NCBI GenBank assembly: GCA_028023455.1
Contig: JAQFVV010000006.1
Coordinates: 6,386,001 to 6,450,000 of the forward strand
Source of the DNA: Epiperipatus broadwayi
Taxonomy: Eukaryota > Animalia > Onychophora
Length of the DNA stretch: 64,000 nucleotides
Reading direction: 5' to 3'
Shown: one piece after another, positions 1 to 64,000 of the stretch
Layout: every line of letters begins with the position of its first letter
How positions within the stretch are numbered: position 1 is the stretch's first letter
Program-made: the position numbers and the translations under genes
Notes under the pieces: generated by a model
Told to the model about the DNA's origin: nothing
What the model saw: the letters and a program-made list of their open reading frames with translations, nothing else
The model's database searches: none

Positions 1-190
1 GAATGTTGTGTGTTTAATGAAGAATGTACAAACAAATATTTCTTTGGTAATACAGGGAATAAAGCAGTGTGTTTATTGTGTCATGAAAAAAGGTGCGGCC
101 ATCCGCTAACCTTCGCTTCCACAAAGTGGCCCTCGATGCGGCCCTCCACCAACCTGTGTGGCCCTGAACAAAAACAATTGCCCACACCTG
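1..190 (+). mobile_element. Right end of an internally deleted hAT (SPIN/Charlie-like) DNA transposon
   Basis: ORF 10-270 begins FNEECTNKYFF..NKAVCLLCHE, resembling the N-terminal Zn-binding region of Charlie/SPIN-type transposases. It jumps to TTGCCCACACCTG (178-190), a CAG-type hAT terminus on the reverse strand. The left end is outside the window. Confidence 0.6.
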
Positions 191-2757
191 CTCTAAATTT
201 TAAAAGTCGGCCACAAGTTACTTATAGTGTATGGATTGGAGCAATGGTACTCTGTAGTGATAATTTATAATCCTGAGTTGAAAATTATAGACTTCGTAGA
301 GGTCGTTCAATTGTTTCCTATGTAATTGACCTTGCAAGTATTTTTAAGCTTAAAAAAAATACTAAAATATCAAATTTTATTACTGGGGGGGGGGGGAGAT
401 TGTTTTTGATAAACTATAGTCAAGATAATTATCATTCACTACTGAAAGCTCATATTTTTTAAATCCTTTGTATTGCATAACTAAGTTAGTCTTGAGGTCA
501 TATTTAAATAATTGAGCTTAATGGAAACAGACATTAATAACCAACAATGTACTGATCTCAAAACTTCTTCTGCATACTAAATACTTTACTGAATCTTTTG
601 AGATTAAAAAAAAGTGCCCCCCCCTCCCATTTATCAATAAAATATTTCATTGTTACTTTTTTTTAATTTAAAAAAAAAAGCATGCAAATTTTACAGATAA
701 ATTAAAGAATTTTTTAAAAAATGTGTCTGCGATATAAATTGTCTTTTAGAAACTCAATAATTAAGCATAATATTGAATGACTTGGATTTTCACATCCTCT
801 TATTGGACTTCTGAACCTTATATAGTACAGCACACAACATGTTATTGGATAATTATCAAACAGTGCACAATTCATTCAACATCGGAATAAGTTGATGTGG
901 TCATTTCAATTACAGAAAAAGAAACACAAAACACAGAAATTTAAAGGTAAATTTTGCAATGGCTATACAAACGAATCCGTGAACTGTATGTTTGCAGGTC
1001 TTAATTAGTAAATCCTGGATTGTCTCAGTAATACAGCAATAAACTGATGAGTTAAAGATCCTTGAATATAAAACTGATTTGTAATATTACTGATGCTTGA
1101 ACAACATCATCGGAATCGTCAAATTAGTTGTAATATTCCCATGACTATCAATCAAGTCTCCAACTTACACATTATTGTTTCGGCAACATATTCTTTTATT
1201 TCCAACACAGCAATACCACCTAATTTAAGCTTTAGCAAGATAATAGATGCTGGCTGGTATGAATTTATTAAGCCCTATCATTTAAGCTTACATTCGGTGA
1301 CATAGTTGTTGTAGAAGACAAATTGGAGTTGTAACGCTCACTTAACGATCTTTGCCACCATGTTGAAATAATCAGCCAATCAGCTCTCACAAGACAATTA
1401 TTCTGTTACCTGAACATCACTTATCAGTTTTGTAATAGGCTGTCATCTAGTCTACTACAATATGATTTGTAAGAAGACCATTTTCATCTAAATTCCAAAT
1501 CTAGGATGACTCGATCCTAAGGCCTGAAGTAAATTGTAACAAAGTCTTACAAACTTAAATATTTAAATATTATAACAAATGGCTTAATATATTATATTTA
1601 GCGCAGATCGACTGTATACTTATATAGACTACGGAGTAATTATAAGCAAATGTACATTAGGTACTGTCAAAAAAATAAAAATTTAACTCAATTTTTTTTT
1701 TGTCTTAGTAATTAAAGTTGCAAGTACTTGGGTTCATATGTAGAATAAAATAATCAATCTATATATATATAAGCGTGTGTAGTTAATTCTAAATAAAAAT
1801 AATTCCATTGTTAACCACTTGATCTTATGTTATAAAAACTCCTACATTCCCTTGATCCGGGTATTGCCCAAGTTGAGTGAACCGTGAAATTGTTTTGTAT
1901 CACAAAGTGGCTTGGGTTTTTTTTTTTTTTTTTCAAGTAGATGATTCATAAATTAAACACTGGTCAGTAAGTGGGTATCTAATTATTCTTAACTAGAAGA
2001 GTAAGATCCAAAATGCTTGACTGGGACAGAATGAGTTTCAATGGTCCAATTGTAAAAATAAAAATATGACTATAATATAGCGTGACCTATATATTGCTGG
2101 ATGGATAGCTGTAACATTCCTACCAGCATAGACTCTTGACTTTTTATTTTATCCTATAATATTAGCTGTAATATGCACCAAAAATTATTATATATAAGTT
2201 AAAATTTGACGAATTTCTACTTAAGAACTTTTAGCAAAAGAATAAAGTAATTACAAATAAATTAGTCAACCGTCAGCTTAATATATATATATATGTAAAT
2301 TAATTAGTAAGTGAGATGACTTATACTGTATATATATGAAGTTAAATCCATAGCCAAGGGATATTGATGTGCTGCGTCAATCAGACTGAATAAAAACAAT
2401 AGCAAACCAATCCAAGCTACCACTAACCACATGAATGCACCTTGATTGTGGATTTAACTTCATATATAATGTTTCCATTTACTAATTAATTTACAACTAT
2501 ATTAACCATTAAAAATATTAGATTTAAATATATATATTGGAACATACTTATAACATTCCATTTCACACATATTTCAATCAATGCCCCATATGTCTCTTCA
2601 ACATCCTCATTCAGTATTTATCAAGTTATAATTTTGCTTAAAGATGCACTTTAATTAAAGATTAATATATACCTTATTAAACAACCTTAGCTTAACGATA
2701 TGAAGCTGAAATGCAAGTAACTAACTCCCAAAGAACTTTGTAAGAAAGTAATAAAAC

Positions 2758-3002
2758 GTGTAAAACTCACTATACGTATTGCCACACACAGCAAGCTAGA
2801 GTAATCAATGGATGCCAGAAGGCTTGTGCATAAAATCCCCATCTAGTGCCTACTCATTCAATATCTCCAGACTAGTTTCTGGCTTATGGCCTTCTTCAGT
2901 GAGGAGTCTTGAATCCGAAAGCACTGCAATATGTATAGTGAGTTTTGCTTGTTTTAACAACAGTTATAAGCAAGCATAAGAAATGGTGATCATGTAATGT
3001 TT
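2758..3002 (-). mobile_element. Family A HHR-bearing non-autonomous retroelement (retrozyme-like) with inverted 3'-end piece
   Basis: 2758-2928 is the reverse complement of the family A unit seen at 25663-26365. 2932-3002 is a plus-oriented copy of the family terminus ending ATGGTGATCATGTAATGTTT. Confidence 0.8.
2865..2904 (-). ncRNA. Minimal type I hammerhead ribozyme, family A, core intact
   Basis: Minus strand CCTCA-CTGAAGA-A-GGC/CATAA/GCC-A-GAAA-CTAG-TC-TGGAG. GUC triplet, palindromic stem III ACTAGT. Distal stem I is ATTCAA/TTGAAT versus ATCCAA/TTGGAT in other copies, a compensatory change. Confidence 0.85.
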
Positions 3003-3770
3003 ATTGGCTTAAGAAAGTAATAGTCAAACATCACCAAATTATTAAAAGAATGGAATGACCACCCATAATTTTAGTTTTGATGGTATTTAAACATTAATTT
3101 GCTGATATCGTTATAATTTAAAGACTGCAATCTGAATATTAGTTTGATATATATACAGCGTAAATGATCTGAGATCATTATTTAACTATTTAGAGGAGAA
3201 AAACTGTACCCATTTTAACAATCCTCAAATGCTAAATGAAATGTCAGCTTCACAAATATAATCATAAATAACAATGAAACTAAAACAGAAGTAATTAATT
3301 CTCAAAAGCTAAATAAATGAGCGGCCATTCCATTCTTTTAATAATTTGTTGATGTTTGAGTAATACTTTTTTTCATAGCTCTTTAGAGATTAGTTACTTT
3401 TATGTCAGTTATCTTTTATTATTAAACATAACCACATGAAATAATTAATCACTGACATTCCACTTTATGCCATGTAAAATATATATCCCAAAAGCACTTA
3501 CATCTTCTATTTTCTTGCATAAACTTTAATTCCATGGATAAAGACACCTGAAAAAATAAATGATCACTGAAAATGTATTTTATGTTGAACCAGTGTTACT
3601 TAGCCCAGATTACACCCTCTTGAACATCTTCATCATCCTTGTTTACTACTTATTATTATCAAATTATTATAATTTAACCTACATATGTCAAAGTTTTCCC
3701 ACACACAATTATGACACCCCACCACCACCAATAAATAAATACCTCAATACGGTTAAGCTTTAGGAAGTCT

Positions 3771-4065
3771 AGATGTTTACATTGAGTGCAATGGATTCCA
3801 TTACAAACAAGCAACAGGAAGTTATGTTGAGTGCAATGGATTCCATTAAAAACAAGCAACAGGAAGTTATGTTGAGTGCAATGGATTCCATTAAAAACAA
3901 TCAATAGGAGGTCAAGATGTTTACGTTGAGCGCAATGGATTCCATTAAAAACAATCAATAGGAAGTCAAGATGTTTGCATTGAGCACAATGGATTCCATT
4001 AAAAACAATCAACAGGAAGTCAGGATGTTTACATTGAGTGCAATGGATTCCATAAAAACAATCAA
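3771..4065. repeat. Minisatellite, six units of 45 or 54 bp
   Basis: CAATGGATTCCAT starts at 3789, 3834, 3879, 3933, 3987 and 4041 (periods 45,45,54,54,54). Confidence 0.9.
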
Positions 4066-4786
4066 ATGTTTTGTTGCTTGAAGTTCAAGCATCAAAAATG
4101 ATAGAATTGAGCTGTGACAAATTGACTTTGGACTCTAGAGTCGGCCATTCTATATATCAAATGAAGAGGGACAACAGATCCATTCAACTGATTAAACTGT
4201 TTCCCCCCTTGACTAAGGGTCAATTCAGAAAACTTTTAGTTCTTAACTTCATCATTTCTATTACTGCATATTGAATTGTTTAAAATGGTGTCACAATTTA
4301 AAACATTAAAATGGAAACAAGATTTCATGACTTTCATCTCAGTTAAAAGAGCATTCTTTATTATTGCTATATGCACTAAGTCCGTTAGCTGTATTATCCT
4401 CTAAAATTAGTTTTTGTGTCTATCACTCTACCACTATTCAAAACAATACCAGGAATCGAAAAAATATATATTTATCAAGTTCTTACATTTTCATTTACCA
4501 GTGTCAAACTTCCTCCACTCACAACTTTGATGCCATCCATTTTAGATAAATACAATAATGATTGTTACTAATCATTTTCGAAACTAGAGATTATCTCTAG
4601 CACAGATATAAACTTTAAACCTCAGTTAAAGATTAATATATCTGACTTTTTATTTATTTTACATACAGAATTATTAACCGTTCTCTTTCTTGTGTGTAAT
4701 ATCTTATAGATATAATAAACACCTCTACACTTTCCCATTCTTTTTAAATTCATTTAAATAAAGATATAATAAAAGACAAATGATCC

Positions 4787-4826
4787 CCAAGATGCATTTC
4801 ATACTGAATCAGCACTCATCAGTTGG
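4787..4826 (-). ncRNA. Orphan minimal type I hammerhead ribozyme, family B-like
   Basis: Minus strand CCAA-CTGATGA-G-TGCT/GATTC/AGTA-T-GAAA-TGCA-TC-TTGG. Stem III palindrome ATGCAT, AUC triplet, upstream CTGGACCAA shared with family B. Confidence 0.75.
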
Positions 4827-5171
4827 TCCAGGTCACAATCTCTTATATATATCTTTATTATATGAAAAATATTTATCAAGATGTTTGCACAGCATACATT
4901 AGACTTCTTTAATTGCTTCCACTAGAATTTAAAAAAAAAATAAAGCTATATTTATATATCATAACATATTCAGAATTTATGGTATCTCTGGCATATTATA
5001 AATATTATGCATATAGCTGTAAATTTCCCATTCAGTGTATTATAAATAATAAGCATAATGTGTTAAGTCATACATTGCTAATGTCTAAAATGTTAAATAA
5101 ACACAAATGAATTTACTTTTGTCTGCAGTAATAGAACAACCAATGAACTTATATCAAAACAAAAAGGCTAA

Positions 5172-5590
5172 TTGTTTTATTGCTTGGGAGTTCATATGAA
5201 GTTTGAGCACCGGAATCAATCCCGGGATCTCCTATTCCCAGGTTGGTTGCTCTGACAACTGTGCCAAACTGCACAGGTAAAGTGACATATAAGAAACAAT
5301 CCTAGAACCTAACAATCCCAAGATGGATGCTCTATGAACAGGACCAAACTGTGCAGATAAAAAGGCATGGCTTTATTGCTCAAGATTTCACAAGAAGTTT
5401 GAGTATTAGAAACAATCCTGGAACCTAGCAATTCCAAGAAGGATGCTCTACGAACTGGGCCAAAGTGTGCAGGTAAAAAGGCATACGGTTTTGTTGCTCA
5501 AGAATTCATAAAAAGTTTGAATGCCAGAAACAATTCTGGAACCTCCCAATCCAAAGATGGATGTTTTACCAACTAGGACAAAATGCACAG
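5172..5590 (-). mobile_element. Tandem array (about four units, ~115 bp) of tRNA-derived SINE family 1
   Basis: First unit on the minus strand has A-box-like TGGCACAGTTG, B-box-like GGATTGATTCC and the family tail TTCATATGAACTCCCAAGCAATAA. More degenerate units follow head-to-tail. Confidence 0.65.
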
Positions 5591-6143
5591 AGCTTATATG
5601 AAAATGAAATTAGATAACAATAAATGCAAAAATGAAACTGTTTTATTGCAGATATAAACAATTTTCAAGTGAATTTGAAGTTTGCTTAATATTATCCAAG
5701 TCGAATCAATAAATATTAACTTTTTAATTGCCTTGAGAAAGATCAAAATCATCGCTAATATTTACAGTCTGAAATTCCTTAACTAATATATTTAGACCTA
5801 CAATATTACTCACTCCCAAATGGCATGTAATACATTAAGTCTCACAGTGCTAATATCCAAACTACTAAATAAACAAGTGTTTGTTGAACAGTTTGGTTAT
5901 CAGCATTACGAGATTTGACCATTATTTGTCATTCTTTGAGAAGGAGATATTATATATTACAGGCTATAAATATATAATATTTATATACTAAACACACGAA
6001 ATTATTTCTTGTGTAATTCTTTGTAAATATTTTATCACAGATATAATTTAACCTTTAATTTTTCGTTATAATGCAAGTATTCAAATACCCCAAAATACTT
6101 TTTTAGGTAGATCAACATTTGATTTATATAAACATAATAGATA

Positions 6144-6778
6144 ATAAAGATTGATTACGATGAGTTAGAAGAAGTTAAAAGTTACAAATACCTTGTTCAG
6201 ATTATTAATACATATGGAAACATAATGGATGAAATTAATCATAGAATTAAATTTGATTGGAGTGCTTTTGGTAGAAATAATTTGATACTAAAAGGAAATA
6301 TGCCTATGTGTTTGAAAAGGAAGGTTTTTAATAAATGTGTTTTAGCAGTTCTTACTTATGGATCTGAGACTTGGACACTTAATAGAAGAGCAATACAGAG
6401 ACTTCAGACCACTCAAAGAAGTACGGAGAGATGCACGTTGGGAGTAACAAGAAGAGATCGAAAGTGCAATATATGGATAATTGAACAAACAGGTGTTACT
6501 GACCTCATTGAAAAAATTAAAAGACTGAAGTGGAGTTGGGCTGGACATATTGCTAGAATAGATCATAATAGATGGACAATTGAAATCTTAAACTGGATTC
6601 CAAGAGATTGTAAAAGACCCAGAAAGAGACCACATGTGAGATGGATGGATGAAGTAAGAAAGGGTGCAGGGGTGATGGTAATGTGGAGAAGAGAAGCTAG
6701 AGATCAGAGAAGATGGATTGAACCTGGAGAGACCTTCATCCTGCAATGGATTGATAATGGTTGATGATGATGATGATG
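6144..6778 (+). mobile_element. 5'-truncated RTE-clade LINE
   Basis: Encodes a typical RTE post-RT C-terminus, ends in a (TGA)n tail at ~6762-6778, and has a candidate 8-bp TSD AATAGATA at 6136-6143 and 6779-6786. Confidence 0.88.
6225..6764 (+). pseudogene. RTE LINE ORF C-terminal fragment (179 aa)
   Basis: Motifs LKRKVFNKCVLAVLTYGSETWTL, KWSWAGHIAR and WIPRDCKRPRKRP..RWMD are characteristic of RTE-clade ORFs. Confidence 0.85.
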
Positions 6779-9704
6779 AATAGATATTGAACTTTTATTT
6801 TGGTTTCATCAGTATTTTCATTCCTAAACTAAAACTAAAAAATATTTTCATTCCTAAACTAAAACTAAAAAATATTTTGAACCTGTATTAATTATTTCTT
6901 ATGCTAAATAATGTTCATTTTTTTATTTTATATACAAAAAAAAATATCTTCAAATCTCAGCAAATGAAAAATTGAAAAGCAATTGTCTCAATAAAACAAT
7001 AATTGCTTCTTTTATTAAGATTAAAAACTTGTTTGAAAAGCAAATTTTTTCTAGCTTTTTTTTAAGTACATCATTTTGAATTACATTCCTAAGAAATTAA
7101 GGGCATACTTTTAAAAAAAGCACACACACACACAAACATGATATTAACTAATATAATTTATAGTTTGTACCTGGTGCAGCTGTTTTAACAGATTGTGTAA
7201 GCGTAAGAAATGGTGGTCGTGTGATGCTTTAGTAGTTTAATAATTTATACGTATGAAGTTAAAACATTAAAAGATTAATTATTTATGTTAATAAAAGATA
7301 ATTATTTTAACTTAATATATATTTATAATATTTTTATTTTTCAGTGATAGTTAATATATGTTTTATGTCTGCAAAATATTTAATAGCTCACCACAGAATC
7401 AGCCTTTTTAACAATCCCTCAAAAAGGACAATGAAAGAAAAGGCAGTACTCAAGAAGTTTGTTACCTCCTAAGTAGTCAATGTTTGGAAGCATGTTTTCC
7501 ATCTTTGTTTTACCACTAACTAAAAAATATCTAGAGACCCATTAACCAACCAATATCAGATGGTTCAGCTATCTGAAAAAAAATTGTCTGTTTAAAATCT
7601 GAAACAATTTTCAAGTGTATTCCTGCTAAGGTTCAAATCCAGGTTATAGACATGGTGTGCACATGCTGTCATTGGATCATGAACACCTTCCTCTAAAACA
7701 GTGCATTAGTTTAAATATATTTATTACATTCTGTGTCAACCACAACTTACTAAGTCGTTTTCAATTGTGCCTTCTTTGTTACTAATGACCTTTAAAATAT
7801 TTCACCCAAAAAACAAGAAATATTCAAAAAAGTAAAATTCAGAAAAATTTATAAGACAAAAAGTTTAAAATGCATTTATTTCGTGTCTGTTCACAAACCA
7901 TTTCCAATTTTGTATTAAATATTTAAGAGATTTCAATAAAATATTTCAGTAGAAATTAAATGTGACAGAAATTCGAAACTACAGTAAAAAGGTTCATAAG
8001 TTGTAAAAAGAGTTATAAGAGGCAAAATAAATAACTTGATTATAAAAATCATATGTTAAATTTTATTTAAAATTTTTCTATTCCTGTTACTTATTTTGCT
8101 AGAAGACAAGTTTTATAACTGTAAGGAGTGTTTCCCAACACAAAGAACTAAACTAAATAATTCTATGGTTAGATTCTTGGGAGTGGCAAGTTATATATAT
8201 ATGTATAATCAACTATACCTAATCAAAGTAAAATAAATCAATCAATAAATTGACCATTAACAATATCACACTAAAATAATCAGCCAGTCAGATCTCAGAA
8301 TACAATTATTTCCCATCAATTAAACCATTCATCAGATGCCAACAAACTCTTGCTAATACCCAAACATATGTGAAGCTTTACCCAACTGGACATATAAAAT
8401 CATATAGTTAATTGTGTGAGAGGCTAGGCAATATACAAGCACTCTAGTGACCGATTGAAGATTTAATCAATCAGAAGTAGTCTCTTTATGCCCTCAGCTA
8501 AGAATTGTTCTTGGAAGTTGAAGTCAGCACTCAGTATTCAAATAGTGTGGCAAACGTGCAGCAAGATGGCAGGTCAAATACAGCTAACCAAACTGAGTTA
8601 ACAGGTATATGACTGATCAAACACACGTGTCTAAAGTGAGTTATTAAACACGTATGACCAAATCGAGTTATTAGGCATATGACAAATTTAATCCATCCGA
8701 TCAAACTGACATTTTATTTATTTTACACATCTCAAAAGCTTTAATTTCTTTGCTCTGCCATTTTTCTGTTGCACTAAACCACTTCTGATAGTGATTGCCC
8801 ATCAGGGCTTTGCAGTGACCCTCAATAAAATTATTAGAGCAAACAATGTTAATATAATGAGGTACATGTAAAGTTTAATATTTAAATTCCATTCATTATC
8901 ATTATAAAATAGATAATGAAATAGTTGGTAAATAGGAAGTCACGTGATATTTTGGCAAAGAATTGATAGGTTCAGATTTGATCCAAGAATTTTCAAATTT
9001 ATTATTCCATCACTGCGCTAAATTACACAGTAAATGTGATACTAGAAACATATAATTCCATTGTTACATTCATACTAAGAAATGACCGATGGCACTAGAT
9101 GCTTACGATGAGTAAATTTTGTAATGATGTACATAGTCACCAGAGACTATAAGATAAAAAGAAAATGGAGAAAAAACAGGAAAAATACTAAGGTGAAGTA
9201 ACTCTGTCATAAATAACTTAAGTAAATAAATAAAATAATTTTTCTTTATATACTTTTTTAAATGCAAAACCTGGTCCTTGTTATTATTTATTGTCTAACA
9301 GTTTCGACTATCTTTCATTCTTCATCAAAGCTGTAATATATGTGTTTATATATATAGATATATGAAAACAAATGATAATATGTTAATTTTTCATTGTTAT
9401 TCCTTTCGTTCTTATTTTAATAAATTGGCCAAAACATTTTGAATGTTGCTAAAGAAAATGTTATTAATATGTATTTATTTTTATTAAACATAGCAGAGTG
9501 TACTTTTTTGGTTTATAAAATCATAACAAACCTTTTCTTTAGCCAATGTTCAAAATGTTTCAGCCAATTTATTATATTAATTTTTCTGTATAATTTTTAT
9601 TAATATATTTAATTTATATTTTTTTAAATATGCATCTAAATTCTTTAATTTTTGGTAATTTTATATTGATTTTATTATATTTTCATTACAAGTATTTTAT
9701 TGTC

Positions 9705-9810
9705 GTCTTGCATTGGTGGTCGGGAGGTCAGCGCGACTGCCTTGCACTTGCAGGCAGTTGCCCGGGTTGCGGGTTCGCGTCCCAGCCGATGCTATGACAC
9801 TTTAAAAAAA
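9705..9810 (+). mobile_element. tRNA-derived SINE family 2
   Basis: GGTGGTCGGGAGG (A box), GGGTTCGCGTCC (B-box-like), conserved end GATGCTATGACAC plus A-rich tail. Four further copies in the window. Confidence 0.8.
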
Positions 9811-10187
9811 AGTATTTTATTGTCACTTTTATTTATATATTTTTTTGTATATGACTTATTTTCCTATTTTTACGTTTTGTATACTTTATCTTTATTAATT
9901 CTATACTCTATTTATTATAGTTTGTTTTATATTGTATTTTATATTTATATCTAATATTGATTTTTTTTTTACATTTACTTATCTTCTATTTTTCTTCCAT
10001 TAACATAATATCTTGTATTGTTATTTTTCTATCTTTATTAATAATTTCTTAGAAAATCAAGTTATGAAAGTCTTATTTTTCTTTTACCTTTTGTTCACTC
10101 GTGCATTTTACTATTACATATTATAATAATTAATAAAGCAAGTCATATATAACACAACACTACTTTTATAAGCTTGTAATTACAAAA

Positions 10188-10767
10188 ATGCAATACAGAG
10201 GGCGTACCAATAGCTCAAACAAGCTCTTAATTAATAAGTGCAATATGAGAAAATATTTAAAATCTCTAACTAGAACATTCTCATCCCCAGACCAACTGTT
10301 TTTGAGCTTATGGCTCACATCAGTGGAGAACTAGAATATTTGGATACTAGATCTAAAATATAAACTCAAAACCCAGTAATGTCACGTTATATATGACTTG
10401 CTTTATTAATTATTATAATTTTACCTTTAAGGCTTTGGCTATGCTGAGGCTATTAAAATATGGTGGATCTGAATTTAGTTCAGTCCCATATAGCTATTTA
10501 AGTTAGTAAGCTGGATTTAAAGACATTTTCATGTCCAAAAATTTCAGAGTTTCTACTTAAATATACATTTGAAATAAGTGCTGAGTTTTGAGTTTATATT
10601 TTAAATCTAGTGTCCAAATATTCTAGCTTTCCACTGATGTGAGCCATAAGCTCAAAACCAATTGGTCTGGAGATGAGAATGTTCTGGATAGAGATTTTAA
10701 ATAGTTTCTCATACCGCAATTATTAATTAAGAGCTTGTTTGAGCTATTGGTATGCTCTTTGTATTGC
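10188..10767. mobile_element. Family A2 fold-back element (~190-bp inverted arms), each arm with a variant HHR
   Basis: 10188-10376 is the reverse complement of ~10578-10760. The spacer shares GCTGAACTAAGTTCAG-type sequence with family A and with 56660-56975. HHR-like motifs at 10285-10327 (-) and 10630-10671 (+). Confidence 0.8.
10630..10671 (+). ncRNA. Hammerhead-fold motif with non-canonical core (U9, A12)
   Basis: TCCA-CTGATGT-GAGC/CATAA/GCTC-AAAA-CCAATTGG-TC-TGGA. All stems are perfect but A9 is T and G12 is A. Confidence 0.6.
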
Positions 10768-11275
10768 ATTACATATTATATAACCTCAAAACTAAACAGT
10801 CTCACAAAATAACAAAAATAATGTCAAGAGCCTACAGTCAATGGCAAACAAAAATAGTTAATAAGTAAAATAAAGAGTAAGATGCATAATCAATGAGCTT
10901 ACTTATATCATTTTATATTCCATGAAAACACAATTTTCATGAGTATTCATTTTTATTGGAAGCATCTCATAAAATAAAAATGAAACTATTATTCAATAAT
11001 ATTTATTTAAAACAATGTTTTTACTTAATTTAGCAAGTAATGCACTAAAAATCAAAGAATATTTTATTTCTTCAATCATAATTTAAGGATTGAATTAATT
11101 AATTTATGGATACCCCAAACTGTTATTTCTAGTTGGCTGAAAAAAAAAATTGTTTGGCTTTACCCACATTATTTATCAAATTAAATGAAAGTGTTTTTTC
11201 TAATATTGCAGTTTGTTCACTATACTTTAAACACTTTTTGGCAAAAACTTTTTATTATACATATATGCATATACA

Positions 11276-11314
11276 ATCTTATGTTTCGACTGTCCTGCAG
11301 TCTTCTTCAGAGTC
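11276..11314 (-). ncRNA. Minimal type I hammerhead motif, family D (mirror copy)
   Basis: Minus strand GACT-CTGAAGA-A-GACTG/CAGGA/CAGTC-GAAA-CA-TA-AGAT. Confidence 0.7.
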
Positions 11315-11357
11315 ACTTTTACTTTAAATGTTTTTTTTTTACTTTTAAAGTAAAAGT

Positions 11358-11396
11358 GGCTCTGAAGATGACTGCAAGGCAGTCGAAACATAAGAT
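11358..11396 (+). ncRNA. Minimal type I hammerhead motif, family D
   Basis: GGCT-CTGAAGA-T-GACTGC/AAG/GCAGTC-GAAA-CA-TA-AGAT. Perfect 6-bp stem II, weak stem I, ACAT probably decayed from the palindrome ACGT. Confidence 0.7.
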
Positions 11397-12307
11397 CATG
11401 TATGGTTTTTGCTAAAAAGTGTTTAAAGTATAGTGAATAAGTTGCATTTATATAAGATATTATAGCAAAATAAAGGAAGTGGTAAATTTGGTAAATATTT
11501 ATAAAATATTGTATATTATTGCTATAATATCAAAATATTTAGCAGCAGATGTTTTGTAACTATTCATGCTCAAATTTAAAAAATGAGAATGTAAACAATG
11601 TTGCCATATTTCTAGTATTTGAAATGAAATTGCGGTGAAATGATGTAAAAAAAAAATTTTGTTTAAAAGACAGTGTTTTAAAAAAAGCAAGTTTTAGTTT
11701 ATTTCATGAGTACTAATGTATAATATGAATTGTGGACTTAATCAATGAAGTATTGAATACACGCTCTCAGATCTAACCACTTCAGATTCACCTATTTATA
11801 TAGAAAATAGGTTGAAGTAAAAAAGAGTTCCCCTCTTTTTTTCCAATGCGTAAGCTTGTGGTTAAGACCTGTAGAGGTTCCTACCTTCACATTTTCAGCC
11901 ACATATGCTTTGGGTTTATTGCCTTGGTAAATATTAAACAATCAAGAGAAATTAAGATTTCATTCTTCATTTCTTTTCGATTTTAATTAACGGGAAAAAT
12001 GATTTTTAGTGAATTGGTCATGAAAATTCATTGAAAGTGTAATTTTAAAAATATATACTGCCATCTACTGTGCATCACTGAAAACTTAATGAACTGATTT
12101 CAATGCATTTGAAGTTTGGCTAGACAACTATGAAATATTTCAGTATCATATTGCATTGCCATTGATGCTTAACATATGTATAAAATTTGAAGAAAATCCG
12201 TTCGCTAGAAGTATAGTAAAAATTATTTACCAAGATTTGATCCAAACAAACAAACAAAATTTCCAGTTAAATAGAAGTGGTTAATAAAAAATAGTGATAA
12301 CCAAATG

Positions 12308-12545
12308 GTTAATTGCTCAGGAGTTCATAGGACATTCAAGTCGTAGAAATGTTGGACCAGAATCCATGGATCTAGAGCTCCAGAATTCATCATGCTACTA
12401 TTGTGCCAAAACATGTAATACTAAATAATTGAAAGGGGTTTATGTCTTGGGAGTTTGTAAAATGTTTTAATTACTGAAAATGGTAGAACTGGGCCATGAT
12501 CTGGAAATCTTGAATTTCAGAAGTGACAGAACTGAGCTACATTTC
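12308..12545 (-). mobile_element. Two tandem degenerate SINE family 1 copies
   Basis: Two occurrences of the family tail (ATTGCTCAGGAGTTCATAGG; GTCTTGGGAGTTTGTAAA), each followed by a tRNA-like head on the minus strand. Confidence 0.55.
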
Positions 12546-15527
12546 ATAAATTTGGAACCCCAGAATCTGCCTCACAGGGCAAAATAGTTTATTACAAATA
12601 TTTACTAATTATAATTCAACACCCACCCCCCCAAAAAAAGTCAATAAAATACCTATCACAGAGGCTTAAAGCAATTTTTGATGCTCTAGGCAAGCCAAAT
12701 ATTTGGCACCCTGCTGTCACCTCATCCAAATGAGAGTTGACCGGCATCCCAATCCCTGAATGTATTGGTGCAATTATAGGAGAAGTAAACTATGGAGATC
12801 AAGGATCATGAATCACAGTCCAACCCCATCCTTTCATGTAATCACACCTCTTATGAATTTCTGAGTTCTAAATCATTTTTATTGGTGTCCAAATATATAA
12901 AATGGGTGGATTATTCCTATCCACTAATAAAATAAATTATTAACCAATTCAAAATGATTGTCAATATTGTCCCCACCCCAAATCAATCTGCACCTTAAAC
13001 ATGTTTTTGTCTACCACATCACTCTACCTTAACATATATAAAGAAATAGAGAATGCTTTGATAAGAATAACTTTAATGTTAAAAGAAAATATATTTCTGT
13101 TGTTTAACACTTGATAAATAACTTTTACAGCTGTTTACCAAATAAATATTCACATTAAACTGGTTATAAATATAGTTCATTCAAAACAGTGAATTCCATA
13201 AAGAAAATGCAGTTCTTGTTAAGTGCCACATTTTGAATTTATTGCTTTTGTATTATTTCTTGGTGTATTTGTCATTTCATTTTTTTTAAATTTTAAAATG
13301 CTATAAAACTTATTTTAAAATCTTTAACTGTAATTTACAAATAAAACTTTTCCATTTTTAATATGTTTAAATTTTATTTAATAAAACAAGTTTCCTTATA
13401 TATATATACACTTAAAAATTTATACCTAATAATAACTACAGAAAAATATAACATACATGGGTATATATAATTATAAGAGCTCTGTTGTAGAATGGTAGTT
13501 AGTCCATCTACAATGGCTATACTATTAAAAATCCAACCATCTTAATACTGGTTAGCTAATGGGTGTCTATCTATTCTTAGCTAGACTGAACAAATGAGTA
13601 CTGAGTTTTCCTTCATTGTTCCTAAGAATGAAAAGATTTTTTTTTTAACCACAACGAACTATTTAAAAACTCTATCCTCAAAAGATTGTTACATTATCAG
13701 GTTACATTAATCCATCTACTTATCTGATATTGATCAGAAAATGACATCAATATGTTCTTAGTTGCAAAGTAAAAATTTTGTTGATCATAAAAAAATAAAA
13801 AACTGTAATATGATTTAATATTGACGACTGACCAGAAAAGTGGTATGTACTTCTAAAATACAGTTTACTTTTATTTTTTTATATCTTATGGTGCAGAAAA
13901 AAACTTAGACTTATTTTTTTTACATATATAGATCGCATTATCCCGATATTCAATCACAGCTAATTGTGCAAACAATGCTTTACAAAAATGTAAGCTATTA
14001 TTTGATTTATAAACAATAATATCAACTATAGTAAAAATCTTTGATCATAATTAATAACTAACTAAATATGATTCAATATACATAATTTTCTGCCTTAAAT
14101 GATTCAATTATTTTTTTTCTTTCAGTAGCTTTAAGTAATTAAAATTATAAAATGATAAACCATGAAATCACTTTTAATACATTTATAATATTTATTGTTT
14201 TCAATGAAGCTTGCATTATATTATAATCATGTTTGTTTTTATTCACAATGAATAAAGACTAATCTGGTCAATCCAGATTATATAGAAATAAATGTTGTCA
14301 TTACAGTTATGCCCTCTAGTGTAAGCTTTAGTAACAAATAGATGTCAGATGGTAGTGCTTAATAAATTTCTATCTAGTGCTGACCTATCCAATATTTTAA
14401 AATTAGGTGTTTTTTTTTTTACTTATGGCTTTCATCAATAAAGAGTTTTTGAATCTAGTGGGTACCTATGGACTTTTTGCATTTAATGCACCTTTACTCT
14501 GACCGCCATTTTCAATTTCTGTTTTATTATCAATCTAGCAAACCAAATTGAAAAACATGTTTTTAGTTTAAACCAACTTCCTAGTATAGTCATATATATA
14601 TATATATCTGAAACCATTTATTAATTACTAAAACTTATTCTAAGTGGCAGAAGTGTGGCAAAAAGAATTTGCTACTGAACCAAGTGATATCAAGTGGTCT
14701 CTTATTCTTTTACACCCAGAATGTTCATTATCTGATTTTATTCTCTATGTGGCTAGATATACATTTATTCACCAATAGCAGATAACATCCAGAAAAAGTT
14801 TATCTGTGTTTAGAAAACTATCCATTAGCTGAAGTAATTTCTGTGTCCTTAGTTTAAATTCTAAATCACAGATATAACTTTAGGTCAAAGTATTAACCAA
14901 TGTAGAATGTGACCTTTTTACAAAACTAAATATTTAAAATTTTTAGTTAAAAAGAACACACCTTAACAATAGAGAAACATAATATGTAATGTCGTCTTTC
15001 ATTAGATAAAGTCAAAAGTTTCTGCATAAAAGGCATATATAATCAGACCAGTATGACTAGAGTTTCAAAAAAAGCTCTTTTTCACATTTATACTCTATGT
15101 TTTGTGGATATAAAAGACCTAACATCAGGAAGCACAAATATTGCCATGGGTTGCTCCACTATGGGTGCACCACTTCCTGAAACCCTGTTAGCAGGGTTAA
15201 ATATTCAGTCTCTCTGAAACTATTATATAGCACAGAATATTCAAATTATATTCCTCTCTACTGCCACCTTTAATCTACTTCAAATAAATTGTCTGGTACA
15301 TTTTTTTTTTCTCCTATATCATTTTAATAAAAGCTGTTTTGTTAGTAACAATATTCTATCTCCATTTCATAAAAACCTAAACATCTCTCACTTATTTGAA
15401 TTTATCTTCTCCTTACTATCTTAATATAACTTGCATTTGTAATCCAAATTCTTAACTATTTTGCCTTGTTTTCATGTTATCTAAATCTTTTGATCTGGCA
15501 CCAAATAACATTAAGCTACCTGTAATG

Positions 15528-15877
15528 CAGGGGTCCTTAAGTTTATTACTCAGACCCTTTTGCTAGTCATGTGAAAACTATGGACCCCTTCTCAGAATGT
15601 AATGGCAGAGTTTTATGACCTTATGATATAGCATCAAGTTTTATAACTATCCTAAATTCAATGTGCAGATGAGATAACCAATTTTTTTTTAGATATGCAA
15701 AATTGTAATGTAATATGAAAATATTTTTGCCTATATTCATAAATGGAGGAAATGCTCGATTTCAGTTGAAGACCAAAGAGAATATAAATAATAAGCTGAT
15801 TTGTTTTTTTTTGTTTTTTCAGATCAATGGCATGGATCCATTGACGATGTATGTGGATCCCTGGTTAAATATTTCTT
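15528..15877. mobile_element. Degenerate hAT/Charlie-type MITE
   Basis: Starts CAGGGGTCCTTAAG and ends GGATCCCTGGTTAAATATTTC, a degenerate CAGGGGTTCTTAACC-type TIR pair. No clean TSD. Confidence 0.45.
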
Positions 15878-15989
15878 TTCTAGTATTCCACAATAAATCA
15901 CATTTTAAAGTGACCTTTAAGTTTATTATGAAATAAGATTGTATATATTATTTAATATTTGATTCACATATCATAAATTGTAAGGGATT

Positions 15990-16110
15990 CCCTGACTGGT
16001 TTATTGCGGTGACGGTGTCAGCCTGTGAAATATGTTCTCCAATAGATTCATTTTCTAACACTTCCGGTTATCGAATTTCTTATGAACTCCGAGCAAGTCA
16101 TTCGATTATT
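15990..16110 (+). mobile_element. SINE family 1
   Basis: Degenerate tRNA-like head followed by TTCCGGTTATCGAATTTCTTATGAACTCCGAGCAAG, matching 32218-32345. Confidence 0.6.
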
Positions 16111-16450
16111 ATAATTATAACTGATATCGTAATAAACAATATTTTAATAAACATGATAGGTCATATTTAAGAAAGACTCAATATCATATATGTCACAGAA
16201 TATAAATGTTAATTATAATTTAATTTACAGTTTTAAGTGCTATAAAAAATAACGTTTACAGAATTCGAATTTCTTACGAACTAGCAAGTCATTCGATTAT
16301 TATAATTATAACTAATAACGTAATAAACATAATGATAGATAATATGTAAGGGGTCAATATCATATATGTCACAGAATATAAATGTTAATTATAATTCAAT
16401 TTGCAGTTTTAAGTACTATAAAAAAAATTAACGTTTACAGAATTAAATTT
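16072..16450. repeat. Tandem duplication, ~190-bp unit starting in the SINE tail
   Basis: CGAATTTCTTA(T/C)GAAC...AACGTTTACAGAATT occurs twice. Confidence 0.8.
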
Positions 16451-17593
16451 CTTGTTAGCAAAAATTCTTTTGGTACCATTCTCGATGAGTATTATTGATA
16501 GATTCTTTATTATAGTAAAAAGAAATGCGATTTTTTTTTTTTTTCAGTGGTCATTAATACTACTATATCAGTTGTAGAAAAATGCTTACTTTCCAAACTT
16601 TTGAAAACAGGTTAGGATGTACTTCCTCAGTAAATGATATTTTGCTTAGCACAGATTTATAAACAGCCCGCTAAAAGCAAATCTTTAGTTTCTTATATAG
16701 TTCCAACTTCTACAAACTAAAAAAATCTTATTGAAAGATGTAAATAATAAAACCAATATAATATACATACGGCATAAAATATAAAAATTGTCATTATTTA
16801 GTTAACTATGGGTTGTTGTTTTTTTTTTTAAATAATTAATAACAAAGCACCATTGGCTTCATTAACTCCTTCAATTCTATCATTATAATTATCGTTTTGT
16901 AATTTATGGTTTGTATGTGTACCCATCTATGTATATATGAATAATTTCATTTATGAATCAGATGAGTACCTTTTGAGATTCCACTAATATCTAGGAATAT
17001 CAAAGTCAGATGATTTCACTGTTAAAGTAAATTTGTTTAGAAGGTTGCAAAATTCTATTTTTAATGCTATAATTTTTCAGTTACATATTGGGAAGATATA
17101 ATAGAAAATAAAGTACAGTATTGAACTAAAAGTAGATATGTTGTTGAAGTATTTTAAAAAGGTTATCTGTAGATGTTATAAGACAGCATCACAAAATTCT
17201 AAATAAAAATAGATCTGCAGGTTCTATATATGAATATCTTTTCATAGATTAGTTTGTCTAGTCATTATAAGTAAGATATTGTATTGTAGAAATCCAGAAA
17301 GATTTTTTTGGAATAAAGAGGCATCATAAAATCTCGAACAAAAAATTATACCTGCATTTTCTATGTATACTGGGTTTAACGGATTGGTTTATATAGTCAT
17401 CACAAAAATTATGCCCAGAGCAGTTTTTTTTTCTTTTGGAGTTAGAATGACCATATTTGTTTTATGAGTGGCTATTGTGATGTAATATAATAAAGATTCT
17501 TGGTTAAATATTCAGAGACAATCTTGATTTGTGATAAATCTTAAGTGGCAAAACTATACTTTGAATTACTCACAAGTCCAATCTACTTAACAG

Positions 17594-18149
17594 CATTTTG
17601 TTTTTAGTGAAACAATTTCTTTTCTAATATCTACTTAATGAATATGCAAAATAGTTAGTCATATTAATAGAATATACTAGAACATACCTAGTTGAGTATT
17701 CATTTTAATATGGAGTGATTTTTCTACTAATAGGGAAAGTATTCACTAATAGAATATTCACACCCTAAGGAAACTGTCTTTAAGTACTTGCATCACAAGA
17801 ATCAGTGAGTTTTCTAAGAAGGATATTTTTAGAAATTATTTTAAATCTAACTTTTGATAAATGAAGAAAATCATTTTGTTTTTAGTGAAGCAATTTCTCT
17901 TCTAATATCTACACAATGAAAATTCAAAATAGTCATCTCAATAGAGTATACTTGAGAATACTAGTAATATTTGATTGAGTATCCACAACTCTAATATGGA
18001 GCAATTTTCCTACTGATAGAGGAACAGTATTCACTAACAGAATAAGGAAACTGTCTTTAAGTATTTGCATCACAAGAATCACCCAGTTTTCTAAGGAGGT
18101 TATTTCTAGAAATTATTTTAAGTCTAACTTAAAATAAATGAGGAAAATA
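17594..18149. repeat. Tandem duplication, 278-bp period
   Basis: CATTTTGTTTTTAGTGAA starts at 17594 and 17872; the units are colinear. Confidence 0.85.
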
Positions 18150-18694
18150 AGTTGGGTATTAAAATAAAATAAAAATCTAAGAAATTAAAAATATTAATTA
18201 TCTGAAGAGTTTCTTGGGAGATTATGCATCATCTTTAAGTTGAGCATAATAATTTCAAATAATCAAACATTTTACTAACCTACCTAGATTTAGACAAAAA
18301 TAAACTATGAACTAGAGTTAGTGACTGTCAAATTTATGACTAGTGTCAGAATTAATGAGTGTTTTTGTAAGCTTAGCAGTGACACCACTCGGATTTTTGA
18401 CATTTTAGGCCTTATGATTGCTATATTTTCTATTGAGGAAAATAAGTTGGGTATTAAAATAAAGTAAAATCTAAGAAATTAAAAATATTAATTATCTGAA
18501 GAGTTTCTTGGGAGATCATGCATCATCTTTAGGTTAAGCATAATAATTTCAAATAATCAAACATTTTACTGACCTACCTAGATCTAGACAAAAATAAGCT
18601 ATGAACTAGAGTTAGTGACTGTCAAATTTATGACTAGTGTCAGAATTAATGAGATTTTTGACATTTTAGGCTTTATGATTGCTATATTTTCTAT
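18140..18694. repeat. Tandem duplication, 295-bp period
   Basis: GAGGAAAATAAGTTGGGTATTAAAATAAA starts at 18140 and 18435; the units are nearly identical. Confidence 0.9.
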
Positions 18695-19303
18695 GTTGTT
18701 TAAGCCTATCTATGATCTTATTTATAATTTTGCAGCTTCCTTTTTCTCTGCTGCTATAATTTTAACATTTAAAAAACCCTGAAAATGTCAGCATTATATG
18801 AAGCTTTTTGCATGATTTGAGTTTCCCTATTTTTTATGATAAAGCTATGAAGATAGCTAGTTTTTGCTTGGCAGTGTTTTAGTCTGAGCCAAAATACTAA
18901 CTATTGTAGATTTGTAAAAAAAAAAAAAAAGTAATTAGTTTACAAATTAAAGGTTATGATGCAATCTTTTTGTAAGATTTATTTTTAAAAAGTCAACTCT
19001 TAGAAAGTTCATTATGGCAATTGGAAGCAGTATCTATTGGATAAAAAGAAATAGTTTTTGCCTAAATGGTAAGTAGAATATTTTTTTACATTTTAATAAA
19101 TAATTTATTAATTTTTAGAAATTTTTTTTTGATGATAACTAATCCTATATATATATTATTTTTTAACATAAAATTCAAATATTTCATATTTTGTCATTCT
19201 AACTTTTTGAATAAGTAAATAACATCCAATAGCAGTGTGCTCCATTGTTATAGTTAAGAACTTTGTTTAGATATTTATTTTTATATTTAAAATAATAATT
19301 GCA

Positions 19304-19341
19304 TCTCACTGATGATGCCAGTAGCAGAAACCAGTCTGGGG
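19304..19341 (+). ncRNA. Orphan minimal type I hammerhead, family A-related
   Basis: TCTCA-CTGATGA-TGC/CAGTA/GCA-GAAA-CCAG-TC-TGGGG. Core and GUC intact; stem III is ACCAGT rather than palindromic ACTAGT. Confidence 0.75.
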
Positions 19342-19747
19342 TTGGGGATATTCTCAAAGCTTGTTAAGATCTTATTTTGCAAGCTCTATATATAGCATTT
19401 GTAAATACAAGTTTTATTAAATTAAGTCATGTGACATCTGACTTGGATTTTTTTATCAATTTGTATTTTTATATTGGACTACATTTGTTGCAGGTGTAAA
19501 TGACTTGCAATAAATTCATTTTCATATACAAGTTCTTTTGCTGCAGAAAAATATAATTCTTTTGTTTGCTTAGTACTTCCATCACTGCAAGATTTAAGAT
19601 ATTTTATCATATAAGATTGTTATTCAGAATATATTATATACAATTTTCTTCTTCCTCCTTTCTTTATGTATTGATTTTGATATTTACATATCATATTATT
19701 TCCAACCTTCTTATACACTTAATACTATTTTTTACAACAAAACTTTA

Positions 19748-19787
19748 CTCTTACAGCTTCGACTGTCCTGTAGTTATCTTCAGAGCT
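19748..19787 (-). ncRNA. Degenerate family D hammerhead remnant
   Basis: Minus strand AGCT-CTGAAGA-TAACTACAGGACAGTC-GAAG-CTGTA-AGAG, homologous to 11276-11314. Confidence 0.5.
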
Positions 19788-22652
19788 ACAATATCCAAAT
19801 ATATAATCATACAATTAATTGTATGGTTATATATTTGGATATACTTTCCATTATGCTATATTTTGATGTAATAAATGTCATAACCAATATTTTTATAGCT
19901 GCATCTAAGATGTATATGGAAGCAAAATATTAAATATCAACACACACTATATTTAATGGGGAACTAGTTTTCCTTTTTTTGTGCAATGCTTATGAGAGGA
20001 AAATAGGTACATCTTTCTTTTGTTCCTTAACACAAAGATAACTTGATTTCCTTAAAAATTGACTAAGAATTCAATAATACAAAAAGATTTTTTTATTGCA
20101 TCATATTAAATTTTATTAATTATAAAATTGTCAATTACAGAATATCCACTGCTTCACATAATATCATAAGTATGTTAATAATCCTTAACATTTGTTTCCA
20201 AGCTAAGATTGGAGTATCAAAAGTTGTATATAATGGCTAACAATATTACTATACGCATTTTGTCACATACAAATATTTATGCATATGTGTTTGAAATGTC
20301 TATAACCCATATGTCTGTGTATATGTTATATATGAGCTGTGAACAAAATTTGATACCTATACAAATATTTATATATATGAGTTTGAAATGCCTATAACAT
20401 ACATATGTCTGTGTATATATATGAGCTGTGAACAAAAAATAAATGAAACTTTATTAATTTTTTATTCACTATTTGGTTGAATTGCAGACAAATGAAACCA
20501 TGGGTACAGAAATCACAAAATTTAATTGACCTTAATTTACATCTTCGGATTCCAGCTACTGCTTTGAAAATGAAGGCTCTGACCTTCGAAAGCACTCATT
20601 ATTATAGAATTATCATTTGTAGATATGGTAATTGCTTATTAGTGTTTGTAAATATAGAAACAGTATTTATTTATCTTATCGTGTATGTGTGCATATATTA
20701 ACACATAATGTAGAATTTTACATATATATAAACTAACACACGGTTGTATGTTACTTATTATTTAAATAACAATAAACATACACTTTATAAAAATATATGA
20801 CCTTTCCAAGAAGACATACTTTAATACATCATAATATTGAAGATTTATATATATTTTTTCAATTTATATTTAAATTGGATTACACAAAATATTATGGGTT
20901 GGGCAGCTTAGTAAATTGGAACAAATTAAATGACTAAATAATTTCAAATATGCAATATTTATCATATCTTTGAGAACATTTTTTACACAGAATTCACAGT
21001 ATATCAAATATATAGTAAAGATATTCAATAAATAAATAAACTCAACAATACAGATTTTATATCTGTATGTGCAAGCGCTTCTTAACATTGTAAAGGTATT
21101 CATTCTAAAATTAATAGCAGCAAAAATAGACCTAGTTTAAAATGAATGATTCATTAGTCTCGTCATTTGATTATGAGATTAACATTTGATCTACTTCTTT
21201 ATAAGGAAAAAAACATTTTAAGCTTCAACATAACTGACAAGTTTCAAAAAGTATAATATTTTTTAAAGATAATTTGTTTCAAATCCACAATTTTTTGGCC
21301 CAAATCTATGCTTAAAGTCAAAAGTCAAGGCAACATTCAAATTGCTGACATTCTATTTGTTTAAACATGTTGGCTAGGATCAGTGTCAAGGCAACATTCC
21401 AATTGCTAGTATTCTATTGGTTTATTTAAAGCATTACTAGGGTCATGTGATTCACTTAAGTACTAATTAGCTATGTGCCTTTATTGCTTACAATTAACAT
21501 GCAGAGTAAAATATCTATTTTTCAAAACTGGACAAAAATCTGATAAAAATTAATTATAATATAGAGGTCACTGTATACGCATAGCAATAATAGTAAAAAT
21601 GCTTTAATGTCTTCGAAAAATAAACAGTACAGAAAGATTTTTCATAAATTTAGCCCAATTCAGACCAAATAGTCCTGTAACATATAAAAGATAAAACAGA
21701 CTCTCTATATATCCCACTATGTGGTAAAAATCTTCCAACAACATTTCATTAAGCCCAAACTTAATAAAGATGGTATTGGAATAAAAATCTACAACCATTT
21801 TATTTACTCTATTTTACAAATTTTTCTAGACAATTTCCAAATATAATTTGCTAAGCTTTCATTCTTTGTGGTTTGGACTCAAACCCTGATCAGGCATTCT
21901 TAAAAATTATTCCAGATTCTGATCAAGCTGAGTGTTTTTCTTTTAGTTGGTGACTCACAAGCAACTCAGTATTGCTTAGGAAATGGGAATCTATGTATTA
22001 TAGATTAAAATAAAGATGAAAAACTATCCAAATTCTTACCAATCAAATCCGGTTATGCTTTCTTCTCCATGGTTCTGCTGAGGGATTGAAGAAGAGATTT
22101 GCCTCAAAATGTTTTATTTAACCTTTGTAGGACCTTATATTTTGTAATTAACTCTGATCTTATATATATAATTTTACAATGACTGCCACAAAACAAATTA
22201 AATAATAAAAAAAATAGAACTTTAAAAAAAATAAAGATTATAAATTCTTTAATTAGAGTTAATTAGTGAAGTTTAAATATCACTTTTTCAAAGGATTTCC
22301 TATGATTAAGATATATGAACTGACTTGATAAAAAACAAAGCAGAAAATGTCATCAGTTTTTGTTAGTGAACTTTAAAACATAAATGCAATATTTCTTTTT
22401 TTTTAATTTCTTTGTTAAAGTATCTTTGTAAAATATAAAAGCCATTTTATAACAACTATATAGTATTTCTATTTTGTAACTATATATACAGAGCGCTTTT
22501 TTCTAGAAATAATTTAAAATGCAATATTTATAAAACTCCAGAACCTAACTATTCAATTTTCTTTCCAAATATAATCCGTTATTTTTTTAAAAAATTGGTA
22601 TGCTTATTAGTCGTTCCGTTTCACTAAATTCAAGTATTTCATGATTTACTAA

Positions 22653-23090
22653 TAACTGAAACACAGGCTTGTTATATACCTGTGGCTATATATATGTAAT
22701 ATAGGGTATATGAGCACAGACTTTCACACCACCCACCTCTCTCCACTCTATCTAATAACACTGATATACCTAAACACATATATGCTGAAAAGATAAATAA
22801 TCACCAATATACGTATTTCATGCTAAACCAGCAATCATCAGTTGGTCCAGACTATCATCTTTACACACATATATAGTATAAGTGCTCAGATATATATTAA
22901 GATAGACTATCCTCATAGTTTAATGGACAGGCTTCAATCCACTCCACACTCCAACTCTTCAACCGTCCATCCAATTGAAAATCTGATGATGGAATGCTCA
23001 AAGGTTATCCTGAGGCCGAGATTATTGTCACACCCATGTTGACCTAAGGTCAATCTGAACCCCACATATACAGGACATAATCCATTTAAT
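22653..23090 (-). mobile_element. Family B HHR-bearing element, nearly one monomer
   Basis: Reverse complement of the 466-bp unit at 44649-45380, with the same 3' end (GT(G/A)TTTCAGT). Confidence 0.85.
22803..22846 (-). ncRNA. Type I hammerhead ribozyme, family B, fully intact
   Basis: Minus strand ACCAA-CTGATGA-T-TGCT/GGTTT/AGCA-T-GAAA-TACGTA-TA-TTGGT. Stem III palindrome ATACGTAT, AUA triplet, stem I extended by ATAGTC/GATTAT around a TGG bulge. Confidence 0.9.
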
Positions 23091-23321
23091 ACTAATGTTC
23101 TGATTATCTTTAAATTCGACATTCTCAAGGTACCATCAATATATAAAAATGGAAACATGAAACCAATGAAAATTGTATATTATCATTTTTAACAATTATC
23201 AATCCACAATGAAATATCAACCTATTTAAAAATGAAAAAAAAAATTGTCAACAGTTATGTGGTGGTATCCACATCTACACAGACATTTGCCAGATCTTAA
23301 AACACATCATGTGATACTCAA

Positions 23322-23420
23322 CATGGTTTGGCATAGTCAGTAAAGCATCAGGCTTAAAATTGGGAGATCTCTGGATTGATTCTGGCTCTCGCATTTCTTA
23401 TGAACTCCAGAGCAATAATG
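23322..23420 (+). mobile_element. SINE family 1
   Basis: TGGCATAGTCAG (A-box-like), GGATTGATTCT (B-box-like), TTCTTATGAACTCCAGAGCAATAA tail. Confidence 0.7.
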
Positions 23421-25758
23421 CCATATGGCTTTTTATATATTACAAGGTTGTGCGTGCTTATCATCATCTTAGTATTTAGATAAAGTCACTTATAACAATA
23501 TTTTATGTACTTTAATTTCGATATATTTTCATGTGAGAAGAATACGATACTGGAATATAGTATCTAACAGATTTAAATTTTAGTCATAAGATATTACTTT
23601 TCTTCATAAAATATATTTTGAATGTTTTTCATGGTTGGTCTTTGTGAAATTATCACAGAATCCTGGCCGCTTAAAAATATGTAGAATGAATGCACATATC
23701 ATTCATCAACATTACAATTAAGTTAAAACAATGGTTAGATTTTAAAATAATTAGCCAAAGATGGAGCTACAATCAATGGCAAAGGAGATATGAAGCATCT
23801 AAATCTGGTGATCTGAAGATCTAATGGCACCACTTGGCATAATTGAACAATAGGAAGAGCAAAAAAATCCAACGGGCAAGTGTATGCAAATAGAAACAAA
23901 AAGTTCCTACTACTCTGGGGTGACTGAAATACCACAAACCAGTCTTTTGATAATATTAAATTATCCTAAAATTGTGTAACTAAGGACTGACAATAGTTTC
24001 ATTTTTTAAAAATCATAAATTTACATTTTTTAAAATTTCTCTTGACACTGAACTAATAGTTTATTGGAAATGGTAATTTTAGTGAACGCTATCTAATTTA
24101 TTTCTCAGCAGTATATATATAAGCATGTCATTTTTATAGAGCAAAATGGTTGGATAAAATAATATTTATTTGAGTACTTATATATAATCACTTTGCCAAA
24201 AACTTGACAGACATATTTTGTTTAATTATCCATTTTCAGGGACGTCAACGTATTTTTTTTTCATCAAAATTATTTTATCGAACATGATACTTGTTAAGTT
24301 TAAAAAATATTAAGAAATCAAATATAAATTCATATTATGTTTAAAAAGAAATATTTTTTAATAAACGTCATTCATGACATTTAATTTGTTTATGTATATT
24401 ATAACGTACAAACCATTAACACAGTGTGAACATTATCGTAACTTTTTCATTTCCTGTAGTACTTTTATTCAAGCTGATGGTCAAATTATTTTTCCTAATT
24501 TTTTGCAAAAGTGATTAAAATTTGGAATCTCCAGTGACAGAAGCTATAGATTATTTTCACAATTATGGGATAATGCTAGTGCCCATACAAAAAGTGTGTT
24601 AATGTGAACAGAGACACAATGGTGATGTAATCTCAAAACATGGTAGAAGTGAATATTCTTTCATCATGTTTTTTTATTTTATTAGTTCTATTAAATTTTA
24701 CTTAATTACAATCATTTGAAGTTTTGTGTAATTTCTTGTCTTTTTATAATCATCTTTAAAAAATAAATTCAATTAAGTATTTAATACAATATTCATCTTT
24801 TTAAAAAAACAGCCATATTGTTAAAAAAAAATTATGCCCCTGAAAATGTACTATTAATAAAAATATGCCTGGCGAGCTTTCAGCAAAGGGATAATGGGAA
24901 TATATATAAGTACCTTTACTTGTTTCTTTACTATTTTTTTAATTTAAATTTATCTTCATTAAAAACAAATCCATTAAACAACTTTCTAGATATTCTCTTT
25001 CCATTTATGTTATTGAAAATAAAATCTCTTTTTTAATATAAAAGGCTTCCTTAATCATTCTAATTTCAATGAAAATGTTTAAATTTCTTTAAATAATCAA
25101 AAACATTGTAATTTTTATATTTTAAATTCTAGTTATTTTCTTCTTAGTGGCTCAAGCACAATTTACATTCCCATTGTTATCTCTACAATCTAAACATCAA
25201 ATTTTATAAATTGTCTTCATATTATCTAAACTGTTTATTGTTTCCCTCATTTAAAATATTTTAATTAATTTTCAACTTATTCATTAGATTAAAATTTATT
25301 ACTGGTTTATACTTTTAATTAATATACATTTTTAAAGAAACTTTTATAAATGTTTGTTTTATTCACTTTAAAACTCATTCTTTTGTTTATTTTTATTGAA
25401 GAATTTTAAATTCATTTATATTTTTATTTCTGAATAGGAATGTAAATGTTTATTTATTCCTTATTATAGTCATTGTATTCTGTTTCATTTTTTATATTAT
25501 TAAATTCGTGTTGTAGTATTATTTCATAATACATTATTATTATTTAGAGGGAGAAAGCATATTATGAATTTTTAGAAATATTGAAAATATATATAGCTTT
25601 GTATTTTGGAAAATGTTTAACAAATGTATTTTACCATTAAACATCACATGATCACCATCTCTTTCATTCTTGTAGTTTTGTAGTTGAGATAAAAGGTGGC
25701 TGCTGGATGGTTGCATTAGATCCTAAGATCTAGGTGGAGTGCTCTTAGATCCATGGCT

Positions 25759-25797
25759 CCTCACTGATGAAGACCATATCCAGAAACTAGTCTAGAA
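25759..25797 (+). ncRNA. Family A hammerhead (core intact, stems I and II decayed)
   Basis: CCTCA-CTGATGA-AGACCATATCCA-GAAA-CTAG-TC-TAGAA. Confidence 0.65.
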
Positions 25798-26208
25798 ATA
25801 TTGGATGGGTAGGCACTAGATAGGGATTTTATGCACAAGCCTTCTGGCATCCATTGATTACTCTGGTTAGCACAGGGTGGCACTACTGTATAGAGTTTTG
25901 CCTTGTTTAATAACAATTATGTGCTAGTATGAGATGGTGATCATGTGATGTTTAATGGTTTAACACCAATACTGCCTAGTAGAATAGTGGTGTCTATGGT
26001 TGTTAAAGAGCCAGACATCAAAATGTATGGGTGCTGAACTGAGTTCAGACCTATATGACTATATAAACTATTGAGCTTAGATTGAAAATATTATTGTGTT
26101 TTCAATTTCATTCGCATAAATTTTGTAGTTAAGTAGAGATAAAAGGTAGCTGATGGAGGGTTGCATTAGATCCTAAGATCTAGGTGCAGTGCTCTCAGAT
26201 CCAAGGCT

Positions 26209-26248
26209 CCTCACTGATGAAGGCCACAAGCCAAAAACTAGTCTGGGG
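26209..26248 (+). ncRNA. Family A hammerhead with G12A
   Basis: CCTCA-CTGATGA-A-GGC/CACAA/GCC-A-AAAA-CTAG-TC-TGGGG. Confidence 0.7.
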
Positions 26249-26504
26249 ATATTTGATGAATAGGCACTAAAGAGAAATTTTATGCACAAGCCTTCTGGCA
26301 TACATTGATTACTCTGGTTGGCATAGGGTGGCACCACTGTATGGAGAGTTTTGCCTTATTTTACCATTACTTACTTAAGAATCTGAAACATTTGACACTT
26401 AATAATAAAAAGCAATAGTACCAACTGTAGATTACTTAATAATTTTGATTAAAGAAGATATAGGGGAGAGAACAAACAGACATCATTGATATCTTTGAAA
26501 GTAT

Positions 26505-26735
26505 GGCTTTACTACTTGGAAGTTCATAAGAAGTTTGAGAGTCAAAATATCAGAATTAGAACTGATCCAAGAACATTACATTCAGAGACTAATTACCACT
26601 ACTTTAAATCCATAAAGGGATAAAAAAACGAATGGCTTATTGCTCAAACACAGTGCCAGAACAGGAATCAATCCAAGGACCTTATAATCCAAAAATTGAA
26701 TACTCTGCCCCAAACCACACAGGGCTTCGAAAAAA
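26505..26735 (-). mobile_element. Two tandem SINE family 1 copies
   Basis: Tails TTACTTGGAAGTTCATAAGAAGTTTGA and TTATTGCTCAA, followed by degenerate heads. Confidence 0.55.
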
Positions 26736-27835
26736 ATAGAAGACCTGAAATGTATTTGTTGCTAAAAGTGAGTTGAAATACAAAAACACTGAAACCTGGA
26801 TTCCAAGAGATTATAAATAATCTAAGGAAAAAACCACATATGAGATGGAAGGAAGAAATAAGAAGGTTTACTGGGATGATGAGTAAATGTTTTGGATCAG
26901 AAAACTTAAAATTCAAAAAAATCTTAATATTCTGAATATATAAACCACTAAGCTACATACAAAAGTAAGATTTCAAAACAGAACATTACATCAAAAAATG
27001 TGAGGAGAAAACAACATTTCTAAAACAAGCTTTATAACAAAAACTTATTAATGTATTATTAATTTGAAATATTATAAACCCCAAGCTCGAGTGCAGAAAG
27101 TCTTATTTATATAGAGAAAGGATTAATAAAGTCTGTCACAATAATTTGTTGGAACAATAACTCAAGAGTTCTTCATGATTATTGGACTATTTGAAAATAT
27201 TTGAACACATGCATCTAATTGCATAAATTGAGTAATTTAAATAATCAAGTCACATTTAAAATTAATTATAGTGATTGGAAACAAATACTAAATATAACCT
27301 TGTAGGAATAAAAATACTGCAGTAATATTATTACGTCATTTCTAAGAAACATTTAAATTAATAGGCTGGTTATAATAAGAAATCTACATGAATAAGTTAT
27401 ATGACTATGAAACCTACAGTAAATCAGAAAACTATAATTAAGTCCTTTTATTAAATATTCTATTAATGTATATATATATAATCAAATAACAATGTTAAAT
27501 TGTAATTAAGGACATTATAAATAATACAAATTTGGTAGCTTTCAGCAAATATTAATTTAGCCATTTTCAGTTACCTGTTAAAAACTGATACTGCTATAAT
27601 GTTTTGTTTCATAATTATACTAAATTGTAATTATGTATATTATTAGCACAAATAATCAAGAAATAATATTAAATTGTAATCATGGAGATTAATACATTGT
27701 ACAGGCTTAAATATGCATTTATATATGTAATATATGCGAGATTTGAACTCAGACTTTCACATGACCCACCACTCTCAGTGCCATCTCATATTGCTGACCC
27801 ACCTGATCACACACATGTTGAAAAGATAAATAATC

Positions 27836-27879
27836 ACCAATATAAGTATTTCATGCTAAACCAGCAATCATCAGTTGGT
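27836..27879 (-). ncRNA. Family B hammerhead (stem III palindrome broken)
   Basis: Minus strand ACCAA-CTGATGA-T-TGCT/GGTTT/AGCA-T-GAAA-TACTTA-TA-TTGGT. Confidence 0.8.
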
Positions 27880-28210
27880 CCAGATTACTATCTTCACACA
27901 TATATATAATCAGTGCTCAGATTTATATTAAGATCGCCAATCTTCATACTTTAATGGACAGGCTTCAAATTATTCAAACTGACAACTCTTCAGCCTTCCA
28001 TTTCATTGAAAATCTGATGGTGGAACGTTCAAAGCCCTTGTTAGTGCCAAGGTTGTCATCCTACCCATGTTGACATTAGTCATTCTGACCCCTCATGTAC
28101 AGGAGAATAATCCTTTTATACATACAGCCTGTCCATTAACGTATGAAGATTGGCTATCTTAATATAATGCTGAGCACTCATTATATATATGTGTGAGGAT
28201 AGTAATCTAG

Positions 28211-28254
28211 ACCAACTGATGATTGCTGGTTTAGCATGAAATACGGATATTGGT
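28211..28254 (+). ncRNA. Family B hammerhead (stem III palindrome broken)
   Basis: ACCAA-CTGATGA-T-TGCT/GGTTT/AGCA-T-GAAA-TACGGA-TA-TTGGT. Confidence 0.8.
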
Positions 28255-30221
28255 GATTATTTATCTTTTCAACGTGTGTGTGATCAGGTGGGTCAGCAAT
28301 ATGAGATGGCACTGAGAGGGGTGGGTCATGTGAAAGTCTGAGTTTGAATCCCACAATTATGGAGATTGTAAATTTAAAAAAGTGCTAGCTTTCAGCAAAC
28401 AATTTAGCCATTTTCAGTTGCTTTCTAAAAACTGATACTGCTATAATGTTTTGTTTCTTAATTATATGAAATATAGATATATATTAGCACAATAAATCAC
28501 ATTCAAGTATTACCAAAAACATTTGATTCTTTATAAAGCAAGTTTGGAACTGCCATGATATACATCAGGGCTAGAACACTATCATAATCGGAACATTTAT
28601 CAAAATGAAACAGCAGTAATTAGATTACATTGGAGGTCCATCAGGATGATTCCATATATGCAAAACTTTAAAACAGTTGTATGAAAAGCACTCTGCGAAT
28701 TAAAATGAGAAGTTAAGAAATAAAATACAGACAATTTAAATGATATAGATTTTTCTGAGAATACAATTTGTTTTTGCAAACAATGCTTCAGAACATCAGA
28801 CAATGTTGCAAAAATTACCATTCAAAAGTAATAAAGTGGTACTAGAAATAAATGTTAAAAAAGAAGAGGTAAAACATAAACATTAAATTCTTACTTTTTA
28901 AACATGTAAGCATATCTCCTTTTAATATTAAAACTCACATTCTCCAAGTTTAATTCTAATTTTACTTACGTTTTTATCTGTATTAATAATCTGACCAGGG
29001 TATATTAGTAATAGTTAGCTTCTAATTTGTGATTATAATATGGAATTCTGGTTAATTTTAAAGGTATCCCATTAATTTTAGTATGCCCCATTAAATACAA
29101 AGTGAAAAATTTTAAAAAAGATAAAATGAATAACATCCTTATTGATACATAAAAAAAACTTTTCTAACAATGAAATATATTTAATCATAAATGAGTTATT
29201 ATGAAGTTGTCACGAAATGACTTTATTTGTAAATAATAACAATAATGAAAACTAGGTTGAGCAAGTATATAAAAGTAAGTATATATGATTTGGCACTGCA
29301 GAAATAATACAGTTGAACACTGACAGTGTTAAAGCTGGACTGTGATCCATCGACCTTAAACTCCAGTCTACTCTTCTACCACTGAACCAAACCATGCGTG
29401 ACAAATCATTAAACTGGAGAAGCTCAAGAGAAATCTTAAATTAGTTACATGCAGGCAAAAAATGAGCAAAAGAGATCTAAAAAAAAATTACTGATAAAAG
29501 ACGTGTTGAAGTGAATACTGATATGTGCTTGCCATAACCGTGACATAGGGTTTGAACTGGGATGGATAAAACTTAGATAAAAAATAATTTAGATTTAAAA
29601 AATTTTCTGATTCACAACCCTTCAATTTGGGTTAGTAAATAAGATTATCTAATTATTTTTAACTAGAGGATAAGAAAAAAAACTTTGACCATCATTACCC
29701 AGCAAATAGATAGTGTCATTCTTCATTATTCTTTGGAGGGCTGTTGGAAAAAGTGGCTGTTTAAAGACTTGGTCACTTTTCTTTGATGTCCGATTTGTAA
29801 ATATATATCATACTTTTTCCATCATCTAGTTTAATTGTTAAATGTTTTTTTTTTTAAAAAGTCAAACTTTATTTAAACTTTTCAAATACATCAGTTAGTA
29901 GATAATACATTTTGAGTGAGATTTCTTCTTCAGATATTATGGCATGACTACTCATGATACTAAGGAAGAAGATCAAACAAGTGATCTTTAGATATATAAA
30001 TACTGAATTTAAACTACCAGTTATGTTTTTTTATTAAAACCTTCATTAGAACCTAATTTGTTAGTGTCAACTTAAATTTAGTAGCTATCAAGCAGTTGAA
30101 TTCCCATGTTATTGCTATCATTGGTCAGTCCACCAATGTCTGAAAAAAAGAGATTAACATTCAGAACATTGAGTTATAATAACATTTCACTCTTCTTACA
30201 CTTTAAAGCAAAACATATTCA

Positions 30222-30265
30222 TTCTTTATAGTTTCGACTGTTCCTAGCAGTCTTCATCAGATCTT
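30222..30265 (-). ncRNA. Family D-like hammerhead remnant
   Basis: Minus strand AAGAT-CTGATGA-A-GACTG/CTAGGAA/CAGTC-GAAA-CTATA-AAGAAT. Core and stem II intact, stem I poor. Confidence 0.55.
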
Positions 30266-31899
30266 ATTCTGTACTTAGTTCTAATGTATTTATAAAGTTT
30301 TAAAAAAAAATTGAATTTTTCAAAGAATACTTAATAACTAGATGGAGATAGATGATCACATAATTACCAAGTAAAATATCACCATCATAAACCCTTTATA
30401 TATATATATGTATATTAAGTTTTCTGCTTGGAGGCAGATTAAATTAATGATCAACAGATTATTACTGCAAGCAAATAATATATCAAGTAAAGCCTAAAAT
30501 TACATTATACTGAGAAAAGTTTCTTCTCCATCCTGTATCGTTAGTTGTTATCGGCATCACATGACCAGATCAATTTTCATAAACAAATTCTTATTCAAAT
30601 ATATTTTTGAAAGATTTCATTAATTAACAATAGCTAAAATTACATTATTATACTGTCAAAAAAAAGTTTCTTCTCTACTATATACTTTCAATTGTTTATT
30701 AGTATATAATCAGATCAATTTTCACAACAATCAGATTTTTACCCCAAACATTTAAGGTTTCAACTGATATCACTAATTCGCAATAAGAATAATGAAAGTG
30801 ACTGTCTATTGCAGTTTCTCTCTGTTCAGAGCAAGACTTATTAACTTTCTAATTTGTCACTATCTCCTCATATTCGGTAATGGTTATTACTATTTCTGGT
30901 ATAATCATAATTTACATTTTCTCCAAATTCACCTATTATCGATTTGATTAATCATACTTCACAGTACTCATGTTCTATATTAACTGCTTAAAAACGTTCC
31001 TTATCTTATTTGGTCTTACTATAAGATGTAATTTGGTGGAGATGGGGGGGGGGAGATAATATTAACAAAATGGATAGATTTAATGATAAGTGGTTGATCA
31101 ATTAAGATACCATGAGCAGTTCACTACAATGGCAGAGATTGTCTGATTTTGAACAAAAGATTCTTGAACTGAAGTTCAGTCTTTCCTTCCAGTAGCTTGA
31201 ACATTACCCTTCTAATGCTTGAACATTATGACCTCATGAAAACCAGTCATTTAAACTTTTTTCACAAGAGTGAAAATCCAAATAAAAAAAAAGTCAAAGG
31301 GATTACAAAGAAATATTATCTACATAGCAATTGATGGAACTTGATGCTTGATTAAACCAACTTTGTGGCTATTTCTTGATATCTCAGGAAATACAAATGG
31401 CTGTTTAAAATGACATGTAGAAATGGCAATCGTTGATCCACAAAGCTTTAGATTTTGAACTATCATATAATTGAATCACTGTGTTAACGATGTATAGAAC
31501 AATGATAGTAACAAATTATTTTAATAGAGAGTTGTGAGATCAAGTGAAACTATTAAGAGCTAAATGGCAGAGTACAACTATCTTATCTTATTGAACAAGG
31601 CTGAAGTTTCAGTCAGGCATCAACCCAGTTCAGGACATTTAGGGACAGGGAGAAATGACTATTCATCTATAGAAATCGAGCTGACAGTTACCTGATCAGG
31701 TTTATTTTATATATTCTCTATCCCTAACCAGATTGCCGTAATTAGGTTAATAGACTATCGTGACCAAGTATTAATCCTTGTCAGTAATAATTTACCATTT
31801 CTCATAACGCCTCAAATCCATAGCTATATCATAAAATAATGAAATTATTTACACCATTATGAAATAAATAATGTAGCTTTTAGATTAGCTAACGTTCAA

Positions 31900-34600
31900 G
31901 CATCCAAATGAACCGGGAAAAGAGGAGATTCATTCAATTAATTGCGTTTTTTAAAATTTACTCAGCTAAAAATAAATTTAAAACCTTTAGCTCTAACGTT
32001 CGTTAATTTATTATTGCGTTGACTACGCAAATCATAAAAGAAATTAATGCAATGCAAAAATATATAGAAGATAACTTACTTATAGCCTAAATTACTGTGC
32101 TATTACAATATCAACAATTAATATTTGAAGTTGGATTAAAAAGTTATTTATCACTCATCAAATAAAGATCACTATATCGCATGCATATACAAACATAACA
32201 CTAAATATTATCCACTGCCTGGTTTAGCGAAATAGTAGAGTGCGGATTCTGTAGTTCAAGGTCTCATGGATCGAGATTCTAGTTGTCATTTCCGGTTTCC
32301 GAACTTCTTATGAATTCCCGAGTAATAAGCTATTCGACTATTATTATATTAACACTGACGCATTCGAGCTAACTTACACGCACACGCTATTTTAACAAAA
32401 AAAAAAAAGTCACACTTTTGCTATAGCCTATGTATAAATAAACACGCGCACACATAACTATGAAAAACGGGGATATTTTTAAAAGTCCAAAAATTTTAAT
32501 GAATGTAAAGACCAATTACATATGCTTTAATAAGATGTAAATGTTCCTACTCCGCGAATTTTCATTAGCGTCTTTTTTTTTTTTTTGAACTCCAATAAGC
32601 TTTTGACTCACACTAGCAGTCATTTATCATATTCTATCTCCGCTTTAGAATTTAATGGGTATAAATTTACACTATTTCATACACTGTTTTTACATAATAT
32701 GTTTCGTTTTAGTTTTATAAGTTAATCCCGAGTACATTTTTCAAGTTCCCTTCCCCTTCCCAAGTTTAACAGAAAAAAAAAAAAAAGATGAGAAGCGTAG
32801 CGAGACTGGTTAATCAATGGGCAAGAACGGCTTTCACCGGTGCTAAGGTATCGTAATAGTTCACTCACTCAAGGAGGTTGTGATGCTTTACTTCTTTACC
32901 CCATCACATCCAAGTTGAGTGAGTAAACTACAGATACATTTCAGGATCAGCTCAAGTTATCCAGGATTTGGTTCAGCAAATGACATTGTAATCCGTGCTC
33001 GGGTAGAAGTTTGGCTCGGCCATTTTATCCAGAATCAAAATGCTATAAACCATTTTTAATCCCGGGATCGCAAACTTATTTTCCATATTTATTTGATTTC
33101 CCTCCCTCGTGTTCGATACAATCAAACCACTCAGAACTTTCTTAAAACTACTTTTCACTATTAGCCATTCTGCTAACTTCGCACTTTTTAAAAGAGTTCT
33201 ACTCACCAGCCCTAGCCAACACCCACAAATGCGCACTCCTATATACTAAAAAAGGTATCCACTATTCAAACGTATTTCTCTTCACTGCTCGAGACCATCT
33301 GTACAAGCATGGTCTAAAACAACAGTAATCTGATTGACAAACACTATTTCTCTAATAATTAATCACATGCTTACAGAAATCATGTGACTATTTAGCCTTT
33401 CCCTTTTCCGTTAGCTGCTACCGGAATAATTTAATCTTAGCCTTTTTTGTACAAATACGTTTTTTTTTTTTTCACTTTAGTTTACTTGTTGTTTTTTTTT
33501 TAAAGTAAAACCGAAACTTATAGATAAAAGTTTTTGATATTAGTTGATTCTTACAAATCAACGATAATAAATGCTTCAGAAAATGAGCCATTCAATTACG
33601 CACCCGAAACCCCCCTCCCCATGCCATCGCCTCAACCATTTGCCATAAAAACACACCCACCAAACAGTCATACTCCAATAACTACAGAAGGTTGGAAAAA
33701 AGTTGTCAGTTTAAACTAGCTTAAACTGAAAGACAAAGAAAAGCATTCATTTTAAATGCGAATATTAGAATATATTATTTACGTTTAAAAGTTATTTTCA
33801 TTATGGTTATTATCTGCGAACAAAATAACTTGACATATATACATATATGAATTTTATTGATGTAAGTTTAACAGTAGGCAGTATTTATATATATTTGTGC
33901 CCATCCTGTTTATACAGGATGGGCTATAAAAAAAAAAAACTTTATGTAAAAAAAATAGTGAATATATATAAAATAGACAAAAAACGCTTTCATAAAAGTA
34001 AAATAGTGAATGCCTACACAAAATTAGCAAAAGAAATTATAAAAGACTTTTACCTAAGCACAAGAATTTAAAAAAATTAAGTCACAGAATATTTACTAAT
34101 GTCATATTATATATATAACAATTTGTTAATTCAGAAAAACTAGGCTAATATGGGAATCTCAATGTGTGTGCGTGTGTGTTAATTGCTTTACATAATTTAG
34201 TATAGAGGTAGAATGTGAATATTCTAAAGTTAAATACCGACGCACGGATGATAACTCAAATTCGCTCTTTTTCCAGAGCTGGAATATCACAGGATCTCCA
34301 GGGAAACAAACTGTTTGTTTGCGTCTTTTACTTATTCACTATCAGTCGCTTGCAAAAGGGTAAGGCCAGTTCTAAATTTAGAAGAAAAAATAAAACATAT
34401 GTTCTTAGAAAAGACAAAATAAAAAGTTTAATGTGTGTTTTACCATGCCTATACAAACCCATCCTAATCTATCGCACGTTAATCCCCCCCCCCCCGACTT
34501 ATTATGAAGCATTCGTTTAATTTCTTCTGAGGTAAACTTTTATTTCTGAAATATTTCAATAGCTTTATTCAAATTTAGCTCTTCATTATATCCTATATCA
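31900..34600. promoter_or_regulatory. CpG-retaining region, candidate promoter or first-exon zone
   Basis: CpG dinucleotides are visibly frequent here and scarce in the flanks. Large repeats are nearly absent. TATA-like TAGTATATAGG on the minus strand near 33237-33247. Confidence 0.4.
32218..32345 (+). mobile_element. SINE family 1, CpG-rich copy
   Basis: GGTTTAGCGAAATAGTAGAG head, GGATCGAGATTC B-box-like, TTCCGGTTTCCGAACTTCTTATGAATTCCCGAGTAATAA tail. Confidence 0.7.
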
Positions 34601-36232
34601 TCGTTAGCCATTATCCTCCAAGAAAACATTATATCTCTTTATAACATCTCTGGCGTATAATTCTTTTAATTTAAACAGGGTTTGACTTTCTAGATTTCGA
34701 AATTAATAATTGGGATGATGCAATAAAGTTTAGTTGCTTTACGAGTTAGTAAGTAAACAACTTACCCAATTTCAGCTTATATGGGGGGAGAGCTGTTAAT
34801 TAGTTATGGATTGATTTCTATATTATTTATGGCCATATTTATCGTCATGCATCAGTCTATCACCGTTATTTTATAATTATAATAAACACATATTGGATTA
34901 TCCTTATCAGCTAGGTAAGAAAAGTTCTGAAGATGAATTTGAATTCAAAGACAATGGATAAAACACAATATAAAATCTTTTCCATTTGAGTGACAGTTAA
35001 TATTATTAGTTATTTTTTTCCTCACCTCATAATAGTATTAGTCTGTAGATTGTACTTTATAAGCTAATTGAGTTTAACCAGAGCATCATCTTATTAAAAC
35101 TGTTCAAATTTCATTGTAAAATATTTTTAGGAGGTCTGCTACCAATGTGGTTTCAATTGAGAGCAAGTTCAGTCATTCACGTTAGATGTTCTCTCTCTGG
35201 CTTGCCTCCAAAAAGTCTGACTATTTATTACCAGATCCCTTACCTTACTAGCAGCAATCACATTCAGAGAGCATCATTACCTATTGGCCCATACTAAGCA
35301 ATGGTATGATTTTATACATTTGTTTACACATTAGCCATAATTATTCACCCTTTGGCCATGTTTATACATTGGTTATCAACATGTTTACACATTGGTTAAT
35401 AGTAATGAGTGCTCAATCCGATTAGATAAGGAAGGAATCTAGACTAGTCCACTTCTGAAGGCAAGGACAGATATGACACTTTGCATATTCAACCCAATAA
35501 AAAGAAGTCTTTACAATATATTTACTAATATAACATTCAGATATAGGAAAATATATTGATCTATCATGTGGTTTATATAGATCTATACATCTAAACTTTA
35601 AGATTTTTCTAATTTTAATTTAAAACTGCTTTTGCATTTTATTACCTATGATGACCAAGTAGCATAATTTGGCTAGAGTAGCCTATAGTATAAATAAACC
35701 TGTTTTCAATTACAGGGTAAGAGCTCTGAGGAGATGATTATTAAATAGTCAAATGTCAGCTAATTTGCAAAGTTTAAACAATATAAAATCTTGCATTGCA
35801 TTGTATTGTGTACATAGAAGAGTGTGAAATTATTTTTTTTGTATTTGTAAGAATAATAACTTAGCATACAATGTCTCACTTAACATCAAAATATCACGAT
35901 TTTGTCAGTTCATTAATATGTATTTTAGGAGCAGTTCTAACTCTATTCCAAATCCATCTCATTGTTAACGTGAGCAATCAATGGTCATTAGACAATAACA
36001 CTATCGAAACATTACATATGCTTTTAGTAACAATTTTTCTCATTCTTTTCCAGAGCCATCTATTGCAAGATTGATTAATCAATTGTCACTAATGATGTCA
36101 CTATCAAACACCATATGACATCTCAGATTACTCTCAACACATGATTCAGAAACTGTTCTCATTCTACTGCAGTGTCACCTACTTTAAACTTGAACGATTA
36201 AGATACTAGATAGCAGTTTTCTTATATCCATA

Positions 36233-36273
36233 TTCCCAAATAGGTTTCCGACTTTTGCCTTCATCAGTAAGAA
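36233..36273 (-). ncRNA. Diverged family A-like hammerhead
   Basis: Minus strand TTCTTA-CTGATGA-A-GGC/AAAA/GTC-G-GAAA-CCTA-TT-TGGGAA, followed by TATGG like family A GATATTGG. Confidence 0.55.
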
Positions 36274-36840
36274 CTCAGATTAAAGTTAGAATCAGTACCA
36301 ATATATACCTAACAGCCATTTTCAACTGTTTTATACAAGCTAATAGTTTGATAGTAGAAAAAATTCTGTCTTCAAGAAAGCCTATTTGCTCCAATAGCTT
36401 TACATCATTTGTTGCTCAGGGATTCTTATAAAATTTAAAAACTGGAATTAATAGAATTGTGCCCTGATTCTTGTTAAGAGGATGGCAAGCAATGACAACC
36501 AAATGATGATCAATTATTGTTAGATTCTGTTAAAGTGCCTGTCTTCATGCGAATATATAACATATAACTAAATAAAGAGCTACTAAAATAAATTGTTGAG
36601 GATGATAAGTGAGGACAAACTATAGTGATGATGATAGATGCGATCATGGTGTTCTATTGCCTACACAATTTTCTTTGTGAGAGTTCTTAAGACACATTTC
36701 TAAATATTGAGATGCTAAAATAAATTGTATAAGAGAATGACAAGTAATGGCAGGCCGTGGCTAATGATGATGATCAAGTGTTATAGCTTGGTCACCTATA
36801 TCTACTATCTTGTTATTTAACTTCTCCTACCATACATACA

Positions 36841-37795
36841 CAAGGCCTGACAATTAAGTCTCTAAGCTTGCAGCTATGTGCATACATTGGACGAAAACCG
36901 GTTCAATAAAATATTTATTAATTTTTATTTAGTTCTTTAATTTTAAGTGAGTTAAAATAATTTTTTTGTCAGCACTGTACAAAACAACCATGGTATATTA
37001 ATGTGTCATAATTGCATGTCTATCAGTATAAGGCAATGTCTCGCTAAATGGTATTTGTCTCATATTTTGTATGTCGATAAGAGAACTGGGGTTTGAATTA
37101 GAAAATTATGAACAAACGTTACATTTTTTGTAAAACTTGTGAAAAGCAGAAGCGTAATCAGAGATGTGTTAGTGCAAGTTTATGAGAATAATGCCATGAA
37201 GAAAATAGGAGTGTACAAATAGATTAAACATTTTCTGAGAGAAGAGAATCGCTGATGAAAAGAGATGAGATTGGCCAATAATGAGCAGAAGTGATGAAAA
37301 TATTGCAAAAGTTTATCAGATCAACTAACTGAGAGAAGCATAAGAAATCAAGCAAACATTAATAGAGGAGCAGTTAGTAAAATCTTAACTGAAATATCTC
37401 TGCATGAAAAAGGTATGCACTAAAAGTGTCCCGAAAGGGCTGACCATCTATGAAGGAATTTTCAGCCAGTAAACAAACTATATTAAAACAACTATATTAA
37501 AAAATCCTCCCTGCTGATCTTTTCTAATCTTCAATGACTTTTTTCTTCACCCAAAGATAAAGGAAATATTGCCAGGAAGATATTTTGATGATATTCAAGA
37601 TATTATGGGTGATATGGCAACACCTCTGATAGCCATTCCAGAAAAGGAATTCCCAAATTGTGTTGAAGACTGGACAAGATGCTGACATTGATGCATAGTT
37701 TCCATAGAAGAGTACTTTGAAGGTGACCATAGTGATCTTCAGCAATGAGGTATGTAGCACTTTTTTTAGAATGTTCGGAAACGTGTCAGTCCTCA
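36841..37795 (+). mobile_element. Internally deleted, degenerate mariner transposon
   Basis: TA-flanked TIR remnants CAAGGCCTGACAATTAAG and TTCGGAAACGTGTCAGTCCTCA. Broken reading gives a mariner HTH region (..VYENNAMKKIGVYK*IK.., ..VSKILTE..KSVPKGLT) and C-terminus (..IAIPEKEFPNCVEDWTRC..EEYFEGD). Confidence 0.8.
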
Positions 37796-39735
37796 TATTT
37801 ATATTTTCACCTGTATGATTATTTCTTTAAAAGAGTAATCGCAAACCTACATATTTGCATAAGACATTAAAATTATCACTAAGTGTTTATGACAAATCCA
37901 TTTACTTCTGTTTCTAATCACGACTCAATCCTTTTTTCTTTTCAAAAATATACAGAAAAGAAGTGATTTTAATTATAGAATTATAAGGCTAAGTGTTTAT
38001 GATACCTTTAGACACATATAAATGTAAAACAGATTTAGATAATGCATAGAAATGAAAAAAAAAATCCATCATTTCTGCCCAGGGAAGCAGTACAAGAAAA
38101 AATGCCACTTATTAGATTATTCACTCTCTTTAAAAATTTCTAGGGACTCATTTAACTGACCAATAATTGATAATTTAGCAAGGTGGGCTTTGTGATCGTT
38201 TTGTGGGGAAGAAATATTAAGTTTTCCAGGAAGTTTGCAGCTACTGAAAAAAAAAAACTTCCATATTCCATCTCTACTTAAATATAAATTATGGCAAATC
38301 AATGTTATAGCTTACACCATAATGTCATTAATATACTTGCACATGTCATCACTACGAACAGCCAATCAAAATTGATTGTAGCTGTTCTAACTTTAGAAGA
38401 ATAAAAAACCTAGAGAAAGAGGAAAAACTGGAAAAAATAACAAAAATAAAAATAATTAGAGTTGAAATGGCTATAGGGGTAATTAAATGATAGAAAAATG
38501 GATGCACATTCGCACAATCCCAATTAACACATTGGTTCAGGATTGGCTAATGGTATGAAGCTTATGATAATTGAATCTCAAGTAATTTAAATGATTACTA
38601 ATACAATAAAAGTAACCAAATGTTTATTTTTTTGGCAAGTCATGTGACATTTGAGCAATGAATGAGAATTGAATTTTGACTACAGAACTATCTTTTGAGC
38701 CTAACATTTTCCCTCTGCACTGCTCAGTAGCACCAATTTGAAAAGTTAGTTGCTTAAGAAGTCCTGTAACACTCAGCAATCCACAAATGAAGATTAAGCC
38801 TCAAAGTGGTGCCTTTAGCTTATGAGTATGTCCCTCTACCACTGTATTAAATGATGCAAAGTATCTATGTAACTGAAATCAGTTTTAGAATAGCAAATGG
38901 AGACAGAGACCAAGAGAAAAAAATTACGCTTAATTCAGTCAATAACATCAGTAACGCTCATTAGCATAACAAATTAAGAAAGTGATAATCCTCATTTATT
39001 CTAAGTTCTGTCATTATCCTCTTACTATACACACAATCCATTCGACAAAATAGAAAGTGACGCAAAGACGCAATCAATAGCGTTAGAAGTGTACATGTGT
39101 GTAAATATATATTCAATTTCTGAGATCCGCTGTGAACGGTTGGAAAAAAGTGTCTTTAATTAAACAAAATTAAAGGTCAAACATACAATTTCCTAACCTC
39201 CACATGTGTATAGGCTGTTTCATATTACAATCTTTCACTTATTATTACAGCTGATGTAATGCTATTTATGTGACTGACTCATATTAAAATAGTATTTTTA
39301 TTATGCAGCTAATAATAGCTAGATTTTCTTTCATGTAACAAAATAACAATGATCTATTATTGGAATTCAAATACAGGAAATGGCAGACCAGGTCCACCTT
39401 CTACCAGTACACCAAGTAACACTAAGTAGTGTCTTTATTAATTTTGAACTATTAATCTGATTTAAAATAATAAGACTGTTAAATTAAATAAATGTATTTT
39501 AATCTAAAAGTCAACCGTCTACAGAACTTTTAAGAACTGAACATTACAAAATCAAATATAGGAATGCATATTTCATAGTTTTAAGCAGAAGTGGTCCATT
39601 TATACTTTTAAAATGTTTATTGATGGCAGAAGGTATGTCACCTATTTAGCACATGCACAAACAGTAGTTTCTTTAGTATATAATTATGCTAAGAGCTTAC
39701 AAAAACAATTATAAAGTTTGATTAACTTAAATTAC

Positions 39736-39935
39736 TAAACATCACATTAGATCCTAAGATCTAGGTGCAATGCTCTCAGATCCAAGGTTCCTCACTAATG
39801 AAGTCCATGAGCTTAGAGTCTGTGGATATTGGATGAGTAGGCATTAAATAGGGACTTTATGCACAAACCTTCCTACATCCATTGATTACTCTGGCTTGCA
39901 CAGAGTGGCGCTACTGTGTGAAGGGATAGCCTCTA
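39736..39935 (+). mobile_element. Family A element with decayed HHR and 12-bp inverted cap
   Basis: TAAACATCACAT cap, then TAGATCCTAAGATCTAGG...CCTCACTAATGA..., ending near GCCTCTATGTG. Confidence 0.8.
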
Positions 39936-40426
39936 TGTGCTTGGTTAACTCTAGGCTGAATTTATATCTATAGAGATATCTTCATTACAAATTCCTTTTC
40001 CCAAATTTTTCTGGTCCTTTTATAAAATTTGTTGCAAATTCTAGGGTAGAAATTCTTATCAAGATTGAATTAAAAAATCGATCAATTCTCCGATTGAAGT
40101 AATTGGTGATATGGTATTCTTTCTTCATGATTGGCCTCCGAAGTACAACAGCTTTATATTGGGATAGAAAACTCTACCGGATTAGAAAACATTACTGATG
40201 CAAATGCTATTGTTTTAAAAACACCATTTGTTCCAAACATCTGTGGTTTGAAAATAATAATGTTTACATTTTAGCAAGCTTGATTTATCTTTATCAATAG
40301 ATTTTCATGTTATATATTTTTCTTTTTTAATAATCAATTAATATCAATCTGTTTTTGTCTGATATTAGTGTATATATATATTTGATTAGTGAGATTTAAC
40401 AAAACGTTGCTCAATAATAGATAGAT

Positions 40427-40525
40427 GTCAAGAGTTGGTGGCCGAGTGGTCAGCACAGCTGCCTTACAAGCTGTTGTCCCGGGTTCATGGGTTCACTGGC
40501 TGATGCTTTGACACATTAAAAAAAA
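40427..40525 (+). mobile_element. SINE family 2
   Basis: Canonical A box TGGCCGAGTGG, GCTGCCTTACAAGC, end GATGCTTTGACAC plus A-tail. Confidence 0.8.
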
Positions 40526-40904
40526 TCTACAATGATTGCAAGGAAGTCTATAAATATTCATTTTCAAATAAAACCTTGTTTCAAAAGCAAATATTTCTAA
40601 TCTTCTATTATCTTTCCACCATTTGAATCCCATTTGTTAGCAAAACTAATCTTTCCACCATTTGAATCCCATTTGTTAGCAAAACTAAAAAATGTAAAAT
40701 AAAAATAAATTTATTTAAATTGTACAATAATTATATACATACTTTCTAAATATTAAAACATCAGCTTATGAAGAAGGTAACATTACTGACTGAGACATAT
40801 ACAGTCAGATATTAAATAGATAAAGAGATAATAGATAAATAGGTGATAGACAAGTATATAGATAAAAAGATAGAGATATATTACAGTTACATATATAGAT
40901 AAAT

Positions 40905-41762
40905 GTGATGTATTATGGCTTCTCCTTAAACGAAGTCAAGAATATCTCAGCAATTATGCCCAGATAAACCTGTTAGCCACTTTATTTTACATTCCCCATT
41001 CTAAATTTACCCATAATCTGCTCTATCCCATTTCCACAACATAATCTTTGTCAACTCTATAACCTTTATATCTAAATTCTGCTTATCTTGTCCCAAACCC
41101 AGCATAAAAACCAATAATTCACTTTCTGTATAATCATATTTATTTTTCCACAACTTCATTATATGTACCCTGTCTGTTTTCAAACATTTACATTCAATTA
41201 ACAAATGCCTAATATTTTCTATTCCTTCCTTACATAATTTACAAAATAAATCACCCATATTTTTCCATTTACATGTATATTCTTTTATAGCTAAAGATCC
41301 CATTCGAACCTTAAACAATAAACTACTTTCCTTACTATTATCATATATTAACTCCCACCTAATATTCTGTTTATTTCTATATATATTTAAACTCTTTTTA
41401 CTCTCCATACTATTTCTCCATCTCTCTAACTCCCTAGTCTTTATTAATAAATTTATTCTTTTATCCCATTCCTTACTACTATAACACTCAATAATCCTCT
41501 TAACGCAATCATCCCATTTTTTGTACAAATATACTAATATAATTCTTTATCCAAATCTTTTTCATACCACATTACCTTTCTCAACCATCTTGTTGCCGGC
41601 CCTTTACTCATAACTCAATTAAATACTATTTTGGCTATTCTTTTACTATCCATAAATTGCAATCTACCAAACATTTTCATTTTACTTTTTGCATCTCTCA
41701 TATGAAAACTTGACCATCCCATTTCTCCTTGAATTGCCTCCCTTATGTTATGTTATGTTATG
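40905..41762 (-). mobile_element. 5'-truncated non-LTR retrotransposon, clade not assigned
   Basis: Minus-strand EAIQGEMGWSSFHMRDAKSK.. leads into ORF 41007-41528, which has YDNSKESSLLFKVR and a C-terminal CKLC..E..RHLLIEC zinc knuckle. (CATAA)4 at the 5' junction. Confidence 0.75.
41007..41528 (-). pseudogene. Non-LTR ORF2 C-terminal fragment with CCHC-type zinc knuckle (173 aa)
   Basis: ORF track; the CxxC-x-E-xxx-HLL-x-C motif is typical of LINE ORF2 C-termini. Confidence 0.7.
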
Positions 41763-42755
41763 TGTAGATGGACGTTCTTTAGGAATCATTTGGAAATAAA
41801 AATAACTATATACTGTACTAATTCTAGAAAAGAAAATAAAAGATAGAAATACAAAAAATAAAAAATTCATAACGGAGAAAATTTAATATTAAAAATTTCA
41901 AAATTAAATCTCATGATTCCCTGCATAATTTAGAATATTTTTCAATACTGTCCAGTATCTATATTCCATTCCTCTCTTTACAGACATTCCTTCCATTTCT
42001 ACCACTTCTCTTGTTAAAACTCTGATAATGGTGTTTTGTGTGTGGTTATACTAGATTGTTTTCTCTTTACATCATATATTCATCAATAGAAATTATGATC
42101 TTAACATGTATAGATGTGTGAAATTTTCTTCAGCAAAGCACATTACCTTTATACCATTCTTTAATATCATTTTTATTTTTATTAACTAACAAATCATTAA
42201 ATTTTTTAATGTGCCTTTCTAAAACCCTTTTTTTTAAATACCATATTTTTCTAAAGCTCCTTATTCTTAACATTACCATTTAAACATTAATGGTATCTGT
42301 TTATATTCTATAGGATTATCCTTTTTATTTGTACCTTATGGAATACCAAAGCCTATTTCCTTAAGATCTTCATTAAAACAAATATATATGGGAAATACCA
42401 TCTAAATCAGATTTGATATTCCAAACTGGAATCTCTTTAAAAAAAGACAAGAGTTCAAATACTAAATTTTTCTCCAAAGTGGTAATTATCATAATCATCA
42501 TCATTAATTCTTATTTCAAATATATTATTTCAGTTGTTTAACCATATATTATGGTGAAAATACTATGAGCAGACTGCAGTTGAAAAAAATGGTGGCATTT
42601 AAGAGCTAACTATTTCTGAATGGAATCGCAGATAAATAAAACAAAATAAACCATCACTTAATTACGTTGCTTCTATATTTCGTATGCAGTTGAAACTGAA
42701 TAATGAAAAATTTACTGCTATTTTTTGACAATTTTTTCATAAATATACATTTTCT

Positions 42756-42858
42756 GTCAAGCGTTAGCCGAGAGGTCATCGCAGCCACCTCACAAGCAAG
42801 TAGTTGGTTGCAGACGGTTGTGGGTTCGCCTTCCGGATGATGCTATGACATATGAAAA
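42756..42858 (+). mobile_element. SINE family 2
   Basis: TAGCCGAGAGGTCA...GGGTTCGCCTTCCGGATGATGCTATGACA. Confidence 0.75.
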
Positions 42859-43029
42859 TATATATATACTTTTTCTGTATAAACTATAATCTCTCCATAT
42901 GTTTGCTACATCCTCATGTTTGCTACATCCTCATGGCAGGCACGAAAGTAATTGATACATAAATTGTATTCCCTGTATTCATGGTTTTACCAATCTTAGT
43001 TACTATTTAAACTAAAATAATAACTATTG

Positions 43030-43475
43030 AATAACTTTATTGCTCGGAGTTCGTAAAAAGTTCAGGGGCTGAAAATACCAGAACTGGAATCTATCCAAGG
43101 ACTTTACGTTCTTGAATCTGATACTCTATCACTGTACTAAACCACACAAGTTGAAATTAGTAATCAAATAGCTTTATTGGTTAATAGTTCAGAGTTCACA
43201 AGGTCCTTGAGTGCCAAAAACACCAGCACTGGTATCAATCTGAAGATCTTATCCAGGGTCTGACCCTTTGCCACTGCACTAAACTATATATGCCAAATAA
43301 TCAAATATGCTTTATTGCTCAGAAGCCCATAAAAAGATTGAAAGTCATAGATTACAGATCTGGAATCAGTCTGAGAATGTTACATTCTGGAGTCCGACAC
43401 TGTATTATTGCAGTAATTCACGTGGGGAAATTGTCAAACGACTTTATTACTTGCGAGTTCGTAAAAAGTTTGAAA
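43030..43475 (-). mobile_element. Cluster of three to four tandem SINE family 1 copies
   Basis: Repeated TTTATTGCTCGGAGTTCGTAAAAAGTT-type tails at about 43035, 43172, 43312 and 43442. Confidence 0.65.
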
Positions 43476-44221
43476 TCTGTTATGTGTGTACAAACGTAAA
43501 TGAAAGTAAGAAAAAATAAAAATAGTATTTATTAAAACATATATTATACATGCAAAATTAAATGTATGTAATTGTATGATGAAGGCATACTAATTAACTA
43601 TAAAGTACTATAGATTAATTAAATAGTATTAAATAAAAGTAAATCCTATACTTAAGATTGGCTATACGAAGAGATAAATCTAAGCTCAGTAAAGAAAGCC
43701 ACTGCAACTATGGAATGTTAGTTCTTGATCAGTTTTGATGATAGTGAAAAGTGATGACTAAAAAAATATACAATTAAAATGTAAATTATCTGATCTCAAG
43801 AATCAAATAAGTGAAGTAGTCATATGGACCACCATGTGGCCAATGATCAAAAGAGACAATGGACTACATCCAGGAAGCATAGGTAGAAGAACAGAGTATA
43901 GATAGACTCAAGGTGAAGTTCCAGGAACACAGACATGCCATCTGACTGGTACTGCAGTCACCTCTCCCTCACCTATGGCATCGTGAAGTTCACCTCTCCC
44001 TCACCTATAGCATCGTGAAGTTCACCTCCGAATGTATCGAAGTAAACTCAAGAATTCATAACAGGTCATATATATCTTCAGTATTATTTCTGTACGCCTT
44101 CTGGTCCATATAATTGTGTTCTATAGCGTATGAATATAAAGTGTGTAACTTAGAAAATTTATAAAATTACTAATAGTTTACAATATTCAAGTCTAACCCT
44201 CTGTTAATAAAACATTACTTT

Positions 44222-44420
44222 CAAACATCACATGATCACCATCTCTATACTAGCACACTCACTGATGATGGCCACAAACCAGAAACTAGTCTGAGGATAT
44301 TGGATGAGTAGGCACTAGATAGGGATTTTATGCACAAGCCTTCTGGCATCCATTGATTACTCTGTTTGGCACAGGATGGCACTACTGTATGGGGAGTTTT
44401 GCCTTTGTTTAAAACATTAA
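44222..44420 (+). mobile_element. Family A element with ~35-bp inverted cap and intact HHR
   Basis: CAAACATCACATGATCACCATCTCTATACTAGCAC cap is joined just upstream of the HHR; the element ends after GAGTTTTGCC. Confidence 0.85.
44258..44295 (+). ncRNA. Minimal type I hammerhead, family A, core intact
   Basis: CTCA-CTGATGA-TGG/CCACAAA/CCA-GAAA-CTAG-TC-TGAG. Confidence 0.8.
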
Positions 44421-44725
44421 CTACTAGCAGTGTCCATTCCATATTATTCAGAGAATTCCTTTTATTATTCGTTTATGCAATCCAGAGGTCAACAGTTTGC
44501 TTCTGGACACAGCAAAAGCCAGAAATGATAGAATTGAAACCGATCTGATAGTCTGTTATATTTTATCAATGAAAGATCTTTTTGTGCCATAGGTAAAACT
44601 ATGATCACAATAAATTTTTAGTATCAGTTCATTATTTTAATAGTGTTCCCTTAAAGTATGAAGATTGGCTATCTTATTATATATCTGAGCACTTATTGCG
44701 TATATGTGTAGAGATTATAATCTGG

Positions 44726-44769
44726 ACCAACTGATGATTGCTGGTTTAGCATGAAATACATATATTGGT
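44726..44769 (+). ncRNA. Family B hammerhead, core intact
   Basis: ACCAA-CTGATGA-T-TGCT/GGTTT/AGCA-T-GAAA-TACATA-TA-TTGGT, with distal stem I ATAATC/GATTAT. Confidence 0.85.
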
Positions 44770-45191
44770 GATTATTTATCTTTTCAACAAATATGTGTTC
44801 AGGTGTATCAGTGATATGAGATAGAGTGGTGAGCGGTGGGTCATGTGAAAGTCTGTGCTCATATACCCTATATATTAAATATATTGATATAGGTATATAA
44901 TAAGCCTGTATTTCAGTAATTACATAGTAGAGATGTCTGCCCACCCCTTGTATATGTATTAAATGGATTATGCCCTGTACATGAGGGATCAGATTGACTT
45001 TAGGTCAATAGGAATGTGACGAGAATCTCGGCCTCGACTTAGCCTTTGAGCATTCCATCATCAGATTTTCAATTGGATGGGTGGTTGAAGAGTTGGAGAG
45101 AATTGAAGCCTGTCCATTAAAGTATAAAGATTGGCTATCTTAATATATATCTGAGCACTTATTGCACATATGTGTAGAGATGATAATCTGG

Positions 45192-45235
45192 ACCAATTGA
45201 TGATTGCTGGTTTAGCATGAAATACGTATATTGGT
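45192..45235 (+). ncRNA. Family B hammerhead with C3U
   Basis: ACCAA-TTGATGA-T-TGCT/GGTTT/AGCA-T-GAAA-TACGTA-TA-TTGGT. Confidence 0.8.
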
Positions 45236-45438
45236 GATTGTTTATCTTTTCGACATATATGTGTTCAAGTGTATCAATGATATGAGATAGTTGTGAGCGG
45301 TCGGTCGTGTGAAAGTCTGTGCTCATATACCCTATATATTACATATATTGATACAGGTATATGATAAGCTTGTATTTCAGTTAATATTGTTCAATGTTAT
45401 ATGATTTTTTTATATTACTTTCTTGTAAATGAACACAT

Positions 45439-45542
45439 GTAAACATTGGTGGTCGAGAGGTCAGCGACAGCTGCTTTACAAGCAGTTGTCCCGGGTTAGC
45501 GGGTTCGCTTCCCGGCTGATGCTATGACACATGGGGAAAAAA
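45439..45542 (+). mobile_element. SINE family 2
   Basis: GGTGGTCGAGAGGTCAGCGACAGCTGCTTTACAAGCAGTTGTCCCGGGTTAGCGGGTTCGCTTCCCGGCTGATGCTATGACAC. Confidence 0.85.
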
Positions 45543-46060
45543 GTAAACATTTACAACTCATTCTACCTTTATATAGTTATTCTCAATTCAAGTCCTTAAA
45601 TACAAATTCTAATCTTATAAGCAATAGATAAAACTTCACAGCCTATTCCTTTTTTCACCCATCTTTCCAATTCAATAGTCTTTTTATTTTTTAAAAACAT
45701 TTAATTAAACCTACTTCAGATTACTAGCATAAGTTAAATTTTTCACATCAGTAAAACATTTAATTATTATCTTTTTTATCTTAATTGCAAAGCTTTGCTA
45801 TTATTTCTATTTATTAAAGGAAAAACCAGTTTTAAATAGAAATAATGGAAAAGATTTGGTAAATGGGCATTTATAGTCCAAATAAAAAGACTAACAAAAT
45901 GTAATTAAACGTTTCAGTTAAAAGGAAAAAATAAAATTATATCAGTAATTAAAGTAGACTATTTAAAAAGTTTTTTTTTTAAATAAAAAAAAAGAAACAC
46001 AAAAAGATATCAAAAAAAAGAATGTAATGGAATACAGTGAAATAGCAATGTGCAATGTAT

Positions 46061-47052
46061 CAAACATCACATGATCGCCACTCTTCATGCTTACCCAAGC
46101 TGTTTTTCACAAAGGCAAAACTCTCCATACAGTAGCGCCAATCAGTGCAAGCCAGAATAATCAATAGATGCAAGAAGGTTTGTGCATAAAATCCCTATCT
46201 AGTGCCTACTCATCCAATATCCCCAGACTAGTTTCTAGCTTGTGGTTTTCATCAGTGAGAAGTCTTGGATCTGAGAGTACTGCACCTAGATCTTAGGATC
46301 TAATGCAACCCTTTAGCAGCCATACTTTTTTTTAGCTAACTATAAAGCTTTGAGTCCAAAATGAAAACACAATTATGTTTTTAAGCTAAGCTCATTAGCT
46401 TCTATAGTTGTATAGATCTGAACTAAGCACAGGAACCATACTTTTTGGTGGGTTTGGTTCTTTAATAACCACAGTCCCTATAATCATATTGGGCAGGATT
46501 GGTATTAGACCATCAAACATGACATGATCACCATTATCCTCAGACTAGTTTCTAGCCTGTACCTTGCACTGAGTGACACTACTGTATGGAGAGTTTTGCC
46601 TCTGTGAAAAGCAGCTTGTGTAAGCATAAAGAATGGTGATCATATGATGGTTTAATACCAATCCTTCCCAATAAGGATTATGACTGTGGTTATTAAATAA
46701 ACAAAGACACCAAAAAGTATGAATGCTGAACTGAGTTCAGATCTATACAACTATACAAGCTAATAAGCTTAGCTTGAAAACCTTATTGTGTTTTCATTTT
46801 GGACTCAAAGCTTTATAGTTAGCTAAAAAAGTAAAAGATATCTCTGGAGGGTTGCATTAGATCCTAAGATCTAGTTGCAGTGCTCTCAGATCCAAGGATT
46901 TTCCCTGATGAAAGCTACAAGCTAAAAACTAGTCTGGGGATATTGGATGAGTAGGCACTAGATAGGGATTTTATGCATAAACTTTCCTGCATCCACTGAT
47001 TACTCTGGCTTGCACTGAATGGCACTATTGTATGGAGATTTTTGTCTCTGTG
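46061..47052. mobile_element. Family A ~1-kb fold-back (two near-monomer arms in opposite orientation)
   Basis: Minus arm 46061-~46530 has the terminus motif at 46061 and 46514 and an HHR at 46221-46259. Plus arm ~46560-47052 has an HHR with CTGATGA at 46905 and G12A. Confidence 0.88.
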
Positions 47053-48340
47053 TGCACTGTATAAATATACAAAATTCAATTATATGCTACACATAAGCAA
47101 AAAACTATAATTCATAAATAATATTATATGACATTTTCTGGCTTGAGCACCATACTCAATCACATTGAGTTACATTAAAAGCACATATAGCTTAACCTGC
47201 ACTTTTTTTTGTACTTACAGATAATCCCTGAATCCAAGATTGGCAGCAATGTTTTTTTTAATTATACATTTTCAGGGGCATAGTTATCCCACAACCCTAA
47301 TAAATATGTGTTACGTGTTAATATTAAAAAATGTCAATAAATTGATTATAAATCCCTATTAGCCTAAAAATAACAATAAATGTATTATAGAATTTATTCA
47401 TAAGATGTAATTAATTAATTTTTGTTAACATAGTATCACATAGAAGTGCTAACAGGTTCATAACATTGTCTTTTTACATTCAGAGTAAGATTGCCATAAT
47501 TTGACCTTCAGCGTGTTTGTTTTTTTTTGAGATCATATTCTCCAAAAGGTGGTGATGCATGCATAAACACGAGATTTGTGGTAATTTTGCAGGCCATTAG
47601 GAATTTCAGCCACTGACATGAATAACCCACATTAATCAATTTTGTTCTTAAAAAAATCCATGTAAAAATTATATTTACTGCAATTTGAATTATGAAATTT
47701 ATTTTTTATTTAAAATTTAATACTGTAATTTTGTGTTATTTTCATGAATGCAATTTATAATAAATATATTTATTGCTATTTTTTAACATTAACAGAAATT
47801 TGTAGTCAATTTATTGATGTTTTTTAATATTAACAAGTTAAATATATTCGTTAGAATTATGGAAAAATTATGCCCCTGAAAATGTATAATTAAAAAAAAC
47901 ATGGCTGCCAACCTTGGGTTCTAGGATTATCTATAAATATGCTTTTTTTCTTATCATTTTCAAATTTTAATGTAGTACAGTATTTCATGTAATAAAATGT
48001 TTTCTAAGCATATTACTAAAAATTAAATGATAAAATGAAAGTAATTGATTTAGTATAGGCAGAAAAAAAATGGTAAGATGTTTGTCTATCATTTCAGAAA
48101 ACTTACAAGTTTGTAGATTTATCTGAGAATCTAAAATAAGTAATGGAAAATAGTGGTGGATGTATGAATTCTGAAGTTAATACAAACTTAAAAATATCAA
48201 AACAATTACAAAGGTCATAGTTTTATGTTTCCATAGAGAAAGAGTTTCTCAAGGAAAAAAATATCCAGATTGTACATAATAACAAAAACAAAATTAACAC
48301 TTCACTATTCACTGTAATTAAAAAAAATAGAGTACAGTAA

Positions 48341-48683
48341 GATTTAAATGTGATATGTTGGACTACTTCCATCATCTATGAGTGAATGTTGAATGTATAG
48401 AAAATTTTAAACTTTATTTGAACTTTCCAAATACACACAACTTGATAGTAATAACACACAAATAGCCAATACAGGTTAGTAATTATGCAACATTTCAAGT
48501 AGTATTATTCTCCATTCTTCTTCAGGTGTTGCTGGCCTGATATGCGCAGTGACAGTATTTGCATAGAAGTTGAACTCGGTGTTGATGGCCTATATATGCA
48601 CAGAGACAATATTCAATTAGAAATTGAATTGGCACCTTTAGATTCTCGAATATCAAATTTAAGGCAAATGCTCTAACCAACTG
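48341..48683 (-). mobile_element. Family C HHR-bearing element
   Basis: Homologous to the arms at 53902-54493 and 58637-59131. HHR at 48485-48529: ACAC-CTGAAGA-AGAATGGAGAATAATACTACTT-GAAA-TG-TT-GCAT. Confidence 0.8.
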
Positions 48684-49489
48684 ATAAATGAATACATACA
48701 CAGAAAATATATATGCCAATATGCTCATTCAATTTATTATTAATAAATAATAATTATTTTTTAATTTGTTTATATAGGAACGTTATACACAGAAAAGTGC
48801 ATGCATTATTAAGTAATAAAAAGAGATAAATAAAAAAAGAAATGACAAGAAATAACAAAACATATATAATGTGATGTATTAGATTAAAATATATATTTAA
48901 GAAATAGTCAAGCTAAAAAAGGCATTAGGTGAAGTAGATTCAAATTAACTGTATAAAAGTAATTTGAATAGTAAATATTTATTTTTAGTTGTGTGAATGA
49001 ATTTAATTATTATTATTGTAATTTAAATAATTGATAATATTAATTATCTAATAAAAAATTATAAGTAATTGTAGATTTATAAATGTTTGGAGAATTGTTC
49101 ATTAATAGCAATGTATAACTACAATTTTAATTGATCATTAATACAATATAAGTACAATTTTATAAACTTGGAATAATTTATAAATCTATATGTATTTATA
49201 AAAATATACCTTGAAAATGATCATAGGATATGATTGAAATATGATCTGAACTACTTGGGGAATTCACATTAATTTCTGAATAATTTATAAATCTATACAT
49301 ACTTTTAAAAATGGTATTGAAAATGGCCATAGAATATGTTTGAAACACAAATAAAACTGTATGCTGATATATATGGATGGATTGTTTGTCAGAAATTCAC
49401 ATGAGGGTTTGAATATTGGGAGTTGTGATCCACGGAAGTTTAGTTGCCATCCAACTACTATACTATCATGCAAGGCCATGATATATATA

Positions 49490-50300
49490 TACAGTAATTA
49501 AAGCTTTGGAATATCAAAATGTAGACCCTGGATTATGTCAAATTCTGAAAAATATTTATCAAAAATTCATCAGCAATGATTATACAATATGATAACACTA
49601 AGAATATTAATATTCATAAGGATACATTGTGGAAAGATTCATCTCTTCAAAATTTTATACAGAAGCCTTTGGGAGAAATATAGTATTAAGCTAAGCTATG
49701 GAATTAAAATGTATGCAGATTATTTAAATTGTGTAGACTTTGCAAATACTATCATTAGAATTTGCTTGAGAGCTTCAATAAAATAAATGCTAAAAAGATT
49801 TAAATAATATTTAATGGCTTTTCAAGAAATAAGCAATAAAGATTGGGAGTAAACTGGATGAGATAGCAATTATAAACATTTTGATTCTGATTAGTCATAG
49901 AGAGGAAAGCATAGTGAAGATAATTATGTTTACATTAAATTTGAAACAACTTAATATTAAAAGAAAATATGTCTATAGGTTTGAAGATAAAGATGTTTAC
50001 ATTTGATTCTGAGAGATACTTTTTAGAAGAGCAATGTAGAGGCCACAATCATATAGTGAATTATGGAAAAGTATATAGTGTGATTATTAGGTAGAGTTCA
50101 AATATAAAATATACGACAGAGAGAAGACATAAATATCCCTAAAATAAAGCTGGTCTGATCATATCTGTAAAAAAGATGACAAGAAAAACAATTGAATTTA
50201 TTAATTGGATCCAAGAGAGTGTAAGAGACTAGAAATAATAAACAAAAAAGAAACATATATGAGATGGTTGAATGGGAGAAGTCAAGTGAGTGTGCAGATA
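49490..50300 (+). mobile_element. Old, heavily decayed RTE LINE (RT core to 3' region)
   Basis: Broken peptides VIKALEYQNVDP..ILKNIY, GIKMYADYLNCVDFANTI (cf. the G-x-x-I-N-G-E-Y-L-x-x-L-R-F-A-D-D-I RT motif) and SWSDHIC.. follow RTE order. Confidence 0.55.
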
Positions 50301-50949
50301 AAAGAAACTACAGATCAGAGAAACTATATTGGCCTTAATTGAAATAGTGATTACAATATTTTACTACTATTGCAAATTACAATATAGCCTGTACTGTATA
50401 GCAAAATTAAACTGTAATGTATACCACCTCTCACATATAGACAGAAAATGGTGTAAACTTTAAACCGTTTTTCACTTTGTGTGTGTGTGCGTGCGCGTAT
50501 AAATAATGATTCTACAATTTTTCACACGAAGATGCTACATTAAGGTTTTTGTTGATTCTAGCACTCATATTTCCTCCATCATTTTCACATGCCATTAGGA
50601 CAGAAAACCAATCATTCAAAAACTATTATATTAACTTCAATAATATTTTATATGAATTCAGATTAACTTTCAGTTACTCCTTATGGCAGTGAAGTTGAAC
50701 TGTGGTTGTAATGGAAAGAATCATCAGTCACATTATATATCGAAGGTGATTTCTATATAATAAATCTGATTTATGATTAAATATATTTTCACGAATTGTT
50801 CTTTAATAAACCTATTTCTACTTTTAAAACTTTCTATTTATAACTTCTGGGTATAAATAATATCTTTATTTTAAAAATTTTATTTATCTTCCCAATCCCC
50901 TGTAAAACAAAATTGTTAACCCAGTTTCCATAGTCTTAAAATTTTTGTA

Positions 50950-51870
50950 CATTCTAGACACCGTGCAGTCCCGCCCTCCTGAATTCGAATTCATGCAGAG
51001 TGAATGAGGGCTCCAACGTATAACTTTTAAACATTCTCCCGCTATAAGAAATATCTTAAGCTTTTAAAACTAATCGATCGTCATTAATAGCATATAAAAA
51101 CGTATTTTATAATTATAGATGAGTACTATAAATTTATATATATACATTATTACATAACAGACCGTACTCATACATCAACACACGCACACACATATATATA
51201 TAATACGTACGAAGATTTGAATATACACACCAAACACACCAAAATACAAGCATACACACACGTATGTCCAAATATAATATATATCAACGAAATTTATAAT
51301 GAATATACAGTAAAAAGAATACAAGTGAAATATTTAAAGATATATTACGCACACCAGTACTTTTATATATGTATTTACTTGTTCGCATTCATGAATTACG
51401 AACTCCAATTTGACACATGATAAAAGCAAACTCAATTTGTAAATCTTCAACTGTTTTTCTTACTTAATTATTAACTCCATTTTCTTTTTCGAATTTTTTT
51501 TTTTGTTCATAAAAAAAAAAAGAGTAATTTAAAAACATCTCTTCCTGTTAAAAAATAATTTTCAATTATACATATGCTTAAGTTATATATACATAAAAAA
51601 TAAAAGAAAGATATTTATCATCCCCCTACCCTAATACCAATTTCCCACAATGCTCAGCGAACCTCCTCATCTGTTAAGCACATGGTCAATTAATGAAGCA
51701 CTATCGTAGCTAAATTTCAAGTCTGAGATGAAAACGGGCATAAAATGCTTAACTGGCTACAACTGGTCTCTGTAGAAGTTTAATGATAAATATAAGTTCA
51801 CTTCTGTTGATTTGTTTATTGATTCAGCGAGTTCATTCGATGAGCACTTTAGGGGAAGTCGGAAATGAGA
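50950..51870. promoter_or_regulatory. Second CpG-retaining stretch, possible enhancer or promoter
   Basis: Local CpG enrichment and GC-box-like CCCGCCCTCC near 50970. Confidence 0.25.
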
Positions 51871-52303
51871 AAGCATTTATTTGCTCTTAAATCTTTTAAT
51901 ATAATTTTTTCCCAATTAACTTTAATTTCATTTCCTGTCTATTTAATATTAGAACGTATATATGAAGACTACAATAAATGTGTATATATTTTTATCTACA
52001 ACTATATATGCGACAATAGATAATATAAACGCTCAAAACTAAGTATGCATATACAATAATATTCCAATATACTTGTGTATAAGAATATAAACAACAAATT
52101 TATGCTCACTACCCAAGATTCGAGTCCTATCCAGGTGAATCCTAAAAACATTTTTTTTTTTTAAAGTCACAAACAACTAAATGATTTTTCTTTTAGATAG
52201 CTAGCCCATAGTCAATGAACATCTAGTAATGATCAGTAAATGGATATTCAGCTATTATTAGGTATCTGGAAAATCCCAACTTAATCTAGAGTACTAGATG
52301 GGT

Positions 52304-52384
52304 TAGGAAAAGATGGATTGAACTTGGAGAGACCTTCATCCTGCAGTAGATTGATAATGGTTGATGATGATGATGATGATGATG
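52304..52384 (+). mobile_element. 81-bp 3' tip of the RTE LINE with perfect TSD
   Basis: Matches 6710-6778 (GATGGATTGAAC..GAGACCTTCATCCTGCA..TTGATAATGGT(TGA)n). Flanked by ACTAGATGGGT at 52293-52303 and 52385-52395. Confidence 0.9.
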
Positions 52385-53901
52385 ACTAGATGGGTACTGA
52401 TGTGCTACATACAATATAAAGCAGCATTCATCAATAGAAAAGAGGGCATCTAAGTTTATGATTTAACGTATTTTAAAGGATAAACCCTTTCAATAAGAGT
52501 ATCATTTAATAAACTCCCCATCTAAATCAATATTTAAACCATAATTGCTTTCACTTGTTTTGCAAAGAATAAACAACCAACATGGATATCTTCATTTTTT
52601 AATTGAGAATATATTTTTGCTTTAGAAGCAATAATCCACTCTATTGACTCTATTCCACAACTTTTTATTGTGTGAATAAGTAATTAATGGACATTAGTGC
52701 TATATCCAAACCCCCATACTAGTTTTTGACTACTGACTTTGCTCAGTGGTATTTTATTTGGTGTAAGCAGATCTATCTATATTTTAAATGCAATGCAGAC
52801 TAATTATTAAGCAAAGGGGAACAAATGCCATGGTTAAGCAATTTAAAGTATGCGGCTATTATGATGTTTATTGAATAATATTAGAAATGTGAACGTTTAA
52901 GCACTTTTTATCACATTCTTTAATTAAACTGATCTTGTAAATTTTGTATTGTAATCATCCATAAATTCAAAATGTTGCTACAATATCGACATCTTATATC
53001 GTATTTAAATAAAGAGTTAATAGATGGCACTTAAATGCTCTCATCCATGATAACGCTGGTAATAGTTTTAGAAAAAAAGTTAGCAGTAAATTTTTTTGGA
53101 ATATTACACCAGAAAAGTTAGTTGAGCCTATTTGTGCCACAAAGATTAAGGGGCATATGTGCCGTTATGAAATTTATTTAATTAGATTAGTAAAATGTAG
53201 TGGGAGCTCTAGTCAATCTTGCCTCATTGAAATTTAATTTTATGATATCTATGGAAATTAAATTTATACAGATACATTATTTTGTTAAATTAAACTTTAA
53301 TGAGTAAATTTATGAACTCTTTATCTCTGCGAATGTAATATATATACAAATACACAAACTGTATTAAGAGCAAAGCTATAGTAACAATAAAAATATTGTG
53401 GTGCTTAACACACATTCATCAGATAAAAGTCATAGATGTAACAATGCTTGTAACAGAGTTAACGCAGTGACGCCAAGTGAAAGGTCAAAGAGGTTTGACA
53501 CATTTCCAAGAACAATTATGCCATCAACAGGAAAAAATCTTGTGTTCCTCTTTCTAAAAAGTGGCTTGATTTAACTAATTAAAGCATTATGCAAATAATA
53601 TGCTAATTTGTTAAACAGGGTCTTATTCCCTTACCTTTGTTACAAGCATTGCTATATCTATGGTAGTTATCTGTCAAAAGCATGCTAAGCTCTATTGTAT
53701 TTTTATTGTTAATAAAGATTTGCTCAATTAAACATATATAAATGCAACATTAGTTTGTTATAAACATCAAAAGCTGAGCTTACATTAGTAAGAGAAAATA
53801 GCTGAATAACTTATTCTCTAAACATTACATCTATTATCTAATTAGCGCAAAGGCTCACAGAAATAACAACGTTTGGATAATGTATAGCAGTTTATCATTT
53901 G

Positions 53902-54493
53902 CATGAAGGTTTATGATGATGATATTTTAGAAGTGATAATATGTTGGACTATTTCCATCATCTATCATTAAATGTCTAGAAATTTTTCATCTTTATTTAA
54001 ACTTTTCAAATACAAACTTGTTAGTAATAACGTGCATGTAAACAACACAGGTTAGTAATTACACAATGTTATGAGTGGTGTTATTCTCTTTTCTTCAGGG
54101 GTTGCTGGCTTGATCAGTGACAATATTAGTGTAGGAGTTGAACTTACATCTTAGATTCTCAAATAATGAATTTTAAGGCAATGCTCTAACTAACTGAACT
54201 ATCCTGGCAAAGATTTTGAATAGCTCGGTTAGAGCATTGTTTTAAAATTTAATATTGGAGAATCTAAAAGTGTAAGTTCAACTCCTGTGCTAATATTGTC
54301 ACTAGTCAGGCCATCACACCTGTAGAAGAATGAAAAATAATACTACTCAAAACATTGTGTAATTACTAACCAGTATTGTCTATTTGTGTGTTATTACTAA
54401 TATGTTGTTTGCATTATAAAAGTTTAAATAAAGTTTACAATTTTCTAGACATTCAACATTTAGATGATGGCAATAGTCCAAGTTATTATCACA
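53902..54493. mobile_element. Family C fold-back (~260-bp arms, ~35-bp spacer), both HHRs decayed
   Basis: ~53932-54191 is mirrored by ~54226-54493. Degenerate HHRs near 54061-54100 (-) and 54316-54360 (+, CTGTAGA/AAAA). Confidence 0.8.
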
Positions 54494-54497
54494 TATA

Positions 54498-55540
54498 TAA
54501 TTAATTACAATTGTGCTTTACGCAAAAAAGTGAAGCTTGACTAAAATATTATATATGGCTTAGCGCTTTCAGAGACTTCAAGTCTCCATATTTTTAGCCT
54601 TATTTAATTAAAGTTTATTTATTCAAAATTTATGCAAAATTATAAAGCCCAATTTCTGGAGATTGCAAAGCACGACTCCTTGCAGTTTATTGCACAGTTG
54701 TCACATGCAATAAAGCCTGCTTCCTTAATTTTTTGCTTCACATCGTTATGTTCTGTGCACGGTGCTCTTGCCACAGTGGGCTCGAACCCATGGCCTGTCG
54801 CCTTTTGGTGCTCGAGGAATATAGATTTGTTTTCCGCATTATTTATAGCTCTCCGGTACAAATAATGATGTTGAGATGTTCTTGTTGTAATGTTGGCACG
54901 GGTCTCTCCATAATATGTTGCTCTACATCCATTGGTTGGGCATGAAATCCTAAAAACTGCTTGGGCTATTTGATCAGAAGGTATTTTGTCTTTGGTATTG
55001 TTTATCATTCTGTTTGTTGAAGGTGGGGTGTAGAATCCTAGTTCAAAGGACTCAGCAAATATTTTATAATATTTCCCAGCCACTGATGGTATGTAAGGTA
55101 GCAGTATTCTGGGTTTATTATTTTTCATCGTGTCAGTTTGCAACTTAGTTTGAAATTGCCTGATCTTTTTGTAGATAATGTTGTGTGAAAATCCAACATT
55201 TTCTAGCTCTTTAATATAATTTGTGAGGTTCTTTTTGCAGTCAGCTTCAAATTTACATAGTTTGTGATTTCTGTGCAGGAAGGAATTGAGTCCAGCTAAT
55301 TTATGTGAATTGGGCGAGTTCAAATTTGGATGTATAAATCCTCGAATTTCTACTGGCTTGACCATCATTGCATAGGTAAGTTGGTGTGGATCTCTATGAA
55401 CTCAAATAGCCAAATATTTAACATTGTGCTGGAGGTTTTCAGATGTGCAGTTAATTGTTAAGGAAGTTTGTGTTTGTAGCCATATATAATATTTTAGTCA
55501 AGCTTCACTTTTTTGCGTAAAGCGCAATTGTAATTAATTA
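54498..55540 (-). mobile_element. 5'-truncated Penelope-like element (EN+) with 63-bp inverted termini
   Basis: 54498-54560 is the reverse complement of 55478-55540 with one mismatch. It encloses a minus-strand ORF with a GIY-YIG endonuclease, and an HHR-like remnant lies at 54557-54599. Confidence 0.88.
54640..55368 (-). pseudogene. PLE RT thumb/linker plus GIY-YIG endonuclease, uninterrupted 242-aa C-terminal fragment
   Basis: HPN..SP.SHKL and ILLPYIP, then VFRISCPTNGC..TYYGET..TR..QH..EH..TGH: a GIY-YIG with the intervening CC and downstream HH typical of PLE endonucleases. Confidence 0.85.
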
Positions 55541-56035
55541 CTACTCAGAGGTGAAGTAGAAAATTAGTATTTTATCACATGTATAGTAGCTTTTCTCAAT
55601 CTTAGGGTCTGTCGAAATTTTTATGAGTCATAAAATGGTAGAAGACAGACAGAAAACAACAGAGTCGTTTATTCTGTTTTTATTTTCTAATAAAATTGAT
55701 TATTTTGTTAATTTGTTTTCCCAGCAAATAAAATAAATATAATACAAATTTTTTTTTAGTGAGTCTTATTTTTGACATGGTCAGTTTGGCCTTATTATTG
55801 TAATTATTTGATTTGAACAGATAGTAAAGATTCAAGCAGCACCCTTTTATTTGGGTCATGTGCCAATATAAACAAATTTTTTGGATCACAGTGTAAAAAG
55901 GTTGATGCCCTAAAGCAGTGACTTTGGGAGAGATTAATTTTTACCTTCTTAGTTCCTTCTCTCGTGGTTTTCTCTGTGATACTCTTACTATCATAATTTT
56001 ATATCAAATTCAAGAATTTCCCAATTAATTAGTCA

Positions 56036-56146
56036 TCAAGTGTTGTTATCCAAGAGGTCATCGCAGCTGCCTTGCAAGCAAGCACTTGTTTGCAGATGGT
56101 TGTGGGTTCGCCTCCTGTCCGATGCTATGACATATAGGGAAAAAAA
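56036..56146 (+). mobile_element. SINE family 2
   Basis: CAAGAGGTCATCGCAGCTGCCTTGCAAGC...GGGTTCGCCTCCTGTCCGATGCTATGACA plus A-tail. Confidence 0.75.
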
Positions 56147-56334
56147 TCATTAATTAGTGGACGAACTTTGCACACTAACTTATGATTGTCCTCCAGAGTA
56201 TAAAATCTTGTTTCTAGAATTCAAGTAATCAGGATGTTGTTTAAAAAAACATCAGAATCCAAAGGTTATTTAATAAACACTATTATTATTTAAAGAACAC
56301 TATTGTTCTCATATTCTGCTATTAAAAAGTAATC

Positions 56335-56450
56335 AAAGAGTTTGTTGCTCATGAGTTCATAAGAAGTTTGAACACTGAAAATGATATCTGGGCCACAATA
56401 ATGAACTTTAAGTTTCAGAATCTGTCACTCAAACACTGCACCAAATCACA
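56335..56450 (-). mobile_element. SINE family 1
   Basis: TTGTTGCTCATGAGTTCATAAGAAGTTTGA tail and CACTGCACCAAATC head end. Confidence 0.6.
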
Positions 56451-56659
56451 AAGGGCAACTTCCATTATACGGAAAATGCTATTGTTTTGATAAAATGCAT
56501 GGTATTAATGAGACAAACCAATATCTTTGTTTACATTTTTCATATATTCCCATCCTCTAACTTTATTTATAGGGTTATCCACCCTTATTAGATGTTTATT
56601 CGCACAATTAATTAATGAACACACATCACAATTGTTATATAATGAGTGTGAATAGCTCT

Positions 56660-56975
56660 TAACAAACTTTTCCAAATATCCCTATCCCCAGCCCAGTTTC
56701 TAGCTGTTGTTTGTCATCAGTGAGGTGCTAGGATATTCAGACAATAGATCTAAAAATACTAAATCAAGACCAGCATTTATCTAATAGTTAGCTATTAAGT
56801 AGAAAATCTGAAAATTTCAGACATATATGTCTTTAAATCCATCTAACTTAAATAGTCATATGGAGCTGAACTAAGTTCAGATACACCATGTATTAACAGC
56901 TTTAATAATATAACATCACTAAAACCTCAAAAGCAAAACTATAATTGCAAGGAAATTAAGCCATACATTAATCAA
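56660..56975 (-). mobile_element. Family A2-related element with canonical-core HHR remnant
   Basis: Homologous to the reverse complement of 10380-10700. Minus strand CCTCA-CTGATGA-..-GAAA-CTGG-GC-TGGGG at 56686-56725 (triplet lost). Confidence 0.65.
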
Positions 56976-57279
56976 ATTATAAATTAAGTAACGTGGTGTG
57001 TGATTTGATTTCTTTTCAACACATCACAATATTTATTTGTAGAAACTTGTAAATTCATTTTTATTATGTCAGTCATTATTTAGTTTATAACCTGTAAAAA
57101 ATAATCAATTACTACTATGACCCATTTAACTTTTTTGTCCCCATATTTCTTTGAGACTGAAATTATGGGTATTTGTAGATATATGAACGTGAAACGAAAG
57201 TAACTAACGCTCTCCCCACGAACTATGTTTAATCTTTTAATCGTGTATCAAAAAATGAACAATGGTATCACATATTAAA

Positions 57280-57651
57280 CCACTAAACATCACATGATCA
57301 CCATTCTTTATGCTTACACAAGCTATTTACACAGGAGTCTAAACTCTACTATAATGCCATTCTGTGCAAGCCAGAGTAATCAATGGATACAAGAAGGTTT
57401 TTGCATAAAATCTCTATGTAGGGCTTACTCCTCCAATATCCCCAAACTAGTTTCAAGGTTGTGGATGTCATCAGTGAGAAGCTTGGATCTGAGATCTAAA
57501 CCTCACTGATGAAAGCCACAAGCTAGAAACTAGTCTGGGGATATTGGATAAGTAGGCACTAGATAGAGATTTTATGCAAAAAACCTTGCATTTATGGTTT
57601 ACTCTGGCTTGCACAGAATGGTGCTACTGTATGGAAAGTTTAGCCTCTGTG
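57280..57651. mobile_element. Family A fold-back with back-to-back HHRs
   Basis: Minus arm 57280-57493 (HHR 57440-57478) and plus arm 57501-57651. Confidence 0.88.
57501..57540 (+). ncRNA. Minimal type I hammerhead, family A, intact
   Basis: CCTCA-CTGATGA-A-AGC/CACAA/GCT-A-GAAA-CTAG-TC-TGGGG. Confidence 0.88.
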
Positions 57652-58804
57652 ACATCACATATTCCTTTAGCTTTTATAATATCTAAGCATCATTCAATAA
57701 TATGTTAGTGCCATACTGTATCCTCCCCTATTTGTAAACTGGGTTTAAACTAATGATGCCACCTATTTCCTTAATTTTGGTGTTATTTAAATGCTGTACT
57801 TAAATTCTGGTGAATATACAAAGTTCATGCTCTGTGTTATAACCCGTCAATAAATATATGCTTAAATACCATCAAAACTAAAGAAATAGATGTTATTTTT
57901 TGTTTATTGACAGTAATTATTGGTTTACACATAGCTTATGAAGGATTTAAGTTCCTTCTATTTCAATTTCATATAAGTTAAACTAAGATTATTTATATAT
58001 AGATTTGTGGACGTATTTTTAATAATTTGAAAAGATATTATTCTAAATGATTATAAATGTTAAAATAACAGTAACTGCTAGTTAAATCATTTAGAAGTAA
58101 TTTTAAAAATTGTTTTAAAAAGTTTATCTTAAAATATTATTTTCATCTTATACTATCAAATTTTAATTTTAATGATATTTGAGATGTTAAACATTTCACA
58201 AAAATATGGTAAACAAATGAGAAAAAAATACACATCTTTAATAAATCATCACCATATTTATATAGTCATTTTTATTCATTTATGTTATTTTTATTTTTAA
58301 AATAAATTCTAAAATAAATCCCCCCCCCCCTTCCATAATTCCTTACTAAAGAGCTGTGACGGAAAAGGCAGTATTAAACCAGAAATTCCAATAGTCACCT
58401 AATGAAACTGAATAATTTTCCATTCTTCTTTCACTGGCCAAAAATAGCTAGACATCCACTGTCCGATCAATATTGCATGGTTACTTAGTTTACCTTAGCT
58501 ATTAGAGGAGAAAATCCCAAACTTCAAAATTTTTTTTAGTTTTATCCAGCATAGATTCAAACCCCAGATCATAAATACAGCAGAAAATGTGCTCTCTCTA
58601 CACTATTAGCAGCAATAAATAATATAACAATATTGTCTGAAAGTTTGTGATGATGGTATATTATTAGATGGGATATGTTGAACTATTTCCATCATCTGTG
58701 GGTGAATGTTGAATGTACAGAAATTTTTAAATTTTATTTAAACTTTTCAAATACCAACAACTTGTTAATAATAACACACAATTAGACAACACCGATTAGT
58801 AACT

Positions 58805-58849
58805 ACACAACATTTCGAGTAGTATTAGTCTCCACTCTTCTTCAGGTGT
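58805..58849 (-). ncRNA. Minimal type I hammerhead, family C
   Basis: Minus strand ACAC-CTGAAGA-A-GAGTGG/AGACTAATA/CTACTC-GAAA-TG-TT-GTGT. 6-bp stem II; ATGT inferred to derive from ACGT. Confidence 0.8.
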
Positions 58850-58956
58850 TGTGCTCAGTTGGTTAGATCGTTTGCCTTAAATTCGATATTCAAGAATCTA
58901 AAGGTGCGAGTTCAACTTCTATGCAAATATTGTCACTGTGCATATCAGGCCAGCAT

Positions 58957-58994
58957 CACCTGAAGAAGAATAGAGATATACTCGAAACATTGTG
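58957..58994 (+). ncRNA. Family C hammerhead (stem II partly deleted)
   Basis: CAC-CTGAAGA-AGAATAGAGATATACTC-GAAA-CA-TT-GTG. Confidence 0.65.
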
Positions 58995-59384
58995 CAATCA
59001 CTAACCTGTGTTGTCTAATTGTGTGATATTACTAACAAGTTGTTTGTATTTGAAAAGTTTAAGTTTAAAATTTTCTGAGCATTCATCATCCACTCACAGA
59101 TGATGGAAATAATCCAACATATCACATCTAATAACAATATTGTTACTTGAATAAAATTAAAATTATGAGCCCAAGGCAGTCACATGATACCTAGGCATCA
59201 AAATGACAAAGATTTCTTTCTAAAGCAAAAATAGTACAGTATTTCATTTCACCACTTCGCTGAATTGAATTTTTCATATTTCTATAATAGGTCCTTCATT
59301 CCATTTTTGTAAACCCAAACTCTTCTAAAAATATAAAGAAACTAATTTTATTTAAAATTAAAAGCATAAAGCTAAACTAATCAA

Positions 59385-59812
59385 TAAATAATCAAAATTA
59401 CACGAAATTCACAACTCAATGAGACTAGCCAAGAAAATAAAATCTAAAACACTACCAATAGTTCACTGCTACAAGCAGATTTCTCAAGTGTAAAGAACTA
59501 CAAAATAATATATTTAAACTAAACATTACCCACAATTCCACTTACCTCCCATACACCCTTAATATTCCCATCTACCCTTAATATTAAAAAAACTTTTACA
59601 TAAGTGAACTGCTTCAGAATCACAAGTTCTTTTAATATTAAGGGTTTCTGGGAGGTAAGTGGAATTGTGAGTAATGTGTAGTTTAAATATGTTATTTTGT
59701 AGTTCTTTACACTTGAGAAATCTGCTTGTATCAGTGAAACCATTGGTAGTGTTTTAGGGTTTACTGTCTTGGCTAGTCTGGTTGAGTTGTGAATTTGGTG
59801 TAATTTTAATTT
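59385..59812. repeat. Fold-back element E (~165-bp inverted arms, ~100-bp spacer)
   Basis: AAATTCACAACTCAA..GACTAGCCAAGA..CCACAATTCCACTTACCTCCC is mirrored by GGGAGGTAAGTGGAATTGTG..TCTTGGCTAGTC..TTGAGTTGTGAATTT. Confidence 0.85.
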
Positions 59813-60111
59813 TATTTAGTAGCTATAATTTATTTACATTATAAATACTTATATATATAATTTAATTTAGTTGTAACAATGGAAAACTTTAATATATAAA
59901 TATATGTTTACTTTTTTATATCAGAAGACTTTTTTTTTATTTCAGTAATTAAAATAATTTGTTCTTATTGGTTAACTTTTTTGCTTCAATTGCAGGTTAT
60001 CATTCCATTTAGCAATCTAATGTAATCTTTCTTTAAAATCATGGACCTTTTAAAAAATGTATTCTTTCTCTTTCATTGATATCTCTTTTCTCTTCTCTAT
60101 TTATCCCAGAT

Positions 60112-60215
60112 GCAAAACTCTATAGTGCCACCTAGTGCAAGTCAGAATGATTAATGGATGCAAGAAGGTTTGTGCACAAAATCCCTATCTAGTGCCTACT
60201 TATCCAATATCCCCC
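60112..60215 (-). mobile_element. Family A fragment (segment downstream of the HHR)
   Basis: GCAAAACTCTATAGTGCCACC...AAAATCCCTATCTAGTGCCTACTTATCCAATATCCCC. Confidence 0.75.
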
Positions 60216-60884
60216 GATTAATTTAGCAGTCAGATGTAATCTTTTTTAAAGATCAGTTGTAGCAATGATCATATATTAAATAGTTATTGAATTTAGGATT
60301 AAAAAACAGGCAGCTCATGCAATTAAGCTTTTAAATTTATAAGTATTTATTAAGTATTCTTTTATTTAAAAAAATTGACAAATTGCTCTGCACTACACAT
60401 GTATATCAGGAATAATGTTCATCATCGGCTGCCTTTGAACATTGTTCACAGTCACACAATTATGTTAAATGGACAATAATAATTATATTCACTATCACAT
60501 GTTAAGGTCTCCATTCTGGTGCAAAACAATTCATTATCTCTGTGTAGGATTAATACAAACAAAATTCAGACATAAGACTAATCCAAAAAGTTGTTGAAAA
60601 TTTTTACTTCTACTAAAAATGCATTGCCTTATTAAGAGCTGCCATTAAAAAGACTTGTTATTTTAATTAATCCTATTTGAAAAAATAGCTTGATAATGTG
60701 TTATCCGTTTCATGAGCTGACTGCTCATTTTCTCTTCACTTCTATTGTTAAAGGGGACATAGTAGTCATATACTTTATGGTCAAAAAGACCCTTGCCTAC
60801 ACTTTGTATCAACTACGATCTCCTCTCTCTATTCAAACAGTTTATAGTAAGCTTGAGTAATGAGTAATTAGCAGATAATAGTTC

Positions 60885-61215
60885 AATCACTTTCAACCAT
60901 TACTGATCTAGTTTAGAATGAAGGGCTCTAAGTTTATTTCAGTTTACTCTGATCTTAACTTCCTCTTTTCCATAACACATTAGGAAATTTCCTTATTTTA
61001 TCCATCCATCTCACGTGTGGTCTCTTTCTTGGTCTTTTACAATCACTTGGAATTCGATTTAGTGCATTACCTGTCTATTACTATCTTTCCTAATAATAGG
61101 TTCAGCCCAGCTCCATATGTCTCTTCTTTCAATACAGTGTTACCTATTAGTTCTCTCATCAATCATCCACATATTGCATTTCCAATTTTTCCTTATTATT
61201 TAATAGTTTAAGTAG
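60885..61215 (-). mobile_element. Decayed RTE LINE 3' region
   Basis: Minus strand GATTGTAAAAGACCAAGAAAGAGACCACACGTGAGATGGATGGAT matches 6605-6652. Confidence 0.75.
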
Positions 61216-61977
61216 ATATTTAATTGCCCTGTCATCTGATCACCATTTGATTGTTCAAGATTATATCAGATGGCTCTAGAATCGAGAAGAGGAAAACTGG
61301 TCCTGATTATAATACTGTAGTAAACTGAAAGAATCAACTGAGCGTTCTCTTAGTTTTGCCAAATGACTGTGTTCAGATTTGTTTATCATTGTGGCTATCT
61401 TCAGCTCCAAGACTGATAACTTTACAGCTTCCCTCACTGATTATGACTTCTTAAAATCTTTTGTCTAAGAATAGATATTTGTTTTCTGGCCAATTCCGTG
61501 GGATTATTGTATATATGGCCATATAGATAGTTGCTTAGAAGGTTGTATAATGTTTGAGTACCCAAATGTCAAGTTGAGCTTAAGACTTTCATCCAATGAA
61601 ATCTCTTCATTTTTGGAACTACCATTCTATTATTGCATTGAGCATAAGACTTTCATCCAATGAAATCTCTTCATTTTTGGAACCGCCATTCTACTGCATT
61701 AAGCTATATGGATCTTTAGCATATATACTATCACCATCTTTTTTCAATTTTTTTTTTACTCTACTCTTCAATATCTTAGGTGATTGCAGAATCTGGTGGC
61801 AAACATGCTCTCAGGATATTCATTATCTCTTTGCTCACTCTATGTCCATGCAATTGTATGTTTGTGTAAGATTTACAGCAATTCTGCTTTCAGTCCTTGT
61901 TTTCTTTTTTAACATTTAATTCCTTATTTCTTTTCTCTTTTGCTTTTCTTCTGTGGTTAGTATGAATTCTGCTAGGA

Positions 61978-62100
61978 ATATATTTATTGTTCAAGAGTTC
62001 ATAAAAAGTTTTAGCATTGGAAGTGACAGACCTGGATTGTGGTCCTTGTATCTTCAATTCCAGAATCTACCACCCCACCACTGCATCAAATCATACAGAA
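61978..62100 (-). mobile_element. SINE family 1
   Basis: TTTATTGTTCAAGAGTTCATAAAAAGTTTT tail and CCACTGCATCAAATC head end. Confidence 0.6.
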
Positions 62101-63624
62101 CATGATGATGATTATTATCAATTAATATTTTTACAATTCATTTAAATTTGTACTTAATAATGTAAATGATGTGTCAATGCTTTTTAATACATCTGTTAAG
62201 TGATGGTATGCTTAGTTTCATTGTATTAAAGGGCTGCAAGCAGTGACCAATTTCTACTGATGATGGTGATAATAATTATATGATTAATTGCTATCGAGAT
62301 CACAGATTGTTCATGCACTGATGCAGCTGATTGAGCAACAGTATAATACAAAACATGGCTTGATTCATCTGGAGAGTTAATCCAAAAATCTTTACTGCTA
62401 AACTTCCTAACATAAATTTATGATGATTAATTATCACATTGGATACTGAAACTTATTGCATACTTACTTCAGTTTGAGCATAGGACTACTGCCAGGATGT
62501 CCAAATAAAGGGTCACCCTTTGATATTTAACTTTTATTTTTCCTTTTTTCAGCTGCAAACTGGTTTCAGTAATAGATAATATCGGATTTATACATGCCAA
62601 ACAAAAATTTGTATTGAAGTGATATTGAAAGATAGTAAATATCAACAAAGTCTATAGATATGAATACCACAGGCAATCACCAATGTATGCCAAGATTTCA
62701 TATATTATAAACCGTTCTGATAAGCTGGGGGGGGGGGAGTTTATGGCACAAAGCCATCAAATAAATCTCATAGAACTACATATAATTGCTAAATTAAAAC
62801 GTGCAATAATATCTTTCGCACTTCAGTTTTTGGAAAATGTTAAACAAGGCCTGAATGCAACTGGAAAGCAAGTTTAATCTTTGTATAAAAAATTAATAAT
62901 TGCATAGTTAGATTCTTGGGAGTATGTGACATTTGAACATCATCAGAATTGCACGACTAAGCAGTAATACCTTTAATTGGTTTAAACCATAAGGGTTAAT
63001 ATATATTTTAGTGTGACATTTTTTTAACTATAAAATTAAATTAATAAGTATAGAAGTTATATTTTTTTAAAAATGAATATATATATATTTAAATAAATAA
63101 TAACTTTATAGACAGATAAGATAAATTAAGATATTTTATGTTAAATCTAGACTTAAAAATATATTTATAAATTTCCTATTTATTTCCTTTTTAATACATA
63201 GTTTTAAAAAAAGTGCGATATTTAATTTGTCAGGCCTCCCACTTCCGTTGGACTTATCTTAAATTCTCATTTATAATCTAATCTACATTTGCCAAATGAC
63301 TTTTCCCACTATAGGAAAAAAGAAAACAATTATATTATTTAAAGCAACACATTTTTAAATTTTCAGTAATATTACATATATATTTTAATGCGGAATAATA
63401 TATATGTAATTTGTAACTTTTACAACCGTCTACAGTATATTTTTATATATTAGCCAAATATTTATCACATATGCTGGTCACATTTTCTGAAATCCAGACA
63501 AAATTAATAATTAACTTCAAAACAGTTCTCACCAAACAATGAATCTTTTTTGTAAACAGAATCACATTCAATTTGAATATATTAAGATTTCTGAAGTCAA
63601 AAGGTTTGTTATTTTTACAGTTCA

Positions 63625-63649
63625 ACACACACACACACACACACACACA
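63625..63649. repeat. (CA)n microsatellite
   Basis: Uninterrupted ACAC run. Confidence 0.95.
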
Positions 63650-64000
63650 AAGTAATTTATACTAAAGTTATAAACAGATATTCCGTATTAGTTACAATAA
63701 AATCCAATGGCTGAAATAAATGGTCAAAGATATTAGCAAAAGTCTCTTTAACTTTTATTTTAAGCTAAATCCTACACACACAAAATGTATTGAAATAAAT
63801 GATATATGTCCCTATCTCATGATATCAGAATATACATTTGCTATTATAGCAACATTCTATTACTCATCATCTCTATCTACCTCTAGGGATTTATTAAGCA
63901 CTATCATGTGGCATCTATTATTAAAGTTTACAGTATGAGGTGTGTATAGGGTGAAAAAATTTAAAAGATAGCATCACAAGATGTTAAATGAAGCAACTAA

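Follow-up and report, generated by a model that had tools for sequence, protein, structure and literature searches.

Probable fossil insertions of at least four non-coding retroelement families with minimal hammerhead motifs in a 64-kb window of the Epiperipatus broadwayi genome

Results

The window analyzed here is a 64,000-nucleotide stretch of the onychophoran Epiperipatus broadwayi genome (GCA_028023455.1, contig JAQFVV010000006.1, positions 6,386,001 to 6,450,000), and it contains about 30 copies of a hammerhead ribozyme (HHR)-like motif in four sequence-unrelated repeat groups. Covariance-model matches at E<0.01 account for 15 A-type copies, and BLAST with alignment gave 6 copies of family B, 5 of family C, and 4 of family E. 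A sequence-only reading had claimed about 30 motifs, about 20 of them keeping both core strands; our counts agree, with both core boxes retained in about 19, and the motif that it described (stem I-CTGANGA-stem II-GAAA-palindrome-UH-stem I) is present within the repeat families. Most copies are mutated fossils, old and mostly inactive. Only four motifs (+44262, +57506, -22841, and -4822) passed a strict descriptor that demanded every core base, a minimum of 4 bp in helix I and of 3 bp in helix II, and a helix III forming a perfect A..U palindrome. With both strands counted, the chance expectation is 0.0098 per 64 kb, from 6 matches in first-order Markov sequence equal in length to 610 windows. 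The Rfam hammerhead search proposed in that reading returned no model match, even with 121–141-nt slices at E<=10. Another sequence, GAAAatCTGATGAtgg (22983, +; 45064, -), is no hammerhead; it lies on the opposite strand within the family B unit.

Family A, the largest, has a 450-bp unit and a helix II of only 3 bp flanked by an A.A mismatch, and a sizeable subfamily has spread with an A.C mismatch in helix II. Its insertion at 25642..26357 (+), a 1.6-mer of the unit, comprises a duplicated 247/256-bp part with copies 85% identical, a 20–29-nt inverted arm at the 5' end (about 25634–25661), and a flanking direct repeat, (A)TTTTACCATTA, of 10–12 bp. Two motifs lie 450 nt apart within it: a decayed one at 25756..25800 (+, 40.3 bits), with intact core boxes and mutations in helix II and in the helix I 3' strand, and one at 26206..26251 (+, 71.3 bits), in which GAAA has become AAAA. 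The motif at 2862..2907 (-, 71.5 bits) retains both boxes and combines CTGAAGA with GGC/GCC and a distal helix I of ATTCAA/TTGAAT. An intact motif at 44254..44299 (+), passing the strict descriptor with UGG/CCA in helix II, ACUAGU, and C17, sits in a copy extending over 44218–44410 with a 9-bp target-site duplication (TSD). Head-to-head fold-backs were found at 46061..47050 (12-bp TSD with one mismatch; motifs at 46218–46263 (-), 46535–46577 (-, partial), and 46897–46942 (+)) and, for family A2, at 57277..57652 (11-bp TSD with one mismatch), where a decayed motif (57437–57482, -) accompanies an intact one with an AGC/GCU helix II that passes the strict descriptor (57498–57543, +). Tandem arrays of at least three family A units, spaced 452–453 bp apart, were found in the genome at locus L019.

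A'-type motifs, which have the helix I and core of family A and a different cargo, occur at 19301..19344 (+) and 56683–56728 (-); the first has UGC/GCA in helix II and ACCAGU in helix III, which from its sequence looks like a CpG-decayed ACCGGU. A further A-related subfamily is represented by a fold-back pair at 10282..10675 (motifs 10282–10331 (-) and 10626–10675 (+)), with GAGC/GCUC in helix II, the 10-nt palindrome ACCAAUUGGU as helix III, and the core CUGAUGU...AAA in both arms. Degenerate A-like motifs lie at 36231..36275 (-, 24.5 bits) and 39787–39828 (+).

Family B has a 466-bp unit, present as a 1.6-mer at 44649..45380 (+; repeats 92% identical; TSD TTAATA[G/T]TGTTC) with motifs at 44726–44764 (both boxes retained) and 45192–45235 (C3 changed to T). 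The sequence-only reading gave units of 450 and 466 nt, and the 1.6-mers of families A and B confirm both lengths. The intact B1 motif at 22800..22849 (-), which passes the strict descriptor, reads ACCAA CUGAUGA U UGCU..AGCA U GAA AUACGUAU A UUGGU, and the intact B2 motif at 4783..4830 (-) has a 6-bp helix II, AUGCAU as helix III, and C17. In the head-to-head fold-back at 27720..28340, the helix III palindrome is disrupted in both motifs (27836–27879 (-) and 28211–28254 (+)).

Family C includes a head-to-head fold-back at 58637..59130 with the perfect 13-bp TSD ATAACAATATTGT and motifs at 58806–58849 (-) and about 58954–58997 (+), a CpG-decayed motif at 48488..48529 (-), and further motifs at about 54060–54104 (-) and 54316–54360 (+). 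The predicted CpG-intact form (GAA ACGU U GUGU) matches the genome exactly at 1,316 places, with no match for the control. Family E forms a hairpin of two inverted arms at 11271..11403 (motifs 11276–11314 (-) and 11358–11396 (+)), in which CUGAAGA is followed by a bulged base, a 5–6-bp helix II closed by G-C, and then GAA ACAU, and helix I spans just 2–3 bp. Other copies of the family E motif lie at 30223..30264 (-) and, further decayed, at 19752–19786 (-).

The only coding Penelope-like element (PLE) in the window, at 54498..55569 (-), is itself 5'-truncated. The C-terminal RT/GIY-YIG part of its ORF spans 54640–55368; longer genomic copies of this part contain RVT_1, and remote homologs contain PF00078 and PF01541 (GIY-YIG). 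Its 3' tail, 143 nt long, contains a decayed HHR-like motif. The element also has an inverted 63-nt copy of its own 3' end (55478–55540) followed by a 29-nt 'tail', and its 12-bp TSD is TTATCACAT[A/G]TA. The tail motif of this PLE family has AUGAUUA (A3...U8) in place of the core CUGANGA. A search for an autonomous PLE with termini common to family A, B, C, or E found none.

Across the families, the core CUGANGA/GAA is invariant, all four bases occur at N7, and G is absent from H17, where C, A, and U are found. The helices differ in sequence and keep pairing or palindromy: helix I occurs as CCUCA/UGGGG, ACCAA/UUGGU, ACAC/GUGU, and GGCU/AGCC; helix II as GGC/GCC, AGC/GCU, UGGC/GCCA, GACC/GGUC, GAGC/GCUC, GUGCUG/CAGCAC, GAGUGG/CUACUC, and GACUGC/GCAGUC; and helix III is palindromic throughout (ACUAGU, ACCGGU, AUGCAU, AUACGUAU, ACGU, ACCAAUUGGU, and AGCGCU). 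The sequence-only reading had stated that stems covary around a fixed core, and this holds: among 132 A-type matches, 83.2% of cells were paired versus 80.6% in shuffles, 0 of 500 shuffles reached the observed value, and a slid-partner control gave at most 47%. One A-type helix II pair divides into 52 GC and 51 AU, these A-type pair counts being taken from a model-fitted alignment. Most of the covariation lies between subfamilies, and it therefore represents few independent events. The stem II variants listed in the reading (GGC/GCC, AGC/GCT, TGG/CCA, TGC/GCA, and GAGC/GCTC) were all found in the window or genome. Its double change to ATTCAA/TTGAAT in distal stem I is real but confined to 2862–2907, and other copies carrying ATTCAA lack the compensating change, so that this pair is weak evidence.

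In the 5.6-Gb genome, the A-type pattern matched 79,567 times (reversed-pattern control, 0) and the E-type pattern 13,496 times (control, 330). The density described as striking is for the most part shared by the entire genome, with 3 matches to the strict A-type pattern in the window versus about 0.9 expected per 64 kb genome-wide.

Motif-only folding energies were no better than those of shuffles (z 0 to -1.8). The unit RNA of a young A copy folded with z = -7.1, its ends paired via an extended helix I. Copy 5' junctions gave no sign of RNA templates ending at the predicted cut site, where 266 were counted, versus 249 at a control position 5 nt downstream and 123 where helix I begins.

Discussion

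The HHR elements have the architecture of dispersed insertions, with TSDs of 10–13 bp (9 to 13 bp over all window copies), 5' truncation, 1.6-unit partial tandems, a short extra tail, and adjoining inverted 5'-truncated arms that give head-to-head fold-backs. Fold-back arms are unequal and variable in length, and the same sequence also occurs single and in tandem. TSDs, truncation, partial tandems, and adjacent inverted truncated copies are hallmarks of Penelope-like insertion (PMC8557442), and the coding PLE at 54498–55569 has this architecture too, fold-back form included; the earlier proposal of retroelements borrowing a PLE reverse transcriptase accords with this. The claim that the families are non-coding also holds, the longest stop-free stretches being 45–103 aa and Pfam searches of the HHR elements giving no match. 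We consider it likely that the window holds fossil copies of four or more non-coding retroelement families unrelated in sequence, each with a minimal type I hammerhead, and the set probably consists of family A, the A', F-like, and GAGC-type groups related to it, and families B, C, and E.

We infer self-cleavage and circles of 450 and 466 nt. In the proposed life cycle, the elements would be transcribed into more-than-unit RNAs, in which the short palindromic helix III would be stable only when two motifs pair, and cutting by the paired hammerheads would release unit-length RNAs. Because the ribozyme flanks make a very long helix I, the unit RNA would fold as a long rod, possibly ligated to a circle. 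A Penelope-like RT/endonuclease acting in trans would then copy it into staggered nicks, in some cases from both of the nicked strands, giving tandem and fold-back forms.

It is unlikely that the copies instead derive from autonomous PLEs whose coding parts are elsewhere, as solo pseudo-LTRs or as 3' ends left by 5' truncation. In favor of this reading, PLE insertions are heavily 5'-truncated (PMC8557442), most dispersed single min-HHRs were taken for probable truncated PLEs in 2014 (PMC4209133), PLE fragments at L044 and L045 have A-type fragments upstream, and a full unit is defined for A and B, not for C and E. However, in the 1.6-mers one 450-bp A unit runs directly into the next, as do the 466-bp B units, with no intervening coding sequence, and A does so also in arrays of at least three units; the arrangement of A next to PLE at L044 is not collinear with that at L045, the 129-aa ORF between the A and PLE fragments is junk found nowhere else, and the window PLE family has its own, different tail and motif.

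That the motif is a non-cleaving structural or RT-recognition module of a linear, SINE-like RNA, spreading with no ribozyme step and no circles, also seems improbable. It would fit the low in vitro activity of min-HHRs (PMC4209133), the absence of Rfam matches and of a 5'-end excess at the cut site, the weak helix II of family A with its spreading A.C-mismatch subfamily, and the defined 3' end shared by family A copies, which is found not at the cut site but about 116 nt downstream. It does not fit a catalytic core kept strict in families that are unrelated, with N7 and H17 varying just as hammerhead rules allow, nor a helix III palindromic in seven different sequences, which makes sense only for dimeric hammerhead folding; more-than-unit insertions fit multimeric or circular templates. 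We regard it as highly improbable that the repeats are satellites, fold-back DNA, or MITE-like DNA transposons that multiplied as DNA and contain hammerhead boxes by chance, even though several copies are hairpin-like inverted repeats scoring as miRNA-like hairpins in Rfam and tandem arrays are present in the genome. The full motif, expected about 0.01 times per 64 kb, recurs in four unrelated families, the TSD length is not constant, the unequal fold-back arms coexist with single and tandem copies of the same sequence, and the fold-back form is common to the coding PLE copy.

Judged by sequence, the proposed non-coding HHR retroelements match a kind already known, the published min-HHR/PLE and non-LTR retrozyme class, of which the window families would be new members. 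Published min-HHRs (Cervera & de la Peña 2014, PMC4209133) likewise have type I topology, a conserved core, a short helix I, and a palindromic, very short or absent helix III, which implies action as a dimer; they form many consensus families per genome with compensatory changes, lie mainly single or as opposite-strand pairs 100–700 bp apart, and are associated with RT+GIY-YIG elements. Their signatures, an unpaired base past A9 (A9/10.1), a G10.1-C11.1 pair, and palindromic 15.x-16.x positions, are found in C, E, ancestral-like B copies, and the PLE tail. By contrast, their typical helix II is 6–8 bp versus 3 bp plus an A.A mismatch in family A, 2,000–9,000 copies per genome were reported in 2014 versus 79,567 here for the A-type pattern alone, and the variant in that paper is U3-A8 versus A3...U8 in the window PLE family.

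Non-LTR retrozymes (Cervera & de la Peña 2020, PMC7229834; Li et al. 2026 preprint, 10.64898/2026.07.22.740005) are mostly canonical HHRs with loop-loop contacts in longer tandem arrays, whereas the window ribozymes are minimal, their copies mostly single, 1.6-mers, or fold-backs, and their circular RNA is predicted from sequence. The two are alike in being non-coding, 150–450 bp long, and low in GC, in having a single type I HHR per unit, tandem or more-than-unit length, TSDs of more than 4 bp, and a strongly self-paired unit RNA, and in coexisting with PLEs, proposed as mobilizing partner and evolutionary source. Autonomous PLEs with a C-terminal GIY-YIG (Penelope/Poseidon/Neptune type; Craig et al. 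2021, PMC8557442) differ from families A, B, C, and E, which have no ORF, and resemble the window elements in strong 5' truncation, pseudo-LTR partial tandems, an adjacent inverted 5'-truncated copy, a 30–40-bp tail at one end, and an HHR within the non-coding terminus.

Hammerhead motifs in the window and in the genome

The window is AT-rich (GC ~29%) and belongs, at C6:6386001-6450000, to a host assembly of 5.6 Gb. The 51 CTGANGA sites in it were listed with their context, revealing recurrent repeat families in which CTGANGA leads into a hairpin and GAAA, then a short palindrome and U-H, and lastly a stretch complementary to the bases 5' of CTGANGA. We searched with a strict descriptor that demanded all core bases, a helix I of at least 4 bp, a helix II of 3 bp or more whose foot may hold single unpaired bases, a perfectly palindromic helix III (A...U, 2-10 nt), and a base other than G at H17. 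Four intact hammerhead ribozyme (HHR) motifs were recovered from the window (+44262, +57506, -22841, and -4822), all with type I order and the core C3 U4 G5 A6 N7 G8 A9 / G12 A13 A14 / A15.1-U16.1 / H17; the chance rate of the descriptor was 0.0098 per 64 kb (6 matches when first-order Markov sequence equal to 610 windows was scanned). Seven A-type motifs were used to build a covariance model, which gave 15 window matches at E<0.01, among them a fold-back pair of head-to-head inverted arms (10282-10331 and 10626-10675) that was missed by the regular expression. Together with 6 copies of family B, 5 of C, and 4 of E, the window holds ~30 motif copies, most of them mutated and ~19 retaining both core boxes, in agreement with the ~30 motifs, ~20 with both core strands, counted in the sequence-only reading.

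That reading also called the density of the motifs striking. The A-type pattern had three matches in the window and 79,567 in the whole genome; because the latter amounts to ~0.9 per 64 kb, the density is largely a genome-wide property. For comparison, 126,247 motifs occur in the axolotl, whose genome is much larger. Families B, C, and E were followed beyond the window as whole-genome pattern counts. The Rfam hammerhead search suggested at the outset yielded no matching model: cmscan at the gathering score and at E<=10 returned no hammerhead family, either for the whole window or for 121-141-nt slices around the best copies.

Motif families and evidence for pairing

The family A motif reads UCCUCA CUGA[Y]GA A GGC CACAA GCC A GAA ACUAGU C UGGGGA. 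Its relatives have helix I and the core in common with A and diverge in the rest. Helix II is AGC/GCU in A2, UGGC/GCCA in a further A variant, UGC/GCA in A' (helix III ACCGGU, CpG-decayed, and a cargo unlike that of A), GAGC/GCUC in the GAGC type (helix III a 10-nt palindrome, ACCAAUUGGU), and GACC/GGUC in F (helix III ACCGGU). The F copy at L031:7214-7258, in a fetched locus ~15 kb before the window, reads UCCUCA CUGAAGA GACC CAUA GGUC GAA ACCGGU C UGGGGA; this motif is fully canonical, with G10.1-C11.1 and without mismatch, and accounts for ~10 of 100 sampled A-type genomic matches.

The least decayed copies of family B read ACCAA CUGAUGA GUGCUG GUU CAGCAC GAA, followed by helix III with H17 (AUACGUAU A in B1, AUGCAU C in B2) and then UUGG; a weakened helix II is common to the B1 copies of the window. 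Family C is ACAC CUGAAGA A GAGUGG...CUACUC GAA ACGU U GUGU, its window copies reading ATGT or ACAT, and the predicted CpG-intact string had 1,316 exact genomic copies versus 0 for the control. Family E consists of CUGANGA, a bulged base, a helix II of 5-6 bp closed by G-C, GAA, and then ACGU or ACUGU plus H, with a helix I of just 2-3 bp; its pattern had 13,496 genomic matches versus ~330 for the control. A further candidate, GAAAatCTGATGAtgg (22983+, 45064-), was rejected as an HHR, helices I and III being absent in any hammerhead permutation; it lies antisense within the B unit and is not a ribozyme.

Across these sequence-unrelated families the core is invariant, with all four bases at N7 and C, A, or U at H17, and the three helices vary in sequence while retaining complementarity, bearing out the earlier claim that the helices covary around a fixed core. 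Helix III is palindromic in seven forms (ACUAGU, ACCGGU, AUGCAU, AUACGUAU, ACGU, ACCAAUUGGU, and AGCGCU), and cofolding of two A1 motifs predicted an intermolecular helix III. Pairs were counted across families by inspection and script, because cross-family MAFFT alignment places helices II and III and the 3' strands out of register. Among 132 A-type matches, drawn from the window and from fetched loci, the paired share of cells was 83.2%, versus 80.6% after shuffling (0 of 500 shuffles reached the observed value) and at most 47% with slid partners, and one helix II pair was divided between GC (52) and AU (51); these counts reflect few independent events, given that a model was used to fit the alignment and that the sequences come from related subfamilies. 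The comparison across families is therefore the stronger argument.

At the foot of helix II, families C and E have a base between A9 and 10.1 followed by G10.1-C11.1 (A and GAGUGG/CUACUC in C; A or U and GACUGC/GCAGUC in E), the G-C pair but no bulge is seen in F and the ancestral-like B, and family A has A.A or a U-A pair. Among the weak points are the helix II of family A, 3 bp long with an A.A mismatch at the foot, the spread of one A subfamily carrying an A.C mismatch, and the short helix I of family E. Motif-only folding against shuffles gave z of 0 to -1.8, which is uninformative for 45-50-nt motifs. Canonical loop 1-loop 2 contacts were not found: helix I is a long imperfect duplex without a defined loop 1, and the helix II loops are short and variable. 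The motifs, which no Rfam hammerhead model recognises, are of the minimal rather than the canonical retrozyme HHR type.

Element anatomy and insertion architecture

Family A has an insertion at 25634-26365, a 1.6-mer (a more-than-unit partial tandem) of a 450-bp unit, which carries two HHRs exactly 450 nt apart; the repeated part is 85% identical, and the insertion has a short 5' inverted arm and a flanking direct repeat of 10-12 bp. The B insertion at 44649-45380 is likewise a 1.6-mer, of a 466-bp unit with 92% identical repeats, and is flanked by a 12-bp target-site duplication (TSD) with one mismatch. Three tandem A units with 452-453-bp spacing were found elsewhere in the genome, in L019. 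Metazoan retrozymes are non-coding tandem units of ~150-450 bp with one HHR each; the A and B units have this form, yet most copies are single or fold-back. Head-to-head fold-backs were observed for A (46061-47050, TSD 12 bp; 57277-57652, TSD 11 bp), B (27720-28340), and C (58637-59130, perfect 13-bp TSD), with the 3' ends outward on both sides. Copies of family A have a common 3' end ~116 nt past the cut site and an alternative end ~50 nt beyond. No ORF with any Pfam match was found in the A, B, C, or E elements, which, with the TSDs, 1.6-mers, and fold-backs, upholds the earlier description of non-coding retroelements.

For a young A copy (L019:2035-2486), the unit RNA was predicted to fold at -165 kcal/mol (z = -7.1), with a long helix I extension joining its two ends; the same long helix I was predicted for an old B unit, with z just -1.1. 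In permissive Rfam searches the fold-backs 11271-11403, 57432-57548, and 19793-19840 resembled plant or animal miRNA hairpins (MIR2619, MIR837, and mir-3149). These calls were all far below the gathering score and were rejected as false positives from inverted retroelement arms.

Other features lie nearby. A mir-67 precursor is located at 32853-32934 (-) (68.9 bits, E 9e-14) and indicates a protostome genome. A weak tRNA-like sequence at 45442-45524 (+) (Rfam 34.1 bits; ARAGORN tRNA-Val TAC, 83 nt) begins 60 nt past the end of the B 1.6-mer and may be a pseudo-tRNA or a SINE head. A 173-aa ORF at 41007-41528 (-) has a borderline zf-RVT match (26.2 bits versus a cut-off of 27.5) and probably derives from another retrotransposon, of the non-LTR kind, as a fragment. 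Family A was present at the 31-mer level in public runs (X1-X15) labelled as nine organisms from six studies, and is therefore common to a group of related species.

Relation to Penelope-like elements

A single ORF in the window, of 242 aa at 54640-55368 (-), belongs to an element encoding a reverse transcriptase (RT) with GIY-YIG. By itself it had no Pfam match and no database homolog. A first look gave 161,018 genomic candidates, and among those that were scored more than 150 copies matched it; its identity as a Penelope-like element (PLE) came from the longer of the genomic copies, which contain RVT_1 and have remote homologs with PF00078 and PF01541 (GIY-YIG). The window copy (54498-55569) is 5'-truncated; at its 5' side, 63 nt of its own 3' end recur in inverted orientation, followed by a 29-nt tail, and the 12-bp TSD contains one mismatch. 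A second copy of this PLE family, L031:4312-5580, is a head-to-head fold-back.

Published hallmarks of PLEs are heavy 5' truncation, partial tandems, a neighbouring inverted copy that is itself truncated, and a tail of 30-40 bp (PMC8557442). The corresponding signature (5' truncation, pseudo-LTR, inverted 5'-truncated copy, short tail, and variable TSD) was found in A, B, and C and also in the two coding PLE copies above, and these insertion hallmarks common with PLEs are the main evidence suggesting that A, B, and C were mobilised by a PLE enzyme. The proposal that the families borrow a PLE RT thus gains from the insertion hallmarks, but no PLE with termini matching A, B, C, or E was found among the loci examined. 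A link between A and a PLE was also sought in two loci where A fragments lie upstream of PLE fragments (L044 and L045), but none was established: the spacing is not collinear, and the 129-aa ORF between the fragments is low-complexity and unique.

Core variants and tests of self-cleavage

PLE tails were compared between the window copy (54498-54640, -) and fetched loci (L033-L045). The family has a hammerhead-like tail motif ~60-100 nt past the stop codon, GGCU AUGAUUA U GGAGAC..GUCUCU GAA AGCGCU A AGCC, in which AUGAUUA replaces CUGANGA, i.e. A3...U8 for C3-G8. Of 100 sampled copies 97 carry the A3...U8 change, and the full motif has 357 exact genomic matches. The tail motif of the window's own PLE has decayed to AAAAAUA. 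A different substitution is seen in the A-related motif of the fold-back at 10282-10331 (-) and 10626-10675 (+), CUGAUGU...AAA, with U9 and A12 for the sheared A9.G12, a GAGC/GCUC helix II, and a 10-nt palindrome as helix III; this may be merely a dead copy, because both arms represent one insertion.

If cut RNAs served as templates, the 5' ends of copies would accumulate where cleavage is predicted. In the window PLE copy the inverted arm begins exactly there; in other PLE copies the arms start at -15, +3, and +15. Among the first 100 sampled A copies, three had junctions at the cut site. Genome-wide, 266 A junctions were found at the cut site versus 249 at a control position 5 nt downstream, and the start of helix I had 123, so that there was no pile-up and a fossil footprint of cleavage was rejected. 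This absence speaks neither for nor against cleavage, since the ends would be masked if templates were circular or multimeric, but it does remove the sole indirect in vivo evidence. In fetched loci, arm ends seemed to cluster immediately 5' of helix I; this was a sampling artefact, the query being a fold-back copy. The public runs with the family are Logan contigs whose type is guessed and which come from a number of related organisms, comprising thousands of ~100-nt repeat contigs whose ends and junctions are uninterpretable. Minimal HHRs were reported to cleave poorly in vitro (PMC4209133).

A, A', F, and the GAGC type have only helix I and the core in common; they diverge from one another in cargo and in helices II and III. 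From this pattern it is conceivable, though we think it rather unlikely, that the HHR is a portable cassette captured repeatedly by unrelated non-coding cargos, and that this cassette may tolerate or exploit natural core swaps. Should the core variants cleave, roughly 10^5 motifs would make this genome a naturally occurring atlas of mutations in the hammerhead core.

Comparison with known systems

Collectively, the observation of the motifs is confirmed and their reading as retroelements is supported; self-cleaving character is predicted from the sequences. Several very high-copy families are hereby added to the HHR-bearing, putatively Penelope-dependent non-coding retroelements, with A-type elements alone contributing ~80,000 motifs in 5.6 Gb. 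For annotation, the families, fold-backs, and miRNA-like hairpins should be masked as PLE-type repeats and not treated as genes. For ribozyme biology, they provide a wide range of natural helix variants, along with two candidate core-pair swaps open to direct assay.

A literature search for the motif strings found nothing. The class itself was correctly described as known in the sequence-only reading: minimal HHRs in PLEs and dispersed derivatives were published in 2014 (PMC4209133), non-LTR retrozymes with circular RNAs in animals in 2020 (PMC7229834), and the view of retrozymes as non-autonomous PLE derivatives in a 2026 preprint (10.64898/2026.07.22.740005). The concept is therefore not new, and the present families fit the published class and add to it. 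The published signatures of PLE minimal HHRs are a base between A9 and 10.1, G10.1-C11.1, palindromic 15.x-16.x, and many covarying consensus families per genome (PMC4209133). Of these, the many covarying families and the palindromic 15.x-16.x, with a helix III that would permit a dimeric inter-motif helix, are found here; the base between A9 and 10.1 together with G10.1-C11.1 is complete in C and E, and the ancestral-like B and F have the pair alone. Described metazoan non-LTR retrozymes mostly carry canonical HHRs, whereas the motifs described here are of the minimal type.

What the first reader, a model, noticed from the sequence alone, without database searches (positions are those of the whole stretch)
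25634..57651. Independent family A insertions share two fixed, unequal ends (PLE-type inverted cap plus tail)
Seen: one boundary is repeatedly AAACATCACAT(GATCACC), at 25640, 39737, 44223, 46062, 57285 and reversed at ~2985-3002. The opposite boundary falls near GAGTTTTGCC(TCTGTG), about 50 nt earlier in the monomer (about 26355, 39930, 44405, 47050, 57650, 2758, 60112). The inverted piece varies from 12 bp to nearly a monomer. Family C shows similar asymmetry (~25 nt), as does the family B fold-back (~50 nt). Established: PLE insertions often show an inverted 5' repeat with a short extra tail. Inference: a shared priming and strand-switch mechanism ties these non-coding families to PLE machinery and not to RTE or DNA transposases.
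Basis: partly seen in the sequence, partly recalled or inferred. Interest (0 to 1): 0.8.

Follow-up and report, generated by a model that had tools for sequence, protein, structure and literature searches.

The report
Hammerhead repeats inserted with Penelope-type ends
A very abundant 452-base non-coding repeat carrying a small self-cleaving RNA motif has inserted many times with the same two unequal ends, the footprint that Penelope-like retrotransposons leave, so it is a clear example of a known kind of parasitic DNA borrowing that machinery.

Summary
Family A is a 452-bp head-to-tail repeat carrying a minimal type I hammerhead motif.

- **Structure:** six of the seven copies in the window are single insertions flanked by target-site duplications (TSDs). 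Each has two arms lying head-to-head.
- **Two fixed ends:** the direct arm ends at monomer positions 11-18 (GAGTTTTGCC+). The inverted arm starts at 60-70 (AAACATCAC..., sometimes 7-10 nt further out). The one-sided "tail" is therefore 44-58 nt.
- **Variable part:** the inner junction differs in every copy, and the inverted arm runs from about 11-20 nt to about 500 nt.
- **Other families:** B and C show the same one-tail asymmetry (about 45 and 28 nt).
- **A real PLE nearby:** a true Penelope-like element (PLE) fragment in the window (GIY-YIG end of an RT-EN ORF) carries a 63-nt inverted cap.
- **Genome-wide check:** contigs from four DNA runs of one sample make the short site the dominant terminus. 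The long site could not be checked.

This matches the published PLE footprint of inverted pseudo-LTR, optional one-sided tail, 8-10 bp TSD and two internal reverse-transcription start sites. Mobilisation of animal hammerhead repeats by PLEs is already a published hypothesis.

The scan noted this footprint before elsewhere in this genome (s1-184210, s1-177591). My verdict is a new member of a known kind. No helper element was identified.

The parts
25640..26356 (+). Family A copy c2. A 22-29 nt inverted cap (monomer 60-67 down to 38) is followed by 1.56 direct monomers ending at monomer 11-12. TSD TATTTTACCATTA lies at 25627-25639 and 26357-26369.
2753..3009 (-). Family A copy c1. The inverted arm runs from monomer about 67 down through 1 to about 432. 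The direct arm runs 292 to about 16. TSD ATTACTTTCTTA lies at 3010-3021 and 2741-2752.
39728..39941 (+). Family A copy c3, the oldest. It has an 11-20 nt cap (AAACATCACAT at 39737), then a direct arm from 271 to about 16. The TSD is weak: TG[A/G]TTAACT.
44218..44409 (+). Family A copy c4. Five unmatched nt come first, then a cap from monomer 60 down to 27, then a direct arm from 317 to about 15-18. The cap sequence is absent from the direct arm. TSD TAAAACATTA lies at 44208 and 44410.
46061..47052 (+). Family A copy c5, a fold-back with two arms of about 500 nt each. The left arm ends at monomer 61 and the right arm at monomer 16. The left arm also has an internal jump (monomer 358 to 40). The 10-bp TSD has one mismatch and lies at 46051-46060 and 47053-47062.
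57277..57653 (+). Family A copy c6, a fold-back. The left arm runs from monomer 68-70 down to about 300. The right arm runs 316 to 16. TSD ATCACATATT lies at 57267 and 57654.
60105..60224 (-). Family A copy c7. It is a single 5'-truncated direct arm ending at monomer about 16, with no cap.
26214..26243 (+). Minimal type I hammerhead motif of family A (CTGATGA, 3-bp helix II, GAAAC-TA-GTC). The predicted cut follows monomer 350. The same motif is found in all arms long enough to hold it.
   Evidence: no Rfam match
27691..28358 (-). Family B fold-back (466-bp monomer). One arm ends at B about 268-272 and the other at B about 222-228. TSD ATGGAGATT lies at 27682 and 28359.
44649..45380 (+). Family B direct 1.6-mer ending at B 269. 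The TSD is TTAATA[G/T]TGTTC.
58637..59131 (.). Family C fold-back. The left arm is 28 nt longer than the right. TSD TAACAATATTGT lies at 58625 and 59132.
53904..54497 (.). Second family C fold-back. The left end is at the long site and the right end at the short site. The right end abuts the PLE fragment, and no TSD was found.
54498..55540 (-). 5'-truncated Penelope-like element. ORF 54640-55368 is the linker plus GIY-YIG end of an RT-EN protein. A 140-nt 3' region follows. A 63-nt inverted cap (55478-55540) mirrors the 3' end, and both ends stop at the same base.

Best explanation
Family A, and likewise families B and C, is a non-autonomous, non-coding hammerhead repeat. It can be called a retrozyme-like or pseudo-LTR-only element. 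It is copied into the genome by the reverse transcriptase-endonuclease of a Penelope-like element.

Proposed steps:
1. A multimeric or circular sense RNA is bound by the enzyme.
2. The endonuclease makes a staggered double cut, which later appears as a 9-13 bp TSD.
3. Each of the two DNA 3' ends primes reverse transcription inside the RNA, not at its end.
4. The two start windows lie about 50 nt apart. In family A they are monomer 11-18 and 60-70, which is about 115 and 165 nt downstream of the predicted ribozyme cut.
5. The two cDNAs run towards each other's 5' side. They are joined at a place that differs in every insertion, by template jump or end joining.

The result is two head-to-head arms with fixed outer ends, one arm being longer by the tail.

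**Shown:** the anatomy, the TSDs, the fixed ends, the motif, and the presence of a PLE with the same kind of cap.

**Inferred:** the enzyme, the RNA form, and the order of events.
For: **Fixed ends in the window.** Six of six two-armed family A insertions have one end at each site and a variable junction.

**Template longer than one unit.** Arms exceed one monomer in c2 and c5. The read laying also shows "goes back 450" joints. Both require a multimeric or circular template.

**No hairpin or TIR origin.** In c3 and c4 the cap comes from monomer positions that the direct arm never reaches.

**One tail per insertion.** Counting families B and C, nine of nine two-armed insertions have exactly one long and one short end. 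If each arm chose its site independently, the probability would be at most 0.5^9, about 0.002.

**Hammerhead motif.**
- The core CUGAUGA...GAAAC is conserved.
- 83% of cells are paired, against at most 41% when the partners are slid.
- One helix II pair is A-U in five rows and G-C in the other five.

**PLE in the window.** The ORF has 591 homologues. The full-length ones (760-870 aa) are RVT_1 plus a C-terminal GIY-YIG domain. The fragment has a 63-nt inverted cap.

**Genome-wide.** The short site is the dominant true loose end among more than 100,000 contigs per run.

**Literature.**
- A 31-bp tail on one of the inverted pseudo-LTRs, TSDs of 8-10 bp, and pseudo-LTRs sufficient in trans (PMC3846280).
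- A 30-40 bp tail at one end (PMC8557442).
- Two adjacent internal RT start sites that define the tail, about 85-92 nt past the hammerhead cut, with both strands cleaved and extended (PMC11167929).
Against: - No helper is identified. The one PLE fragment in the window shares no sequence with families A-C. Its 140-nt 3' region holds no CTGANGA...GAAA core of the kind scanned for. Its two ends are equal, with no tail.
- The tail here (44-58 nt) is longer than the published 30-40 nt.
- Rfam hammerhead models do not match, and self-cleavage is untested.
- The long site was not confirmed genome-wide.
- In vitro, Frangieh et al. saw no difference in start site between the two strands. That does not by itself predict exactly one tail per insertion.
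- In family B the direct arms use the distal site, whereas in family A they use the proximal one.
Confidence: 0.75

Rival explanations
1. The machinery is the same (PLE), but there is only one reverse-transcription start site. The tail is produced afterwards, when the endonuclease resolves the integration intermediate.
For: Craig et al. [quoted passage not shown] This would naturally give exactly one tail per insertion, as seen in nine of nine cases.
Against: Frangieh et al. 2024 mapped two RT start sites that coincide with the ends of the tail. Single-arm copies of family B end at the distal site, while those of families A and C end at the proximal site. Both sites can therefore serve as a simple 3' end.
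Confidence: 0.12
2. The repeats are mobilised by a LINE (RTE or L1-like) enzyme, and the inverted cap arises by twin priming.
For: LINE remains exist in the window: a zf-RVT ORF at 41007-41528. Twin priming is known to give an inverted 5' piece plus a TSD (own knowledge: Ostertag and Kazazian 2001).
Against: - There is no poly(A) or simple-repeat 3' end on any copy.
- In twin priming the outer end of the inverted piece is variable. Here it is fixed, and it lies beyond the 3' end of the direct arm.
- The motif and architecture are those of PLEs.
Confidence: 0.05
3. The structures arose at the DNA level. They could be a fold-back or MITE-type transposon, a hairpin self-priming product, or two independent insertions in opposite orientation at a hot spot.
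For: c5, c6 and the family C copies look like long palindromes. Arkhipova 2013 considered self-priming for palindromic junctions.
Against: - TSDs flank the whole two-armed unit.
- c1-c4 have non-palindromic junctions.
- In c3 and c4 the cap has no partner in the copy.
- The arms are unequal by a constant tail, which a snap-back cannot produce.
- TSD length varies from 9 to 13.
Confidence: 0.04

Closest known systems
Penelope-like element insertions (pseudo-LTR, inverted 5' copy, one-sided tail). Sources: Arkhipova et al. 2013 PMC3846280, Craig et al. 2021 PMC8557442, Frangieh et al. 2024 PMC11167929.
   Same: Shared features are head-to-head inverted arm, partial tandems, a tail on one end only, short variable TSDs, a minimal type I hammerhead upstream of the ends, and ends that lie inside the repeating unit about 100 nt past the ribozyme cut.
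   Different: Family A has no ORF at all. The tail is 44-58 nt rather than 30-40. The whole unit is only 452 bp and is extremely abundant. No sequence is shared with the one PLE fragment available here.
Animal non-LTR retrozymes. Sources: Cervera and de la Pena 2020 PMC7229834, Li, Clavereau and Pollet 2026 preprint 10.64898/2026.07.22.740005.
   Same: Both are non-coding head-to-tail repeats of 150-450 bp with a type I hammerhead, low G+C and TSDs longer than 4 bp. Both coexist with PLEs, which are the proposed helpers.
   Different: The hammerhead here is the minimal PLE-type (2-bp helix III with a 2-nt loop), not the canonical form with loop-loop contacts. Circular RNA was not tested. Those papers argue from the shared ribozyme, co-occurrence and pseudo-LTR similarity. 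A word search of both found no mention of a tail or of inverted arms.
L1 twin priming (own knowledge)
   Same: Both DNA ends prime reverse transcription, giving an inverted 5' piece joined to a direct 3' piece inside one TSD.
   Different: In L1 the second priming site is arbitrary and the 3' end is poly(A). Here both start windows are fixed and internal.

Membership tests
PLE-type insertion footprint | Inverted 5'-truncated copy adjacent to the direct copy, head-to-head | tested here: met
   Six of seven family A copies; also the B and C fold-backs
PLE-type insertion footprint | Short extension (tail) present at one end only | tested here: met
   Nine of nine two-armed insertions have exactly one tail: A 44-58 nt, B about 45, C 28
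PLE-type insertion footprint | Partial head-to-tail tandems (pseudo-LTR-like) | tested here: met
   c2 is a 1.56-mer and the c5 arms exceed one monomer. "Goes back 450" joints appear in the genomic contigs.
PLE-type insertion footprint | Short TSD of variable length | tested here: met
   9-13 bp, exact copies located
PLE-type insertion footprint | Minimal type I hammerhead in the repeated part | tested here: inconclusive
   The core and three helices are present, with one compensatory pair. No Rfam model matches and cleavage is untested.
Autonomous Penelope-like element | ORF with reverse transcriptase and GIY-YIG endonuclease | tested here: not met
   Family A has no ORF. Only the separate fragment at 54498-55540 encodes the GIY-YIG end. 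Family A is therefore at most a dependent of PLEs, not a PLE.
Non-autonomous derivative of a named PLE | Sequence shared with the pseudo-LTR or 3' end of an autonomous partner in the same genome | tested here: inconclusive
   No similarity to the one 5'-truncated PLE in the window. Other PLEs of the genome could not be reached.
Animal non-LTR retrozyme | Non-coding tandem repeat of 150-450 bp with a type I hammerhead, low G+C and TSDs over 4 bp | tested here: met
   452-bp unit, about 30% G+C
Animal non-LTR retrozyme | Expressed as circular RNA of monomer length | not testable with these tools
   Runs guessed to be RNA, from several organism labels, hold 20-31% of the copy's words. The single read-laying run was already spent.
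LINE-mobilised SINE / twin priming | Poly(A) or simple-repeat 3' end; variable inverted-piece end | tested here: not met
   The ends are GAGTTTTGCC+ and AAACATCAC-type in all copies
Fold-back / MITE DNA transposon | Terminal inverted repeats at both ends of every copy | tested here: not met
   The c3 and c4 caps (monomer 27-60) have no partner in the copy

The most novel reading that the evidence does not exclude
The two ends are coupled, not chosen independently. Every two-armed insertion uses one proximal and one distal start site (nine of nine across three unrelated families). In families A and B the sites sit at nearly the same distances from the ribozyme cut, about +110 and about +160.

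This would mean that a dimeric PLE enzyme holds the two DNA 3' ends about 50 nt apart on a single RNA, like a ruler. These tiny repeats would then be natural minimal templates that define the rules of PLE integration.
Probability: 0.25. Interest if true: 0.6.

Novelty: new member of a known kind. Interest (0 to 1): 0.4.

Why it matters
That PLEs move animal hammerhead repeats is so far argued from a shared ribozyme type, co-occurrence and pseudo-LTR similarity. The integration footprint is a more direct, mechanism-level line of evidence. A word search of the two retrozyme papers consulted found no mention of it.

The genome holds a very large number of family A pieces (over 100,000 contigs per run lie on one monomer), and they are short enough to read end to end. 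It could therefore serve as a natural data set for the still poorly understood PLE integration steps: where reverse transcription starts, whether the two ends are coupled, and how the arms are joined.

For annotation, the finding explains many "fold-back" and "satellite-like" repeats in this genome as single retrotransposition events.

Tried and rejected
- **Rfam.** The gathering scan of the whole window and permissive scans of two copies gave no hammerhead match. The motif was therefore checked by hand and by pair counts.
- **Word-indexed protein search.** The PLE ORF found nothing (length-window limit). The exhaustive search did find homologues. Exact-protein look-up of the PLE ORF found no other contig.
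- **Metagenome scan.** AAACATCACATGATCACC gave 56 loci, but none has any family A similarity. They are chance matches.
- **Read laying.** It confirmed the short site only. Four other strong loose ends (25782, 25798, 25862, 26013) read on as family consensus. These are alignment breaks caused by divergence of the reference copy, not termini. The depth profile is dominated by collapsed high-copy words and was not used.
- **Other hammerhead repeats in the window.** The repeats at 11198-11455, 19309, 30260, 36267 and 56720 were looked at. They gave too few copies to define ends.
- **RNA folding of the tail region.** It gave no consistent structure beyond a small GCUU-NNNN-AAGC hairpin in one subfamily.
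- **Microhomology between target and template.** It is clear only in c2 (7 nt) and possibly at the c4 3' end. It is not a general rule.
- **ATT near the TSD end.** Four of nine TSDs have ATT within their last four bases, against a background of 0.087. This echoes the ATT cleavage preference reported for PAc, but it is a post-hoc count with uncertain boundaries.
Full report
**What is there**

The window is AT-rich (about 30% G+C) and comes from a protostome-type animal genome, judging by a strong mir-67 hairpin.

Family A is a 452-bp unit. In copy c2 two stretches repeat at a spacing of 450-453 bp. I used window 25894-26345 as the coordinate system, with position 1 at the A of AGTTTTGCC. BLAST of this unit against the window finds seven copies. 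Reading their ends and flanks gives the following.

| Copy | Coordinates | Arms (monomer positions) |
|---|---|---|
| c1 | 2753-3009 (-) | inverted ~67 to ~432; direct 292 to ~16 |
| c2 | 25640-26356 | cap 60-67 to 38; direct 1.56 monomers to 11-12 |
| c3 | 39728-39941 | cap 11-20 nt; direct 271 to ~16 |
| c4 | 44218-44409 | cap 60 to 27; direct 317 to ~15-18 |
| c5 | 46061-47052 | two arms of ~500 nt, ending at 61 and 16 |
| c6 | 57277-57653 | left 68-70 to ~300; right 316 to 16 |
| c7 | 60105-60224 (-) | single direct arm ending at ~16 |

Exact or near-exact direct repeats of 9-13 bp flank the whole unit in c1, c2, c4, c5 and c6 (positions). Each is therefore one insertion event.

**The observation**

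- In all six two-armed copies the left part is an inverted piece of the monomer. Its outer end falls at monomer 60-70.
- The right part is a direct piece whose 3' end falls at monomer 11-18.
- The junction between them differs in every copy, and the inverted piece runs from about 11-20 nt (c3) to about 500 nt (c5).
- Ends clustered within windows of about 10 nt on a 452-nt circle cannot be chance.

- In c1, c3 and c6 the inverted arm runs 7-10 nt beyond AAACATCAC.
- c4 has five unmatched nt at that end.
- In c2 seven nt are shared with the TSD.

The distal end is therefore a window of about 10 nt, not a single base. The tail is 44-58 nt.

Both arms have their sense 3' ends outward (head-to-head). 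In c3 and c4 the cap comes from monomer positions 27-60, which the direct arm of the same copy never reaches. The cap therefore cannot come from a hairpin or from terminal inverted repeats. It must have been copied from a template longer than the insertion.

**The ribozyme**

Every arm long enough carries CTGATGA, a 3-bp stem and GAAAC-TA-GTC, flanked by a 6-bp helix I. I aligned eight family A arms and two arms of a related family. On that alignment:
- The proposed helices pair in 83% of cells, against at most 41% when the partners are slid.
- One helix II pair is A-U in five rows and G-C in the other five.

Helix III has only two pairs and a two-base loop. This is the minimal form that the literature associates with PLEs (PMC7229834). 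Rfam models do not match it, and cleavage is untested.

The predicted cut follows monomer 350. The two end windows therefore lie about 114-121 and 162-172 nt downstream of it.

**Other families**

| Family | Unit | Evidence of two sites | Distance past predicted cut |
|---|---|---|---|
| B | 466 bp | Three direct 3' ends at B 262-274. A TSD-flanked fold-back (27691-28358) has its other arm ending at B ~222-228. | about +109 and +155 |
| C | fold-backs | 58637-59131 (12-bp TSD) and 53904-54497 each have one arm 28 nt longer than the other. | about +141 and +172 |

Taking the three families together, nine of nine two-armed insertions have exactly one long and one short end. Independent choice of site for each arm would give this with probability at most 0.002.

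**A real PLE in the window**

- 54498-55540 (-) holds a 242-codon ORF with a GIY-YIG-like motif.
- An exhaustive search gives 591 homologues. The full-length ones, 760-870 aa, have RVT_1 followed by GIY-YIG, and the match lies at their C-terminal end.
- The copy is 5'-truncated and carries a 63-nt inverted cap of its own 3' end. This is the same kind of cap as in c2 and c4, although here the two ends are equal.
- It shares no sequence with families A-C. It shows that PLEs were active here but is not shown to be the helper.

**Genome-wide check**

I laid the contigs of four DNA runs of one sample on a permuted monomer (25690-26140) at 80% likeness.
- 108,000-139,000 contigs per run lay on it. 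The family is therefore extremely abundant.
- Joints that "go back 450" show head-to-tail arrays.
- Among the best-supported loose ends, only those at 25891/25895 (460-650 contigs each per run) read on into non-family sequence. Their consensus is GGAGAGTTTTGCCTT followed by low-agreement AT-rich letters. This is the short site.
- The other strong loose ends read on as family consensus and are alignment breaks.
- The long site is not in the 24 rows shown (2651 hidden). It is untested, not contradicted.

**Comparison with what is known**

- Arkhipova et al. 2013 describe the typical Penelope insertion as an ORF between two pseudo-LTRs plus an adjacent inverted pseudo-LTR. [quoted passage not shown] They also report pseudo-LTRs sufficient for mobilisation in trans.
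- Craig et al. 2021 give a 30-40 bp tail, often at only one end.
- Frangieh et al. 2024 show in vitro that a PLE protein cleaves and extends both DNA strands. Reverse transcription starts at two adjacent internal sites, 111-118 nt into the ORF, while the hammerhead cut is 26 nt into it. The tail is the stretch between the two sites.

Family A fits this picture point by point, with a somewhat longer tail and a similar distance from the ribozyme.

That animal hammerhead repeats are moved by PLEs is a published hypothesis (PMC7229834; preprint 10.64898/2026.07.22.740005). It is argued from ribozyme type, tandem structure, co-occurrence and pseudo-LTR similarity. A word search of both texts found no use of the tail or inverted-arm footprint.

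Within this scan the same footprint was already noted elsewhere in this genome. One such case was followed up and judged a known kind.

**Verdict**

The finding is a clean, many-copy example of a known mechanism acting on non-coding hammerhead repeats.

The part that goes beyond the literature I read is twofold: exactly one tail per insertion in three families, and similar spacing from the ribozyme cut in families A and B. Both rest on nine insertions in one window and need the genome-wide count.

Noticed in passing
window 32853-32934 (-): There is a strong mir-67 microRNA precursor match (68.9 bits, E 9e-14). It points to a protostome host.
   Followed up: no
window 45442-45524 (+): A tRNA-like sequence (ARAGORN Val-TAC; Rfam tRNA 34 bits, with a long variable region) lies 60 nt after the 3' end of the family B 1.6-mer. 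It may be a tRNA-derived repeat rather than a gene.
   Followed up: partly
window 54497/54498: The 3' end of the PLE fragment abuts the 3' (short-site) end of a family C fold-back exactly, tail to tail, and no TSD was found for either. This may reflect PLE endonuclease targeting of existing element ends.
   Followed up: partly
window 27700-27760, 28320-28350 and 58900-58925: One family B subfamily and family C contain GAGTTCAAATCTCGC- and GCGAGTTCAAC-like stretches. These resemble a tRNA T-arm or polymerase III B box after CpG decay.
   Followed up: no
window 11198-11455: Another head-to-head fold-back carries two hammerhead-like cores (CTGAAGA...GTCGAAAC) about 50 nt apart. The ends and TSD are not resolved.
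   Followed up: partly
window 19309 (+) and 56720 (-): Two copies of a further hammerhead family have helix I and core very like family A (CCTCACTGATGA...GAAAC...CTGGGG) but are otherwise unrelated.
   Followed up: partly
family B and C distal ends (45374-45380; 58637-58643 on the minus strand): The long-site 3' ends of families B and C both read TTTCAG. This could mean they share a helper.
   Followed up: no
window 41007-41528 (-): An ORF has a weak zf-RVT match (E 1.3e-05, just under the Pfam cut-off). It is probably a LINE remnant.
   Followed up: no
window 25662-26345 (run search): Small runs guessed to be RNA, from about ten different organism labels, hold 20-31% of the sampled words of this family A copy. 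This suggests the family is shared by related species and perhaps transcribed.
   Followed up: no
window 46533-46561: The left arm of c5 has an internal jump from monomer 358 to 40. This leaves a 22-29 nt ribozyme-region patch next to the junction, so at least one extra template jump or deletion occurred.
   Followed up: partly

What the first reader, a model, noticed from the sequence alone, without database searches (positions are those of the whole stretch)
54498..55540. Candidate helper: Penelope-like element whose inverted terminus starts at the predicted ribozyme cut site
Seen: an uninterrupted 242-aa RT-thumb plus GIY-YIG ORF between 63-bp inverted repeats with one mismatch, so the insertion is probably young. 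Downstream of the stop, the minus strand reads GGCT-AAAAATA-T-GGAGAC/TTGAA/GTCTCT-GAAA-GCGC-TA-AGCC. This is an HHR skeleton with palindrome AGCGCT, correct spacing and a destroyed left core. The inverted copy at 55478 begins exactly at AGCC, the base after the predicted UA cut. Established: PLEs carry HHRs in their pseudo-LTRs and often have an inverted 5' repeat. Inference: self-cleavage sets the boundary of the inverted repeat, and a full-length relative could mobilise families A-D.
Basis: partly seen in the sequence, partly recalled or inferred. Interest (0 to 1): 0.85.

Follow-up and report, generated by a model that had tools for sequence, protein, structure and literature searches.

The report
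Truncated Penelope-like retrotransposon, ordinary inverted cap
This is an ordinary, dead, shortened copy of a Penelope-like jumping gene inserted in that family's usual head-to-head form, and the match between its inverted end and the predicted ribozyme cut site looks like coincidence, not a mechanism.

Summary
The Penelope-like element (PLE) reading also holds. Longer copies carry a reverse transcriptase domain, and relatives of the ORF are 700-870-aa proteins with RVT_1 plus a C-terminal GIY-YIG domain. The insertion has a 14-bp target-site duplication and the published 30-40-nt "tail" on one arm only.

The key inference fails. I called 5' boundaries for 101 sampled copies of the family; 68 abut an inverted partner arm. 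These boundaries are spread almost evenly from about 40 nt downstream to 100 nt upstream of the predicted cut: 6 lie at the site against 3 expected (P about 0.08), and a second sample gave 1-2 of about 27. In the window, a 3-nt microhomology (GCT) also blurs the junction, so the cap may end 0-3 nt short of the site.

The family's own core is AUGA(A/U)UA, an A3-U8 covariant. The window copy has two further private changes (AAAAAUA). This scan had already noted the A3-U8 motif on other DNA of this genome. This copy has no RT and cannot act as a helper.

The parts
54486..54499 (.). Left target-site duplication, TTATCACATATATA
   Evidence: Direct repeat D8 with 55572-55585, 13/14 identical. The same geometry recurs in about 27 of 29 head-to-head pairs of the family.
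54498..55477 (-). Body arm: the 3' terminal ~980 nt of a ~2.45-kb PLE unit, 5'-truncated. It ends at the proximal 3' end, without a tail.
   Evidence: 85-88% identical to more than 40 scored copies. Longer copies continue upstream.
54640..55368 (-). Open 242-aa frame: the post-RVT_1 linker/thumb region plus the GIY-YIG endonuclease
   Evidence: 591 relatives at E<=1e-3, many of them 700-870 aa and aligned at their C-terminus. Those relatives carry RVT_1 plus GIY-YIG.
54823..54972 (-). GIY-YIG core (about residues 133-182: VFRISC...YYGET...R..R)
   Evidence: Aligned to the PF01541 stretches of P0001 and P0004. Pfam does not call it directly.
54557..54599 (-). Minimal hammerhead-like motif with a disabled core (AAAAAUA). 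The predicted cut lies between 54561 and 54560.
   Evidence: Sequence read; family alignment; closest relatives keep AUGAAUA; no Rfam hit.
54498..54560 (-). 3' terminal segment from the predicted cut to the element's 3' end; left arm of the inverted repeat
55478..55540 (+). Cap arm: a second, inverted copy of the last 63 nt of the element. Bases 55478-55480 are microhomology shared with the body.
55541..55571 (+). PLE 'tail' extension, ACTACTCAGAGGTGAAGTAGAAAATTAGTAT..., present on the cap arm only
   Evidence: The same sequence follows the 3' end in about a third of copies. It sits on one arm per insertion. Published feature (PMC8557442, PMC11167929).
55572..55585 (.). Right target-site duplication, TTATCACATGTATA

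Best explanation
This is a canonical double-arm ('head-to-head') insertion of an endonuclease-bearing Penelope-like retrotransposon.

**Shown**
- The layout is: 14-bp target-site duplication, then a body arm of ~980 nt ending at the proximal 3' end, then an inverted cap arm of 60-63 nt ending with the 31-nt tail, then the second copy of the duplication.
- The two arms meet at a 3-nt microhomology.

**Inferred, by analogy with the in vitro work on the Anolis PLE (PMC11167929)**
- The GIY-YIG endonuclease cut both target strands with a stagger of about 14 bp.
- Each 3' end primed reverse transcription of element RNA from one of the two adjacent internal start sites, one of which adds the tail.
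- One cDNA ran ~980 nt and the other only ~60 nt.
- The two nascent strands were then joined at the GCT microhomology.

The stopping point of the short arm is a draw from a broad distribution and is not set by the ribozyme. This copy lacks the RT domain, has a stop upstream of its ORF, and has a hammerhead core with two extra substitutions at invariant positions. It is an inert fragment.
For: - **Features in the window.** Inverted repeat, ORF and target-site duplication.
- **Family size and truncation.** More than 2900 candidate copies; the 3' motif occurs 2566 times against 0 for the control. Copies are truncated at varied points, and the unit is ~2.45 kb with tandem/pLTR arrangements.
- **Protein identity.** RVT_1 at E=3e-10 in a longer copy. 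ORF relatives carry RVT_1 plus C-terminal GIY-YIG. The Atlas nearest neighbours are eukaryotic GIY-YIG clusters.
- **Head-to-head is the rule.** 68 of 94 truncated arms abut an inverted partner.
- **Target-site duplication and tail.** A 9-18-bp duplication with the tail on exactly one arm is seen in about 27 of 29 pairs, and the window fits this exactly.
- **Boundaries.** They are flat around the cut site.
- **Microhomology.** GCT at the window junction.
- **Literature.** Both strands are cut and extended, there are two RT start sites that explain the tail, and hammerhead mutants do not change insertion size (PMC11167929). Inverted 5'-truncated copies and a one-sided tail are typical of PLEs (PMC8557442).
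Against: - The mechanism is inferred from a vertebrate PLE studied in vitro, not tested in this animal.
- Motif-anchored arms show a small local excess at the cut site: 5 in [-3..0] against 2.0 expected, P=0.045. This leaves room for a minor ribozyme contribution.
Confidence: 0.85

Rival explanations
1. One reading: the hammerhead cut the template RNA, reverse transcription ran off at the new 5' end, and that run-off cDNA became the 63-nt inverted cap. On this view the ribozyme sets the repeat boundary.
For: - The coordinates coincide in the window.
- A few other copies end at or within 1-3 nt of the site, including one palindromic GGCT|AGCC junction.
- Anchored arms show a weak excess (5 vs 2.0 expected, P=0.045).
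Against: - Boundaries are scattered from +40 to -100 with no spike.
- Partner arms give 1 vs 1.0 expected, and the pooled count is 6 vs 3.0 (P=0.08).
- A second sample of 100 gave 1-2 of about 27.
- The window junction is ambiguous over 0 to +3 because of the GCT microhomology.
- Three of the 'at-site' cases are fold-backs in which GGCT is shared with the 5' strand of helix I. Stem complementarity explains these without any cleavage.
- In vitro, hammerhead-dead mutants insert normally with an unchanged product size, and no RNA-seq reads end at the site (PMC11167929).
- The body's core in this copy is AAAAAUA. Whether it was already dead at the time of insertion is unknown.
Confidence: 0.08
2. 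The inverted cap arose after insertion, by a local inversion/duplication or by a second independent insertion of a 63-nt fragment next to an older truncated copy.
For: Nested and repeated insertions are common in this repeat-rich genome.
Against: - One target-site duplication brackets the whole composite, with the tail on one arm only, as in about 27 of 29 other pairs.
- The arms are 62/63 identical.
- About 72% of truncated copies have the same layout, which points to a single insertion process.
Confidence: 0.04
3. It is a DNA transposon or MITE-like element with 63-bp terminal inverted repeats and a target-site duplication.
For: Terminal inverted repeats plus a target-site duplication look superficially like a class II element.
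Against: - The 'TIR' is simply the element's own 3' end.
- Its length varies from tens of nt to more than 900 nt among copies.
- The coding content is RT/GIY-YIG.
Confidence: 0.01

Closest known systems
Endonuclease-bearing Penelope-like elements with C-terminal GIY-YIG (Penelope/Poseidon, Neptune and Nematis type; Craig et al. 2021, PMC8557442)
   Same: - A single ORF with RT followed by GIY-YIG.
- Heavy 5' truncation and partial tandems (pLTR).
- An adjacent inverted 5'-truncated copy.
- A 30-40-nt tail at one end.
- A hammerhead motif near the 3' end.
- AT-rich targets.
   Different: - The unit is short (~2.45 kb).
- The hammerhead core is AUGANUA, not CUGANGA.
- The clade within PLEs was not determined here.
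PAc (Poseidon of Anolis carolinensis), the PLE characterised in vitro (Frangieh et al. 2024, PMC11167929)
   Same: - Cutting and extension of both strands explains the head-to-head arms.
- Two adjacent internal RT start sites explain the one-sided tail.
- The hammerhead lies tens of nt upstream of the RT start sites.
- The ribozyme is dispensable for insertion.
   Different: - In PAc the hammerhead overlaps the ORF start. Here it lies ~45 nt after the stop codon.
- PAc has a canonical C3-G8 core.
Minimal dimeric hammerheads of metazoan PLEs (Cervera & de la Pena 2014, PMC4209133)
   Same: - A 6-bp helix II.
[quoted passage not shown]
- A one-pair helix III with a palindromic loop (A-GCGC-U).
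- A short helix I.
- Motifs often found in pairs on opposite strands 100-700 bp apart.
- Core covariation already reported (U3-A8 in Schistosoma).
   Different: - The covariant here is A3-U8.
- In the window copy U4 and G5 are also replaced.
- No cleavage data exist.

Membership tests
Penelope-like element (EN+) | Reverse transcriptase domain in the element's ORF | tested here: met
   RVT_1 at E=3.2e-10, 40.5 bits against a cut-off of 29.6, in a longer family copy (L025:1031-1546). It is absent from the window copy, which is truncated downstream of it.
Penelope-like element (EN+) | GIY-YIG endonuclease C-terminal to the RT | tested here: met
   Pfam does not call it in the window ORF. However, 591 relatives align, and the sampled ones carry PF01541 at the aligned position and RVT_1 upstream. 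The ORF shows VFRISC...YYGET...R..R.
Penelope-like element (EN+) | Partial tandem copies forming pseudo-LTRs | tested here: met
   The C329 tandem and the upstream partial copy in the extended L006 locus. Not present at the window locus itself.
Penelope-like element (EN+) | Adjacent inverted 5'-truncated copy | tested here: met
   Window inverted repeat. 68 of 94 truncated arms abut an inverted partner.
Penelope-like element (EN+) | [quoted passage not shown] | tested here: met
   Window 55541-55571. One-sided in about 27 of 29 pairs.
Penelope-like element (EN+) | Phylogenetic placement of the RT with PLE/TERT-like RTs | not tested
   No tree was built. Placement rests on domain order and architecture.
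Hammerhead ribozyme (type I, minimal dimeric PLE form) | Core C3-U4-G5-A6-N7-G8-A9 | tested here: not met
   The window has AAAAAUA. The family has AUGA(A/U)UA: A3 in 45/45 and U8 in 41/45 copies, which is a covariant of the C3-G8 pair.
Hammerhead ribozyme (type I, minimal dimeric PLE form) | GAAA, helices I and II, palindromic helix III/loop, H17 not G, extra nucleotide between 9 and 10.1 | tested here: met
   Column counts in 45 copies: H17 is A in 27, U in 13, C in 5 and G in 0; the extra U is present in 45/45. The selection regex fixed most of GAAA and the NCU around loop 3, so the counts at those columns are not independent evidence. The co-fold gives an intermolecular AGCGCU helix. These features are as published (PMC4209133).
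Hammerhead ribozyme (type I, minimal dimeric PLE form) | Match to curated Rfam hammerhead models | tested here: not met
   No hammerhead hit in the window or in four family loci, even at E<=5-10.
Hammerhead ribozyme (type I, minimal dimeric PLE form) | Self-cleavage after position 17 | not testable with these tools
   The only runs available are kept as contigs, which cannot show RNA ends.

The most novel reading that the evidence does not exclude
A minority of arms (perhaps one in ten of the short ones) may be run-off copies of RNA that the A3-U8 hammerhead had cut in vivo. That would give the weak excess seen at the cut site in one sample. If so, genomic junctions would be the first in vivo footprint of PLE hammerhead cleavage, and evidence that an A3-U8 core is active.
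Probability: 0.1. Interest if true: 0.55.

Novelty: new member of a known kind. Interest (0 to 1): 0.2.

Why it matters
Had ribozyme cleavage fixed the repeat boundary, genome sequence alone would have shown that PLE hammerheads cut in vivo and feed the insertion machinery, which is an open question. The census shows otherwise. The boundary is one draw from a broad distribution, in line with the in vitro finding that the ribozyme is dispensable for insertion.

What remains useful:
- a clean, quantified picture of PLE insertion anatomy in a very large family (head-to-head arms in about 72% of truncated copies, one tail per insertion, a 9-18-bp target-site duplication);
- one more confirmation of the conserved A3-U8 hammerhead variant that this scan had already flagged elsewhere in the genome.

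Tried and rejected
- **Pfam on the window ORF:** only a sub-threshold DUF6074 match.
- **The search for homologous proteins:** nothing at E<=1e-3. This says little, given its length and word limits.
- **Rfam:** no hammerhead hit in the window or in four family loci.
- **First pattern form with a leading single base:** the tool gave no answer.
- **All-against-all boundary calling:** it over-extended through recurrent fold-back junctions and was discarded. Boundaries were then called only against long contiguous references.
- **RNA evidence:** only two runs, both of uncertain kind and kept as contigs. No molecule ends are visible, and depth simply mirrors the excess of 3' fragments.
- **Shared 3' module between this PLE and families A-C in the window:** none. 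The one weak hit to family C was the window's own flanking fold-back, not the PLE tail.
- **No complex prediction or structure prediction was run.**

Full report
**What is in the window**

The repeat finder reports arms at 54498-54560 and 55478-55540, 63 nt and 98% complementary. The ORF listing gives an uninterrupted 242-aa frame at 54640-55368 on the minus strand. Read further upstream in the same frame, there is a stop 13 codons before the ATG, so the ORF is the tail of a longer gene.

Downstream of the stop, the minus strand at 54599-54557 reads GGCT-AAAAATA-T-GGAGAC-TTGAA-GTCTCT-GAAA-GCGC-TA-AGCC. The inner end of the cap (55478) corresponds to the A of AGCC. Rfam finds no hammerhead here, even at E<=10.

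**What family it belongs to**

- **Copy number.** The 1043-nt stretch matches the window's own genome (5.6 Gb) at more than 2900 candidate places. The 40 scored copies are 85-88% identical. A 29-nt motif from the 3' end occurs 2566 times, against 0 for the reversed control.
- **Truncation and unit size.** Other copies extend upstream of the window's body by varying amounts. Three long copies define a unit of about 2.45 kb, with partial tandem copies of the pseudo-LTR kind.
- **Reverse transcriptase.** A frame in a longer copy carries RVT_1 (E=3.2e-10, above the Pfam cut-off).
- **Endonuclease.** The window ORF gets no Pfam call of its own. An exhaustive HMMER search nonetheless finds 591 relatives at E<=1e-3, many of them 700-870 aa and aligned at their C-terminal end. 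The sampled relatives have RVT_1 in the middle, and several have PF01541 GIY-YIG at the position that aligns with VFRISC...YYGET in the window ORF. The Atlas look-alikes are eukaryotic clusters carrying GIY-YIG.

'RT-proximal region plus GIY-YIG of a Penelope-like element' is therefore supported. The window copy itself has no RT.

**The ribozyme motif**

Across other copies the same place reads GGCU-AUGA(A/U)UA-U-GGAGAC-loop-(G/U)UCUC(U/C)-GAAA-GCGC-U(H)-AGCC. Forty-five sampled copies reach at least 48 nt upstream of the cut. They were picked with a pattern that fixes most of the 3' half (GAAA, loop 3 and the first bases after the cut), so only the columns outside that pattern are informative:

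| Position | Count (of 45) |
|---|---|
| A3 | 45 |
| U4 | 44 |
| G5 | 43 |
| A6 | 44 |
| N7 | variable |
| U8 | 41 |
| A9 | 44 |
| extra U before helix II | 45 |
| H17 | A 27, U 13, C 5, G 0 |

This architecture matches the published minimal dimeric hammerhead of metazoan PLEs: an extra base between positions 9 and 10.1, a 6-bp helix II, and a one-pair helix III with a palindromic loop. That paper also reports a U3-A8 core covariation (PMC4209133). A co-fold of two real copies forms the intermolecular AGCGCU helix.

The family core is thus an A3-U8 covariant and was never CUGANGA. The window's closest relatives (L118, L065) keep AUGAAUA or AUGAACA. The window's AAAAAUA is therefore two private substitutions at the invariant positions U4 and G5.

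Earlier notes of this scan had already reported the A3-U8 motif on other DNA of this genome. I confirmed it independently here. No cleavage data exist.

**Insertion anatomy**

A 14-nt direct repeat (13/14 identical) brackets the composite at 54486-54499 and 55572-55585. Between the cap and the right-hand repeat lie 31 nt (55541-55571) that recur after the 3' end of about a third of family copies. This is the PLE 'tail', a 30-40-nt optional extension that is often present at only one end of an insertion (PMC8557442). The two adjacent internal RT start sites seen in vitro explain it (PMC11167929).

I scripted a search for flanking direct repeats in every sampled head-to-head pair. About 27 of 29 show a 9-18-bp duplication, with one arm ending 5-18 nt after the motif and the other 40-58 nt after it. 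That is a tail on exactly one arm. The window fits this exactly, at 14 and 47 nt.

I took an unbiased sample of 100 motif-anchored places and fetched them. I called the 5' boundary of each arm against long contiguous references of several subfamilies and asked what lies beyond each boundary.

- Of 101 anchored arms, 94 end within 700 nt of the 3' end, and 61 end no more than about 110 nt upstream of the cut site.
- 68 abut an inverted partner arm, so head-to-head is the rule.

Boundaries are spread almost evenly from +40 to -100 relative to the predicted cut (histogram). Within +25..-45, the counts in the [-3..0] bin are:

| Arms | Observed | Expected | P |
|---|---|---|---|
| Anchored | 5 | 2.0 | 0.045 |
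| Partner (independent of the anchor) | 1 | 1.0 | 0.65 |
| Both | 6 | 3.0 | 0.08 |

A second sample of 100, read by eye from the printed matches, gave only 1-2 of about 27 boundaries in that bin. Three of the 'at-site' junctions are fold-backs in which GGCT is shared with the 5' strand of helix I. Stem complementarity explains these without any cleavage.

At most, a weak enrichment of no more than two-fold remains possible.

**The window junction itself**

Longer copies read ...GAGCT|ACAAACAC where the window's body starts. GCT is thus shared between the cap end (GGCT) and the body. The junction is a 3-nt microhomology junction, and the cap may end anywhere from 0 to +3 nt from the predicted cut. 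With boundaries at roughly 0.5-1% per nucleotide per copy in this zone, a family of more than 2,500 copies is expected to hold dozens of arms ending at the site by chance.

**How it most likely arose**

Shown: the layout, the target-site duplication, the one-sided tail, the microhomology and the family-wide distribution.

Inferred from PMC11167929:
1. The endonuclease cut both target strands with a stagger of about 14 bp.
2. Each end primed cDNA synthesis from one of the two RT start sites.
3. One cDNA reached ~980 nt and the other ~60 nt.
4. The two were joined at the microhomology.

That paper also found that hammerhead-dead mutants insert normally with an unchanged product size, and it found no RNA-seq reads ending at the cut site. 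Both results agree with the flat profile found here.

**The helper idea**

This copy cannot help anything, because it has no RT. RT-bearing copies of its own family mostly carry stops. Other PLE families in the genome, 52-54% identical at the protein level, have many uninterrupted frames of 770-830 aa. I single out none of them. Families A-C in the window share no 3' module with this PLE. The one weak hit was the fold-back repeat that flanks the insertion, which resembles family C.

**Limits**

- RNA runs were available only as contigs of uncertain kind, so RNA ends could not be examined.
- No empty site could be fetched.
- Boundary calls carry an uncertainty of 1-4 nt from chance matches.
- No whole-element consensus or repaired frame was built. 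Only column counts for the 54-nt motif were printed.

**Verdict**

The mechanistic link to the ribozyme cut site is not supported. This is an ordinary truncated member of a very abundant PLE family.

Noticed in passing
L031-L129 and window 54486-55585: In about 27 of 29 head-to-head insertions of this family, the ~37-nt tail sits on exactly one arm and a 9-18-bp target-site duplication brackets the pair. If the two arms chose their RT start sites independently, tail/tail and none/none pairs should also occur. The near-strict asymmetry suggests that the two priming events are coupled.
   Followed up: partly
G000:C26:10338896-10339065, C145:1631459-1631618, C21:12374998-12375167: Recurrent fold-backs in which the reverse complement of the 3' tail segment joins directly onto the hammerhead through the shared GGCT of helix I. 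This places the whole ribozyme in the loop of a long hairpin. I did not check whether these are independent events or copies of one composite.
   Followed up: no
window 53924-54501: A ~580-bp nested fold-back repeat (arms I1, I3-I6) lies directly left of the insertion and contains the left target-site duplication. Its right half has about 2,900 candidate copies in the genome and resembles the 'family C' fold-back at 58625-59143. Rfam gives only a sub-threshold MIR2863 match.
   Followed up: partly
genome-wide: PLE reverse transcriptases are extremely abundant (81,500 first-look candidates). Families only 52-54% identical to this one include many copies with uninterrupted frames of 770-830 aa, whereas this family's RT copies mostly carry stops.
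   Followed up: no
window 32853-32934 (-) and 45443-45523 (+): A mir-67 precursor match above the Rfam gathering score (68.9 bits) and a tRNA match at 34.1 bits. mir-67 suggests that the host is a protostome invertebrate.
   Followed up: no
G000:C173:1337573-1337891 (L108): Both arms of one head-to-head pair carry the same 15-nt internal deletion across the cut site (TTAAAG|CGC). The two arms were therefore copied from the same or an identical template.
   Followed up: no
L029:1300-3995: Contigs of two public runs of uncertain kind cover the element with depth rising steeply toward the hammerhead and 3'-end segment, and none over the 5' part of the unit. This mirrors the genomic excess of very short 3' fragments.
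   Followed up: no
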